Assembly: GCA_002245135.1 (NCBI GenBank)
Contig: NGBS01001161.1
Coordinates: forward strand, 62,001-126,000
Direction of reading: 5' to 3'
Source: Proteromonas lacertae
Lineage: Eukaryota
DNA: 64,000 nucleotides
Positions 1 to 64,000 of this stretch are shown one piece after another. The position numbers and the translations under genes were made by a program. The notes beneath the pieces were generated by a model. It was given only the letters and a program-made list of their open reading frames with translations. It was not told where the DNA came from and searched no databases. Positions within the stretch are counted from its first letter, which is position 1; the number at the start of each line of letters is the position of its first letter.

Positions 1-994
1 ATATATACATCTTCTTGTGATAATATCAATGGTTTAAAATTAATAACACTTAACAATAATAATGATATTTGATTTATGATCATATTATGTAATAAATCTC
101 CATTTGGTAATAGATGAATTCTCTTCATATAATAATCACTTAATGAATAATGATATTCATTAAATATCTGTAATATATCAATACATTGCCTTATTGTATA
201 TCCACTCTTCTCTGTTATTACTGTCAATATTTGTAGTAATAAATATAAACAGTTTAAATCAGTTGATAATGACTTATATAACCATATCTATGTGTATGTT
301 TAGATAATAATAAATTATATATATATAAATATTATACTTGATATATTGCAGATATTTCATCTTTTTCTATATTCTTTAATGCATTTGTTTTTTCCAATAT
401 TTCTTTAGTTATTATAAATTGAGGTTTATATAATTCTTTTATCATTGTAATTATACTTGAAGTAAATTCTTCTGTTATTAATCCTGTGTAAAAGTTAGCT
501 GTTGGTTCAAATGATGATTTCTCTTCCATATCATACTTTGTTTCGATTCTACATATATAAAGTGTGGAATTGAGTAGATCGGTTTTCTCTTGACATATTA
601 AGTTGTAAATTTCAAACAGAAAGTCAGGACTCCAGTCAGATTTTGTTAATTCTCGATTTGGTAATATCCAATCCTTTAAATATAATCGAAAATGTTGGTA
701 ACTCTGATTATGCTCAAGATTACAACAATCTGATATATCCTGAATATAACCACGATAATCTAACTCCAACTTATCTGTTGCACTGCCTGGATAAGGCGAC
801 AACTTGCCATTTGAGCAACTACTTTTTGAGTCTGGTGTAGGGATGGTGTAATAATGCAACAGCTTTTGAAATCTGTTTTCTATATCACTAGTTTTCAAAA
901 GTGAATCATATTCTGTGTCTACAATATCATCTTCGATTTTTTGTAATAATTTAAGTATATCTTTATTACCAATATATGTCTGTAGGTTCGGCAT
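1..994 (-). CDS. Hypothetical protein, multi-exon, runs off the left edge
   Basis: ATG at 994 (MPNLQTYIG...), GT-AG intron near 289-337, coding continues to a donor near position 8; apparent 1-nt indel near 100. Confidence 0.6.
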
Positions 995-1143
995 TTTCAA
1001 AATCCCAAATAAGAAGAAATATACTCGTTTCAAAATGAATTTGTTTCAAAAATATATTCGTTTGAGAAATTAAAAACAAACGATATGTTTATTTTTTGTT
1101 GTATTACCAACAAAACAATTCATAAGATAGTTTAAAAAATTAG

Positions 1144-4100
1144 CTAAACCTCAAAAAATGGAAGTAATTTTGTGGTTAATTCTTTAATTTCTTTATTTTG
1201 CATTTTTAAATCCAATATTTTGTATAAAGATCTACATTTATAGATAATTAAATGTATACTGTTTTATTGATCTGAAATATATGATATTGTTTGAGAATAT
1301 TGAAGAATCGAGCGAAATTACTGTTAAAAGTAGTCTCAAACTCAATAATAAAATCTAAAGAAGAATATTAATGTAAAGTACATATTTAATACAATTTCAT
1401 TCTCATCTTTTATTTCATTACATATTATTTTCGTAATATCATTCTTATATTCTTCAGGAATTGATTTATTTCGAATTATTAAATTTAATAAAACCTGAAA
1501 TCCATATATTTTATTAAATCCATCATATTCAAATCTGGAAATAATAAAAGTCCAATAAAATGACGATAAATCTTCTCTATATTTTAAACATGTTAATATT
1601 ATCATATTCATTGTCTTTTCAAATAATGGAGTAGTAATTTCATTTGAAGTTTCACTTATCAATAAGTTGTAATCAAAATCACATATTGAACAATTCATGG
1701 ATGGATTATAAAACTTTATTATTTCATTTATACATTCTTTTATTGGCGTTTTAGTGTTTAAAAGATATAACAACAAATAGATTATGTTGTTGCTTTTATT
1801 TGGTTTTGTAATTACCATTTTCGTTCGCATTTATTTCCACTATCCTTTCTTTTTTCTGAATAAAATATTCAATATTAATATCTTTACATATTAAATAACT
1901 AATTGTATCACTTAATCCCATATGCAATAAAATGATTGGATCATTCTGTTCCATTGAAACAGATGGTATATTTAATGAAATAATGAGTGGTGTAAGTATG
2001 ATCTTTCTTATTTCCTTTACTTCATTTGGATGATTCAACATACTATTCAATAGAATGAAAATAAGTGAACGAATAACAGCAACATTTGAATCAAAAGGAT
2101 TTGAATCAGTTAATGTATCAGGAATATATAAATACTGCAGAAAACGATTATAATAATGAATAATTATTGGTAAAAAGTATGTATATGGAAGTCTACTCAG
2201 GATTTCACATGCTTGTTGCTTTAACTATACAAATGTAAATAATACAAATGGTAAATATACTTCCTTAATTTCTACTTCAGCAAATATATGATCCCAAAGT
2301 AATAAAATCATTTGTTTTTCGTTGTAACTTTTATCATTTATATTTAATGTAGATCTATCTAATAAAAAGTAATAATTTTCATTCTCTTCCAATAATTCAT
2401 CAAAACATTCATTTGGCATTATCTTTAATAACAATAAGGGTGCTAGTCTGTAAAATAATATTGATTCAGATTCGATATATGTTTGCGTCTTTTCATATAA
2501 GTATTTCTGTAATGATTGATTGATATTTGGAATGATTGAATGAAAAACTAATGCAATTTTATCTTTTACTATTTATATATATAAAAAAGATATATCATAT
2601 ATATATATATACGATTATTAAATAATTGAATAAATATTTCACTTTTTGGATCAGATTGAAACTTCCTGAATAATATCAATATAATCTCTTTCCACATATC
2701 ATTAGTATATGCTTTTGTTCCATTTCTGATTGATTCTATTAATATATTGATATTATTATTTGATAATTGTTTCATCTCATTCTCTGATTGTGACTTAATA
2801 ATATCTGATGGAGTTTGTATTACAGGTGTACTAAAAACAATAAATATAAATGTATATATTATATACTTTGATATATTCCCATTATTATGTATAAAATCAA
2901 ACATATATTCAAATGTCCTTTCATAATTCTATTAAATAGATAAACAAAATAAAAAAAAATGTACATTACTGTCTCTAATCAATATACTCAATACATTTTC
3001 AATTGAATTTTTATTCGTTTTATTATTATATAATAATTTCAGTATATATGGCAAAGTTAATAAACTATCACAATATTTGAATAATTTACTACTTTCTATT
3101 CTAACTTGTAACACATTATCAAATATATATGGCAGTATTTCAGTGATTATATTTGTTCTTAAAATATCATAGTTTTTATTTCCATATATTAGTTTCAATA
3201 CTGTATATAATATATCAATGCTATTCCTTTTTTTATTGATATTTTCATCATCATGTAACAATAAATATAACTCTTTTAAGAATTGTTCATGTTCAATAGC
3301 ATATTTAGCAATAAAATTACTCATTAAATTCGATACTTGATCTTTCTTATCTAATAAATCCATAAAACTACTAGTAATATCAGATGATATATTCATGGGC
3401 TGTTTATAACATGATATGTTTAGTAATGCTATTGCTATTGATTGAACAGATTCATTTGGATGTAAGATATAATTGGTTGAAATTGTCAATAAAGCTTGAG
3501 CATGGTTTGAGACTATTTCATCCACTTTTTCTATTGTAATAACTGTGCTTAATATTGAACTTAATTTACATGCTAATACTTCACAATGATAATTTATATC
3601 ATCTTCACTCATATCTTCCTGTAACATCACTTTGGGATGGAAATCCTTCATTTTATTAATTAGATCTACTGTATCTTCGTATATGCTGCTATTATTGTTT
3701 ACTTTTCCTTCTTTTTTGTTTAATATGCGTATATCATTTGGATGAATAATATACTCAATATGCTGTTGAGTTAATAACATATACTCTTCAGTTATACTTT
3801 CAATATTCTCTTTACATTTCTTTACATCATTATTCACTGTACTACTATCAATACCATCTCTTTCGTTATTCAATAATATTCCATTCAATACTTTCAACTG
3901 ACTTTGCAATTTGATATAAATATCTTCATATTTCTTATTATGGGCTAAATACATTTGTGTAGATGAAATGTATAAATGACTTCTTAATTCGTTTAATCTA
4001 CATAATATTACAATTAATATATATATATATATATATACTGTGTATTTGTACTTGATTCCATGTATCTATTATACAATTCCACCACTTTAATAATATCTTC

Positions 4101-4892
4101 TCTTCTTAACCAAATTTCATTTTTATTCTTTTTTACACATAAAATATATAACAATTCATAAAATAAATAAAACGATTCTATTGATATTATGGTTGGATAT
4201 AATTTATTATTCTCATAACGGCTATAATTCTTCATATTACTGTATAATAGTGGAAGTATTTCATTACTTATTTCATTCAAATATGTATGAAGAATATTTT
4301 CTTTGATTATATCATTATTATTCTTCGTATATATCAATAAACCACGAAATAATCTCAATACTGACAATAGATATTTTCTAATTTAATTAAAATGGTATAA
4401 TATACTGCGTATGAGGTGTAAAAGAGTTAATTGACCAAATTTTGAATGATTCATCATTTGGTTCTAACAACAATACTGTAAGAATAATAATTCTAACATA
4501 TTTATCAGAATTCTATAACATATAATGATTATATCCAATTATACTGAAGAAAATGAACTAATTGTGTCAATAACACTGTCAAGAATAGATGAAATACCAG
4601 AATTATCAGAATATCGCTTTAATGATTGAATGGCATCAACAATAGTTTTGTTTCTACCTGTAGAGTCTTTCTTTATGTCAATCTTCTTTAACGATGATAT
4701 TTTTCTATCGTAAATAAATAAATTCACTTACATATACATTGAAGAAGATAAATAGATAGATAAAATCTTACCAATGTGAATATTCTCTCTCTCTTTTAGT
4801 TCTATATTCTCATGCGGCAATGGTAATTCAACATCAATGTCTTTCTATAGATATTATTATCAAATAAATACTTTATTAAGAGATGTAATCAT
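1144..4892 (-). CDS. Large ARM/HEAT-repeat-like helical protein, ~10 short introns
   Basis: Chain of ORFs 4727 to 1342 joined by ~30-nt GT-AG introns; Leu/Ile-rich helices (ILFYRLAPLLLLKIMP, VRIESSKLF); stop TAG at 1144-1146. 5' end uncertain (ATG 4892 or 4739). Confidence 0.55.
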
Positions 4893-5050
4893 TTTAATCA
4901 ATCAAACGACATTCAAGCTTTTTATTTATATCCTTCTTTTCTCATAATCTAAGCTCTATTTTTATTAATTTTTACTATAAACAAATTATTTGTTGTTTTT
5001 ATTCCCCTCCCAAAGAAAAGAGTACAAAGTAATATGATTGTTATATAAGA

Positions 5051-7837
5051 TTAAGTAGATGTTGAAAAGCTCATTGGTCTTGCACGTATTTTATTAGGAG
5101 AAAATACATAACTCTAATAGAATATATAACTATTATATATACATTCATTAAATCTTGATTAAAAGCAAAATCATCTCCATCTTCATCAAATTTATCATTA
5201 TCTTCCTGTAATCTACCAGCTGCTGTTGAAGATACCAACTGAGCTATATAAGAAGTATCAATATATTTTGAGTAAAGCCTATTATTTCTAATCAACAATT
5301 CATCATTCTTTTCAGACTATAAATAATAAAATTATATAAAATTTTATAACAAATACAATTCCAGCAAATAATTGTGAATCTAATAAACCTCTGAAAAAAT
5401 ATATATCAGAATCTTGTACTACACCAAGTGGAGTTGATATTTCTACATGTTCATCATCATTTTGACTATATTATATAATTATTTATATTAATACATTTCA
5501 TCATAGTGTTTGTTTACTTTTTCAGCTGCATCATATAGCATTGTCATATAATCTCTTAATCTCTTTACTATTTTTAGAAAACATTCATTTCTTTCTATTT
5601 TAATATAATAATAATGATAATACTATTTTTATCTTCATTGTTAATATCCTTCATTAAATCTTCTAATGAAAATGATAATTCATTCATAAATGGTAGTTTA
5701 ACTGTATGATAATTACCATTTTGAATAGTAACTTTCTGTAGAGATGAATCTAAATCAATAATTACAAAATCATCATGATCTTTAAACAAAGATAATTCTT
5801 CATTTACACCAATAAATATATGAACAGGACTTTCAAATAGAAACAAATTATTACCATAAGGAATCAACGGAATTGCAGGATTTACCCATTGAAACGGATA
5901 TAATAACGATAAAAAATACAAAAAGTATCTTGTTAATTTATAAGAATCTTTACATATTAAAATAACATATTGTTCTGTTAATAAACATCCTAATGCTAAT
6001 AGTATATCACCAACTGACATAGTTTGAAACAATTCATATCCTTTAAATGATAATATTAAATCATGATAAACTACATCTTTTGGACCCTCAGATAGATGCA
6101 ATGTTAATTTTGGCCAACTGGGATGAAGTGATATTTGTATTGAATCTTTCTTACCATTTATATTGATACTACGATAGACTGACAGGATATTATTTGTTGA
6201 AACATCATTTACATTGCTATATCGAGTAGTAAGTGTGATTAAGATGGTTTCAATTACATAAGTAGCTGGTATTAATGTTGATTTTCTATATATTAAATAA
6301 TAATAATAATATATACAACGAATCATAAACATTCTGTCTATAATAACTAACTAAATGATTTAATACATCAAAATGGATAGTAAAAGCAGGTATAGATGAT
6401 AATATAATATAAGCCATAGGTATAATATAATATTTATTATCATTGTTATTATAATATATCTCATTACATATAGTACATATGCCATACTGTTTATCTGAGT
6501 TTACATTTGTCAACATGATTATATATTTCTCATCTGTTGGTTTTATATTCTGTTCTAATAGTTTAATGATTTTGTTTGGATCTGTACTTGGTATTTCTTT
6601 TGATTTTATTCCTTTTGTAAATACAAATCTACTTAATTCATCTGGTACAATGTTATCTTTAGGGTATTGAAATAATAGTTTTCCATTTAAATTCTTTTCT
6701 TTGTTATTATTGGTAAAGTTATTTATATCAACGCCTAACACTAGGAAAGTATCATAAAATGGAGATTCTGCAATAAATGTAGATTGTGATAAGGAAGAAT
6801 TAGCTCGAGGTAAATAATTCATTTTTCTTTTTTCTTCATTTTCTTTTAATGATAATGAGGGTATAGTACTTGAATTATATGACTTTAGATGTTGTGATTG
6901 TGGCTGTTTTAATGGAGGTGGTCTAACATTATTATTAGATGACGAAGATGATGATATTGGTGAAGATGATGAAGTTAATGATGATATAGATGAAGTAGGC
7001 TCATTTGTATTGGCAGTAGAATTAGTTGTTGTTGTTGTTGATATTGATGGTGTAGTAGATATAGTTGGAGAGGATGATGATAATGGAGTTATAACCGATT
7101 GAATATTGGAACTAATCGATATATTTTGTGATCTATTTAATATATCTTTATCTTTATGAATTACTAATGAAGAAGGTGAACCATTATTTGGTTTATTGTT
7201 ATTGATATCTTTTGGTGATGAATTTGAACCATTATTTAGAGTTGATGGACATTTATTAGGTGTAACTACATTAGTTAATGGAGTAGGACGTGGTGATTTT
7301 GATTTATCAAACCTTAGAGGAGTATAACTACGAGGTGAATCATAAGGAGAGGATGATGATGATAAATTTAACGAATTTGAATTTTGAGATACTAACTCAC
7401 CATTGGATGATATGGTTAAAGGATTGGATATATGTTTTGGCGTTCTGAAAGAAGGTTGATAACCACTAGAACTGGTTAAATGAATGTCTGATTTGGAATG
7501 ACTAACTGAAAGTGGTATATCTGATGATTTTTGGGATGGAATCACTGATTGAAGATATCTCTATTATGTTATTAGATATATGAATGATGTATACAAATCT
7601 GATTTTGAGATTTTTATATTTCTGTTGTAATGTAACATATTTTGTTTGAGTTTCATTAGCCATTCTTTGTATTTTATTATTTTCAGCTTTTAAAAATTCA
7701 TTTTCCTTCATTACTTGTGAAAGTTTAATGTTCAATTCTTCAATCTACCAACAGAGTAATATAAACAATACAATTTTATCTAAATTATCTGTACTCTGCG
7801 TATTTGACTCAAGGTATTTTCGATGGCCTTTAAACAT
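5051..7837 (-). CDS. DENN-domain protein (Rab GEF) with N-terminal coiled coil and Ser-rich linker
   Basis: uDENN/cDENN motifs FYDTFLVLG...LLFQYP...FVF, YGIC, LLTEQYVILIC...LLYPFQWVNPAIPLIP...ESPVHIFIGV; ATG 7837, TAA 5051. Confidence 0.85.
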
Positions 7838-8070
7838 GAATATATGGGGATTATTAGTTGGATGAGAACGTACAAACAAAACTATCTGTTTTTATATGAA
7901 TTGAGATTATTTTGAGAATGATAAGATATAAAATGAAATATATTTCGCAATATCTATAAGAAGAAAAAGAATTTAAATTTTTATTGAAAATCGTGCCCCA
8001 ATTTAAGTTTCGGTGACCAAAAAATGTCAAAAACAATTAAAAACTTATGTTATAGCCATTTAAATTAATT

Positions 8071-9846
8071 TTATGGTGTTGTTCCATCTAAACCATCTTC
8101 TTTACTCTCAGTACTACTTCTACTACCTTTAATTGAATCATTCTTTTGTTCAGCAGGTGTTGAGGTCACTGACTTATTTCTTACATTATTCTCTTCACTA
8201 TTTTGTGTTGAATTATCAATATCTGAATTAAGTGTATTTACACTCCTTTCTTTTGATAAAACCATATTATCTGTTTCTTCTTCTTCTTCTTCTTCTTCTT
8301 CTCCTGTTTCTTCAGGTAAACCTTCTGATTGTTCATCATAATCATCTTCTTCTTCTTCAGTTTTATCATCCTCTCTAATTGCTGTTAATTCACTTCTACT
8401 ACTACTCTTCGTTGATATCTTTTGTGATTTATTACTCTTTGAATTGATTGTAGTTGATGAAGATTTTACTCTTTCATCATTATCATCTTTTACAGATGAA
8501 GTGGTAGTAACAGAAAACATATCATCACCTTCAAACACTATTTCCTTTTCTTTTTCTTTTCTTATGTTATAAAGATATAACTGATTAAAAACATCTGCAA
8601 ATTCTGATGGAAGTATTTGATGTCCTAATTTATTAATGTAATACTTAATTCTCTATATACAATTAACAATTACATATACAGTAACTGAAGTTATTCTATT
8701 GATTTTATTTTTTATTATTGTTAATAATGTACATATAGCTTTGATAATTATTGCATAATCAAAATCTAATAAAACCAACTATATATAAATATATATAAAT
8801 GTATTAAGAAATAGAATACTTGATCCCATATAAATCTAGTTATTTCAATACTAAATGATTTAATACACATAAACTGAAAGAAATGAAGAAAATACTTATT
8901 TAAAATATCTTTTATCAATGTATTGTCGTCTGAATCCTAAAGCAACTATAATTTTTATAAACAAATACAAATGTATCAAAAAACCATAAAAACTTTTCAT
9001 CTTTCAATTCATCAAGAAATAACTGCGTTTGATCATAATCAATATTCCAATTAAATCTTTCATTGATTGACTCTAAATATTGATATATTATATTCATCTA
9101 TTAATTATACATAACTATATATATATATACATCAGCTGGTGATTTATAAAATACAGAACAAAGCAATATGGTAAAATATATCAACCTTTCTTCAACCAAT
9201 TTATTATTATTATCATTTTCATGAAGTGCAAAATAATTCTCAACAATTATGTAAATAGATAGACTCAATCCTGGAATACATTCTAATTGCATGAATTGTT
9301 CCTTTAGTATTTTGTTAATTGTTTTGAATAGACTTTTTGATTCATATGATTCTGTATTTATATCTATTATTGGTGGATCTTCAGTCTAATTATTTAACAA
9401 AGACATCTTATAAATAAATACTATTGTTGGATGAAAATACCATCTCCATATATGATTTCTGAAATAATTTGGTAGTATATCACCTATTAGATACCACAGT
9501 CTATTCAAATCAAAGTTTGATATTGATGATAAGATATCCATCAAATCATTATCTATTTCATTTGGTATTTTCTAATACGACAACATAATCTATATAAATA
9601 CAGATGCTATAATTTCCCAAACTTGCTCAACTGAAATAGTTGCAATAAACTCATTATATTGTTGAACAATATATTCATCAATAAGCTCTTTATCTAAATC
9701 TTTTACAGCTTTACCTGGACTATACACAAAGTACTGAATCTAAAAGAATGTATAAAATATTTTACTTGTTTATATAACTTATCATAAAAACATTCTAAAA
9801 CCAACGATAATTTCAATTTTTCAACTGAGTCTTTGGGGTTATTCAT
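8071..9846 (-). CDS. Hypothetical protein with acidic low-complexity C-terminus, multi-exon
   Basis: ATG 9846 (MNNPKDSVEKL), several ~30-nt GT-AG introns linking ORFs 9292, 9097 and 8538; no family recognised. Confidence 0.55.
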
Positions 9847-10006
9847 AATATTTAAATATATAACCGTTTCATGTCATTATTACCATTCATTTACATCAAA
9901 ATTTATCTCTTTATCTGCTTTACATTTTATATTTCATATTCAATACTCAATATATACAAATGCAAATAAACAATATTAAATCAAAAGAATTAAAAAATTA
10001 CTCACA

Positions 10007-11195
10007 CTATTTATCTTTAACCCACTCCATTCCATTTGGAGGGCTGATCTCTTTTTCATAATCTTTATCTTTAACTTCACTCCAGTTTGTGCTTAATACA
10101 GTACCACCTGAAGTTTGGAAGGATTTCATCATTGCTCTACGTGTATCTTCATTTGCATTTTTATACAATTGTTGGAAAAATTTATTCAATCCTTCTTCAC
10201 CTTCAGGTTTTTCTTCTTCCTCCTCTTTCTTTATTTCTTTCTCAATTGAGTCCCAGTCTCTTTTAGAAGCATAACTGGATGGATATTTTGGCTTTGATGT
10301 ATCTGCAACAGGTGGTCGTACTGCTGGTATAACTTGATCACTTTCTTCTAGTTTTGGCCACATCATTGGGTTTTGTTTTACTAATTTCATTTCAATTTTG
10401 GATGGTAAATATGTTATCTTCACTTCTTCATGCTTTATTGGTTCAAATAATTTAACATCCCATTTGTAAGGCTCATAACCACTTCCATCAACTGGTTTTA
10501 CAACAACATGAATACTTTTACTGTCAATATTTATTGTGAAATGCTCTTGAGGTATACCTTTTATTCCTAATAATGACACAACCATATTATCTGTTGTTTG
10601 ATAATAGTTATGTCTTAAAGGAATCATGTTTGATTTTGGTACTTCTGGCTTTGGCGCTTCTTGTGGTATTGGTTTAGGGATACTTGCTGTTTGTTGCACA
10701 GTTGGTTGAGAAGAAGGGGCTGGTGGAGGAGGATTTGTTTTTGATGTTTCATTACTGTCAGGAATTACAATTTCTTCATCTATGCATATTATTATATAAC
10801 TATAGCTGATAATATACTGTTAATTTCCACATCACATTTACGAATCCATTGTTCAACTTGTTTCTTGAGAGATCCTTTACCGTGGTTTTGTACAAAAATA
10901 AATGCTTTCTTGGCTGCTTCAAATTCGCCTAAGCCGAAACTTGCTTGTCTATTATGTAAAATGATAAATCATACCCTTTTCTAAAAAAAGCCATGGGATT
11001 AATTGGATTGATTTTAATTGCTTGGATAGCATCTTTGTATGCCTCTTCATATCGATCTAGCTTCATTCTGCAATTTGATCTTGCGATGTAAAACTCGATG
11101 TTTTGTTCCTTCTCTATAGCTTTTGTATACTCGGCTTCAGCATCTTCAAATAGTTCTTGGACGAACAAACTGTTACCCTCGTTATAAAATTCCAT
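10007..11195 (-). CDS. SGT1: SGT1 Hsp90 co-chaperone (TPR-CS-SGS)
   Basis: TPR N-terminus, CS domain (RHNYYQT), SGS motif LNKFFQQLYKNANEDTRRAMMKSFQTSGGTVLSTNW; two GT-AG introns. Confidence 0.95.
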
Positions 11196-11400
11196 TTAAG
11201 TAAAAAAGAAAAATCTCGAAAGTATATTGAAAAATTACACAAAATTACCTGTTTCAAAAAAATAGTCGTTTTGTATGAATGTAAAAAGAAAAATAAAGAG
11301 GACAATAAGCGTATTTACAACTGTTATGGAAAAAGAACATCATTATATTTACATTAAAATTGCCAAAGAGAAAAATTAAAACACACTTCAATAAATAATC

Positions 11401-12415
11401 TCATTCTAAAATCATTTCGGGATTGATACAAGGATTTACTAAGTCTCCATAATAAGCAGTAACCATTTTACATTTGTCTTTAACAATAGCTTCTTCAATT
11501 TCACATTTCATATCAGCACCACCAAATCTAGCCACTTGCATTGGATCACAATTCCTAGGACAACATAATATCACTTTATTAGTAATTTTCAATGATATTT
11601 CAAACAATTCTTTAATATTTAATCCACCTAAATTACTCATATCACAAATCTCTTTTTCACTATAATCTGGTCCTCCCCAAGGCGGTGCAATGAAAATAAC
11701 ATCAACATTATTAAACAGTGGTAATATCTTACGACAATCACCTTGTATACATTCTATTTTATTATCAACTTTATATATATTTGCATTATGTTTTAAATAT
11801 CTCAATTTTACAAAATCTATATCTATGGCTATAACATGGTCAAAAAACTTAGCAAACTGAATTGCATTACCTCCACAACCTGCAAAGCAATCAATAACAG
11901 TTAAACTATCAAAACGATAGAGGTTATAACATCTCCTAGCAATGTGTTTTGCTATACATTCAGGAGTAACAGAATACCAACCTTCAGAATCCATAAGTAT
12001 TCCTTCATCATATAAACTCCATAATCTGTATCTTTGAGCATAATATTTAGGCAATACATCATCAGGAGGAGGTGGAGTAATAGTATGGGTTGTTGAAATT
12101 TTCTTTGATTTTGATTTATTCTTTGATTTTGACTTTGATTTTCGTTTTTGTGTAGATTCTTGTTTTCCAAATGACAATGGAATACTCATTTCTTCCATAA
12201 GCTATAATTAATTACTATGAATTACATACTTTCGCTTGTTCCATAATTTCTTCCTCTTCTTCCGAATCACAATTATCTAAATAAAATTCTAATGCTTGCT
12301 CTCTTTTATCAACTTCTAAAATAATATATTCAATGAAAAAAACATACTATTACAGCTATTATTAATTAATTTGTTCAGTATTGAATTAATAAATTTATCA
12401 AGTTCAACCTGGTCT
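11401..12415 (-). CDS. TGS1: Trimethylguanosine synthase
   Basis: KYYAQRYRLWSLYDEGILMDSEGWYSVTPE, DCFAGCGGNAIQFA, IAPPWGGP; upstream exons present, start codon unresolved. Confidence 0.92.
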
Positions 12416-12569
12416 CTACATACATTTATAATTAAATATAATACATCAAATAAACTTTAACAAGAGAAAAAGACAATTTTAATATTTTGAAACGACTATT
12501 ATTTTAATAATTAAACAAATCTCTCTATAAACATTATTTTAAGCCAATTAAATAATTAATAAACTAAGA

Positions 12570-13464
12570 CTACACTTGTTGATTTGATGAAAACAGAGTT
12601 GTAACCAAATCATCAAATTGTTCACTTAAGGAATTTAATTCTTCTTGAATTTTAGCAATTGCTAATTGAGATTGTGTAAAATCAGGTGGTAGTTGCTGAT
12701 ATATATTTAATTGTTTCTTCAATAAATCTGTTTCTTTCTTTAAATTATACACTTCATTTGCTTTTGCTTTTATATATGGATGTCTTAATTCTTTTTTCAT
12801 TCCTTTGCCGACCAACTCATTTTCATATTTTTCTATTCTTTCTTGATATTGTTCTGATTTCTTTTGCATTTGCATTGTGGCTGATTTTAAATAATTTTCG
12901 TTTGTCTCTGGTGATTTTCTCTCGCTTCTATTTCATTCATGTGTCTAACTTGGTATGATTGCAATTTATTCAATGTTTCTTGAGTGTATTTGTAGTTTTT
13001 ATTATATTTTATCATTTTCTCTTTCAAATCACATAGGTTCAATACTAAATTAGAGTTTATAAGCATTAAACTATTGATTCTTTGTATATATTCAATTGAT
13101 GATGTTTTTGGTAAACCTAGACAATTTGCTGTTTCAACTAAATCATCAACAGCACTTCTCCCTCCTGACGATAAATTCTAGTTATTACGAATTATACAAT
13201 TAAAAATACTGAATAAGATAATCCCATTTTATTCAAATTATTCTCAAGAATATCTGATTCTACTCTGTACTGTTTTTCAAGTGTAGAGTATATTTTTATC
13301 ATATTTTTTGCATCTTCTGTTCTTATGACAATCTAAATGACAATAATTAATACTAATACTTGACTTGCTAGAGTTTTCATCATATCTTCATTCTCTGTTG
13401 TTGATGGTATGATTGGAGGCTCTAAACCTCTGTCATTATATAATTTTCTAATAACTTGGGTCAT
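12570..13464 (-). CDS. HAUS1: Augmin subunit HAUS1-like coiled-coil protein
   Basis: C-terminal LNIYQQLPPDFTQSQLAIAKIQEEL resembles the HAUS1 Y..L.P....A.......EL motif; LVETANCLGL segment; two introns and one apparent indel near 12920. Confidence 0.7.
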
Positions 13465-13649
13465 ATCTTCAGATTGACAATTTAAAAATTCAAAAAAATA
13501 CAAGCTTTCTATCAAGTCAAGCGATTATCAAGCAATCATTTAAGGGGGTAAAACAAAAAAGGAATAACAAATAGTATTTTTGTATACTCTGTTTTTAATA
13601 CATTTCATTAGGGCGTCTCTCCTTTTGAAGGTTAAATTGACTCGTCAAA

Positions 13650-14055
13650 AGTATATAAGATTGATGTAATGCATTTATTTAGTGAAACACATAGCTGCTT
13701 ACTTATTACTCGTACTTGGTGGAAAAGAACATCCAACTGTATCGATATCGTGATTTTATAACAATAGGAAGAAGATCTTAAGAAATTAATTGAATCTGTT
13801 GGTGGAGAATGTGATGCCGAACAAGCCAAGAAATTAGTAGCCTCATTAAAAGATAAGAATCTTGATGAACTTATCACAGCTGGAACTGAAAAATTAGCAG
13901 CAGTACCATCAGGAGGTGCTGCACCAGCTGGAGGAGCCGCCGCTGCTGGAGGAGATGCAGCTGCTGCTGATAAGAAAGAAGATAAGAAAGAGGAAGAAGA
14001 AGAAGAAGAAACAGGAAATGTTGGTGGTTTATTCGGTGATGATGAAGACTGGTAA
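13650..14055 (+). CDS. RPLP2: 60S acidic ribosomal protein P2 (missed by the ORF track)
   Basis: Spliced reading MKHIAAYLLLVLGGKEHPT/EEDLKKLIESVG...KEEEEEEETGNVGGLFGDDEDW*; introns 13651-13682 (splits A|TG) and 13739-13767; pyrimidine tract CTCTCCTTTT upstream. Confidence 0.95.
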
Positions 14056-14545
14056 ACTATTAAACAATAAGCAGCTTCATTTTATTTTTTGTTGGGTATT
14101 TTTTATTAATGAACAAATTAGAAGTGCATATTATATGCTTTAAATATCTATTATTGTTAAAGCAGTCATAAAAACAATTGAATGATGTTTATAAGATAGT
14201 TTTCTCATTCAATTAAGTATAATTCTTATTATTTTTATTGTGCATACATAACATACATTTTTTGGATAATATAATTAAAATATTAAAAAATAAAAAACAA
14301 AATTGTTTTATGGATTATATAACAAAACTAGTAGAAAACAAAGATGAAAAAATTGTATCTATGATTATATAATCATAATGATAATATATATCGCTAATAG
14401 ATATGGTTAGGCAACGAGTAACATAATTCATTAATATCTTTGAAGATGTGTTTTTTGTTTAATTTATTATTCTGTCAAATAAAACAATATTCTATAAAAT
14501 TCCATAAAAATACCATAATAATAATATATATATTATTTAATTAAC

Positions 14546-15352
14546 TCAAGCTAATACATTTTCTTGTCTTGTGGTGTGAAGTGGAGCAGCCTTTAATCGA
14601 ATTAATACGGCTCTTAAACGGCTTATATCTTTATGAGTTTTATCTACATCAGCGCTAGCTGTATCACACATCTTACATACACGTTCCCATGGATTATCTA
14701 AGCTTTTATCAGCTTCCATTTGTGCAATGAGTTGTTGTTCTTCTGTTCTATTGGTTTCCATCTTCACTTCTTTTGTTTTTTGTCTTTGATCAAAGAAATT
14801 AGCTAAATCTTGTCTAGCTTGTTCTTGAATTTCTTTTCGTTTTTCATTAGCTTGACGATCTTTCTCTTCGTTCTTTTCTCTCCAATTCTTTGTCCATTCT
14901 CTCATTATTGCATATTCATCTTCTTCCTTTTGTTGGAAATTAGATTGTGATGATGTTTGTTGTGCAGCAGCTCCCCATGGATCTTCTTGTTCTTCTTCCT
15001 CCTCCTCTTCTTCTTCTTCCTGTTCTTGTTCTTCTTCTTCCTCTTCCTATATATTTGGATATAAATGGTATATTATACACTTGGTTGTTCATTTACTTCT
15101 TCTCCTTCATTTCCTTGTGTTTCTTCTGTGAATCCACCGAAACCATCATCATTTTCTATTTGTATTAGATATAATTCATATTTATAAGATAAATCATAAA
15201 AACTAATATTAATGATAGGATTTCAATATTTATAAGTCTTTGTTGTTAGATTAAGCAATTGAACTTAACAAGACAACTGATAAACTTGCAATCCATAAGC
15301 AAATATTCATAGATAATATATATATACCATTATCATCTCCAAAAGGATCCAT
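14546..15352 (-). CDS. Clathrin light chain
   Basis: MDPFGDDN start, acidic N-terminus, MREW...EKNEEKD...ARQDLANFF...NPWERVCKMCD...KDISRLRAVLIRLK; introns 15156-15327 and ~15047-15076. Confidence 0.9.
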
Positions 15353-16050
15353 ATTTATATTTAAAAACGAGAAATAAAACCAATAAAGATATTTGAGTAG
15401 ATACGGCTTCTCTGATTTAATTGGACAAGTTTCAAAAATATAATAAAAGTCCTATTTAATTTGGCAGTTATATCATTACCCCCTAAAAATTTCTAAGAAT
15501 CCAGCCTGACGTGAATAAGGGTTTTGGTTTTCGGAATGTTGTTTTTTTTGCATTTTATTTAAGATCCGAAAGCTTTAAGTAGGATATAGATTAATATTTT
15601 GCTTATATAAGGTTTGAATATTAATAATTTCAAGGATATAAGGATATAGCTCCATATTTTCGACATTGTTCTTTAGATATATAGTCGTAGAAATCATAAA
15701 ATGCATTTATTATGGATTGTCATTTAGAAATAGATTAAGATAGTCAATATAAATGATTTCATTTTGAATTGAGTATTATATGATAGTTTATATCACTTTA
15801 TTTTATGATAAGTGAATATGATGTGTGAGGAATATATATTTTTTTGAGTTAATAAACGATAGTTATAAACATGAGTGTTTATATTTACTAAAAGTTTTTA
15901 ATTCTTTTGAGTTTCACATAGTATTGATATTTCTATTATTTACTAACAACAACTTCACTTATATTAGAAGTATCAAGAAAAATGAATGAAATTGTCGAGC
16001 CAAGCCATTCATTTTTTGACTTTCCTTCTTGTTTATAGCCAAAGAAAGAA

Positions 16051-16813
16051 ATGGGACTCAATTCTCGTAATATGTTTACAATTTTAGTTGTAATTGTGGT
16101 GCTATCATGTATTTTCTAGTTTATTATCTCTTTAGATGCCTTATTATTTATGTCTTTTTTCTATTTTTCCAACAAAAGCTCATCATCAGATGAGATACAA
16201 AATGTCAAAGGTATGAAACAATATTTTTAGTATAAATAGAACAACAGCCGAATATCAGGACTGAAACAAAATCTCGTATTGCATTTATATTATATTTATA
16301 CATTAGCGCAAATAAATCCACAACAACAAGTGAATAATAATAATAATATTCAAAATCCACAGATTAACCAAAATCAACAGGTGAATCCTCAAATAAATAA
16401 TAATAATAATGTTAATAATCAAAATAATAACAATCAAAATGCAGTAAAAGGAAATGATGATGATGATGATGACAATAATAACAATCCAAATGATAAAGAC
16501 AATGACGAAGATAATCAAAATTGGGGAAAACAGGCTATTGATGGAAGGAATCCAATGGATCGTGGTGATATGGGAAGAGATGGGCCAGATGGAGATGCAA
16601 GATGGGATCATGATTGGAAAAAACAAGAGAATGAAGAAAGAATGAGATCTTGTATATATATATTCATATATTATTATTATTAGATAATGAAGAACATCCA
16701 ATGGATTATAATGTACCAAGATATCATGTAATGAATAAGACTATACAACAAGTAAAAAGTGTATTTTCACCATTATTGCCAGTAGAAGGAATAAAATATT
16801 TCTTTAGTATAAT

Positions 16814-16847
<34 letters not shown>

Positions 16848-18257
16848 AATGAACCTTCAAGAGCAATGTTAATTCATTCCTTTACACAAAACTGTGAATT
16901 AGTCTCAAGAGTATTATTTCAATTTACACGAAATCCAGATCAAGGAAAATATCATATTTATATAGCATTATATGGAAATGAAACTGATCGATGCATGATT
17001 CACTTAAAGAATATTTACTCAAATTATATCAAAGGAATTATAACAGAGCCAAAAGAATTGGCTAATAGAGATAGTAGTGATTATAGATATAGAATGATAT
17101 TTTATCAATATGCAATGAATGTAATATTTACTGATAAACAATATGATATAGGTATAATATTAGAAGAAAAAACAGTTCCAAGTGAAGATTTAATTGATTA
17201 TTCACTGCAAACTGAGACATTATTATATTATGATCCAAGTGTATTTTGCATATCTTATTATAATGATAATGGATATATGGAATATGTGTTTAGTACCATT
17301 CAGTTATATAGATCTGAATTATTTCCAACCTATGGCTATATGATTAATAGAAAAACCTGGACTCAAGTCAGTAATAATTGGCCTTCAGATGGTGGTAGTG
17401 GTTGGGATCATTTCATTAGAACATATGTTAAAGAATATGATTTAGAATGTATTATACCTGAATATAGCAGAGTTCATGTAGTAACTGAGTATCAAAAAAC
17501 TAATGAAAATAATGATGTTGATGATAGATCCAATAGTAGTCCATTAGAATGGTTTAAAGGAAGAAGTGGTACTAATTTTGGTGAATTATCTTATTTATTA
17601 CAAGCGAATTATGAGATAGTATTACAAGAATTGTTTAAATCTAATCCAATTAGTCCAATTAAAGATTTAGATGTAATTGGATTTGATTGGAGTAATCATA
17701 GTTATTATATGGAAAATTCAACTACTATTTATGCATTTACACAGCAAACTGCTTCAAGTTCTACAACTGTCAGTAATTTATTATCTAAACCAAAAGGATA
17801 TCATAAAGGCACAATAGTTGTGCCATATCCACCTAATGGAATTGTTATTTTTGCTGATAAATCTCAATCAGTTTATTTACCAAAAGATGTATATATATTA
17901 ATATATTTTTTATTATATATATAGTTGAGAATTGGAAGTCAAAATGATATTGTATATTTAACCAGTGCAATTGGTCAAGATTGTTCATCTGTATGTGATA
18001 ATTATGGTTGGTTTTATACATATGAATGTGTAGATGAATATCTAGCATATGCCAATAAATGTGATGTGATGAAACAACATTTTGCTTGTGAAAATGGTTG
18101 TGTTATGGAGTTAGGAGATGATGTGCCTGCTTATGTTGCTACATTAGGAAATAATTATCATAAATGTGTTACTACTGAATCTACTACATTTACATGCAGT
18201 GGATCTCATGAAAGAACTCAAAGATTATGTACTTGTACAATAAAACCAGCGGATTAG
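16051..18257 (+). CDS. Type II membrane glycosyltransferase, GT13 (GnT-I/POMGNT1-like), with Cys-rich C-terminal domain
   Basis: N-terminal TM anchor, N/Q-rich stem, DPSVFCISYYNDNG, LYRSELFPTYGYMI, WP...WDHFIR...ECIIPEYSRVH; C-terminal C..VC...C...FTCSGSHERTQRLCTC. Confidence 0.8.
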
Positions 18258-18431
18258 AATGTTCTATTATTAATTAATTTTGATATTTTGACAGAATGTT
18301 GATTTTATAGAAACGAGATGAAATCTTATATTAAATGAGTAATAAAACTAAATTGAAAAAGAGTTTAAAATATTATACAGAAATGATTTTGTATTTGTGT
18401 ATTTTTGTATTTAACAATTTTAACTAAATCT

Positions 18432-19570
18432 ATGGATTGCCCTCGTTTAAAGCTCAATAATGGAAGAGAAATTCCACAAATTGGTTTAGGGTATTGACTT
18501 ATATAGTATACTGACAGAACATGGAAAGGTCAAGGAAATGAAACAAAAGACGCTGTTGTGGCTGCTATTAAATGTGGATATCGTCACATTGATTGCGCAA
18601 TGTCATATGATAATGAATATGAGGTGGGCACAGCATTAAAAGAATGTATTCCTTCAATTATGAACAGAGAAGATTTATTTGTCACATCTAAATTGTGGTA
18701 TTATATATTTAATACTATTGATAATAGGATAAACGATTATGATGATGTTGAAAGTGCTCTAAGAGTATCTTTACATAAATTGGGTTTAGAATACTTAGAT
18801 TTATATCTTGTATATATATTCATAAGTTAATAACATTAATAGATGCATTGGCCAATATTCAAAAGACCTAAATGTAAGAGAGATCCAAAAGATTATGATC
18901 ATTGGTTTTTAGGTTTCAATGCAGAAACAGAAATATTGACTTATGATAAAGGATGGATTAACAAAGTATGGGGTGACTTGGAAAAGTGTGTAGAAAAAGG
19001 ACTAGTCAAAGCAATAGGTGTTAGTAATTTTTCAACAAGTAAAATCGAGAAGATTTTAGAATTTGCTAAAATATCACCAGCAATGAATCAAATAGAAGTT
19101 CATCCAGCTTTATCAAACGAAGAAACAATCAAATATTGTCAAAGTAAAGGAATACAAGTAACTGCTTATTCTCCTTTAGGTAGTTTAGATAGACCAGCTC
19201 ATTTTGTTGAGTATATATATTGTTTTTATTAATTAATTATTGTAACAGAGAAACAAGTCCCTGTTCCAATTAAAGATCCAGCTATATTGGAAATAGCAAA
19301 GAAACATAATAAAACACCAGCTCAAGTGATATTAAGATGGGACATTGAAAGAGGAATTTGTGCAATTCCAAAGAGTGTTCATAAAGAAAGAATTGAAGAA
19401 AATATCGATATATTTGATTTTAAATTGAGTGGTGAAGAGATAAGCAAGATTAATGGATTAAACACGAATGTATTTAATTAATCTACTCTTATTTTTATTT
19501 ATAGTCGAGAATCTTCAACGGAATGCACCACCTCCATAGTGAAACAGATGTAGTTAATTTATGGAAGTAA
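18432..19570 (+). CDS. Aldo-keto reductase (AKR1A/B-like), copy 1
   Basis: LNNGREIPQIGLGTW, GYRHIDCAMSYDNE, LDLYLMHWP, IGVSNF, AYSPLG, IPKS; five introns; apparent extra C near 19260. Confidence 0.92.
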
Positions 19571-19665
19571 TATTCTAATGTTATTATGTTATTTTCTTGT
19601 TGTGTCGTTTCATATCATAAGAATTTTCTCTTATATTCTCTATCTTAAATCTTTAATCTTGTGTG

Positions 19666-20724
19666 ATGAAGTGCCCTTATCCAACAATCAAACTTAACAA
19701 TGGAGCAGAAATGCCATTACTTGGCTTAGGGTATATCTTTTTTTGTGAATTACATCTAATCTTTTTATAGTACTTGGAAAAGTAAGCCAGGTGAGGTAAA
19801 GCAAGCAGTAATTGATGCTATTAAAGCTGGATACCATCATATTGATTGTGCTATGGCTTATGATAACGAATGTGAAGTAGGTGAAGCTTTAAAAGAATGT
19901 ATTCCGATCAGTTGTAAAAAGAGAAGATTTATTCATTCACAACAAAATTATGGTTAACAGACTTTGAACATGTAGAAGAAGCAATAAATTGTTCATTAAA
20001 AAGATTAGGATTAGATTACATTGATTTATATTTAATCCATTGGCCAATTTATTTAAAACCAAAAGATTTAAAGAGAGATCCAAAAGATTATAAACACTGG
20101 TTCCCAGGATTTGACTGTGCTTGCGAAACACATACTTATGATGAAGGATGGATAGTTAAATTGTGGAAGGATATTGGAATCTTTAGTAGAAAAAGGATTA
20201 ACAAAATCCATTGGTATTAGTAACTTCAGCAAATCAAAAATTGAGAAATTATTAGAAACAGCAAAGATAGTTCCAGCAATGAATCAAATTGAAATTCATC
20301 CTGCTTTAGCTCAAACTGAATTAATCGAATACTGTCGTAGTAAAGGAATTGAAGTGACTGCATACTCTCCATTAGGTAGTAATGATCGTGAAAAAGCATT
20401 TGTGAAAGATTCAAACCCAGTTCCATTAAAAGATCCAATAATTAACGAGATTGCTAAGAAACATAGCAAGACTGCAGCTCAAGTGATATTAAAATGGAAT
20501 GTACAAAGAAAAGTAGTGACAATCCCAAAGAGTGTTAATAAATCAAGAATTGAAGAGAATATCAATATATTTGATTTTGAATTGAGTGATGAAGAAATGA
20601 AGAAGATTGCTGATTTAAATACCAATGTATTATTATTATATATTGTATATTAAAATAGAATCGTATATTTATTGGTGAAAACTTCTTCTCCAAAGCTGAA
20701 GACAGAGAAAAATTATGGGCTTAA
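19666..20724 (+). CDS. Aldo-keto reductase, tandem copy 2, with ~3 apparent 1-nt insertions (assembly error or young pseudogene)
   Basis: Paralogous to copy 1 ([39 protein letters not shown]); frame breaks near 19906, 19937 and 20174. Confidence 0.85.
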
Positions 20725-20844
20725 ATAAATAGATTTTATTTTAACCCCATTTCATTCTATATAATGTAATTTGTAATTATTTAAGAAATGCACATTATTT
20801 AAAACAAAATATCTTCTATTTCTATAACAAATGCAATTCTTTGT

Positions 20845-21750
20845 TTATTTATTTTCTAGCAAATACTTTCTTCTTCTTTTTAATGAGCAATATTGACATC
20901 CACTTTTACCAGCTTTAAATCTTTCTCTAGACTTCATATTATGACATCTATTGCATCTTCTACCATTTACTATTTTTGAAGAACTTTCCCAATCCTTTAA
21001 GCATCTCCAATCTTTAATATTTATAGAACAATGTAAACAAATCATCTTATCTGAGTGTAAGTCATCATGACACTCATAAAACTGAAAACATTCATTTATA
21101 ATCTTTTTTTCTTTACAACAGAAGCATTCTACATATTGTTTCACATTAGAATTAGAATTTTGTCTATCTTCTTCTATGCATCCATCAACACTTTCGTTTT
21201 CTAGTTTTATCTTTAATCTTAACCTTTTCTTTTTTAAGAGACAGTGATCACAGTTTTTATTCTCATTTTTAAATCTAAAATATGATTTCTCTTTTTCACA
21301 TCTTACGCATTTTCTAGTTATTAAAGAATATGGCTCTTTTTCCCAGTCTTTTAGTAATCTAGAATCTGTTACATATGAAGAGCATTTTAGACACATTAAA
21401 TTATTCTTTGCATCCGTATTATCGTCACTAAAGATAAACATGTTTCTCATAATGCATCTTTTACCACAACAACAACAATTTCTTTGAGTTAAACTATAAT
21501 TAACTTCGCTTTTGCTATTCACTAAATTTTTTATTGTTTTTTCATCATCTTTGTTCATTTCATTTGTATCTTCATATTCCGCTGGGTAGAAAGCATCTTC
21601 AGTGTAAACATTACCATTGTGAGAATTATCAATAGCAACATATATATTGAAAGGGTCATTATCAAGAGTGCTATCATAATCTAACGGCGATAACTGAAGG
21701 TCTTCTAGATCATTTGTTACAATATTCTCCTCTGCTAGCTTGACATCTAT
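20845..21750 (-). CDS. Cys-rich protein with two tandem 8-Cys (four CxxC) zinc-binding modules and basic tails
   Basis: CCCC..CLKC..LKDWE..CVRC..RFK..CDHC.LKKKR repeated as CFCC..CLHC..LKDWE..CNRC..RFK..CQYC.LKRRRK; frame stays open upstream of ATG 21558 to ~21770. Confidence 0.7.
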   Translation of the reverse strand: MDVKLAEENIVTNDLEDLQLSPLDYDSTLDNDPFNIYVAIDNSHNGNVYTEDAFYPAEYEDTNEMNKDDEKTIKNLVNSKSEVNYSLTQRNCCCCGKRCIMRNMFIFSDDNTDAKNNLMCLKCSSYVTDSRLLKDWEKEPYSLITRKCVRCEKEKSYFRFKNENKNCDHCLLKKKRLRLKIKLENESVDGCIEEDRQNSNSNVKQYVECFCCKEKKIINECFQFYECHDDLHSDKMICLHCSINIKDWRCLKDWESSSKIVNGRRCNRCHNMKSRERFKAGKSGCQYCSLKRRRKYLLENK

Positions 21751-22486
21751 AATATCAGGTATTCGACATTCTCAGTGATTTATATCTTTTTCTATATTCT
21801 GATAGTTAAAAAATCAAATAAAAATTATATAGAATTATCAGCTACTACAAGTATAGTATAGCTAATGTTAGTTTATTATTACTATATGATTATAATTTAT
21901 GAAGAACTTTAACAATTTTTGATTGGATTAAATGACAAAGATGATTGGATGAATAAAAAAAGCTCGATTTTGTATATTTACACTAGTGTTTATTTGGCTC
22001 TACCGAATTTTACAATTATTATAAAATGTGTTTATCGACATACACATGATCTGATCTAAGTAATAGATACATGCTTATATTAAATGTGCAATGGAAACTG
22101 TGTAGATTCAAGCCAAAAAAACGTGAAATGCTAAGAAAATATTAAATTTGTATATTTGTCAGAACAATCAATAAGAATATGATGTTTATTATCTTTAATC
22201 TTTCATCAAAAAGACATTTTTCTTTTAATCTTGATTAATTCGATTAAATCAATTATTGAGCAGTAATAAACATAATAAACCTTTATTAAAAAAATAAGTA
22301 ACAAATTTTATAAAGAAGGTATAATTTACTCATCTTTTATTCTGAAATATTCTTTCATGTTGAATAATAATCGTAATGAACATCAAAATAGTGTTGAAAT
22401 ATGTGAATTACATAGTCAATTTCAAAACACAAAATTTGGATCATTATGTAACGATAATATTTTTTTAAAATAAAGTTAGACATCTA

Positions 22487-23169
22487 ACACTTTTATCTAC
22501 TTACCACTGATCATACTCTTGAATATATTTCCAGCTACATTAACATATGAACCCCAGTCTACTGAAGATTGTTGATGTGGCACATCTGTAGAAACTGTCA
22601 TCTTTGTTCTATTCACTAATGCATTCAAATCTGTTTCAAGTATGCAACCGTTGTCAATTATTTCATCAATAAGAAGTAAAACATATTTCAAATTATCGAA
22701 CAATGATCTTTTATCAATTGAACCACTATTCATATTAACAATATACGATTATATACTAGCAAATTGTATTTAATGCATCATAAAAAGACTCCAATAACGA
22801 AATCAAAAGCAAATCATTTTCACTATCGTTGGCTATCATGTATACAGTACATTCATTACCACATTTATAAGCTACTAAGTATGTATCAACTACAATTACT
22901 TCAGCTAAGACAATATATAAGCGAAGATACCATCAGAACGATTAACAATATTCTTAGTTCTATTAAAAATATTCTTTTCTAAGGCTTCACTTTCTTCAGC
23001 GTTTTTAAGGTATTTAGAAAAGTATTTTCTTACTATTTTCTCTCCAGTTGTATCAAGAATAGTAATGCCGTGGATATATGGAGCAATTGAGTTCTATGAA
23101 ATTATAAAAAATGTCAAATTCCATACCATTGCAATATAAATGATTGAAAAAGCAAGATGAAAAATATCT
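22487..23169. repeat. 683-bp direct repeat, left copy (partner 33239-33921)
   Basis: Sequence reads identically at an offset of 10,752 nt, from ACACTTTTATCTAC to AAAATATCT. Confidence 0.92.
22497..23129 (-). CDS. COPZ: Coatomer subunit zeta, copy 1
   Basis: Spliced MNSIAPYIHGITILDTTGEKIVRKYF...ENDLLL...IDKRSLFDNLKYVLLLIDEIIDNGCILETD; three introns, the first directly after the ATG. Confidence 0.88.
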
Positions 23170-23459
23170 TTCCATAGTTATAATATCTTTGATTTTAATT
23201 ATTAAAACTTTTTTCTATTAACATATATGTATGTTTATGTATAACAGTAAGAATATCGCTGTTAGTTCGATTTTAGTTGCAGAAAATTCTAATGTGTGAA
23301 TAAATTTATGGGTCAAAATTAATTTTTGTGTTTTTAATAGTTTGTAGTGTTGTAGATTAGAAAATAAGTGCATAAATAGATTAATTACTACTTATTCTAC
23401 CCCAATAAGTAGTGTTAATTCAAGTGTTTGAAGGTGAAAAATCTATGACAATAAATAAC

Positions 23460-24345
23460 CTATGATATTTATACTAATAATGCTTCGAATGTAAGTGCTG
23501 TAGAAGAGAGTATTAGTAAAGCTGAGATATTCAAAGCTAATACTTCGTTGTAGAAGATAGTAATACAGATAATATTGAATTATTTCAAAATCCTCAAAAT
23601 GTAACTTTCCCATCAGGAAAAGTAATGTCTATATATTTAGATGATAACTGGGTTAGGAAAAACACTTCACTTTCGTGTTTTGTGCCTTTCATTGTGCCTT
23701 TCACTCACCAAAACTCCTCATTAATTCTATGCGTCAATTTCATAAAGCACGGTATAAATTATGCGTGTTTTTTTTTGTCCCTACATTTTTTGTTTTAAGT
23801 TGTTGATTTTTTGTTGCTATTAGTTTATAATATCATTCAATAAGCAAATGCTCGAATTTAACAAAATATATCATAATATGAGGAATTTTTATTACTAATT
23901 TTATAACCATTTATTATATAAATTAGTATTTTTATGATGCGAGTTGGTTAAATTTTCATACTCCTATCAAATTATTAAAATATCTGTATACTTACTTGAA
24001 TATAGCTCTGACTTGATGCTTTAATAATTCTAAACTGACTGCTTTAAAAGAATTGATGAAAACTAATTGTTTATAGAATTGATATTTATCTTTCAATCTG
24101 AAAGGAAAATGTGTAATATATATGAAGAAAAATTTGGTAAAATAGGTGAAGTAACAACAATTAATGGATATAATGATCAGAATTTTATGAAAGATAGAGT
24201 AAAAATGAATGTATATTACACTAAAGATAGAAAAATTGCAGAAATTCTAGAAAATGTTATACAAAGAACATTATTTAAATATGGAATTTTATTAGGCAAA
24301 GTATATAGTATAGTATCAGATAATAATAATAGCTTATTCAGAATT
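23460..24345 (+). mobile_element. Degraded hAT-superfamily transposase-like relics
   Basis: IAEILENVIQRTLFKYGILLGKVYSIVSDNNNS (~24235-24333) resembles the hAT catalytic strand (aenl...l..ygi...v.sivtDNaaN); DIYTNNASNV at ~23464-23493 resembles the same TDNASNM motif; no intact ORF or TIRs seen. Confidence 0.45.
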
Positions 24346-24368
24346 CATAAATCTTTGTCGTTTGTAAC

Positions 24369-27300
24369 TCAGAATAAAACCTCATCATCATCATCATCAT
24401 CTTCTTCTTCTTCCATCTTTTCTTCTTCCATCTTTTCTTCTTCCATCATTACTCTTTTCATCATTACTTCTTTCATCATTACTTCTTCCATCATTACCTC
24501 TTCTCTTAATTGATAAAACAGTATATATGGAAGGAAATTAGAATAATATTCTTTATTATTCTCCACATCATATTCATTCATTACTTTATTATTATCAAAT
24601 AAATACCATTTATTATCACAAGAACACTTACATATTGAAATATAATGACTGTTTTCGAAACAGTAACTTGACATTCCAATTAAATCATATATTTTCCTTT
24701 CTTTATCTATTGAAAATAAAATATAATATATAAATATACTTTTCATATAGTCAGTTAAATCTAATACATCACAGATATTAACAACTTTTCGTATTACCTC
24801 ATTCTTATCATCAAATCTCTTCAAATGAATTATTAAGATTTTTGGTGTTATATTAATAACACATTTAGAGTAATTCAAACAATCTTCTATATGTATGTTT
24901 TCATCATCAGGTATTGCAACTGATAAACCATATGGCTGTTCATTATTATCTATTCCAAATAAATCATCTATTATATTTTGATTTTCACTAAGAGTTTTTA
25001 ATAGTAACTCCAAATATGCATATGCATCTTGTTGTTTATTAACTATATTACATTCTTTTATTGCTATATTCACAAGATCAAATGCTTTTTTCATATAAGT
25101 TTGATTGTCATCTTCTTCATCATAATATCTGTATTGGTAACAATTTGCGAAAAAATCTAGTAATGGTATGATATTAGCTAAACATCTCAATATCGACTTT
25201 ATATAACTACTATCACCATCATTTGGTTGTTGTTGTTGTTGCTGCTGTTGTTGCTGTTGTTGTTGTTGTTGTAGTACAGAAGTTGATGCTGATGTTGGTA
25301 TATCACTATCATCTTGTAGATTAATTTCTTTCTCATCTCCAATTTCTATCATGATTTCTTTTCCATATACTGAATTACCAAATTTGGATTTACAGTATTT
25401 AATGGCTGTTTTATCTAGATGTATATCTCCTATATAATGTGAAACTAATACTTTTGTTTGCAAAGGTGATGAAACAGATGAACTATTATTGGATACTACA
25501 ATATAATATATATTATTAAATTGCATTATCTTTTTCAAAGCACATATACACTCTTTAATCTTATAATCATAATGTGACACTTCTCGTTGATTATTTATTA
25601 CATGAATAAAACAGTTATTCATCAAATAAATCATTTCTCTATTCTCAAGAGTTGCTAAATGAAGTAAATATATTCCTTCCTTTTTTGTAGAATATATATC
25701 TACATCAAATAATTCTTTAAAAGTTGTAAATTGATTTTCATTAATTGCAATAATTTCAAATACCTCATTGATTTGTCTTTCAATTTTTTTAATCTCTGTA
25801 TTATATAAACAGTTGTAAAATACTAGTTCTTCAAATAATAACTGAAATAATTGATGATATTTTTCACTATAAATGTCATTAAAAATTCTTTGAATTTCAT
25901 TAACATCTTCTTTTTCAGCTTTGTGTTTAATATTATAGTATACAAAATCAAATACTTCATCAGAAATAAACTCCATTTCATCTTCATTTATTCTATCATA
26001 ACATTTGGTTGAATTATCTTCATCTCGAAAGGGAATAGAATACTTTACTATATAATGGCATAATGTACTATCAAATGTTGCTGTTCTTTTGGATATTTTA
26101 TCGCTTTTAGATTCACTTGGAAACAGATATTTCATTAGAAATTCTATATACCCAAGACCACCTATTATTCTTTTTATACCTATTGAGTATAACTCATCCC
26201 AGTAATTTTTACCATAACAAACATCATATATTGCTGAATAATAGATATGTCTTGGTACATTCCCATATCTCTTATTATATTTATTATGTATGATTGATTT
26301 TCTCAATGTTGTTGGTAAACACTTTTCTTCCCATTCTAATATTTCATCATTGCTAAATACATCCATAAAATAGTATATTTTATTAGGATTACCTTCATCG
26401 AAATTCTTATAATTCTTATAATCTGGTGAAGTAATATACAATATAATTGAAGCATTTGCAGTAGCTTTATCTAAGTCATATGAATCTGATATAGCTATAT
26501 CAGATAGATGATTATCATTTAATCCATACACATATTCTCCTTTTAATTGATACTGAGTGCAAATATCCTTTTGTGCACTTTTAAATATCGATGCCTTAAT
26601 TTTTAAGGTAGCTTTATCTTCTTCAACTATGTTTTGCAATTCAATATTCTTCTCTTGAATTCTTTTATTCAATTCAATGATGTTCTGTAATAAAAATATT
26701 ATAAAAGAGGTTTTTCCACATCCTGGATTTCCTCTCAATAAAATCTTAAAACCTTCACCTAAATTGAAATCTTTTCCATTTTCAGACTTTTCTATTTTTC
26801 TTTCTAAAACTCTATTGTTTAATTCATCAAGAACTTCTTTTTTCTTCTCATAGTCATCGATTTCATCAACAGTTTTCTTAAATATATGCATAAACCTTTT
26901 CATATTCTCTTCATTATCTTTTTCAATTAATTCATTTATAACCTTAACAATAATATTAATCTTATTTACATCTTTACTTTTATCACTATTTATTTTGAAA
27001 AATAATATATAATATTTTAATTTATTCCATATATCTTTATAAACATTTCGGATATACACTCTATTTTCAGGATATTGATATATTTCACATCCAATGCTTA
27101 TTGTATTATTATCATTTATAATCACTGGTTTTTCAAATATTCGACATAAAGCATTCGTTTCTATAATAATAACAATAATATATAATATTATATACTCTTA
27201 CATGGTGAACAATAATCTTTTAGACTTCCTTTCATTGTTTTAATTGCATTATATGAAGATATTAATTCATCTTTATAATCTTTACTAGTAATCTCTTCAT

Positions 27301-30300
27301 TATCAACATGTATCTCGGATAATAACTTATATTTACTATCTTCATTAATAGTCATGTGTAATTCAGATATTAACTTATCAATATTTTCTCTATTAGCATC
27401 ATCAGGTAATTCAGATAATAAATCATATACATATTGTTTTGAAGATTGAACCAGTAATGTTAACAATGACTTTTCTATATTTACTTTACATCCATCATTA
27501 GGTAATTCTAACAACAACTTTTCTATATGTTCTTTACTTCCATCAACAAGTAATTCAGATAATACTTTAATTTTACTCTCTTCATTAATAGTGATAAGTA
27601 ATTGTGATAATAACTTAATTTTTATCTCTCTATTTATAGGAATAAGCAATTGTGATAATAATTTGACTTTTATCTCTTCATTAGTAAGAATAAGTAATTC
27701 AGATAATACCTTACATTTTCCATCTTCACCAGTATTATTACCATCATGTAATTTAGATAATAAAAAATTATTACTCTCTTCATTAGTAAAAAGTAATTGT
27801 GATAATAACTTAATTTTTATCTCTCTATTTATATGAATAAGTAATTCGGATAATACCTTATTTCTATACTCTTCACTAGTATTAACAAGTAATTCGGATA
27901 ATACCTTACATTTTACATCTTCATTTATATGAATAAGTAATTCAAATAATAACTTAATTTTTATCTCTCTATTTATATGAATAAGTAATTCGGATAATAC
28001 CTTATTTCTATACTCTTCACTAGTATTAACAAGTAATTCAGATAATAACTTATTTCTATTCTTTGTATTAGCAAACAATTAGTAAATCTGATAGTATTTT
28101 ATTTTTACTCTCTACATTAGAAATATTGAGTATTTCAAATAATGTTTGATTTTTACTCTCTTCACTGGTATTAACAAGTAATTCTGATAATAACCTATTT
28201 CTATTCTTTTCATTAATTTGTAATGAAGATAATAACTTATTTCTATTCTCTGTATTAGAAACAATAAGGATTTTGAATAATATTTCATTTTTCTTCTCTT
28301 CAATAACAAAAGCAGGTAATTTAGATAATAACTCATCTATGTATTGTTTGGAATCTTCAACAGACAATATAGATAATAACTTTTCTATGTATTCTTTACT
28401 TGCACCAACAAGTAATTCCAATAATAACTTATCTTTATCTTCTACATCAATATCAATAGGTAATTCAGATAATAACTCATTTAAGTACATTCTAATATCA
28501 TCAACAGGTAATTCAGATAATAACTTTTTACTTGCATCATTAGGTAATGTTAATAAAAACTTTTCCATATTTTCTTTACTTCCACCGACTAATTCCAATA
28601 ACAACTTATTTCTATTCTCTTCATTAATAGGAATGGGATAATTTAGATAATAATATATCTATGTAATAATTAGTTGAAAAAATAATTGTATCTGATAATA
28701 ATTTATCTTTACTTTGTTTATTAATAGTCATGTGTAATTCAGATATTAACTTATCAATATTTTCTCTATTAGCATCATCAGGTAATTCAGATAAAAATAC
28801 ATCAATATACTTCTTTGAAGCTTCAACCAGTAATGTTAACAATGACTTTTCTATATTTACTTTACATCCATCATTAGGTAATTCTAACAACAACTTTTCT
28901 ATATGTTCTTTATTTGCATTAACATGCAATTTAGATAATAATACATCTAAGCAATCATTACCAGCTTTAACGAGTAATTCCATTAATAATTTGTCTCTAT
29001 TCGCTGCATTAAAAGGATAGGTTAATTTAGATAATAATAACTCATTTATACACTGTTTAATGTCATTAATAGGTAATTTAGATAATAATTCATCTATATA
29101 ATTTTCAGAAGGAATAGTATTTCCAATAAATCTTTTCATTTGTATTACTTTATTATTATTTCTCTCTAGTACTATACTTTCATTTATCTTCCTACATACA
29201 CTTTCAATATTATTTATAATTCTTTTAGTTTGTTCTGTTATTTTTAATTTACTTTCAAATTTACTCGATAAATATGTAATTAAACCTTCGTATGGAGTTA
29301 TAGTTTGTAACAAACTGTCAGTAGTATCAGTTTGAATAATACTTTTAAAATATTTAACCAATTTTTTGATTTTCTTTTCATGACTGATTGTCTTTTTTAT
29401 AGGTTCTTTAATAAGTAAATTTGAATAGTCTCTTGGTTTGAATACTAATGTTTTCTTAGCAGTATAACTTTTCATTGATGGAGAATCTTTTGTTGCAATA
29501 TCAAACAATTCTTTTTTAGAAATTTTTAAATCATTAAGTCTTAGTCTTTTTGATTTTATAGATATGATAATATTTTCTGGCTTTACTTCTTTTTCATTGT
29601 TCTTATTTTCATTTACTTTTGTCTTTTTATTAGAAGGCTCCATATTCCTGTTATAAGTCTTTTCCATTTCTTGAATCATTAGTTCTTTAAATATTTTTCC
29701 ATATTGTCCAAAATTAGCAGAACCCATTTCAGGTGGTTTTACAACATTATCATGTTGATAAGTAATAAATACTATTTTAAATAACGGATTACACATCTTC
29801 AATTTGTTCTTTAATTCCTCTTTTAATTTATTATCTTTTACAAAACCATTTTCATCATATATTAGATCTGTCTCTTCTTTAATTTTCTATAATAATAATA
29901 ATAATAATAATATATATACTAAAATAATCTGTTTCTTCATATCTTTTTTTTTACTATTATCACCCAAATAGCAGTATATAATATCAATTAAATAATCATC
30001 TAAATCATATAATAACATTGTTTTTATTTCAGAATTTATATTATTCTTTACATATTCATTTGCTTCTTCAAGATCGAATATACTTAGCAATTGAAGTTGA
30101 TATTGTAATAAAGCATATTCATTATTAAAACATATTAATCTTTCATCTGCATCAACTTTTCTAAATTCATTAGTTTTTTCTTTAAGTAATTTTTCATCGT
30201 AATTATAGTTTGTAACATCTAATTTTATTGTTTCATTTAGATAATTCAATGAAATATGTAATAAATTTCTTACATATGATTCTAATGGTTGATCATTATT

Positions 30301-32599
30301 ATTCAATGTATAATTACTGAAACATAATAATGATTTTATCAATTTCTGTATTGTATGGAGGTAGTATTTCAATAACTCTATTTTTCCACATACTTGTTTT
30401 AATTTTTCTAGATTATTTTGATAATTTGCTTTACTTTGATATTCTGCAAGTTCATCCTGAATTGCTTTTAATGCATTGAACTGATTTTTTAACAACGAAA
30501 CTAAATCATTCAATCCAGGAATTGATTCATTGGGTTGTAAATCATTTATGAAATCATTTAACCGATTATATAATTCATTTAACATTACTAATTTATTATG
30601 TAATTCTTTTAATAGAGAAAAGTATCCAGATTCTTCCAGTAATCCTAAATGTGAGGAAAAAAGATTATCTACTGTAAATATTTGTTTAGATAGTTTATCT
30701 TCTAATCCATTTACATTAACCTTCAAGTTATGGACTATGGTTTGAGCTGTTTCATATGCTTCTATTTTCTTTGATGATATTTTGTAACAATATAATTTAA
30801 TTGATTCTTCTGATTCTTTTAATAATACACAAATACTATCCACAACATTCTTAAAAATGAATAATTTCGTTTTAATTTCATATGCCTCAATTGGTTCAAC
30901 CTTAATTTCTTTGTTTTCTTTTAATCCTTTTAATTTACTGCTATATTCATCAATTTTGCTTTGTGATTCATTCAATTGTTTTTGGAAATTATTTAATTCT
31001 TTATTTAATGTTTCTAATCTACTTTCTATTAATTTTACATTTGATGAACCTTTAACAAGTAATCTACTATCTAATTCTTCAATTTTTATCGTATCACCAT
31101 ACATAACTTTGAGTAATTCTTTCTTTCTCTCGGGATTATAGTTGTTAATTAAATCAGAGTTAATGTTTTTTCTACAGTTAAGTTCATTGATTAAAAACTA
31201 TACACAGTAAAAACATATTATAATATACAAAACTTTCACATAGGATTCTTTTACGTTCATCCATTTTAAATATTATATTTTTCTTTAAACTGCTTGGTAT
31301 ATAGCCAAGATCATAAAGTGACGATTCTCGGTTAAACTCTTTTGGATATGGCTTAGGAATAGGTGGATTTAATATGTAGTTTATCATCACATCCTTATGA
31401 AGATTGTATATCATCTATTCAATTATAATATTATATATAAATACATTGAGAAATACAATTACAGTATCTATTACAGAATGATTATCTGCTATTGTCATTT
31501 GAAGGGATGTAATATTGAATTTATTGATAATACAACCATCAATTGCTGGGAAATCTTTAATTATACCAAAATCAACATACATTGCATCTACATCTTCATT
31601 CTTGTCATTACGTTTAACAAAATATTTTGATTTAGAGTTAAAATACTCATCAAATTCACTCAATTTATGATGATAACATACATCTTTAGGAATATATATA
31701 TTCTCATCAGTAATTAGCTTATTCCTTACAATAATGTGACACATTCTTTCAAATATTATTCCTTCGCTTTGATCCTTAAATAAATTACATAATTGTAGTA
31801 ATTTATCTTTACTAATGAAGTATGTAACTAAAATTTCTCTTTTTATTTCATCTGATATAAACTTTATCCTATCTGCAATTACATCTACTCTTTTAGTATC
31901 ATATATATAAAAAAGATCATTGTATGATGGTGGTATATATGCAGGTAAACCATCTTTCTCTGGATTAAATGTTGTGTCATTTATATTTTCTTTTAATTCC
32001 TTCAATTTCATGTTAGTGTTTATAATTTCTTCTGTTGTGAGAGGTAATAAATAGAATTGTACTGGAGCTCTTTTATTACTCATTACCTTATACTTTTCTG
32101 CTTTTGGTGAAGATACCATAATAACTATCTCATCATTACTGAAGTCATCTTCTTTAATGGGAAAATTATCACTAATTATTATTGTTCTTCTGTTAGTAAA
32201 AGGTAACTTTTCTGATATTTTATATTCTACACCATATGCTTCTCTAAAATGATATATCGGTTCATCTTTCTTTGAGTCACTGAAAAGAACAATGTTATAT
32301 TCCTTAAAATCTTTATCCATGTTGAAACAATAAGCTAGAAAGCAGCAGAATGTTGTTTTACCTATTTTATGGTTGCCATACACCAAAAAGCATTTTTGAT
32401 ATTTAGAGGAACTTCTTTTCTTTATAACACTTTTCATCTCATAGTAAATACGAATAAAACAATCTCTAACTAATATGAAAGGTTCATCACAACAATAGAA
32501 AGCATTGCCCTTGTAACCCTTCCTTTCTACTAGTTTTATTTCGTTTATATCAGTATATGTTATAGATGTGGATGATTCCATAACTGAATTAACACACAA
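24369..32599 (-). CDS. Giant Crinkler/RHS-type (CR) multidomain protein: NTPase-REase, coiled coil, 16-aa repeats, second NTPase, polyQ, pseudo-USP, acidic tail
   Basis: ORFs 31415, 31184, 29887, 28624, 28068, 27188 and 24369 join through in-phase GT-AG introns (~31415-31444, ~31198-31228, ~29887-29919, ~27162-27195, 24707-24739) plus two 1-nt frameshifts (~28635, ~28075). Motifs: YGNHKIGKT, VSSP..YK, IFERMCH..DFPAIDG..LQMTIADNH, RGNPGCGKT, ITSPDYKNYK, YGNVPRHI. Confidence 0.75.
27290..29100 (-). repeat. Coding tandem array of ~48-nt (16-aa) units, consensus like NEESKNKLLSELLVNT
   Basis: Recurrent ...AATTCAGATAATA...; 144-nt periodicity near 27810/27954; ~190-bp block duplicated at ~27345-27536 and ~28721-28912. 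Confidence 0.85.
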
Positions 32600-33238
32600 A
32601 CTATATCAAGCTTTTGATAATAAAAAACATAAAAATTAGAAAAAAATACTCATTATTATTATGTACTTTATACGGTTTTGTTTTATATATTGCTTTACCA
32701 TGTCATTTATTCTGGAGTTATTCTTCCATCATCTGTTTAACCAATATTTATTAACCTGAGATAAAGAAGGTGGGTATAAAACAAGAAGGATGTCCTTTCT
32801 TGTTCATCTGCTTCTTCACACTCCATTATCCTCTTCTCTTTTAATTTTATTCCATTATACCATTAATTCACTTTATGAGCTATTCATCTGGTTACAGCAA
32901 GAATTACTTTTGTTATTACTCTTTTACTTTATGATATGATAAGTAATTTCATTTTATATATGTGAATTATTATTGTTATTTTTTGAAAATATGTATAATG
33001 TCAGTTATTATTATATTTGTTAAATGAAATATATACTCTTCACCGCTAGTATACTTTTTCTTACATTTTACACACTTTCCCCTTTAATGAGATAATAAAA
33101 TATGAGAAATTATTACAAAATTTACAATGAATATGTTTATCTTCATCACTTACTGCGAATAATTATTTATTATTATAAGCTTAAATCAAAATATACATAA
33201 AAAAATTACAATAATAATAACAATTAATAATGACTTCT

Positions 33239-33921
33239 ACACTTTTATCTACTTACCACTGATCATACTCTTGAATATATTTCCAGCTACATTAACATAT
33301 GAACCCCAGTCTACTGAAGATTGTTGATGTGGCACATCTGTAGAAACTGTCATCTTTGTTCTATTCACTAATGCATTCAAATCTGTTTCAAGTATGCAAC
33401 CGTTGTCAATTATTTCATCAATAAGAAGTAAAACATATTTCAAATTATCGAACAATGATCTTTTATCAATTGAACCACTATTCATATTAACAATATACGA
33501 TTATATACTAGCAAATTGTATTTAATGCATCATAAAAAGACTCCAATAACGAAATCAAAAGCAAATCATTTTCACTATCGTTGGCTATCATGTATACAGT
33601 ACATTCATTACCACATTTATAAGCTACTAAGTATGTATCAACTACAATTACTTCAGCTAAGACAATATATAAGCGAAGATACCATCAGAACGATTAACAA
33701 TATTCTTAGTTCTATTAAAAATATTCTTTTCTAAGGCTTCACTTTCTTCAGCGTTTTTAAGGTATTTAGAAAAGTATTTTCTTACTATTTTCTCTCCAGT
33801 TGTATCAAGAATAGTAATGCCGTGGATATATGGAGCAATTGAGTTCTATGAAATTATAAAAAATGTCAAATTCCATACCATTGCAATATAAATGATTGAA
33901 AAAGCAAGATGAAAAATATCT
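33239..33921. repeat. 683-bp direct repeat, right copy
   Basis: Matches 22487-23169. Confidence 0.92.
33249..33881 (-). CDS. COPZ: Coatomer subunit zeta, copy 2
   Basis: Same exons and introns as copy 1; head-to-head with CFAP251. Confidence 0.88.
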
Positions 33922-33997
33922 CAAATTCTATTCTGAAAATTTATTCGTTTCATTCGTTTTTTAAATAAACGTTTTTTGTTTTTAATATTTAATTATT

Positions 33998-36905
33998 ATG
34001 GATGATCCATCTGGTATAGGATCTATTACAGGAATTAATGAAAAGAATGCACTTGTATGACAAGATGATATAATAAAATAGACTTTAAAATGGGCTTTTG
34101 GAATGAATTATAACACTTATAATGGAGTTCATAGTTTATGTAATGATTCTAGAACCGCTGTATTTTATTCAACAGCACATACTGGTATTATATATGATTA
34201 TCAAATGAAAAAACAGCAACTATTACAGGGTCATGTATTTTCAACAATTTATTTAATTTCTATTAGTGTAATCCAATATCATGCTCATGTGTAAGTGAAG
34301 ATAAAAAATGGATTGTTACTGGTGATGCTGGTATTGATTCAATTATGGTTATTTGGGATTCAAACACTGCATTACCAATAAAGACGTTTTTCTCTCCCCA
34401 TAAAAATGGTGTTCTTTCTGTTGATATGTCTCCAGATGCTTTATTCATTGTAACATTAAGTGGTGTTAGTGGAGAAGATGCTCAAGAAATATCCCTTTGG
34501 GAATGGACAGTACCAAATGATGGTCCTTTATATACATGCACTGTATAAATATAAGTATTAGTTTAATTAATTAGATTAACACAACAGATGTTCAATTCAT
34601 GGTTCATTTTAATCCAACAGATATTAAACAAATAGTATCCAATGGTGATCAACGTGTAATATTCTGGAATTGGTATGATAATGAATTAAAGTATTATTCA
34701 CCACCAGTAACATCAGCAGATTTTCATCAACCTTTAGGTTCGTTTATTCAAACTATATTTATACCAAACACAACTCAAGCTATGTCTGGTACTGGTTTAG
34801 GTCAATTGGTAGTATGGGAATCAAGTGAAGCAGTAACATATAATGATCAAATACCTCAAGCATCTGATAAAAGAGCTGTGAAAATAATGAAAATAGTGAG
34901 AGGTGGAGGTGTTAATATTATAAGTATATATATATATTATATTTAATAATAAATAGATGTACATGATGGTTATATAATTGTAGCAGGTGATGACGGTTGT
35001 ATTCGATTCTATGATATGATGATGAGATTAGTTGCTTGGTTTGAAGATATCAAAGCTGGTCCAATCATGTCTTTATCATTTGCCAATTCATTACCAGTAA
35101 AAGGATCAGATCCTGAGTCATTTATGATTCCTGATTTTATTATTAGTACTAAACAAGGTTATATTATTGCATGCCAAGGTAAAATGTTTGATAGTGTTGA
35201 TCCAATAATGAGAAAAGGAATGGTTATTATGCAAGGACAAAATGGAGCAGTTCAAGCTATAGCTTGTCATCCAAATAAAACATTACTTGCTACAAGTAGT
35301 GATTCTGGTAATATTCAATTATGGGATTATATTACACATCGTTTAATTAATGGATACAAATTTTTACCTCCAATATGTGTAACAGCAATGGAATTCAGTC
35401 CATCTGGTGAATATTTAATAATTGGTACAGAAGATGGACAAATAAGAGTGTTGGATGGAATGATCAAAGAAGAATTTCAAGAGCCATCTAAATTCCATAA
35501 AGGTTCAGTTAATTCAATTACATTTGCACCAGATGGTGAATCATTTGCTACTACAGATACTAATTTATGTGTTGGTTTATATAGATTGATGTTTAGTCCA
35601 TTACAGGATGAACAACATGATTATAAAATATGGATATTTATAGGTGAAAATCAAGGTCATACTAGACAAATTACTGGTATATGTTATGGTAAGAAAGATT
35701 CTCATGATACTTTGTATAGTATTGGAGAAGATAGATATTTGACTGAATATGATATTGATGGTGGTTCAATTTTAGATGGATTTCATCAACTAGGAAGTAG
35801 AAGAAGAATTGAACAATTAGCTTATCCAACTGCCTGCATATGGATGGAATCTGCTGAAAGTAAAGAACCATTATTAGTTGTATCAAATGATGAATATAAA
35901 ATTAAATTATGGAATACCGATTCAAAGACTAATCGTAAAACATGTCTATCACCAACCTATGGTGGTCCAATTACTAAATTATTCAAATTAACTAAAGAGA
36001 ATGTTATTAATGTATTAGGTTATGCAACGAATGAGAAAGTTATTGGTTTAATATTATTACCAATCGATGGAAATCCTAATAAAACAATGGGTTTAATCGC
36101 ACATCCTAATGAAATTACTGATGTTAAAGTGTCAAATGATGGAAAATATCTATTTACATCTGGAGGCAATGACGCTACTGTAAATATGTGGTCAATTGAT
36201 ATTCAAGCACTTGTCAATACTTCAGAAAATAATAATAATAAAGACCAACAACAAGGACAACAACAACAGGGACAAGGACAACAGCAAACTAATGCAAATA
36301 AGAATCCATATATTGCTTTATTAGAAGGTGGAAATAATGGTGAATTTTATCATGAAATTCTAGATTATTTCTATTTTTCACAACTTAGAGCTCAAGGTGA
36401 AGATACAACTGATGGTCGTACAATTACAGGACAAATCCCAATTTCTGAAGTTCCATTTTTAATGAGGGCTATTGGATATTATCCTAGCAATCAAGAAATA
36501 GAACATATGTTAAATGAAATTAAGTATTCTGATTATTTAGAAACAAATGAAGTGAGAAAGATGATTGGAATTAATGAATTTATTAGAATATATGTTAATC
36601 ATAGACCTGTATTTGGTATTGGTAAAGAACATATTCAAAGAGCATTTGAAACACTTGGAGTTGGAGCTGGTGAGTCAATGGAATGGGAACAATTAAAGGA
36701 ATATTTAACTACAACGTATTATTATATTATATATGTAAATAGTGCTGAACCAATGACTGAGGAAGAAATTCAAGATTGTTTGACTAAATTATTAGGTGAA
36801 GATCCAATGCCTGAATCTGTATGATTATATATTATATTTTTATCTGTATAGTTTACTCCAGAACAATTTGCAACAGATGTGCTTGGGTTTGAATCTTATG
36901 AATAA
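33998..36905 (+). CDS. CFAP251: Cilia/flagella-associated WD40 + EF-hand-like protein CFAP251 (WDR66)
   Basis: LKWAFGMN, WD40 repeats, RKTCLSPTYGGP, LPIDGNPNKTMGLIAHP, DYFYFSQLRAQGEDTT, LMRAIGYYPS.QEIE.M, YVNHRPVFG; six GT-AG introns. Confidence 0.9.
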
Positions 36906-36991
36906 ATTTTATCTAATTCTTATATATTGTGTGTTTGATATTTATAAATAAACATAAATAATATATAATAAACAACATTACTAACAATAAA

Positions 36992-37249
36992 TTAAAAGTT
37001 TGGAGCTGGAGTTTGTGTTAATAAAATACCATTCCTTTCTTTTAACGTAATTCTTTCATATGAATATTTATCATCAGGTGAAAATCGAGCTACGATATAT
37101 ATATTTCTTAGAAAATACCTGGATGAGCTGATAAAGTTGGATTACCCTCTGGATCAACTTTCTATTGATACAATACATAGATAAAAACTAAATACCTTCA
37201 ATGTATAAACTCTCTTGCCATCAGCACCTAAATAATACATCAAATGCAT
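36992..37249 (-). CDS. NOP10: H/ACA RNP subunit NOP10 (missed by the ORF track)
   Basis: Spliced [58 protein letters not shown]. Confidence 0.96.
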
Positions 37250-37379
37250 TTTTCAAAAGTAAAATGAAAATGAAAAGAAAAACGAATTAATTAACGAATT
37301 AATTTTTTGAATCTAAAAAAACAACATTCCATAATAGATAATCATAAAAAAACATATTCTTCTTCTACAGTAATGATTA

Positions 37380-39180
37380 TTAATCATTTTTTTTAGGAGG
37401 TTTACACGAAAATCTATTTACATCCATCAAATTCTTAATACTACTTGGTGTATCAATTCCCATATTCACAGTGGAATGAATTGGAGCTCCTAATAGCGTA
37501 TAATACCCTACTAAACTTGTAAATATATCAACAATTGTCTAATTTCATTATATGAAATAATTATACAGAAAAAGCAAGAATGCACAAAAGCCATAATATC
37601 AACACAACAATTCCTTGAAAATGAAATCCATCAGATATTGAAAAAGGCATTTTATCTGGCAAGTTATGAATAACAAAACGACACATCTAATCATTAAAAT
37701 AGCAATTATAAATATTATTATACAACAGCAATTAAAGGAATAGGACAATATGCTAATCTATCAGAAATTGGATAAAGAGGTTACAAATATTTATGAATTA
37801 AAAAGAAATAAATGATCAATACCTCAACAAAAAAAGGATATATCAATAAATGCTCTTTTTACTTGAGGTTCAATTAAATCATATCCAAAAATTGCTATTC
37901 ATTAAAATATAAATATATACAATTAAATTCTAAGTAATTTTCTTTAGTAAAACCATTATTTTTACATAAAAATCCATGTTTCACCCAATCAACAGCTATT
38001 TCTATAGCTCCAGCAAATAAACATCTAAGAATGTAAGTTCCAAATGTTGTTCCTGGATTTTTTGGATAAGATAATAAAACTAATGATAAATTACATAATA
38101 ATTCAAATCTTTCTACAATATCTAAACATAATGTTTGAAATAATCTATTCTGATCATAATTCTTAAACACGACAGATTTTATTTCTGAGAAATTGTTACT
38201 TAATAATAAAGAAAAGAAATAAGAAAATGAAGAGTAATTTATATTAAATAATTCTAATAATAATGATCATATAAAATGATATATCAAAAGTTACAGATAA
38301 TGTAATGACCTGTAAATATTTTATAAATGTATGAGAAACGAAACAAATTGTACAAAGAAATGTATCTTTGAATAGTTCCTTTGTTTTATTTGGTTCATAT
38401 TCACATTCATAATACAAACCATTTAATGCATCCTATTTTATATAAAAAATTAAATATTAATATATATATGTTATGATATACATGACATAATGATGCAAGT
38501 AATGTATTAGCAATATCCAACATATTATATATCACATAAAACTTCATTAATTCTTGACCTCTGATTAAATGATACAATTTAGTAAATGAGACGAAAAATA
38601 GACAATATAATGATATCAAAAATATCAAAAACCTTAAACAATCAAATAAATGAGTTCTATGTAAGTTGAGGGAATAATAACCAAATGTAATAATATATTT
38701 TATAACATTTAATATGATATAACATATTCTCAATGGCAAATATATTACATAAGATAGCCATATACATAAAGTAAGCAAAAAACCAAACCACATTGGCTTT
38801 TCTAGCGTCAATGGCAATGCAAATATTGCTCGAACTGAATCATGGTTTATTTCTGCTTTTTTGGTTGTTGCTTCATTATGATCGTAATTCCAAGAGTAGT
38901 TTCTTTCTACAAATTGCATTAGTGATAATTCTTGCATGAAATAACCAAATTTTCTTGAAATTCGATTCTTTGAGTCTGTATTTGGCGGATTAATATATTT
39001 CCTAATTCATTTATATATCATTAGTCTAAATACTTAGTTGTTCTCATTTTATAACACTTCTTTGGTGTTACTATTGGTTCCAACTAGTTAATTTCAATAG
39101 AAATACAATACAGCTGCACCATTTTTAATAATAGTTTCCAATTCAGAAATACGCTTCTCAAGTTCATCGTATTTGTCCAT
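37380..39180 (-). CDS. TAPT1: TAPT1/Emp65 (DUF747) ER membrane protein
   Basis: LYHLIRGQELMKFYVIYNMLDI, LLSNNFSEIKSVVFK.YDQNRLFQTLCLDIVERFEL, EIAVDWVKHGF, RLAYCPIPL; contains two U12-like introns. Confidence 0.9.
37781..37841 (-). other. U12-type AT-AA intron (61 nt, phase 0) in TAPT1
   Basis: GAT|ATATCCTTT...TTTTTAAT...TTTGTAA|CCT gives FIDPLYPISDRL; perfect U12 5' consensus. Confidence 0.8.
38234..38282 (-). other. U12-type AT-AC intron (49 nt, phase 0) in TAPT1
   Basis: GAT|ATATCATTT...TATTTAATATAAATTAC|TCT gives LSVTFDSSFSYFFSLLLSNNF; the nearest GT-AG alternative hits an in-frame TAA. Confidence 0.85.
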
Positions 39181-39360
39181 CTTTTGAAATTATATAAAAA
39201 TGATCGTTTCACATATAACGACTATATATTTTGAATGAAAAAGAAAAAACGAATAGACTGAGCTTTACTATTCAATAATATTATCAGACTTTATCTATCA
39301 ATCCAACAAACAAATACACTGATGAAAATTAATTAATAATATTTAGTCAAATACTGTAAT

Positions 39361-42300
39361 TTACTTACTTGCTTTCTTACTTCTACATCTCATTATCATA
39401 ACAATTGCTACACCAACAATTATACCTCCACCAATAACACATCCAATTACAATTCCAGTTATTGCACCAGAATTTGTACTGCATTCATCAATTTCAGGAA
39501 ACCATCTTGCTTCTTCATTATCAATCAATTTACATTCACGAGATTTATACCCAGAACTCATTCCTTCACATTTTTTTAATCCCAACTTTCCTACTGGAGT
39601 TTCTGGATAACCATCTTCAGCTTTACAAGATAATGGTTTAAATTCTACTTTCATTTTCACACTTGTTTCTTTAACACCATCAGATACAGTAAATGTATAT
39701 TCTTGAAGACTTTGAGCACTTTGAACCATTCCAGTTATTAATCCTGTTGTTGGATTTAATTCTAATCCTTCTGGTAATGCTATTAAAGAAATATATAAAT
39801 GAAGAATATTATTAAATACGAGGAGTTACTTTATATTCTAAGTTTTCTCCAACTGCATCAAATAATACAACATTTATTAATCCTGAAGATGAGTATGAAA
39901 CAGAAACACTTACAACTCCATCACCATCAGTTGTACTATCATCTGGTATAATGATTACTGGCTTTTCAGGCATAACAACTGTGATTCTAATATTAGCATT
40001 GGCTGTTCTACTACCTGTTATTGTTAAATGATATTCTTTTTCATTCATTCCACTTTGAGCATATCCAGATAAAAGTCCTGTTTTTACATCTAATGATAAT
40101 TTGGATGGTAAATCTATTTAAATTAAAATAAAATAAAGAAATTAATACTTGGTGTAATTATATAAGTTAAATTCTTACCAGTTACATTTAACAGTTCTTT
40201 ATTATCCATCTTATCACCTGCTGTAATTATTATACTACCAGGATTAGAAATAATAATTGGATAATCTGATATTGTCACTGATATTTTGATATCTCTTTCA
40301 GCTACTTTTTCTGTATCATTTGTAAAACATTTCACTTTATATGATGTTTCAGCTATCTCTCTCATTGTTGTCTTTCCTTTTAACATTCCATTTTCAAATG
40401 ATATACCTTCTGGTAATTTACCAACTAATTCATATTTTATATCTTTACCATAACATTTAATTATTTCATTTAATTCATAATTTTCAAAATAATATAATTC
40501 TACATTTGGACTAAATCTAGCGACTATTGGGAAATCAGAAATTGAAAATTTCACTTTGACAGAATATTCTACAAATCCATTTGAATTACTTGCTTTTACA
40601 CTGATTTCAACTGTCTCTTCTCTAAAATATTGACCAAATAATGTTCCTGTTTCACTATTAAGATGGATTCCATCAGGTAGTGTTTCAACTTCATTATAAA
40701 CAACATTTTCTCCAACTATTTTTGAGAATACTATATCTTTGAAATTATCACCTACATAAAGATCTATAGTTTCATTCAAATAAAACAAATATGGTTTATT
40801 TGAAGCAACTACTTCTAATTGTATCTTTATATCCACATCTCCATTTTCACTCTTAGCTGTAATTGTATATTCTTGTTTTGGAGTTACCTCAAGTGGTCTT
40901 CCTTGTAATTTTCCATTTGAATCAACTGTAATACCATTAATAGTTGGATTAATTGTATATTCAGTAATACTACCAAATACTGTGAATAAAACTAAATCCT
41001 TCACTGTATCTCCTGTGGTAAATGAATATTCACTTTCTTGATATGATACTATTGGTTTTTCTTTACAATTACTTGATAATTCTTCCCATTCTGGTTCAAA
41101 ACCATTTGGACAATATAATACTCTTTTTCCTGAATCACATTCCTTTGTCACTATTGAATTTGAATATGTTTCTTCAACTACACCTGCTATTGCTGCACAT
41201 TTTGTAACAGGACATATCATATATTGAATTTCTCTTATATACATAAAATACATTGCAGGTTCCCAATCAGTTAAACTTCCTACATATTCAGGAGTTGTAG
41301 TTTTAATTTTTGACATAATAGTTGTTTTCTCTTCATACAAATTTGATTTAATTGTTGGATATTCTGTTGAACCATATTTGATGTTTATATAATCATCACT
41401 CGTCTTATGTAAAACATCAGCAGTTTTATCATCATATGTTGTGTAACTTACATCCATCTTCTTAGGATGTGTAGTAGTATCAGTAATTAAATTGAATTGA
41501 TTAAATGTTCCATATGTATTTTCAGGGAATGACACTTCAACATATGGAATAACAGTATCTTTATCTGCTTTTGGAACTTCATGCTGCCAAAATGTGTTAA
41601 CTTTATCATCAAAAGCTTTAGTAGCTCTATTAAGTCCTTGTTCAGCAGATTCTATCAGTCACTGTTGTATATTGATTCAAATGAAGACAATCATCAGTAG
41701 CTAATAATAATAAATAATAGTGATATTATATATAAATACCATCCTTTAGTAATAATTTTGCCATTGAATTAACTTGTGGTTTGCCTTCTTCATTATTTAA
41801 TCTATGTAATTCAATTGCTATTGTATTTGGATTTGTTTTTATTAAATTTGATGGAATTATTAATGATATATCTTTTAAAGTATCAAATCCTTTATCTGCA
41901 AATGTATCAGCAGTTATTTCACTTCTATTATTATATTATATATATATATATATATAATATTAATATATAATACTCTGGCAAATTTCTAGTGTATATTTTT
42001 TCTCCATTTATATATAAGATAATTCCACTTTTATGACCAACATTTAGTTTTAAAGCAATTTCTTTGCTTAAATCTGGGAAATCTTTAATAAGTCTTAGAT
42101 AAACAGTTGTTGTTGAATAATCTGGTAATTCTGATAATTTATATTCAGTCCAACTCTTTTTAGCAGTTTTACTATTCCATCCTTCAGAATAAGTTGTTGA
42201 ATATTCCCACTTAGCTGATAGAAAATACAAATAAGTAACTATAATATAAAATATAGAATGAAATATATACAATCATATTCTTTCATAACTTCATATTGAC

Positions 42301-45300
42301 CCCAACTAAATCTTCCAATTGCATCTAATTTCACATGTCCTTGATATGTTTCAATATACATACAATAATCATTTGAATTTTTATCTGCGCTTATTACTTT
42401 TGATTTATATTTATCTTGTGGTAAACACATACTAATTTCATGTTGTTCATTTCCATCAAATGAAAATTGACTTATACTATAGATTTCTTCTTCTTTACTA
42501 TTCTTAAGTGAATATTCTATGCAAGATCCTACAGTTGCTGTTTTTACTTTAATTCTGTATAGTATCTTGTTTTCATTACTACATTCAGTTGTTATATTGG
42601 ATGAAATTACTTCTAACTTCAAAGTTGTTTTATATTCTCCTGCATTATTTGATGCTGTTATTGTATATTCAGTTAATGGAAATACAGCTGTTGTTTTACC
42701 ATATATTCTTCCATTTGTCGTATTAAATACCAAACCATCAGGTAATTTCTTATCTATTGTTGCTATTTCAAAATAAACTTCTGATTTTGGTGCTATATAA
42801 ATATCTTGATCAATATAGAGTTTATGGGATGATGGGTTATATGAGATAATAGGTTTTGATATTTCAAAATTCAATACATACTTCATATAGTTTTGATTTA
42901 TGGAGGTGAAATGAAGCACTTTCATTCCATTCAAATAGAAATCAGAATTCATTGTTTCGTAATTATTATAATTTGTTGATATTAGACCAGTGTATAGCAT
43001 ATATTTTCCTGGAACAAAACAGAATGATCTATGCACAGGTAAATCTCCAACTTCTTGATAATAAGTACTATATTTATCAAAAGTTGTTATACCTTTAACA
43101 TCTTGAAATCTAACACTAATTGTCTTATATTGTTTATTCCATGTTGAATCAATTATATGATACATCATTACTTCTCCATCTGCACATCCATTTACAACAT
43201 AAAATAAAACTGATTCAATGATTTGATCATTCTCTGTTACACCTTTCGCTGTTATTTTAAGGGATAATCCATTAGCTATACTTCTAGGAAATGCTGTTAA
43301 AGTAAATATCTCATTGTCATATGAAAATCCTGGCGGTAATGACTCAAATGAATATGAAATTGCCATTCCATTTTCAGTTGATAGTAAAAATTGTTCTCTT
43401 AAACCTAATGTTAATCTTAATTCAGTTGATTTTTCACCAGTCTTTATATTGGTAAAATAAATTCCATTAACTTTTAAAGTGCCTTGAATTGTGATATAAA
43501 TTGTTGATGTGTAGGTCTTATCATCACTTGAAGTTGCTATTACATTGTATTTTTGTAAAGTAATTCCTTTAGCTCCTTCTGCTGGAATTCCTGTAATCAT
43601 ACCACTGTTCTTATTGATTGATAATCCTTGTGGTAAATCAATATCTGTTTTAAATGATTTAAATGTAATTTCATTGTTATATTTCTTAACTATATTTTCA
43701 TTAATTGCTAAACCAACTGTATATGTAGCTATTGGAGTTTCATATTCAAATATTTCATTGTTTGGAACATAATAATACATGGAATCTGGTACTAATTCGA
43801 ATTTTTCTCCACCTTTCTTCTTATATTCTAAAGCAATACCACTTGGTCCATTCTGTTGAACATACATAATCTTTAAATTGTATGAGTCATCATTTAATGT
43901 AAATACACCTTGAGCTGATGTATAATTGTGACATCCACTGTTATCTACTACCAACTCATTATTAATATATAACCAACTAGCATCACTGGATGATAATTGA
44001 AACTCATATTCACCTGCATCAGCTGCTTTATTTATTCTTATATAACCTTCCCAATAAACTGCAAAATCTTGATAAAAATCTTTTCCTAAACCAGCCCATA
44101 ATATCTGTTTCTCACTTAACTCATGATTTGGATTCTTTTCTATTCTTGCGACTTCTGTTTCGGTATTACTCATTGATGTATCATATGGAGTATTACATTG
44201 TCTATCAAATGATGATATTTTCAAATAATATCCAACAATCCCATTGAATTTATGTTCTATTAGTATTTACATAAATAACTATTATAATATACCTGTAACT
44301 CTTAAGGTGAATATGACTGTATTAGTAATAGAATACTTATTTGAACATGTAAGGTGATAGGTTTTTGGAATTTCTAATTGTTCTTGTGGATTTCCTGAAA
44401 TAGAATTCTTTTTAATTTCTAAACCATTAGGAAGTGTTTCACCATCATTAAACTTACAGGTATAATCTTCTGAACCAGTTATTCTGAAATTAACTGTAGA
44501 AACAGCATCATACAATAACACAAACTCTGATTTTTCCATTGATAAGTCATAAACTGGATGAGCTTCAGAATCATCTATTAAATAGATAATATATTTAATA
44601 TGTATATACGAGTTGTGAATGATATTACTGATGGAGATTCATCACCTGGCTTTTTATATAAGAAATTGAATATCCAAGAACAAGTTTTTTTATTATATGG
44701 TATAAAAGAGAATAGTTGAATATAAACTACATGTTCTCCTGCTGATAAATCTACACTAATAGTCTTGCTTACTGTATTAGCAACACATTCTTCAGTGTAT
44801 AATTTGGGTATATCTAAATCATCTATAAATACTTTAATAATCATTCCTTCACTTATTGTAGCAATAAATTCATATTTTCCTGTATTATCAATGTCAATAT
44901 GACCTTCAAATTCAGCTGTAAATGAATAAACCTCACTTGCAGTAATACCTAATTTCTTATACCAAGTATAATAATATGAATCAGCTGCATCTAAACCAGA
45001 TAAATCTGGTATAATTTTACTGTATGATTCTCTAACTGTAACATCAATGTTATTATCATCACAATCCTTTTTATCTAAGGTATTAAATTTAACCCATACT
45101 CCATTTTTATCTTCAGCATTAACATGTTTTAATAATATTGTAGTTGTTTTAATACCAGCACCATTAGTTGCTTTAACTGTCAATGTCACATCCATATCTT
45201 CATGATAATTAGTAAAAGAAAGTATTCCTGTTTTGGAATCTATGGTAATACCTTTAGCTGAAGAAGGATCTCTCACAATGTCATATAAAACAGGTTGACC

Positions 45301-45622
45301 ATCAGCCTTACATGTGAATTGCTTATTAAATACACCAGAAATGCTTAATTCAGTAATACCACAGTCTACATATGATGGAGCAATTACATCATTTGCCATT
45401 TTTGATGTCTTTTTATATTCATAGTCATTTCTATGTTCTAAATCACTGGAGTGTGAATTTGCAACACCTGCATAAACTTTTCTCAAGTAGTAATTGCCAT
45501 GATCTCCTCTTTCAGCTGTTGTTGCTGTTGCAACTTGTCCAACTACAACACAGATAGCTATATTATAGATAAATCGTTACTATACTGAGTAATAATTCAA
45601 GATAGAATGAATAATAATTCAT
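39361..45622 (-). CDS. Large type I surface protein with PA14 domains and putative Ig (He_PIG-like) repeats
   Basis: Signal-like N-terminus; PA14 motifs (FAVYWEGYI..AGEYEFQLSSSDASWLYIN; FEGHIDIDNTGKYEF); repeated LP.GL...TG.I.G.P; C-terminal TM GAITGIVIGCVIGGGIIVGVAIVMIM and basic tail; ~8 introns, one indel near 41650. Confidence 0.82.
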
Positions 45623-46009
45623 GTTATATTTTGGCGTGTTTAGGGGGTATTGTTATAACTTCCATATTTTTAAATTGGTTTGTGTGAATTTTTGGTACTC
45701 CAAAAAATATAATATTCTAATAAGGATAATTTAAAACTGTCATAACCTGTAGGTTACATATATATGTGACTGTTCAGCTTATAAGCATTTACAGAAACAA
45801 ACGATTGGTTGTAATCTAGTGTTTTTTGTGTTAATCTTCATATAATCATGATTGTAATTACATAATTATGCTATGTATATCATTCTAAACATATATATTC
45901 TACTGATTTTTGTTATAAAGAAGTTAAAACTATTTTCATCATAACAACAAAAAATATATATAGAAATAATATATTTCCATTAATTGAATAAAATATTAAA
46001 AAAAATAAC

Positions 46010-46743
46010 TTACCACTTTCCTGAATAACGAGATTCTGGAATCTTCCAAGGATATGCTCTTCCCGGAACTGGTGGTAAACCCTTGCTAATATAATCATCA
46101 ACAATAGATCCAGCTTCTTTTTCCCACCACTATATCAATAAAACAATAAAAAATATATATAAATACTTCATGTGGTAGATGATCTGGTTCATGTGCTTTG
46201 CATAATGTCTCAAACTCTTTATCACTAATAGATTTAACAAATGGAGCTAAATCATCCTTTGTTTTTACTGAATGAATATAACCTTCTTTTGGTACAACCC
46301 ATTCTATTACTTGAATATGTTGAGCTTCTCCTGCATTCCACATATGCTTCAATTCTGCTTTATAAGAACTTGGAATATGTTTATTATCTGGATTGTAAAT
46401 AACGTTGATAACTTCTGGTCGGCATTGTTGTCTATCCAATTCATGGTGATAGTTGTATCCAACATAGGGATTTCCTTCACGTGGAACAACAGGATGTTCA
46501 TTAAATGAACGATCTCTATTAATTATTGTATAATATAAAAACAATACATTGGCGATGGATAACGAAAGCCTTTAGATATTGAACCAGGTGGATTTCTGGA
46601 AGGGATTATAAAAGTGGGATGAAATGTTACATAATCTTTAATCTAACAGCATTATATAAGTATTAAAAATATACCTTCTTGTATGTTTTATTTTTGATAA
46701 TCTTATCACAAAGCTTGTCAGCTGCTTTAAATAACTTATCCAT
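46010..46743 (-). CDS. Probable complex I accessory subunit NDUFA7/B14.5a-like protein
   Basis: Spliced reading includes GFRYPSP...NPY...and a C-terminal GLPPVPGRAYPW, recalled as similar to fungal/plant NDUFA7; similarity is weak. Confidence 0.45.
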
Positions 46744-46942
46744 TGAGATTTATGAATTGACCTATGTATTAAAAATAACACACTGTTGAATATATATAAA
46801 TATGACGAGAATAAAAAACAAGTAGAAGAAGATAAAAAGAAATTAAAAATACTCAAAAAAGCTTGAGAGGATTTGATATATCTCAGATTTTATTTCATTT
46901 TATCGTTCTATAAACAACATTTTGTATTAAGAAATCGTAAAA

Positions 46943-47644
46943 ATGGGTACTGTTACTTCAAGAACTATGCGAGCATGGAAATACAAAAATGATCGCAGGG
47001 TTTTGTTTTTAGGCTTATCAGGTTCTGGTAAAAGTTATATCTTTTTATTTGAAATTATATCTACTATCCTTAATAATGTACCAATTATATCTTTCATTAT
47101 TAATGGTAAAACACAACAAGATCTACCTAAAACTGAGACATATGTAATACATAAATACAGAACACAAGGATTGAAGTTTTATATTTGGGTATTTATAATA
47201 ATAATAATCAATAAATAGGATGTAAGTGGTTCAGATGCAGATCGTTTGCTATGGAGGCATTATTATACAGGATGCAATGTATAATAATAAAAAATATCTT
47301 AATTGAATAGGGAATAGTGTTTGTAATTGATGGAGGAGATAGTGAATCTTTGGATTTAGCTAAAAGAGAACTTGAAATATGTGTAAAAGATAATCAATTA
47401 ACTGATAGTGTAATATTAGTATTAAATAATAAATGTGATATTGAGCCACATATTACAAATGAAGAATTATCAAAGCAATTCAATTTGGAAGAGTATTTCT
47501 TATATTTTCTAATTATATATTTGTGATAGAATATGTAAAAATCATAAATATACACTTATGGAGGTATGTACAATAACAGGATATCATATAAATGATGCTG
47601 TGGATTGGATGTGTGAAAATCTGCAAGATATCCCTAATACTTAA
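46943..47644 (+). CDS. Divergent ARF-like small GTPase
   Basis: MG N-terminus, GLSGSGKS P-loop, WDVSGS...LWRHYYTG, FVID, LVLNNKCD; three GT-AG introns and one AT-AC intron. Confidence 0.88.
47037..47081 (+). other. U12-type AT-AC intron (45 nt, phase 1) in the ARL gene
   Basis: AGT T|ATATCTTTT...TATCCTTAATAATGTAC|CA; canonical TCCTTAAY branch site; removal restores GSGKSSIISFI. Confidence 0.88.
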
Positions 47645-47828
47645 TGTTTATTATAATATAAGATATATATATATATATAAATTGAATATGTATTGTGTAA
47701 TATGTTTGAAATGTTAATTTATCTAAATTACATTCTTTTTCTTTTTAATGAGCAAGTTATCTAAATATATTCTTCTCTATTTGTATGGTAAAAAAAGGAG
47801 TGTATATAATGTATATTTTAATTAAAAA

Positions 47829-49079
47829 TTAAGTTAACAAATGTAAAGGAAAGAAGCCAGGTTCGACATCAATTGGATTATCAACTTCATCTTGTAACTT
47901 AGATTCAAATGGAGGTATTACTCCATGCTCTAAACATACAGATGCAAATGCTTCTTTAGTAACAGTATCACTTAATGGATTTTTATCAATATCTAACATT
48001 TCTTTAAACATAATTAACACTATTTCTTCATTCAATTGTGTAGATTCTGATAAACAATGTTTTAATAAATCTGATAATTCACTAAGTGATAATGTCTGAC
48101 TTTGATCATAATCAAACCTTACAAATAATTCTTGTAATATAGCGCCATTTATTTGATTTTGTTTATCCCAAGCATTCATACATATTTCCAGTATATTATC
48201 TAATTCACATTTTGTTTTACTTATCATCTTCTTAGTTGTATCTCTTTCTACTTCTTCAATTTTTCTTAATTTTTCTAATAATTCATTTCTTACAGTATCA
48301 TGTAAAGGCAATCGATCAATTGCTAAAAATGGAACAGATTTTGGAAAAACTTCTAAGATTGCTTTTTTTACATTTACTGTTGGAACATAATAATAAGTTT
48401 TAGTGTTCAATGCACGAGTTAATTCTCCAAGTGTTGCTATTGGTTGATCAGAAGCTAATCGATTTAATAATCTCAAATATGCGTGACACATTCTAGGTGA
48501 ATATTTTTTACTTTCAGTTATTCCTGTTAATTTACTGAATAAAACAAATCTCTTGTGTTTAGAACCGAATTGTCTTATAAATTTAATTAATCCAATTGTA
48601 TTTTGACTAGCTACAGATTTCATACCAAATTTTCTTAAAAAATAATCGTTTATAAATTGAGGTAATGACATTCTAGCTTTACCTAGACAATCATCATGAT
48701 AATCTGCTGGTATTTTCATTCTATATATATCTTGTATCATTGTCATCACTTGTCCTGCATTAAGTTGTATAAATTCTGCATCTTCTACATTTGTGAATGA
48801 ACTCCATGGATTGGTAATGATTGATAAACTTGGTGGTCGCTTAGTTGCAGCTAATTCAGATCTTAATGAATCTACTTCATTTTTGAAAGCTAAATTTTCT
48901 GTTGTTATTTTTGTATTCTCTAATCTTAATCTATTTATATAATTATTATATTTTTATATTTTTATACTTTTTTACTTCATTTATTAATACTTCTCTTTGC
49001 TTTACCATCACTCCTTCTACTTCAATTCCTCTTTCATTTTCTTCTTGTTTATTTTGCCAATATAAAGCTTCTTCTTTCT

Positions 49080-49116
<37 letters not shown>

Positions 49117-50323
49117 ATACAGCTTCTTTTCTTTCTTCTTTTGCTTCATCTAATAATTTTGTTAATATCTGAACTCTATCTTTCATCACTAATAATTCGT
49201 GTAATCTTTTCGATTCTTCTTCATATTTATCCTTCCAAAAATCAACTTCTTTTTCTAATCTCTTAATTTGTTTCTGGAATGAATCACTCTTTAGTTTATA
49301 TAACGCTAATGAACTTGCTAATTGTTCATTTGATACTTTCTTTGATTCAGCATCTCTTCGCTTCTAAATACATAGTAAATATAGCATATTTTTATACAAC
49401 TGTTTCTTCTCCTTCATCTAATATTCGATGTGCCATTCTTTCTACAGCTGGTAATACCATTTCATCAGTCTGTGGATTCATTGGAGGTGGAGTCTTAATT
49501 CTTGGTTTCTGCTTTAGTTGATATTTTTTATGGGATTTATCTGATTTTGGTCTTTTACTATTAGTATGTCTTTTGGGACTAGAATTGGAGGAAGAAATTA
49601 CATCTTCAGTATTTTCCATTAGTGCTGATTCTTTCTCTGTTTCATCAGGTAATTCCATTGGTTTTTTGTATAATGATTGTACAGATGGTAATACACTAAT
49701 TGAAATAATAATAATAACATTATCAATACTTTGTTTTAAATATTCTTTTACCATATTCACATGATAATTTTGTATCTAACGCATGTTTATGAACTCTATT
49801 TGCTTGTTCTATTTGTTCCATGTATTTTTTCAAATTTACTTTTTCACCTGTTGGTTCTATATCCATTTTTTCAACAATTATTTTTGCTATTTCTTGATCT
49901 GTCAACGTTTGTTTTCCTTCATCGGCATACAGATCTTTAGCTGCAGCTTGCTATAAATATTATATTATCACTGTTATTATACCAAAGGAGACCCCCAACC
50001 TTCCCATAATGCTCTTTTTTCAGCCACTCTATTTTGAATAGCTACTTCTCCTCTTAATGTATTATGTATCACTTTCATATGTTCATTATCTTCTTTTTCT
50101 TTCAGATAGTCTTTTTTCATTGCAGAAATTGTCTCCATTTGTTTTTTTTCTGGTCTTGCTTCGTACCTCAATTCTTCCATATGATCCTACAATTTCAAAC
50201 TTTTATTCATACTGATATTTTTTTGTATTTATCTTTCATTACTGGATTTTCTAAAGCTACTGTTTTTTCTATTTTTAGACCTGAAACTATTTTTGTTTGC
50301 AGGTCAATATCCCTTAAACTCAT
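47829..50323 (-). CDS. Coiled-coil protein with C-terminal EF-hands (possibly flagellar)
   Basis: Multi-exon; F.NDYFLRKFG segment; EF-hand loop FVRFDYDQSQTLSLSEL. Confidence 0.6.
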
Positions 50324-50412
50324 TTTAAAAAATTAAAAATATAAAACGACTTTGCTTGAAGTAATCAAGCCTATTCAATTATATTTCTTCATATTTTTAA
50401 GAATATAAGATA

Positions 50413-51853
50413 TTAATTTAAATCCCATAGATTTCTAACTCTTTCTACTTCCTGTTTTCTAGCTACTGGTAATGGTGTACTAATTATTATTAAAAAGAAT
50501 ATAGAAATACTATTTTTCATGTTGTTCTTCCATTAATTTACATGTTTTGTATTGTAAATCAATTGTTTTATCATTAAACTCCCTAATTATCTTAACAAAT
50601 TCTACATTCTTCTCAATAATGCTAGGATCAACTAAAGAATAAACTGCATCATCTTCACATTTATTCATTTTACTAATAGATTCAGAAATATTGTTTAATA
50701 TCGGTAGAATTTTCAACATATATTCTTTATTATTCATCTCTTTAAACAAGATGTAACATTCAGAACTGTTAGGTCTACTTGTTATTGGTTTATAAATACT
50801 CCAATACTTGAATATTGGAATTATAATATACAACAACGAAGTCATCAAAATTGATCTACAACCAAAACATTTACATATAACAATATTATCTTCAATTTTT
50901 GATATTTGAATACTAATATTTAATTCACAAATAAAAAGTTGAAACAATTTCAAATATGTCTCAGAATAATTATCATTTAATGCTCCATCACATGTTATTA
51001 AATTTACTCCATCTTTATTCTCCTCTAAAATTTTTTGAACAAAATATTCCCTATTATTTTGATCTGTTATATCACCATTACATTTTTCATTATTATTTCC
51101 ATAAATAATTTGAAATTTGGATGTTGAATATTTAATCTTATTTGAATAATTCTCATTCTCAAAATACCAATTATATGATTTTTCATTTTCTTTTATATTT
51201 CTATCTATTTTCAATGTTATACCATAACCTTTACAATCTTTTATTTTATATTTATCACATGCTGAGAGTATATATTCTATAAAACCACCTGGTCCTCCAC
51301 ATACATCAGCATATCTAAATGATTCAGTTGATGAAGTTAAAAAGTGTAATAAATAATTAAATTCTACTAACTTTAATGCTGATCTATTGATAAATCCACC
51401 TTTTTGAAGTGAAGAAAAAGGATTACAATGATCTCTAATTGAACAATAATCTCTCTTTTCAAAATCTTTGAAATAATTATGAAATGATGATAATTCTGAT
51501 AAAATTTCAGGTTTAGAATATAACTATCATTGTATAATGACTATTTATTATATATACAGGTATTGAATTGGATATATATTCTTTTAAACTAATTAATTCA
51601 ACATTTGGTTCTTCAATAACTGATGAATTATGCCACTTAATCGGTTCAGGATTATATCTACCTAAATAAAAATAAAATTGCTTATATTTACTATATACAA
51701 TTAAGCTTTTTACGTTTATTGGATGTATTTTTATAAATGAGTGGTCTTTTAGTATATTCAGATAAATATTCCTATAAATTCATTTATATATATTCCTTCA
51801 AATTAATGATATTATTTTTATACCTCTACAGTATCAGGTAATGATTCTATCAT
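50413..51853 (-). CDS. CMTR1: FtsJ-type cap 2'-O-ribose methyltransferase (CMTR1-like)
   Basis: FINRSALKLVE, YADVCGGPGGFIEY, LITCDG, CKCF, KPITSRPNSSECY (K-D-K-E tetrad). Confidence 0.85.
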
Positions 51854-51920
51854 GTTTTTTAATTTCTTGGTTAATCAAAAGAGTTATCAGGAGCACCCCA
51901 AATTAAAATCTATTAAATAC

Positions 51921-53187
51921 ATGCAATCTCCTCACATTGATGATCCAAATTCCCCAGAAACGGTACAAATTGTTGATAGCAATGAGAAAAATGTAAGTGA
52001 AATGGATGTATTCGCTTATATGTGCAGAGATCGACTAACTGAAACAGAAAAAGAAAATTATTATGAAAGAGCGAAAGATATTGTTGAACAAAACATGTTA
52101 GATGATCCAGATTTTTGCAATAAAGGGAATGGAAGACAAAAAGAAGATGAAGCTTATTATTTAGAAATGGAAGAAAAAACTCATGAAGCAGAGAGTAAAA
52201 TATTTATGGAAGAAGAATTAACAAATGCTTGTGATACGTTGCTGTCAATAATGCAGACTATTCGCTCAATTCTAGTTCCTCCTCATAAAGAAACATCTTC
52301 AACAACAGAAACAATCACCTCACCATCCCCATCAACACCTATGAGTGATTCATTCGATGATTCAGAAAACATAAATAATAGTGATTCAATCGGAGTAGAT
52401 TTTACAGGAACATTATTAATAAACAGTATATCAACAGATGAGGAATTTACACTTGATTTGACTCCAGGAACAAATAATATTCTACAAGGTAAAGTAAAAA
52501 TAAGAGGATGTAATATAATTGAAGGGAAAATCGTTATAGAAGATTCTAGATATTTACACACACCTGCTCATTTTTCAATATCACCAGCATTACCATATTC
52601 ATTATTTCAACTAAAAGATTGTAAAAATTATGTGACAAAAATAACATTCATTTTAAACCATTTAAAAAAACATGATTCAACACTCTCAACAACTGAGATT
52701 GGTACAGTATTTATTTATTATTTTATTTTATATAGCAAATTGCAGATATTCGATTAACAATACAACAAGCAGAGACAGTTTTATTAAACAGATATCAGTA
52801 TTCACCATTATCTCCTTTTACAGTATCTAATTCGAATACATCTTTTAAAGTTGGAGCTAATGAGACAGCTATTGTTGATTTTTCAGTATTTTCTTATATA
52901 CATATTAATTATATTTTATTTTGATTTAGATATTTAGAGCTTGTCTGAGAGTTGCTGTTGTATTTCTATCAGATAATATAAATTCAACAAAAATCAATCC
53001 AAATACAGATCCTTTGAAAGGATCAATTGTTCATTCAAATGTAATGCTTAAAAGTAAAGTATATCATGTTGAAGATGAGTTGTACTTCTGTTATAATGTA
53101 AAGAACTTGTTTAAAGTATCAGAATTGTTACATACTGCACATTTGCTGATTGATGTTCTACAGAATAACTATAATAATGTATTTTAG
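51921..53187 (+). CDS. ROGDI: Rogdi/Rav2-like protein
   Basis: Helical N-terminus, LQGKVKIRGCNIIEGKI, YSLFQLKDCKNY, IRLTIQQAETVL, IVDFSIFRACLRVAV match the Rogdi layout; two introns; in-frame upstream ATG at 51852. Confidence 0.65.
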
Positions 53188-53257
53188 CTGTTTTTTTGTT
53201 TTTGTACAGAACTTTATAGAAAAATCAATACATTTCTTGAAATTTCTTCTATTGTTT

Positions 53258-54795
53258 ATGATGGATTCACAGCCTTTAGAAGCTAAAAAATCGCATTTTA
53301 AATTTCAGAAGAGATATTTAGTGTCTGTTATGTGTCATATAGCTTTATTTATCGTATATCAACTAATTTTCTTTTAATTAGGTTTACTTTATGAGAGTTG
53401 ACATGTCAGTGACTGCTATTCCAATGATGGATGAGTATGGATGGTCTAGTATCTATTTTACATATACTTTTTCTTAGAACAGATGAAATCCTATATTCTA
53501 TCATCATTCTTTTGGGGTTATATTGTTTTGCAAATACCATCTGGATGGTTAGCAACGAAATATGGAGGAGTATATCTTTTTTCAAATGATTTTTGTTCAT
53601 TTTGTTCTCTTTCATTGTAATTACTCCAGTATTAGGTGTTGGCGTATTTATGACAACGGTGTTAACATTTTTAATACCAGTATGTGCTAAATATCCATGG
53701 TTATTAATGATTAATCGATTCTTTGTTGGATTATTTGAAGCAACATCATATCCAACAATTCATGCAATTTTAACTAGTTGGTGTCCTTTCAAAGAGCGAA
53801 GTACTCATGTAGGATTCATTTGGTGTGGTGCTTCGTTAGGAACTGCGTTTGGAATGCCATTTGCAGGTGTATTATGTGATAAATGGGGTTGGAGAAGTGT
53901 TTATTATGTTTATGGCTTTCTAGGAATAATTTGGGCAATATTTTGGTTTTTGTTAATTAAATCTGATCCTGCTAAAGACAAGCATGTTTCTGTAGAAGAA
54001 TTAAATTATATTGAAAGTGAAACAAACAATGATATAAGTAATTCCTTAATAAAAAATGATAATGATAATCTTCTAATAGCAGTAACAGCAACAGAAGAAT
54101 CTAATTTGTTAGATGAAACAAAAGTTAAATCTAATGACAGAAATAAATCATCATTTACTGATAAACCAGTTCCATGGTTGGGATTTATAACAAATACATC
54201 AGCATTAGTATCAGTGATGAGTCATTTTACATGTAATTGGTGTTTTTATCAATTAGTTACATATATGCCAACGTATATGAAAGAAGTATTAAATGTTGAT
54301 GTAGCTAAAGCAGCTTATGTTTCCATGTATCCTTATCTATTTATTGCTTTTGTCAACGTGTTTGGTGCAATTTTAGCTGATTATATATTAGCAAAAAATG
54401 TGATTAGTAAAGTTTATCTTAGAAAAAGTCTATTTGTATTTGGAGTTATTTCAGCAGGTTTATTTCTAATGTTATCTTCATTTTCAACTTCAAAAATTCC
54501 ATGTGTTCTTTTTATGACATTATCTGTTGGATTATCTGGATTTGCTACACTTGGTTATTCACCAAATATCTTGGAAATTAGTCCAAGATTTGGTGGAATA
54601 TTATTAGGAATAGCTAATACATTAGGTGCATTACCAGGTATTGTAGCTCCAATTATAGTTGGTGTTATTACTACTCAATATCCTGGTGCAAAAGGATGGC
54701 ATTTTAGTTTTTTAATCCCAACATGTTTGTATGTGTTTTCTGCTATTGTTTTTCTACTTTTTGCTAAAGTTACTCCTCAACCTGATCTTAATTAG
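53258..54795 (+). CDS. MFS anion:cation symporter (SLC17/sialin-like)
   Basis: YFMRVDMSV, ILSSFFWGYIVLQIPSGWLATKYGG, RFFVGLFEATSYP, WCPFKERS, GWRSVYY, LLGIANTLGALPGIVAP. Confidence 0.92.
53572..53624 (+). other. U12-type AT-AC intron (53 nt, phase 2) in the MFS gene
   Basis: GGA GT|ATATCTTTT...TCTTTCATTGTAATTAC|T CCA gives KYGGVPVLGVG; GT donor with nearby AG acceptors is out of frame. Confidence 0.8.
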
Positions 54796-54889
54796 ATAAT
54801 TATATATTATTATTTAATTGGTGTTATGATGTTAATAATTTATTTAATTCAATTCAAAAAACAAATATATATATTAATATATTTCATTT

Positions 54890-55983
54890 TTAATTATAAG
54901 TTCTCCAATCAGTATATTCAGATGGTTTGGTTTTCAATATATCATCTATCTCTTTCATTATTTCATCAGTCAATTTGGGTAAAACTTCCAAACATTTTAA
55001 ATCTTCCTCAAGTTGTTCTTTCTTTGTTGCTCCTAATAACATCACACTCACATTCTTATTCTTTAACACCCATGCTAAATTTAATAAACTCAAACTACAT
55101 CCCAACTTATCACTCACTTTCTTTAATTCTTTTAATGCATTGTTTAATTCATCCAATGTTTTGAAAGGACTATCATCTAAAATTATTCCACTTAAAAAGT
55201 CTTTCCATCCAGGTATATCTAATCTACTTCCTTTTGGTATTCCATTAATGTATTTTCCACTTAATACTCCACTTGATAATGGAGACCAAATTGTCAAACC
55301 AAGTTTATCACTTTCATATAAATAGCTAAACTCTTTTTCTACTTTTGTACGATGTATTGAGTTGTATTGTGGTTGTTCAACCACTGGACCAATTAAACCT
55401 AAACGATGACTTATCTCTTACACTTAAATTAAAGAATATAAATATTATATTTGTAAAAAAGAAAAATGATATAATTGCTCTAGTGATTTGATCAGCACTC
55501 CATTCACTTGTTCCCCAATATAAAGCCATTCCTTTGTTAATTACATAATCAAATGCTCTTACTATCTCTTCAATTGGAGTAAATTTATCAGGTCTATGGC
55601 AGAATACTACATCTACATATTCCTAAATCCAATCTTTTTAAGGAATCTGTTAATCCTTCAATTATATGTTTTCTAGATAAGCCTTTTTCATTCACATATC
55701 TTGTTTCACCATTTGGTACTACACCCCAGAATAACTTGGTTGATAAAACATAACCACTTCTTCTCACTCCTAATTGTTTTAAGGCTTTACCAACAATCTC
55801 TTCAGATATACCATTACCATATATTTCAGCAGTATCAAAGAAGTTTATACCACTTTCAAAGGCTTTCTTTATTAATTCTATACCAACTTTCTCATCTACT
55901 TGAACTCCATAGATATAAGTACCAAATCCAATTCGAGATACTTTTAAACCTGTATTTCCCAAGAAACTATATTCCATTGCCAT
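54890..55983 (-). CDS. Aldo-keto reductase, Kv-beta/AKR6-like
   Basis: [80 protein letters not shown]; apparent extra G near 55622. Confidence 0.92.
55418..55472 (-). other. U12-type AT-AA intron (55 nt, phase 0) in the Kv-beta-like AKR
   Basis: ATT|ATATCATTT...TTCTTTAATTTAAGTGTAA|GAG gives [21 protein letters not shown], matching family spacing. Confidence 0.8.
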
Positions 55984-56496
55984 TTTAGATTAAAAGATAT
56001 AAGGATGAATCTTTTATTGAATTTTGAATTTTGTTAAATGAAATTATCTTTACAAAACACATATTATCTTTATAAACACTTACATTTGTATACTTGAAAC
56101 GCATCATTTTGAATTTGTATATCCTATACATTGATATATACATTCATGACGTTGAAGACGAGCATATTATTTGTGTACAATATAACTCATCTGTTTAAAT
56201 CATAATATAACATTTAAGAAAACATAGAAACTCATTATTAACAATAACATTACTCTATTACTTCTAAATATGCCAATCTATTTGCAGATAAGATTGTAAC
56301 TCTTTTGTACTTTAAAGACATTTGAATACATTTCTATATTTCAATTTACGATATTTCAAAGGAAATATTCATAACATCAAGTATATAAATAAAAAAAGAA
56401 AATGAAATGATTTGAAGTAATCAAACCTATATGATATAAAAACAATAAATAACCAAAACAACATCCTTAAACCAAGAAAATAATACAAATTATTAT

Positions 56497-57759
56497 TTAT
56501 ATTTTCATCAACTCTTCAACTGTAACATTTCTATTCTCTTCTTTCACACAATATTTCATCATTTTTATTATATCTTCTACATAGTTCTTCATTTCTTCAT
56601 CAGTAAATTGGGGATAAATATAATCATTACTAATATAGCAGCCAGTTCCAGCAATAGTGAAAGAAAACATTACCATACCATCATTATTTGGGTTATCAAC
56701 ATTAGAAGCTAAGAAATTTTGACTTAAAACATCAAATGAAAATTTACCTTCATAATGTTTTTGATTTGGTCTTCTACCCATTGTACAACATGTTATAGTA
56801 TGTTTTGGACACTGTCGATAATCATCAGCTAAAAAGAAATCATATAATTGTTGTTTTTCTTCTATTGCAGTATGTAATTGCTTTGTTAAATCAACACAAA
56901 TATCAACGATCTTATCTTCTTTATTTATTTTCTTTAATACATAAGAAAAGAATCCACCACATAATATATCATCATCTAATACAGGAGGATCAAATTCTGC
57001 TCTTCCTCGAGATGTTGCCATTGAATGGAACAGTATTGATTTTGAAAAATCATCTATCTTAAACATCTTCATTTGACTTAATAATGTTGTTATCCACAAT
57101 AAACCTTGGAAACTGCAATGAACATCATGAGTGTATTTCAAGATTTCTTTTAAATCATTTTCAACAATTAAACCTGTATAAACACGACTATACATCTTAG
57201 AAGGATCTTTACATTCATGCAAATAAGTTGGTAAGGCTAGTGTTGGAATAGTTTTATCAATATTATAATCTTTGATAGTAACTTCTTTTGGAATCTTCAT
57301 TCTACCTTGTGCTGAAACATAACTATGAACTTTTGGTTCAACAGTTGGATCGCATAAATGCAAGCATAGCTTATGACATAAATCAGTACATGAAATTCCA
57401 TCTACCATACCGTGATTGTAAATTCCTATAATTTCGCTCTCTTTTTTCTCTTTGTTAGCATAAATAAAATATTGTGATGTGTTATTGCATCGTTTATGGG
57501 TTGCCTTCTTTATATCATCCCAATATTCTTCATCTGAACAAGATTTCTCGAAATAATGCACTGGTGGATGGTAATTGTCTTTATATTCCAATATATCAGT
57601 ACCTTCTCTATATTCTGAAGACAAAAAGGAGTATTCTTTAGTAAGAATGTAAATTGCTTCTTCTATTTGCTCTTTACTTACATATTTGTTGATTTGGAGC
57701 TTCCAACTGCAGGAGCATACACGAACTATTGATTCGTATCTAGTTAATTCAGCAGACAT
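56497..57759 (-). CDS. CoA-dependent acyltransferase (condensation/alcohol acetyltransferase fold), intronless
   Basis: HxxxDG motif (IYNHGMVDGIS), 420-aa single ORF. Confidence 0.7.
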   Translation of the reverse strand: MSAELTRYESIVRVCSCSWKLQINKYVSKEQIEEAIYILTKEYSFLSSEYREGTDILEYKDNYHPPVHYFEKSCSDEEYWDDIKKATHKRCNNTSQYFIYANKEKKESEIIGIYNHGMVDGISCTDLCHKLCLHLCDPTVEPKVHSYVSAQGRMKIPKEVTIKDYNIDKTIPTLALPTYLHECKDPSKMYSRVYTGLIVENDLKEILKYTHDVHCSFQGLLWITTLLSQMKMFKIDDFSKSILFHSMATSRGRAEFDPPVLDDDILCGGFFSYVLKKINKEDKIVDICVDLTKQLHTAIEEKQQLYDFFLADDYRQCPKHTITCCTMGRRPNQKHYEGKFSFDVLSQNFLASNVDNPNNDGMVMFSFTIAGTGCYISNDYIYPQFTDEEMKNYVEDIIKMMKYCVKEENRNVTVEELMKI

Positions 57760-57911
57760 GATAATAAAAATGATATACAGATAAGAATAATCTAGAAATT
57801 GTAAAGATGTTTACAAAACACTTCAAAAATTGTTTTTTAGCTTTTTATAAACCCCGTAACGATAAAATATTTATTTAAAAAATATAAATGGATTAAATTG
57901 TAAAAAATGAA

Positions 57912-60900
57912 TTAGATTTTAAGCTTCATCTGGATCTTTATTACCTTCATCAGCGAAGAATAAAAATACATCATCTAATGTGGTTTCTAAAATTGAATAT
58001 TCATCAATTGATAATTTTTCTTTATTATTCTCCAATTCTTCAAAAATCTTTGAAAATTGAATATTTCCTTCATTTATCTATTTATTATTATTATTAAATC
58101 ATGATACATGATATATTCGAATTATTGAACTACTTTGAGAGGTTAAAACACCCTTTGGATATAATTCTTGAATCATCTTTTCTACTTCTTTTTGATTTTC
58201 TTCAAGATTATTCACATTCTCTATTTAATAATAATTATAATAATAATATACTATTTAATCTCACTGTTAAGAAATATCCATTACCATAATCTCTCTTCAA
58301 ATCAGCACTTGTTCCTAAACATCTCATATTTCCATGAGTTAAGATTCCTATTCTATTACACAAGGTTTCAGCTTCTTCCATTGAATGAGTTGTTAATACT
58401 ATCACTTTACCATTCTCTCTGATATCTTCAATAAAATTCCATAAACTTCTTCTTGTGATTGGATCCATTCCTGTACTTGGCTCATCTAAAAATACTACTT
58501 TAGGATTTCCTATCAATGATAATAATACACTCATTCTTCTTTTGTTTCCACCACTTAAACTAGTAATTCGACTATTTTTCTTCTCAGTTAGATTTACACT
58601 TTCAAGGTAATCCTTTATAAGCCTTTTTCTCGTATCTTTTTCAATTCCAAATAATAAAGTATAACCATTCAAATATTCCAAAGGTGTGAGTGAATCATAT
58701 AAAGCATCAAATTGTGGGCAAACTCCTAAACTACTTCTAGCTTTTTCTAATTCATTTGTTATACTATAATGATTAATATAACCTTCTCCTTCAGATGCTA
58801 TTTCTATTCCTGTTAAGATTTTTATCAATGTTGTCTTACCTGCTCCATTTTCACCTAATAAACCAAATAATTCTCCTGTTCCTATTCCTAATGATAATCT
58901 ATTCACTGCTTGGAAGTATTTACCATCACTCTTTTTAAATACTTTGGATAATTCTTTTATATGAATTAAATCATATTTTGATGAATCATTTCCTTTTTCT
59001 TTAATTCTTTCTACTTCTCTTTCAACATTTTCATCTCCTCTCTCTTCATTTCCTTTCTCTAAATCCACTTTTGTTGATTTGAAAAATGTAGCTGATTTTT
59101 TCTTTTCTAATTTAAATTGCCACTCAGGTAGATATATTTCTACATAATACAGAACCAAACTGAAAAGAATAATCTCAACAAGGAAAATAATAAACATAAA
59201 AATCAGATCTTTATCAGGATCAAATAAATCTTTAAACGAATATGGAACACCTGTCTTCGCTGCTGATTCTAATAATGCTAATTCATAATAATAATAATAA
59301 TAATAATAATAATGTATACAAAATGCTCTATATATTCCATATGGTGGTAGTATTCCACATAAATTCATTACTAATTTAGATGGATTAGTAGTAAAAGAAG
59401 TAAATAGCCAAGGAACTAATGTCATAAATTGAATAACCTCGCCATGCCACTGTTGAACAGCCTATTATACATTATATCTATTTAAAGATACTTGTAAAGA
59501 TCTGAATGGTAATATGGACACATATCCAAATACAGCTGAAAGAGGTGAATAAAGTATTACCATTAATACAAATGCAAAGAAATTGTTATCTGTAACTCCT
59601 TTGAACGAAAAACAAGCCATTATTATAATACAAATAATGAATGGTATAAGTGTTGTAATTGTATCAACAACAGCATGAGATAGCCAATATATTTTTCTAT
59701 TCAAAGATGATATTAACAATTGACTTTTTATATTTTTAGACTTTTCTCTAGCAATATTTTCACCATATATACTACAGATAAAACCAAATATTGAAGCAAT
59801 AATGATCATTACACCTCCATTCGCAAAGGAAATACCTGTAGTAGGAGATATAACAGTCTATTACATAATATATTACACAAATTATAACTATACATCTTTC
59901 ATTCTCATATGTTTTACATTTATTTCTTTCCCATTACTTACTTTTCTATAATAACTATTGTAAAACAAATAAGTGATTGCTCTACTATTATAATTGATAT
60001 TACCATTAGCTATTACATTTAGTCCATTATCATCATATAAACAAAATGGAATTATTTTATTATTGTAATTAGTATTTCTTTCGTATGTATCTACTCTTAT
60101 TTTCTCTATTTCATCTCTTGTAACAAGTTTAAATTCGTAATTATCAGGAAATTGTTCTTTTATATTTGAAACGAGAGTATCAATTGAAGGTGATGAAACA
60201 TATGGAACAAACAGTCTAAATGATATATCAAAATATTAGAATACTTTTCACTTGAATATTGATGAGGATATTTACTCACTTCAAATTCATATTCATTTAA
60301 ATCCTAGATCAATTATAATCAAATTATATGTAAAATATAATATTATATACCCTTAAAACTGTTAAATCTATTACACTACATACAAGCGCCATAATGATGG
60401 GATAATAAATGGCAAACATTGTATTCCAACCTTCTCTCATCTGAGTCTTTGATAGCATATAACAGAATCCTTTAAATTGATTCCATAAAGACATATTAAC
60501 AGTATAATCCAATAATTTCACTTTTACTCTTGATTCTGATTTCCTAATTTTATCAACAGTTTCATTCTTTATTCCTTCTGCCATTTCAATTTCAGTTGTT
60601 TTAGAATCTGGAGACTGTATATCAGGGGATTGTGTATCTGGAGATATAGAATTTGAATTAAGCTCTTGCTTACTCCTCTTATCTAATTCAACGAATACAT
60701 CTTCTAAACTTGGCATTGTCATTGAGATTGATCCAAAATGTAATTCTTCTTTTTTCTCTTCCAATTTCTTAAATAATGTTGATAATTTTGATCCTATCTT
60801 CTAATGGTAAGATATATTTCAATTGCACTTCCATTATCATTCACTCTCTTATATTCAATTATCTCTTTTATTGTTTCATTCAATTTTTCTATCTCACAAT

Positions 60901-63215
60901 TTTCATTCTTCTTTATATTCAAATGATAACCTCTTCCATATTTCATCTTTAATTCTAATGAAGTTCCTTGGGCTTGAATTAAACCTCCAGACATTACTGC
61001 TATTTCATCTCCTAATGCATCAGCTTCTTCCATTGAATGAGTTGTTAGGATTATTGTTTTGTTCTTCTTCTCTTCTTCTAATAAATTCCATACTTTTCTT
61101 CGATTATAAGGATCTAATCCAGTCGTTGGTTCATCTAATACAACTATCTCAGGATTTCCTATTAATGATAATATCAATGATAATCTTCTCTTTTGACCTC
61201 CACTGAATGTACCAGCACATTCATTCATTTTAAATGTCAATCCAACTGATTCTAATAATCTTTTACCTTGTTCTCGAAGTTCATTATCTTTCAATCCTTT
61301 CATATTTCCATATAATAATATATGATCCATTGGAGTTAATTGATCATATAAAATATCAAATTGAGGACAAACACCAAGACTCTTTCTTACTTCTTCTTTA
61401 TTCCTTATTATACTATTTCCATTTATATAAATTTCACCTTCATTGGGAGTTAATAATCCTATTGTCATATTCAATAATGTCGTTTTACCTGCTCCATTAT
61501 GACCTAATAAGGCAAAGATTTCATTTCTCTTTATCTTTAGATTTACTCCTTTCACTGCATTAAATTCATTCTTTTTACCTTTATTGTAGGTTTTATGAAT
61601 ATTTTCTATAACAATTCCGTTTGTTTCATCTTTTTGAGTATTACTACTTTGATTATTTCTCTTATAATATGAAGGCATTAAAAAGTAACAAAATGGTAAT
61701 GGAGTTTCTAAATTCTGTTGAACTACTTTTACTAAATATAAAGCAACAAAGAAATATAAGAAAACACAAATTGATTGAACAATAAATGCATCTTCTGTAT
61801 AAGCACCGTAAATATTTATATTATTCCAATCCATTCCTTTACGATATGCTTCTCCTTCTGTTATATCATGAACAAATATTGCTATTTAATTACAATAATA
61901 GATGATATAAATAAATACAATAAGTCACTGTAGGAATTAAATAGAATATTCCTACAACCACTCTATGAACATCATAAGCAATTAATAAATATTGAACTAA
62001 ATAATACAACAATGGTAAAAATGATAATAATAAAATCATCAATTACATTATAATTAAACGAACTAATAATATAAGTATAAGTGAAAAATTAAAAAAGATA
62101 TTGAAAAAAGAGTTGATGCTTTCTTTACACACACACTTAGAATAAATGTAAAAGGGATGGTACTTACTGAAAATATGTATGAATAAACATAAAACAGACT
62201 GTAGGAAGTATAACGAAGTGCTTTTACTACATATAATCCTAACAATAATATTGCATTTGGTAATATTAACCATATTATTTCAAATACCAGCCATGATAAC
62301 CAATACATATATTCACTCATTCCGTTCATTAATAACATGTCTTTAATTCCTCTTTCTTTTTCAGAACCTAATAATACTGTTAAAGCTTGCATTGTTGTAA
62401 AAACATACATATAATAATACATTGGTTGAATATATTGTTGGACATTAAAAGCATCTGATTCTTCTGGAAAACCGAATCTACTGGAATACTATATGATAGA
62501 GTATATATATCGATTTAACAAAATACTTTAATCAAAGAATCACTCATTTTGGATGATGATTTTTTATTATATATTGCTCTATAAATTGCTTCTTCTAAAC
62601 TACTTATACCATTCAAAAAGAAAATATATTCTTTTTGATAGGGTATTTTTGTATAGTCTAATTCTGAAGGATTTGTTTGATTGTAATTAAATATTCCATA
62701 GTTAGTTGTATAATTATATCTCAAAACAAAACTAGGATTATCTTCAGAATACTCGCTTAAGTCTATCACTGCAAACATATTGGCCGGACATTTTGCAAAA
62801 AAATTATCATACATATCATCATAAGAACTAAAGTCCTTCAATGAATTTGACGTAACACCAATAGTTCTATTAATTCATAAAAAAATTTAAAATACTGTTC
62901 AATTAGTGATATTAAAGCATTTGTATCATCATTCTTAGGGTAATAAGCAATATAATTAGCAACATTTTTGATCTAGATCATAAAATAAGTGATGAGTCAT
63001 ACATCAATAGAAGGTGACACTGGAGAAGATGGAATTTTAGGATATTCTACATAGTAATAATCTATTGTATAGCTAAACATCCAAATCCAAAACACGGTAT
63101 ATAATGGGATTACAAACTCCACAAAAGCAGAGAAAGGCTTTCTTCTATACACCAACACATTTTTCTTAAGCAGAATTAGTAACTGCTGAGTAATAGAAGC
63201 TCCTTTCTTTGACAT
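57912..63215 (-). CDS. Full-size ABCA-family transporter
   Basis: QLLILLKKN N-terminus; two NBDs (GHNGAGKT..FSGGQKRRL..LDEPT; GENGAGKT..LSGGNKRR..LDEPS); EKERGIKD; ~12 introns; indel near 60795. Confidence 0.95.
62043..62101 (-). other. U12-type AT-AA intron (59 nt, phase 0) in ABCA
   Basis: TCA|ATATCTTTT...TTCGTTTAATTATAATGTAA|TTG gives ASTLFSLMILLLSFLP; the TAA just before TTG is in frame, so no upstream AG can serve as acceptor. Confidence 0.78.
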
Positions 63216-63595
63216 TACTTTTTTTTAAATCTCAACTATTTTAAAACGGCGTTTGTGTTTACAAACTTTGTCAATGTTTGTATAGTTTATTGTTAAATAG
63301 AAGAGCAACTGATTATTATATAAAACAACAGAAATGATAAGATAGACGTTAATTTAACACATTTTATTTTATAAATTAATCACTTTGATAATTTATGTTT
63401 TTATAATTGTAAAATATGAATTAAACAATAGAAATAAAGAGTTAAATAGCTATAATAATTAGCATATAATGAGATAAAACAGAAAAAAAATAAGAAAAGC
63501 TCGTTATGTCAAACATAATTAGTTTTGAATGATGAATATCTTAACAAATAGGTGCAATTATGTAGAAAAAATTACAAATCAGAAATATATCCTAT

Positions 63596-64000
63596 TTATA
63601 CTGCAGATTCTGGAGTGTTGATGACAATTTCTTTAATTGGTTGATTGTTGTTTTTATCTATATCTGAGTTATTAAGTTCAATCGTTGTCACAGAATTGTT
63701 CTGTAACTCAATGTTAACCTTATTTTCTCTTTCTCGTTTGGATTTTCTTGTGAAACATGTCATTTTATCAAATAGTCCATGTTTGTACATTTCATAAAAC
63801 AATGTGATGAATATTATTTGACAAGCTAAGCCAACAGGTAGTGCAACATATATTTTCCCTTCTGCTAATCCTCCAAATAAGAAACCAATAGCTGAACTAC
63901 ATGCAGTTGTTAATGCATAAGGTAGCTGTGTTGATACATGCTTCATGTGATTGCAATCACAAGCAGTTGAAGATATAACTGTTGTGTCAGAAATAGGTGA
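63596..64000 (-). CDS. NhaC-family Na+/H+ antiporter, 3' end (partial)
   Basis: SPISDTTVISSTACDCNHMKHVSTQLPYAL is the NhaC C-terminal signature. Confidence 0.88.
   Translation of the reverse strand, partial: SPISDTTVISSTACDCNHMKHVSTQLPYALTTACSSAIGFLFGGLAEGKIYVALPVGLACQIIFITLFYEMYKHGLFDKMTCFTRKSKRERENKVNIELQNNSVTTIELNNSDIDKNNNQPIKEIVINTPESAV

Follow-up and report, generated by a model that had tools for sequence, protein, structure and literature searches.

An origin from mobile NTPase+REase elements has been proposed for Crinkler/RHS-type (CR) proteins, together with action both within cells and in hosts. To our knowledge, intracellular members that lack a header have been little studied. 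The NTPase+REase classification is that of Zhang et al. 2016, as relayed in the available portions of PMC5289972 and PMC11342252. The C-terminal peptidases listed in the available portion of PMC5289972 are Ulp1-like, trypsin and zincin types, and USP is not among them. PMC11342252 describes Wolbachia CifB (CidB/CinB) and Tribolium Medea1 as factors with a selfish or conflict role and CR-related tandem REases, in which active and inactive copies alternate and which are often fused to a DUB.

The locus described here lies in the window (the whole 64,000-nt stretch of DNA that was analysed, from the AT-rich protist Proteromonas lacertae). Like the CR proteins in the available parts of PMC5289972 and PMC11342252, it combines a STAND-like P-loop NTPase with a helical stretch and a putative REase-like domain, and in the ESM Atlas it falls next to CRN/RHS clusters from fungi, trypanosomatids and oomycetes. 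It differs in lacking a Ubl/LxLFLAK header and in having two dissimilar modules in one frame, a second nuclease-like domain without the catalytic motif, a repeat array and a USP remnant; tandem modules may already appear in Zhang et al. 2016. In PMC11342252, CifB carries four tandem REases without an NTPase in its core, its Ulp1/OTU-type DUB is active, and cifA, which encodes the antidote, lies upstream; the locus has two NTPases, a predicted dead USP and no identified antidote gene; no sequence link was found, and the likeness is an analogy of design. Like the trypanosomatid RHS genes in the available part of PMC8311971, the locus belongs to a lineage-restricted family, predicted to be intracellular, and scores 0.92 in the Atlas against an RHS cluster, but it contains introns and a twin module and has neither a Pfam RHSP/RHS_N match nor a retrotransposon insert.

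The reading that we prefer, and to which we give about an even chance, is that of one intron-containing gene for a header-less intracellular CR protein of an unnamed lineage-restricted family, in which a STAND-like NTPase would gate a predicted DNase, with a second NTPase/pseudo-nuclease in cis.

Gene structure and N-terminus

All seven minus-strand ORFs that a preliminary description had joined were present (31415-32605, 31184-31414, 29887-31197, 28624-29886, 28068-28658, 27188-28078 and 24369-27197). Four of the joints are AT-rich GTAT..TAG introns whose phases fit the next ORF (Table 1), and two, near 28,640 and 28,075, both within the repeat array, are frame breaks at which no canonical intron was found. 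The combined reading from Met 32581 comprises about 2,680-2,700 codons and probably corresponds to one transcript over all seven ORFs. A fifth intron candidate of 33 nt lies in frame within the USP domain (24739-24707). Canonical GTA..TAG introns occur at 19 of the 27 adjacent-ORF joints in the window, and those of the locus fit this norm. At the position of the 30-nt intron, 9 of 11 aligned relatives end and P0010 continues into the next exon. Codon usage resembles that of the neighbouring genes (GC3 of 0.13-0.20 versus 0.12-0.15). Nonsense codons are absent from the 7,881 nt of coding sequence, where 6.8% of substitutions would create one, and this limits neutral drift to under about 0.6%.

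Frame breaks of the same kind occur in three other genes of the window, with 0.69 expected in the locus and a probability of 0.15 for two or more. Because these neighbouring genes carry similar breaks, the two in the locus look like assembly errors. Non-canonical introns were rejected as an explanation of the breaks: one joint offered none, and the other just a 55-nt GTAGAG..AAAG stretch over obvious repeat coding. A stop made by polyadenylation between the modules was also rejected, as TGTTTGTT, which we take to be the poly(A) signal, occurs once in the locus, within module 2 and away from the boundary.

Table 1. Features of the locus and of the flanking repeat, in order of transcription
Feature	Position	Strand	Remarks
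Right repeat copy	33239..33921	-	head-to-head with WD40 gene
Exon 1, holding module 1: CR-type NTPase with STAND-like P-loop, then REase-like core	31445..32581	-	
Intron, 30 nt	31415..31444	-	position common to relatives
Exon 2: end of REase-like domain	31229..31414	-	SLYDLGYIP matches P0010
Intron, 31 nt	31198..31228	-	
Exon 3: helical/coiled-coil linker	29920..31197	-	no family match at curated cut-off
Intron, 33 nt	29887..29919	-	
Charged region with basic, putatively NLS-like stretches KKTK, KSKRLRL	29113..29886	-	
Repeat array, about 37 LLSEL-type 16-aa (48-nt) units	27290..29112	-	32 fit anchor pattern
Intron, 35 nt	27161..27195	-	relative P0025 has an intron-like stretch here too
Module 2: second CR-type NTPase and conserved C-terminal domain (predicted pseudo-REase)	25330..27160	-	
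Poly-Gln, 15 residues	25227..25271	-	abuts USP Cys box
Shortened USP (C19) domain	24510..25223	-	Ser in place of catalytic Cys; boxes for His and Asp discernible
Acidic tail of EEVMM type, encoded by a 15-nt tandem repeat, with stop codon	24369..24503	-	
Left repeat copy: whole coatomer/adaptor small-chain gene with introns	22487..23169	-	Clat_adaptor_s E 4.6e-4 (last exon)

The 5′ end had been described as decayed. In alignment with the relatives P0001, P0002 and P0015, Met 32581 coincides with their first residue, and decay of this end is therefore unsupported; a tblastn search of the upstream region (32,600-33,300) with 44 fetched proteins gave nothing significant (best E 2.5). Inspection by eye of exon 1 and the upstream translations revealed no LxLFLAK or DWL/HVLxxP header, with no Pfam Crinkler match, and no LxLFLAK header was visible in 14 relatives. 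A hydrophobic N-terminus and TM segments are likewise lacking (maximum Kyte-Doolittle value of 1.43 in a 19-residue window), so that the reported lack of an LFLAK header and of a signal peptide held. An intracellular role had been considered as plausible as that of a secreted effector; with neither header nor signal, the intracellular role is favoured and the parity is lost. Export by an unconventional route, as an effector against the animal host or gut competitors in the manner of oomycete CRNs, has only a slim chance of being correct. Class membership as a lead from the Atlas would fit export, as would headers that are diverse and mostly without signal peptides in the available part of PMC5289972 and the REase and DUB effectors of Wolbachia CifB in that of PMC11342252. 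Against export, the module 1 NTPase begins about 35 residues past Met with no N-terminal header, the protein would have 2,700 residues, and its USP is predicted to be inactive. On the preferred reading, the protein would act within the protist's own cell and not as a secreted toxin.

The two modules and the USP remnant

Each of the motifs cited in the preliminary description was found: GNHKIGKT, FE..FPAIDG..LQMTIADNH, GNPGCGKT, TSP, GNVPR and the 15 Gln. In the NTPase of module 1 the Walker A motif (32377-32354) is followed by a Walker B-like IISD (32179), SSP and NKR. ESM Atlas language-model features scored module 1 at 0.97 to CRN/RHS clusters and 0.92 to an RHS cluster. The structural model of this module (residues 8-242) matched STAND NTPases, with Avs5 at E 3.5e-4 in Foldseek and Z values of 8.5-8.8 in VIA for NLRP9, a resistosome and AVAST5; the top VIA row was the AAA+ protein Pex1/6 (Z 9.0), and thus the STAND call is not unique. 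The REase-like core contains E at 31750, FPAIDG at 31552-31535 and LQMTIADNH at 31504-31478. Over 11 sequences the E and D were present in all 11, and the Q and the H in 10 each; we take E..D..QxT..H to be the REase catalytic motif. This region was modelled as alpha-beta-beta-beta at low confidence (pLDDT 33-60), and no REase structure appeared among the Foldseek and VIA rows of the module 1 and module 2 models; the fold itself may still be present. From the motifs, the low-confidence model and the Atlas features, we predict that the C-terminal part of module 1 is a PD-(D/E)xK-like DNase. The claimed CR-type NTPase was supported by fold, motifs and Atlas score; for the REase there was no Pfam match, and the structure searches, which covered residues 8-242, gave none to a nuclease.

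Module 2 carries GNPGCGKT (26732), ISDS, TSP and YGNVPRH (26267), and scored 0.91 to CRN/RHS clusters. Walker A, SP and GN.PRH were present in all four sequences compared, and YLMNNC.IHV in the three that reach that far. The modules are 22% identical, and in their profile comparison (hhalign) the NTPases alone aligned, at 95% over 119 columns, in agreement with the claim of a second CR-type NTPase. The model of module 2 was poor (pLDDT 44), and its Foldseek and VIA matches were generic P-loop proteins. FPxxDG and QxT..H were absent from its C-terminal domain in the window and in three relatives, although the region is otherwise conserved, at 37-41% identity in 3/3 relatives as far as their sequences reach. 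Because of this conservation, the second REase region, previously called eroded, does not reflect decay. It is tentatively predicted from sequence to be an inactive nuclease-like domain; the profile alignment with module 1 reached the NTPases alone.

No match to Pfam RHSP, RHS_N or Crinkler was found for the 7 ORFs, 12 members of alignment A1 or 9 further relatives. Scans against PHROGs, PADLOC, NCBIfam and PDB sequences gave weak P-loop matches alone, and a viral structure library gave generic AAA matches. The Crinkler/RHS-type assignment of both modules, which had been put forward with NTPase+REase as the known core of the class, is thus supported as a lead by the Atlas scores (0.97/0.91), the STAND-like P-loop and the conserved family motifs, but not by Pfam RHSP or Crinkler.

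The USP domain matched Pfam UCH (E 1.4e-15) and PDB sequences (E down to 6.5e-9), a likeness that it shares with the USP4/11/15 deubiquitinases. It differs from them in its length of ~237 residues, in the poly-Gln that replaces the start of the Cys box and in the catalytic position, where NDGDSSY aligns with USP4 NLGNTCF and places Ser opposite the catalytic Cys. SHY and WYLFDN align with the HY and WYYFDD of the His and Asp boxes. The domain is predicted from these residues to be a catalytically dead, shortened remnant, and it may be a recently captured, non-catalytic add-on. The polyQ and USP domain that had been claimed are therefore present, but the domain is shortened and the catalytic Cys is missing. 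Because the USP is predicted dead, shortened and unseen in the three module 2 relatives, the novelty of the fusion is weaker than had been stated. Literature searches for a tandem Crinkler NTPase with a deubiquitinase, or for a CRN/REase tandem with an inactive copy and a pseudo-DUB, found none. Titles and abstract openings on Blastocystis and Crinklers held nothing on such genes, and PMC10690189 has no mention of 'Crinkler'.

These features could be read as decay. Were the locus a pseudogene of very recent origin or a selfish insert in decay, its frame breaks would be real, and the dead USP and pseudo-nuclease would be products of decay. The two breaks, the degenerate USP boxes and a recent-looking exact flanking duplication fit such a history, as does the proportion of pseudogenes among trypanosome RHS genes (about 60% in the available part of PMC8311971). 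However, the 7.9 kb contain no nonsense codon, housekeeping neighbours have the same breaks, and relatives keep the atypical domain of module 2, so that we consider a pseudogene quite unlikely.

Relatives and linkage of the modules

The family comprises 14 module 1 and 3 module 2 clusters, all from unannotated sequencing-run assemblies, whose members are 25-41% identical and have swapped linkers and tails. A word-indexed search with exon 1 found no relatives among 1,938 candidates and one with alignment A1 found 2 among 7,995 scored, both searches covering an intermediate length class. For 10 ORFs of the window there was no exact sequence match in the collection searched, and pattern matches to related loci were absent from JGI metagenomes (0/253 and 0/304) and viral contigs (0/217).

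P0001 and P0025, the best relatives of module 1 and module 2 respectively, come from contigs of equal length, 4,788 nt, a coincidence with a chance of about 1.7-2%, and together they would fit one such contig with 1,101 nt to spare. Judged by size equality alone, they likely share one contig, and therefore the twin design may recur in a second genome. This suggested recurrence lends support to the tandem architecture, which had been unfamiliar to the preliminary description.

Between the modules, the coiled coil and subsequent repeat array were found as had been described. The array, in which 256 nt are duplicated internally at 90.6% identity and whose ORF had no match among PDB sequences, may serve as a helical spacer or as a binding surface that changes fast. 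The linker of P0025 has no similarity to that of the locus. In most module 1 relatives the N-terminus is extended by a charged stretch that resembles the 29,113-29,886 region, which is compatible with separate genes.

Alternatively, the locus might consist of two (or more) adjacent CR genes that belong to different subfamilies, or be a loose chimera, with the parts merely reading in frame: one gene with module 1 and the coiled coil and the other with a basic header, the repeats, module 2 and the USP remnant. The low identity of the modules is consistent with separate genes, as are the tail-to-head CRN arrays of Phytophthora in the available part of PMC5289972. Furthermore, three module 2 relatives (P0027, P0028 and P0030) start with Met exactly at the module 2 boundary, and the NLS-like charged stretch in the middle of the gene resembles the N-termini of P0003, P0004 and P0021. 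However, once introns are taken out, the sequence between the modules contains neither an in-frame stop nor an intergenic gap. Ahead of module 2, P0025 shows an open stretch of 258 residues and an intron-like sequence, and in relatives known from ORF calls a Met start may simply come after a stop within an intron. We therefore regard separate genes as unlikely. If a single gene is correct, the ATP-switched STAND-like NTPase of module 1 would gate the predicted PD-(D/E)xK-like DNase, and module 2 would serve as an in-cis regulator or sensor, by analogy with the active/inactive REase pairs of CifB.

Flanking direct repeat and possible roles

An exact 683-bp direct repeat, missed by the preliminary description, flanks the locus with its copies 10,752 nt apart. 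It extends from 40 nt ahead of the ATG to 10 nt past the stop of a gene that is presumably zeta-COP-like. Near the unit ends (within 60 nt) inverted matches were at most 8 nt and internal, the scanned insert ORFs had no transposase match, and the features of a cut-and-paste transposon or Helitron were not found. Ordinary homologous recombination between the repeats would allow amplification or looping-out of the 10-kb unit. The preliminary description took the source for a gut protist, which is plausible. The twin CR gene might even be a self-maintaining mobile unit of a gut-protist lineage, a nuclease gated by an NTPase with a built-in pseudo-nuclease regulator, which would enter or amplify by duplicating a whole host gene (683 bp) as a direct repeat, without terminal repeats, and pick up host domains such as USP; we assign this proposal a low probability.

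A domesticated nuclear housekeeping factor, comparable to trypanosome RHS2/4/6, which associate with RNA polymerase II in the available part of PMC8311971, would be consistent with the Atlas score of 0.92 to RHS clusters, the neighbour-like codon usage and the intron positions conserved across relatives. The divergence of the relatives with their swapped linkers and tails, the fast-changing repeat array and placement within a fresh duplication argue against such a factor, which we find rather improbable. The preferred CR protein would instead have a role in genomic conflict, either in attack on invading DNA or in selfish persistence.

If transcripts split, or if the repeat is an assembly artefact, the locus would reduce to two divergent CR genes of an ordinary kind. 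If the mobile-unit proposal is true, the locus would directly support the idea that eukaryotic CR genes live like transposons. As one gene, it would pair an apparently active with an apparently dead nuclease module in one family, echoing the design of CifB.

Gene structure and frame breaks

Seven minus-strand ORFs spanning 24,369-32,605 had been joined into one reading in the preliminary description. This reading largely held: four joints are introns (30, 31, 33 and 35 nt) with signals typical of the window, their phases fit entry into the following ORF, and the total is ~2,680 codons. Among ORFs of at least 100 aa across the window, canonical introns were present at 19 of 27 joints; the other eight comprised five frame breaks and three joints that by our own reading are antisense or gene-end shadows. 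Two breaks, near 28,640 and 28,075, lie within the repeat array of the locus. The others interrupt three neighboring genes without an intron, which suggests uncorrected indel errors in the assembly. The background rate predicts 0.69 breaks in the locus, with a probability of 0.15 for two or more. Nonsense codons were absent from 7,881 coding nt, where 6.8% of substitutions would create one. Because the neighbors break likewise and no nonsense codon is present, the two breaks are most simply explained as assembly errors; a young pseudogene, to which the same breaks could be ascribed, is improbable. Such indel errors would bear on every frameshift or pseudogene claim drawn from this assembly.

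Features of the locus and its surroundings
Feature	Position	Strand	Remarks
Frame break without intron, unnamed gene	~1830		
Frame break without intron, second aldo-keto reductase	~20170		paralogue uninterrupted at matching spot
Frame break without intron, ABC transporter	~60800		
308-aa ORF	20845-21771	-	Cys-rich zinc-finger-like unit, twice; basic tails
Coatomer/adaptor small-chain gene, exact copies with introns	22487-23169, 33239-33921	-	Pfam Clat_adaptor_s
Coding-like fragments upstream of 148-codon ORF	23443-23798	+	in insert
148-codon ORF	24067-24513	+	in insert; 3' end antisense to giant gene's tail
16-residue LLSEL-type repeats	29,112-27,290	-	~37 units, 32 fitting anchor pattern
Multi-exon gene	39364-46571	-	several He_PIG (putative Ig) and PA14 domains

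Two dissimilar NTPase modules

A HMMER search of 1.84 billion representatives returned 14 relatives of module 1 (30-51% identity), all from Logan assemblies. Members of this family retain the Walker A, hhhhD, SP and KR motifs. Of the sequences that extend over the C-terminal domain, all 11 have E and D, with Q and H each in 10. Because nine of the 11 aligned relatives end just past the intron-1 position and P0010 reads through it into a match to exon 2, intron 1 and its splice are common to the relatives. The ESM Atlas feature match score of module 1 was 0.97 against fungal clusters, one of them named Crinkler, 0.92 against trypanosomatid RHS and 0.89 against oomycete Crinkler; shuffled sequences attain 0.95 once per 100. 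The AlphaFold model (pLDDT 61.5), searched over residues 8-242, matched STAND and AAA+ NTPases: Avs5 by Foldseek (E 3.5e-4), and by VIA Pex1/6 (Z 9.0), NLRP9 (8.8), the resistosome (8.7) and AVAST5 (8.6 and 8.5). These matches support the earlier CR-type assignment as a lead, whereas the Pfam RHSP and Crinkler profiles matched neither the locus ORFs nor the aligned relatives. With its conserved residues, which we take to be nuclease motifs, the Atlas scores of module 1 and a low-confidence model of a helix and three strands, the C-terminal domain is a predicted nuclease.

The 5' end had been described as decayed. However, Met 32,581 aligned to residue 1 of P0001, P0002 and P0015, so the gene may instead be complete and header-less; the relatives' starts come from ORF calling and are weak evidence on the true start. 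Export of such a protein as an effector is the least probable reading. Module 1 (32581-31445) is missing about 20 helical-lid residues (FGGNL segment, residues ~190-215) relative to most relatives. Two clusters of shorter relatives (P0013 and P0024, 293-320 aa) have the NTPase and no recognizable nuclease motif, and one contains 21 members from many assemblies.

Module 2 is distantly related to module 1: the two share 22% identity, hhalign aligned them at 95% within the NTPase only, and the Atlas score of module 2 was 0.91. The G.PR arginine is kept in module 2 and absent from the module-1 family. Matches to module 2 form three clusters (37-41% identity). Its C-terminal region, previously considered an eroded REase, proved conserved across three relatives, with F[EQ]E[LF] in all four sequences and YLMNNC.IHV in the three long enough, though without the D..QxT..H set. 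It is thus a conserved atypical domain, which its position and a weak modelled helix/strand pattern predict to be a pseudo-nuclease. None of the three relatives carries poly-Gln or a USP in its ORF-caller product, where a later exon is possible; two stop near a common point and the third sooner.

The best matches to modules 1 and 2 (P0001 and P0025) were each seen on one 4,788-nt contig. The chance of this exact coincidence was 1.7% in a simulation using the sizes of 22 module-1 and 6 module-2 contigs, excluding P0013 and P0024. Both ORFs fit on 4,788 nt with 1,101 nt left. In P0025, module 2 is preceded by 258 helical residues and, where the locus has its 35-nt intron, by an intron-like stretch; the P0025 linker is dissimilar to that of the locus. 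These observations support, circumstantially, a module 1-linker-module 2 design shared by the family. A counterpoint is that P0027, P0028 and P0030 begin with Met at the module-2 boundary, as separate genes side by side might; for the locus itself, that arrangement is unlikely, albeit the foremost alternative.

Repeats, USP remnant and flanking duplication

The repeat array gave no significant match to families or the PDB. It holds a 256-nt internal duplication (90.6% identity) and was shaped by recent unequal exchange. The USP assignment stood (Pfam UCH, E 1.4e-15; also USP4/11/15). However, Ser replaces the USP4 catalytic Cys, poly-Gln replaces the start of the Cys box and only ~237 residues are present, and the domain is predicted to be inactive.

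The flanking small-chain gene is presumably zeta-COP-like. Its copies are identical over 683 nt, from 40 nt upstream of the ATG through 10 nt past the stop, introns included. The 10,069-nt stretch between them contains the locus, and their spacing of 10,752 nt is divisible by 512, probably a coincidence. Because the remaining tandem paralogues of the window are just 66-68% identical, this duplication either arose very recently, underwent conversion or is an artefact of assembly. Older tandem duplications include aldo-keto reductases (18450-20650, 66%) and ABC domains (58200-62900, 68%). Neither terminal inverted repeats nor a transposase match was found in the insert. Its GC content is 24.1%, compared with 26.9% outside, and its GC3 is near that of the neighbors. 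Its 148-codon ORF and upstream fragments had no significant family match. Template-switching long duplication, circle integration or a collapsed tandem array would each yield the flanking-repeat pattern.

The window is eukaryotic and gene-dense (26.5% GC), with short GTA..TAG introns (about 30-44 nt). Low GC and short introns resemble those of gut stramenopiles of the Blastocystis/Proteromonas group; PMC10690189 gives 30-nt introns for human Blastocystis, and low GC with longer introns for tortoise isolates. Neighbors include aldo-keto reductases, a WD40 gene, ABC and MFS transporters, and the large He_PIG/PA14 gene, which likely encodes a surface protein. The 308-aa ORF matched nothing in Pfam or PHROG.

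Possible function

The NTPase+REase core is already known. Among the literature listings searched and the papers cited here, we found no published match for the twin dissimilar modules, the conserved atypical second domain, the USP remnant or the host-gene flanking repeat; tandem CR modules may appear in the primary CR classification paper and its supplements. Toxicity of CR proteins is ascribed to the REase, and its regulation to the NTPase (PMC5289972). In Wolbachia CifB, CR-related REases of both active and inactive kinds are combined with deubiquitinases (PMC11342252), and a header-degenerate Crinkler-like gene of fish is reported as a selfish element (PMC12957317). Domestication as an RHS-like nuclear factor (PMC8311971) would accord with the RHS score of module 1 and is, if anything, more improbable than a pseudogene. 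The most likely reading, to which we give an even chance, is a single CR protein that acts inside the cell and serves in genomic conflict: NTPase 1 would gate the predicted DNase, and module 2 would regulate it in cis.

What the first reader, a model, noticed from the sequence alone, without database searches (positions are those of the whole stretch)
37781..62101. Dense set of minor (U12-like) introns with AT-AN ends, half of them AT-AA
Seen: six introns in five unrelated genes (TAPT1 x2, ARL, MFS, Kv-beta AKR, ABCA) begin ATATCCTT, ATATCTTT or ATATCATT. Each has a TCCTTAAY-like element mostly 7-10 nt from the 3' end, ends TAC or TAA, and is 45-61 nt, longer than the ~25-40 nt GT-AG introns. 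Five are needed to restore the frame; the sixth restores the P-loop helix. Known: U12 introns are usually well under 1% of introns, mostly GT-AG, and AT-AA is a rare variant; Blastocystis retains short minor introns. Inference: six against roughly 110-120 GT-AG introns (eye count) is ~5%, with no convincing GT-AG U12 intron seen. This suggests an expanded minor-intron system with a relaxed terminal nucleotide and variable 5' position +6.
Basis: partly seen in the sequence, partly recalled or inferred. Interest (0 to 1): 0.88.

Follow-up and report, generated by a model that had tools for sequence, protein, structure and literature searches.

The report
Dense all-A-type minor introns, half AT-AA
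In an AT-rich flagellated protist, five or six of about 120 predicted introns in one 64-kb stretch start with the signal of the rare "minor" splicing machinery and half of them are predicted to end in AA instead of AC, which would make this one of the densest and most unusual minor-intron systems known if it holds for the whole genome; no RNA was available to confirm the splicing.

Summary
Five sites carry 49-61 extra bases that break the frame. Motif-blind scans against homologue profiles put an ATATCHTT donor among the best cuts in all five, 8-68 bits above the best GT-AG cut. The sixth (ARL) is likely, not proven. All six read ATATCHTTTT, have a branch-point-like element (p=1e-4 against 115 GT-AG introns) and are longer than major introns. 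Three end in AA. None of the 115 GT-AG introns looks minor. These are best read as U12-type AT-AN introns, like the short AT-AC-rich set of Blastocystis. Open points: 4-5% comes from one window (95% CI 1.4-10.5%; Blastocystis ST1 has 1%); AT-AA is 3 of 6 (CI 12-88%); no RNA run, genome or snRNA was available; the assembly has one-base slips. The scan has noted single AT-AC minor introns in other protist genomes, twice with AT-AC dominance; none of the notes I was shown reports this density or AT-AA share.

The parts
38234..38282 (-). TAPT1 intron A, 49 nt, AT-AC, phase 0
   Evidence: Motif-blind scan: 154.8 bits, rank 7 of 3337; best GT-AG 86.7; gap-free alignment to 10 of 10 homologues shown
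37781..37841 (-). TAPT1 intron B, 61 nt, AT-AA, phase 0; only perfect ATATCCTT donor
   Evidence: 138.3 bits, rank 14 of 880, all top-12 cuts are 61 nt; best GT-AG 127.9; no in-frame AC or AG end
47037..47081 (+). ARL (Arf-family GTPase) intron, 45 nt, AT-AC, phase 1, in frame, perfect branch element; likely, not proven
   Evidence: G1-lysine to G3-aspartate distance is 37-38 in 32 of 32 Arf proteins, 53 unspliced, 38 spliced; best of the splice-like cuts (125.0 vs 121.7 GT-AG, 118.4 none) but a signal-less cut downstream scores 132.7
53572..53624 (+). MFS (ACS/SLC17-like) intron, 53 nt, AT-AC, phase 2
   Evidence: 166.0 bits, rank 10 of 3833, all top-12 cuts are 53 nt; best GT-AG 157.9; gap-free to 9 of 9 homologues that cover the site
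55418..55472 (-). Kv-beta-like aldo-keto reductase intron, 55 nt, AT-AA, phase 0; only intron of this gene
   Evidence: 240.5 bits, tied rank 1 of 2853; AT-AG three bases later 233.2; GC-AG 229.6; GT-AG 213.4; family by PDB search
62043..62101 (-). ABCA transporter intron, 59 nt, AT-AA, phase 0
   Evidence: 211.4 bits, rank 152 of 3116; best GT-AG 184.7 deletes a membrane helix; gap-free alignment at the junction; next in-frame AT-AN end is at 98 nt, 196.6 bits
37380..39180 (-). TAPT1 host gene (two AT-AN and several GT-AG introns)
   Evidence: Pfam DUF747; 977 relatives at E<=0.001
46943..47644 (+). ARL host gene (one AT-AC and three GT-AG introns)
   Evidence: PDB hits to Arf/Arl proteins; open frame after splicing
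53261..54795 (+). MFS host gene (start approximate)
   Evidence: Pfam MFS_1; gene model
54890..55983 (-). Kv-beta-like host gene, with a one-base slip near 55620
57919..63215 (-). ABCA host gene, with slips near 60800
   Evidence: Pfam ABC2_membrane_3 and ABC_tran

Best explanation
Six stretches of 45-61 bases interrupt five unrelated genes and all begin ATATCHTTTT; they are likely introns removed by a minor (U12-type) spliceosome, three of them at a predicted AA end, and they likely make up a few percent of this organism's introns. Shown by sequence: the extra bases, the shared donor, a degenerate TCCTTAAY-like element 7-10 nt from the end, and a 3' end of the form WKTAM. Inferred mechanism: U11-48K reads ATA at +1 to +3, U11 pairs from +4 on, and the run of T at +7 to +10 would make up for the loose +6; U12 pairs with the branch element; the 3' end is set mainly by distance from the branch A (9-12 nt here), so a 5' A tolerates C or A as last base. 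Inferred history: the major donor here is GTAT in 114 of 115 introns, so a GT-AG minor intron would already be a usable major intron and could convert easily, while AT-AN introns need two end changes and stay trapped; strong AT bias would then erode C at +6, in the branch element and at the last base. Phase 0 in 4 of 6 hints at gains, as proposed for Blastocystis.
For: Motif-blind scans. T at +9 and +10 in 6 of 6, beyond the motif used to pick them (48% and 57% in GT-AG introns); C at +5 in 6 of 6 against 6 of 115. Branch element better than in 115 GT-AG introns, p=1e-4, p=6e-4 without ARL; shuffle p=0.0018 without ARL. G at -4 in 4 of 6 against 6 of 115, p=3e-4, post hoc. Length of 45 or more in 6 of 6 against 6 of 115. 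TAPT1 is a minor-intron gene in human, mouse and maize. Blastocystis has all four minor snRNAs and short, 77% AT-AC, 49% phase-0 minor introns; named best TAPT1 hits are stramenopiles. AT-AA is the commonest non-canonical minor type. Role of U11-48K, the 11-13 nt optimum and easy GT-AG conversion: PMC3584512, passages. That U11's 5' A-run pairs with the T-run is recalled.
Against: Splicing was not observed and no minor snRNA lies in the window (the genome is not held). Only 1 of 6 donors and 1 of 6 branch elements is perfect. All three AA ends are phase 0 and are the first open position after an in-frame TAA, which biases a reader towards AA; margins over the next in-frame end are 4.9, 7.3 and 1.8 bits. 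In 4 of 5 loci a signal-less cut scores 1.2-6.3 bits higher. ARL is not fixed by homology, and its unspliced frame aligns locally to Arf residues 15-54. The window has at least seven one-base slips by eye; one lost C would turn TAPT1-B into AT-AC, though 9 of 11 modelled slips are extra bases. All six lie in 24 of 64 kb, with 0 among the first 72 GT-AG introns (range statistic p=0.03-0.07), so the window may overstate the genome. None of 80 metagenome TAPT1 loci has an intron at site A.
Confidence: 0.85

Rival explanations
1. The introns are real U12-type introns, but the window is a lucky draw: genome-wide the organism resembles Blastocystis ST1 (about 1%, mostly AT-AC) and AT-AA is a modest minority. 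This rival shares the U12 identity and denies only the expansion and the AA parity.
For: One window; CI 1.4-10.5% and 12-88%. Clustering in 24 kb. None of 7 notes on 5 other windows of this genome is about minor introns (unchecked AI notes, weak). Best of 100 windows at 1% would reach 5 or 6 with chance 0.49 or 0.12.
Against: Single-window p=0.0013-0.0067 against 0.98%; 3 of 6 AT-AA has p=0.017 at the plant share of A-type introns (690 of 6660) and 0.0017 at the animal share (823 of 18,226). Five unrelated genes are involved.
Confidence: 0.35
2. They are AT-AN introns of the major spliceosome: ATAT...TAA is this genome's GTAT...TAG with G changed to A at both ends, as in the rare U2-type AT-AC class.
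For: The major donor is GTAT in 114 of 115 introns and shares TAT with these. U2-type AT-AC introns exist (PMC1557818, passages). No minor snRNA was seen (window only).
Against: C at +5, T at +7 to +10, the branch element and the greater length all separate the six from the 115 major introns; none of these is expected for a U2-type AT-AC intron.
Confidence: 0.07
3. They are artefacts of an error-prone assembly or decayed genes: GT-AG introns with damaged ends or chance motifs next to slips.
For: At least seven one-base slips in ordinary genes, two of them in host genes. The MFS site has a major-type GT donor two bases upstream. A chance motif pair exists on the antisense strand.
Against: Each of five loci has 49-61 surplus bases against homologues; GT-AG would need base changes at both ends in several loci; signals not used for picking (+9, +10, -4, branch element) agree across loci; a GT-AG reading of MFS loses two residues or inserts seven.
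Confidence: 0.04
4. For ARL alone: no intron, but a 15-16 residue protein insertion after the P-loop.
For: Open frame; local ungapped match to Arf 15-54; the best unconstrained cut lies downstream, 7.7 bits higher.
Against: That cut has no splice signals and is coding-like (5.5 against -8.4 nats); the AT-AC cut has the only perfect donor-branch-end pair among 62 motif sites and restores the distance found in 32 of 32 Arf proteins.
Confidence: 0.2

Closest known systems
Blastocystis sp. ST1 minor introns (PMC5608401, section Introns read; PMC10639083, section Minor intron enrichment and passages read)
   Same: Short, A-type dominated (77% AT-AC), phase-0 rich (49%), longer than about 30-nt major introns; probably a related lineage.
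   Different: ST1 has 346 of 35,412 (1.0%) or 253; here 4-5% in one window. The passages read report no AT-AA excess; here 3 of 6. Donor +6 is C in only 1 of 6. This organism has CFAP251, whereas Blastocystis lost nearly all cilia genes (PMC12129017, passages). Most supplements of PMC5608401 could not be seen and its logos are figures.
Physarum polycephalum expanded minor system (10.1101/2020.10.12.336362, abstract and passages read)
   Same: High density, C/T at +6, branch A about 10-12 nt from the end, non-canonical ends including AT-AA.
   Different: More than 20,000 of 175,198 introns, mostly GT-AG among perfect donors (3021 against 627), changed TTTGA branch motif; AT-AA is 27% of about 1,000 non-canonical ones. 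Here all are A-type and the branch motif stays TCCTTAAY-like.
A-type (AT-AN) minor introns of animals and plants (PMC8280824 passages; PMC10639083 supplement rows; PMC1557818 passages)
   Same: 5' A with variable last base; AT-AA is the commonest variant; TAPT1 is a minor-intron gene.
   Different: AT-AA is 1.1% (animals) and 3.0% (plants) of conserved minor introns, and GT-AG is 71-74%. Human TAPT1 has one GT-type minor intron; its position relative to these two was not determined.

Membership tests
U12-type (minor) introns | Extended 5' site [GA]TATCCTT | tested here: met
   ATATC and T at +7 to +10 in 6 of 6; +6 is C in 1, T in 3, A in 2, so five carry one mismatch
U12-type (minor) introns | Conserved branch sequence TTCCTTRAC | tested here: met
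   Degenerate but enriched: 0-3 mismatches, p=1e-4 against 115 GT-AG introns, shuffle p=0.0018 without ARL
U12-type (minor) introns | Short branch-to-3' distance (optimum 11-13 nt), no polypyrimidine tract | tested here: met
   Element ends 7-10 nt before the end, branch A at -9 to -12; the spacer is A/T/G-rich (standard from PMC3584512)
U12-type (minor) introns | Removed from RNA at these boundaries | not testable with these tools
   No run could be listed
U12-type (minor) introns | U11, U12, U4atac, U6atac and minor-specific proteins in the genome | tested here: inconclusive
   No Rfam match in the 64-kb window; whole genome not held
U12-type (minor) introns | Position conserved as a minor intron in other lineages | tested here: inconclusive
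   TAPT1 is a minor-intron gene elsewhere; 0 of 80 metagenome loci have an intron at site A, but many look like transcripts or intron-poor algae; other four genes not tested
U2-type AT-AC introns | Signals match the genome's major consensus apart from the end bases | tested here: not met
   +5 C 6 of 6 against 6 of 115; T-run, branch element and length differ
Physarum-type expanded minor system | Genome-wide share far above 1% | tested here: inconclusive
   5 of 120 or 6 of 121 in one window, CI 1.4-10.5%
Physarum-type expanded minor system | snRNA changes that match the changed intron signals | not testable with these tools
   No snRNA sequence available
Blastocystis-type minor introns | Short, A-type dominated, phase-0 rich | tested here: met
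   45-61 nt, 6 of 6 A-type, 4 of 6 phase 0

The most novel reading that the evidence does not exclude
This flagellated stramenopile, probably of the lineage next to Blastocystis, has a genome-wide minor-intron share of 2-5%, second only to Physarum among species surveyed, made up almost wholly of A-type introns of which a quarter to a half end in AA, with a minor spliceosome adapted to a loose +6, a long T-run and a free last base, and with new minor introns still being gained.
Probability: 0.4. Interest if true: 0.82.

Novelty: new variant of a known kind. Interest (0 to 1): 0.6.

Why it matters
Minor introns are under 0.6% of introns in nearly all species surveyed, with Blastocystis near 1% and Physarum as the one large expansion. 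A second independent dense system, all A-type and rich in AT-AA, would give thousands of natural substrates to test how the minor spliceosome picks its 3' end, how A-type introns arise and convert, and whether A-type helpers such as CENATAC co-evolve. It would also mean that standard annotation breaks several percent of this organism's genes: the GT-AG-only finder here mis-spliced five of them.

Tried and rejected
No whole genome is held. No RNA holder was listed for 52300-62200. Rfam: 0 matches in the window. The word-based TAPT1 search found none of 96 candidates; the HMMER search then gave 977. Close relatives (P0001, P0002, P0013, P0173; 86-93% identical) begin after the junctions and carry no names or DNA, so they do not test the introns. 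The first MFS scan was in the wrong frame and is discarded; one search replaces it. The 4-sequence Arf profile ranked the ARL intron 765 of 3143; the 32-sequence profile ranked it 216; an ARL6-type pattern found 0 viral contigs; the ESM Atlas could not take the sequence. Further AT-AN introns: looser donors (ATATC, ATAT, AT) added no convincing case; of 16 [AG]TATCHTTTT sites, 6 are the candidates, 5 antisense, 2 inside major introns, 2 outside genes, 1 coding. GT-AG minor introns: 6 of 115 have C at +5, all 26-30 nt and without the T-run; rejected. Blastocystis-type stop codons made by polyadenylation: 7 TGTTTGTT sites, no clear case. The TAPT1 tree leaves the window's protein on a long branch, in no strongly supported set. 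Literature: 'Proteromonas' with 'minor spliceosome' gave 0 papers; no listed paper held both Proteromonas and U12; the Larue and Roy supplement has 0 hits for Proteromonas; the 2023 Current Biology paper on Proteromonas and Blastocystis is not held and may bear on novelty.
Full report
Setting. The window is 26.5% GC, holds about 28 genes and 50 kb of coding sequence, and has no whole genome on hand. The lineage is not fixed. The named best TAPT1 hits are stramenopiles: 3 of 3 with organism names, and oomycetes, Pinguiococcus and Cafeteria; the tree leaves the protein on a long branch. The window encodes CFAP251 (E=3e-100), and Blastocystis has lost nearly all cilia genes (PMC12129017, passages). 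A flagellated relative such as the Proteromonas lineage (27% GC in that paper's table) fits, as a lead only.

The six sites. For each I tried every deletion of 20 to 90-160 nt near the site that leaves an open frame and scored the product against a profile of homologues: 92 TAPT1 proteins (cut from 107 of 149 hits long enough), 10 MFS, 79 of 80 bacterial Kv-beta-like proteins, 104 of 120 ABCA, 32 Arf proteins from 44 loci. Motif cut against best GT-AG cut, in bits: TAPT1-A 154.8 against 86.7; TAPT1-B 138.3 against 127.9; Kv-beta 240.5 against 213.4; MFS 166.0 against 157.9; ABCA 211.4 against 184.7. The motif cut is tied first in Kv-beta and 1.2-6.3 bits below signal-less cuts in the other four. 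Alignments are gap-free at the junctions. ARL is weaker: splicing restores the 37-38 residue distance seen in 32 of 32 Arf proteins and is the best splice-like cut, but ranks 216 of 3143.

Signals. Against 115 confident GT-AG introns (those starting GTA with score of -0.9 or more, one false call dropped, three ARL introns added by hand), the six share ATATCHTTTT. The best match to TCCTTAAY has 2, 2, 0, 2, 1 and 3 mismatches and ends 9, 8, 7, 9, 10 and 10 nt before the 3' end; no major intron does better than 2 (13 of 115 reach 2). G stands at -4 in 4 of 6, including all three AA ends (post hoc). No GT-AG intron has the minor donor. Decoy motifs are rarely chosen by the gene finder, but one chance pair with a 1-mismatch branch element lies antisense at 26563.

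The AA ends. Each is the first open position after an in-frame TAA, so a bias is possible. Each is also the best-scoring in-frame acceptor for its donor, none has an in-frame AC nearby, and only Kv-beta has a near AG alternative, 7.3 bits lower and one residue short. Nine of the 11 are extra bases, which cannot convert AA to AC; a lost C could do so for TAPT1-B.

Density. 5 of 120 to 6 of 121, CI 1.4-10.5%. Blastocystis ST1 has 346 of 35,412 or 253 by a stricter count, 77% AT-AC and 49% phase 0. Single-window p is 0.0013-0.0067; as best of 20 windows, 0.025-0.13. All six fall in the last 27 kb. AT-AA is 10% of A-type minor introns in plants and 4.5% in animals (computed from supplement rows); 3 of 6 has p=0.017 and 0.0017. 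My judgement, not a computed result: about 0.75 that the genome-wide share is 2% or more, about 0.6 that AT-AA is a quarter or more.

Mechanism. Shown: surplus bases, shared donor, branch-like element, WKTAM end. From the literature: U11 does not pair with the first three intron bases, which U11-48K reads; the branch-to-3' distance matters, optimum 11-13 nt; GT-AG minor introns convert to major ones by simple changes while AT-AC to GT-AG switches are rare (PMC3584512, passages); A-type introns vary at the last base, splice less efficiently and depend on CENATAC in human cells (PMC8280824, passages). Inferred: the T-run offsets the loose +6 (U11's 5' A-run is recalled); distance sets the 3' end; the GTAT major donor drains GT-AG minor introns and leaves A-type ones; AT bias erodes C. 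C-to-T change would predict AT-AT ends, and none of six has one, which hints at a preference for A as in plants (4 AT-AT against 690 AT-AA).

Age. TAPT1 has a minor intron in human, mouse and maize (10.1101/2020.07.18.209528, passages; PMC6717393, supplement rows), of GT type in mammals; I could not place it relative to these two. KCNAB, SLC17A, ABCA and ARL6 have 0 hits in that paper's 8 supplementary files; ARL2 and ARL16 are listed. None of 80 metagenome TAPT1 loci (best 80 of 257) has an intron at site A. Recent gain is plausible, not shown.

Papers seen. PMC10639083: passages, one section, supplement rows. PMC5608401: one section, passages, part of the supplements (most were not searchable). 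PMC12129017, PMC8280824, PMC1557818, PMC3584512, PMC3564746 and the RBM48 preprint: passages. Physarum preprint: abstract and passages; its supplements are closed. PMC6717393: supplement rows. PMC10581693: abstract. Novelty searches.

Verdict. Real U12-type AT-AN introns with high probability, a new variant of a known kind. The surprising parts, the density and the AT-AA share, rest on one window and no RNA.

Noticed in passing
whole window: The major 5' splice site is unusually narrow: GTAT in 114 of 115 introns, G at +5 in only 10 of 115, TAG at the 3' end in 109 of 115. A +4 U preference is linked to loss of METTL16 or SNRNP27K in yeasts (PMC10581693, abstract); not tested here.
   Followed up: partly
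near 12925, 19890-19940, 20173, 28079, 28632, 41650, 55620, 60800: One-base frame slips in ordinary genes, mostly extra bases; likely assembly errors.
   Followed up: partly
13650-13684 (+): A 32-nt GT-AG intron appears to split the start codon (A|TG) of a gene that looks like ribosomal protein P2 (name recalled).
   Followed up: no
22497-23129 (-) and 33249-33881 (-): Two copies of a 181-codon gene with identical introns, 10.75 kb apart, flanking a 2,650-codon repeat-rich gene with a ubiquitin hydrolase domain and two slips; possible recent duplication or element ends.
   Followed up: no
33998-36905 (+): CFAP251 orthologue, a motile-cilium protein.
   Followed up: yes
39360-45622 (-): About 2,000-residue surface protein with PA14 and putative Ig domains.
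   Followed up: no
26563-26606 (+): Near-perfect U12-like donor, branch element and AA end on the antisense strand of a long reading frame; taken as a chance match.
   Followed up: partly
15156-15327 (-): A 172-nt first intron, five times the median length, in a gene that looks like clathrin light chain (name recalled).
   Followed up: no
L161-L204: 32 distinct Arf-family GTPase genes in viral-collection contigs, many labelled as giant-virus assemblies.
   Followed up: no
L109:85-147: A TAPT1 gene from a metagenome appears to have a short interruption without GT-AG ends one codon after the site of intron A.
   Followed up: no
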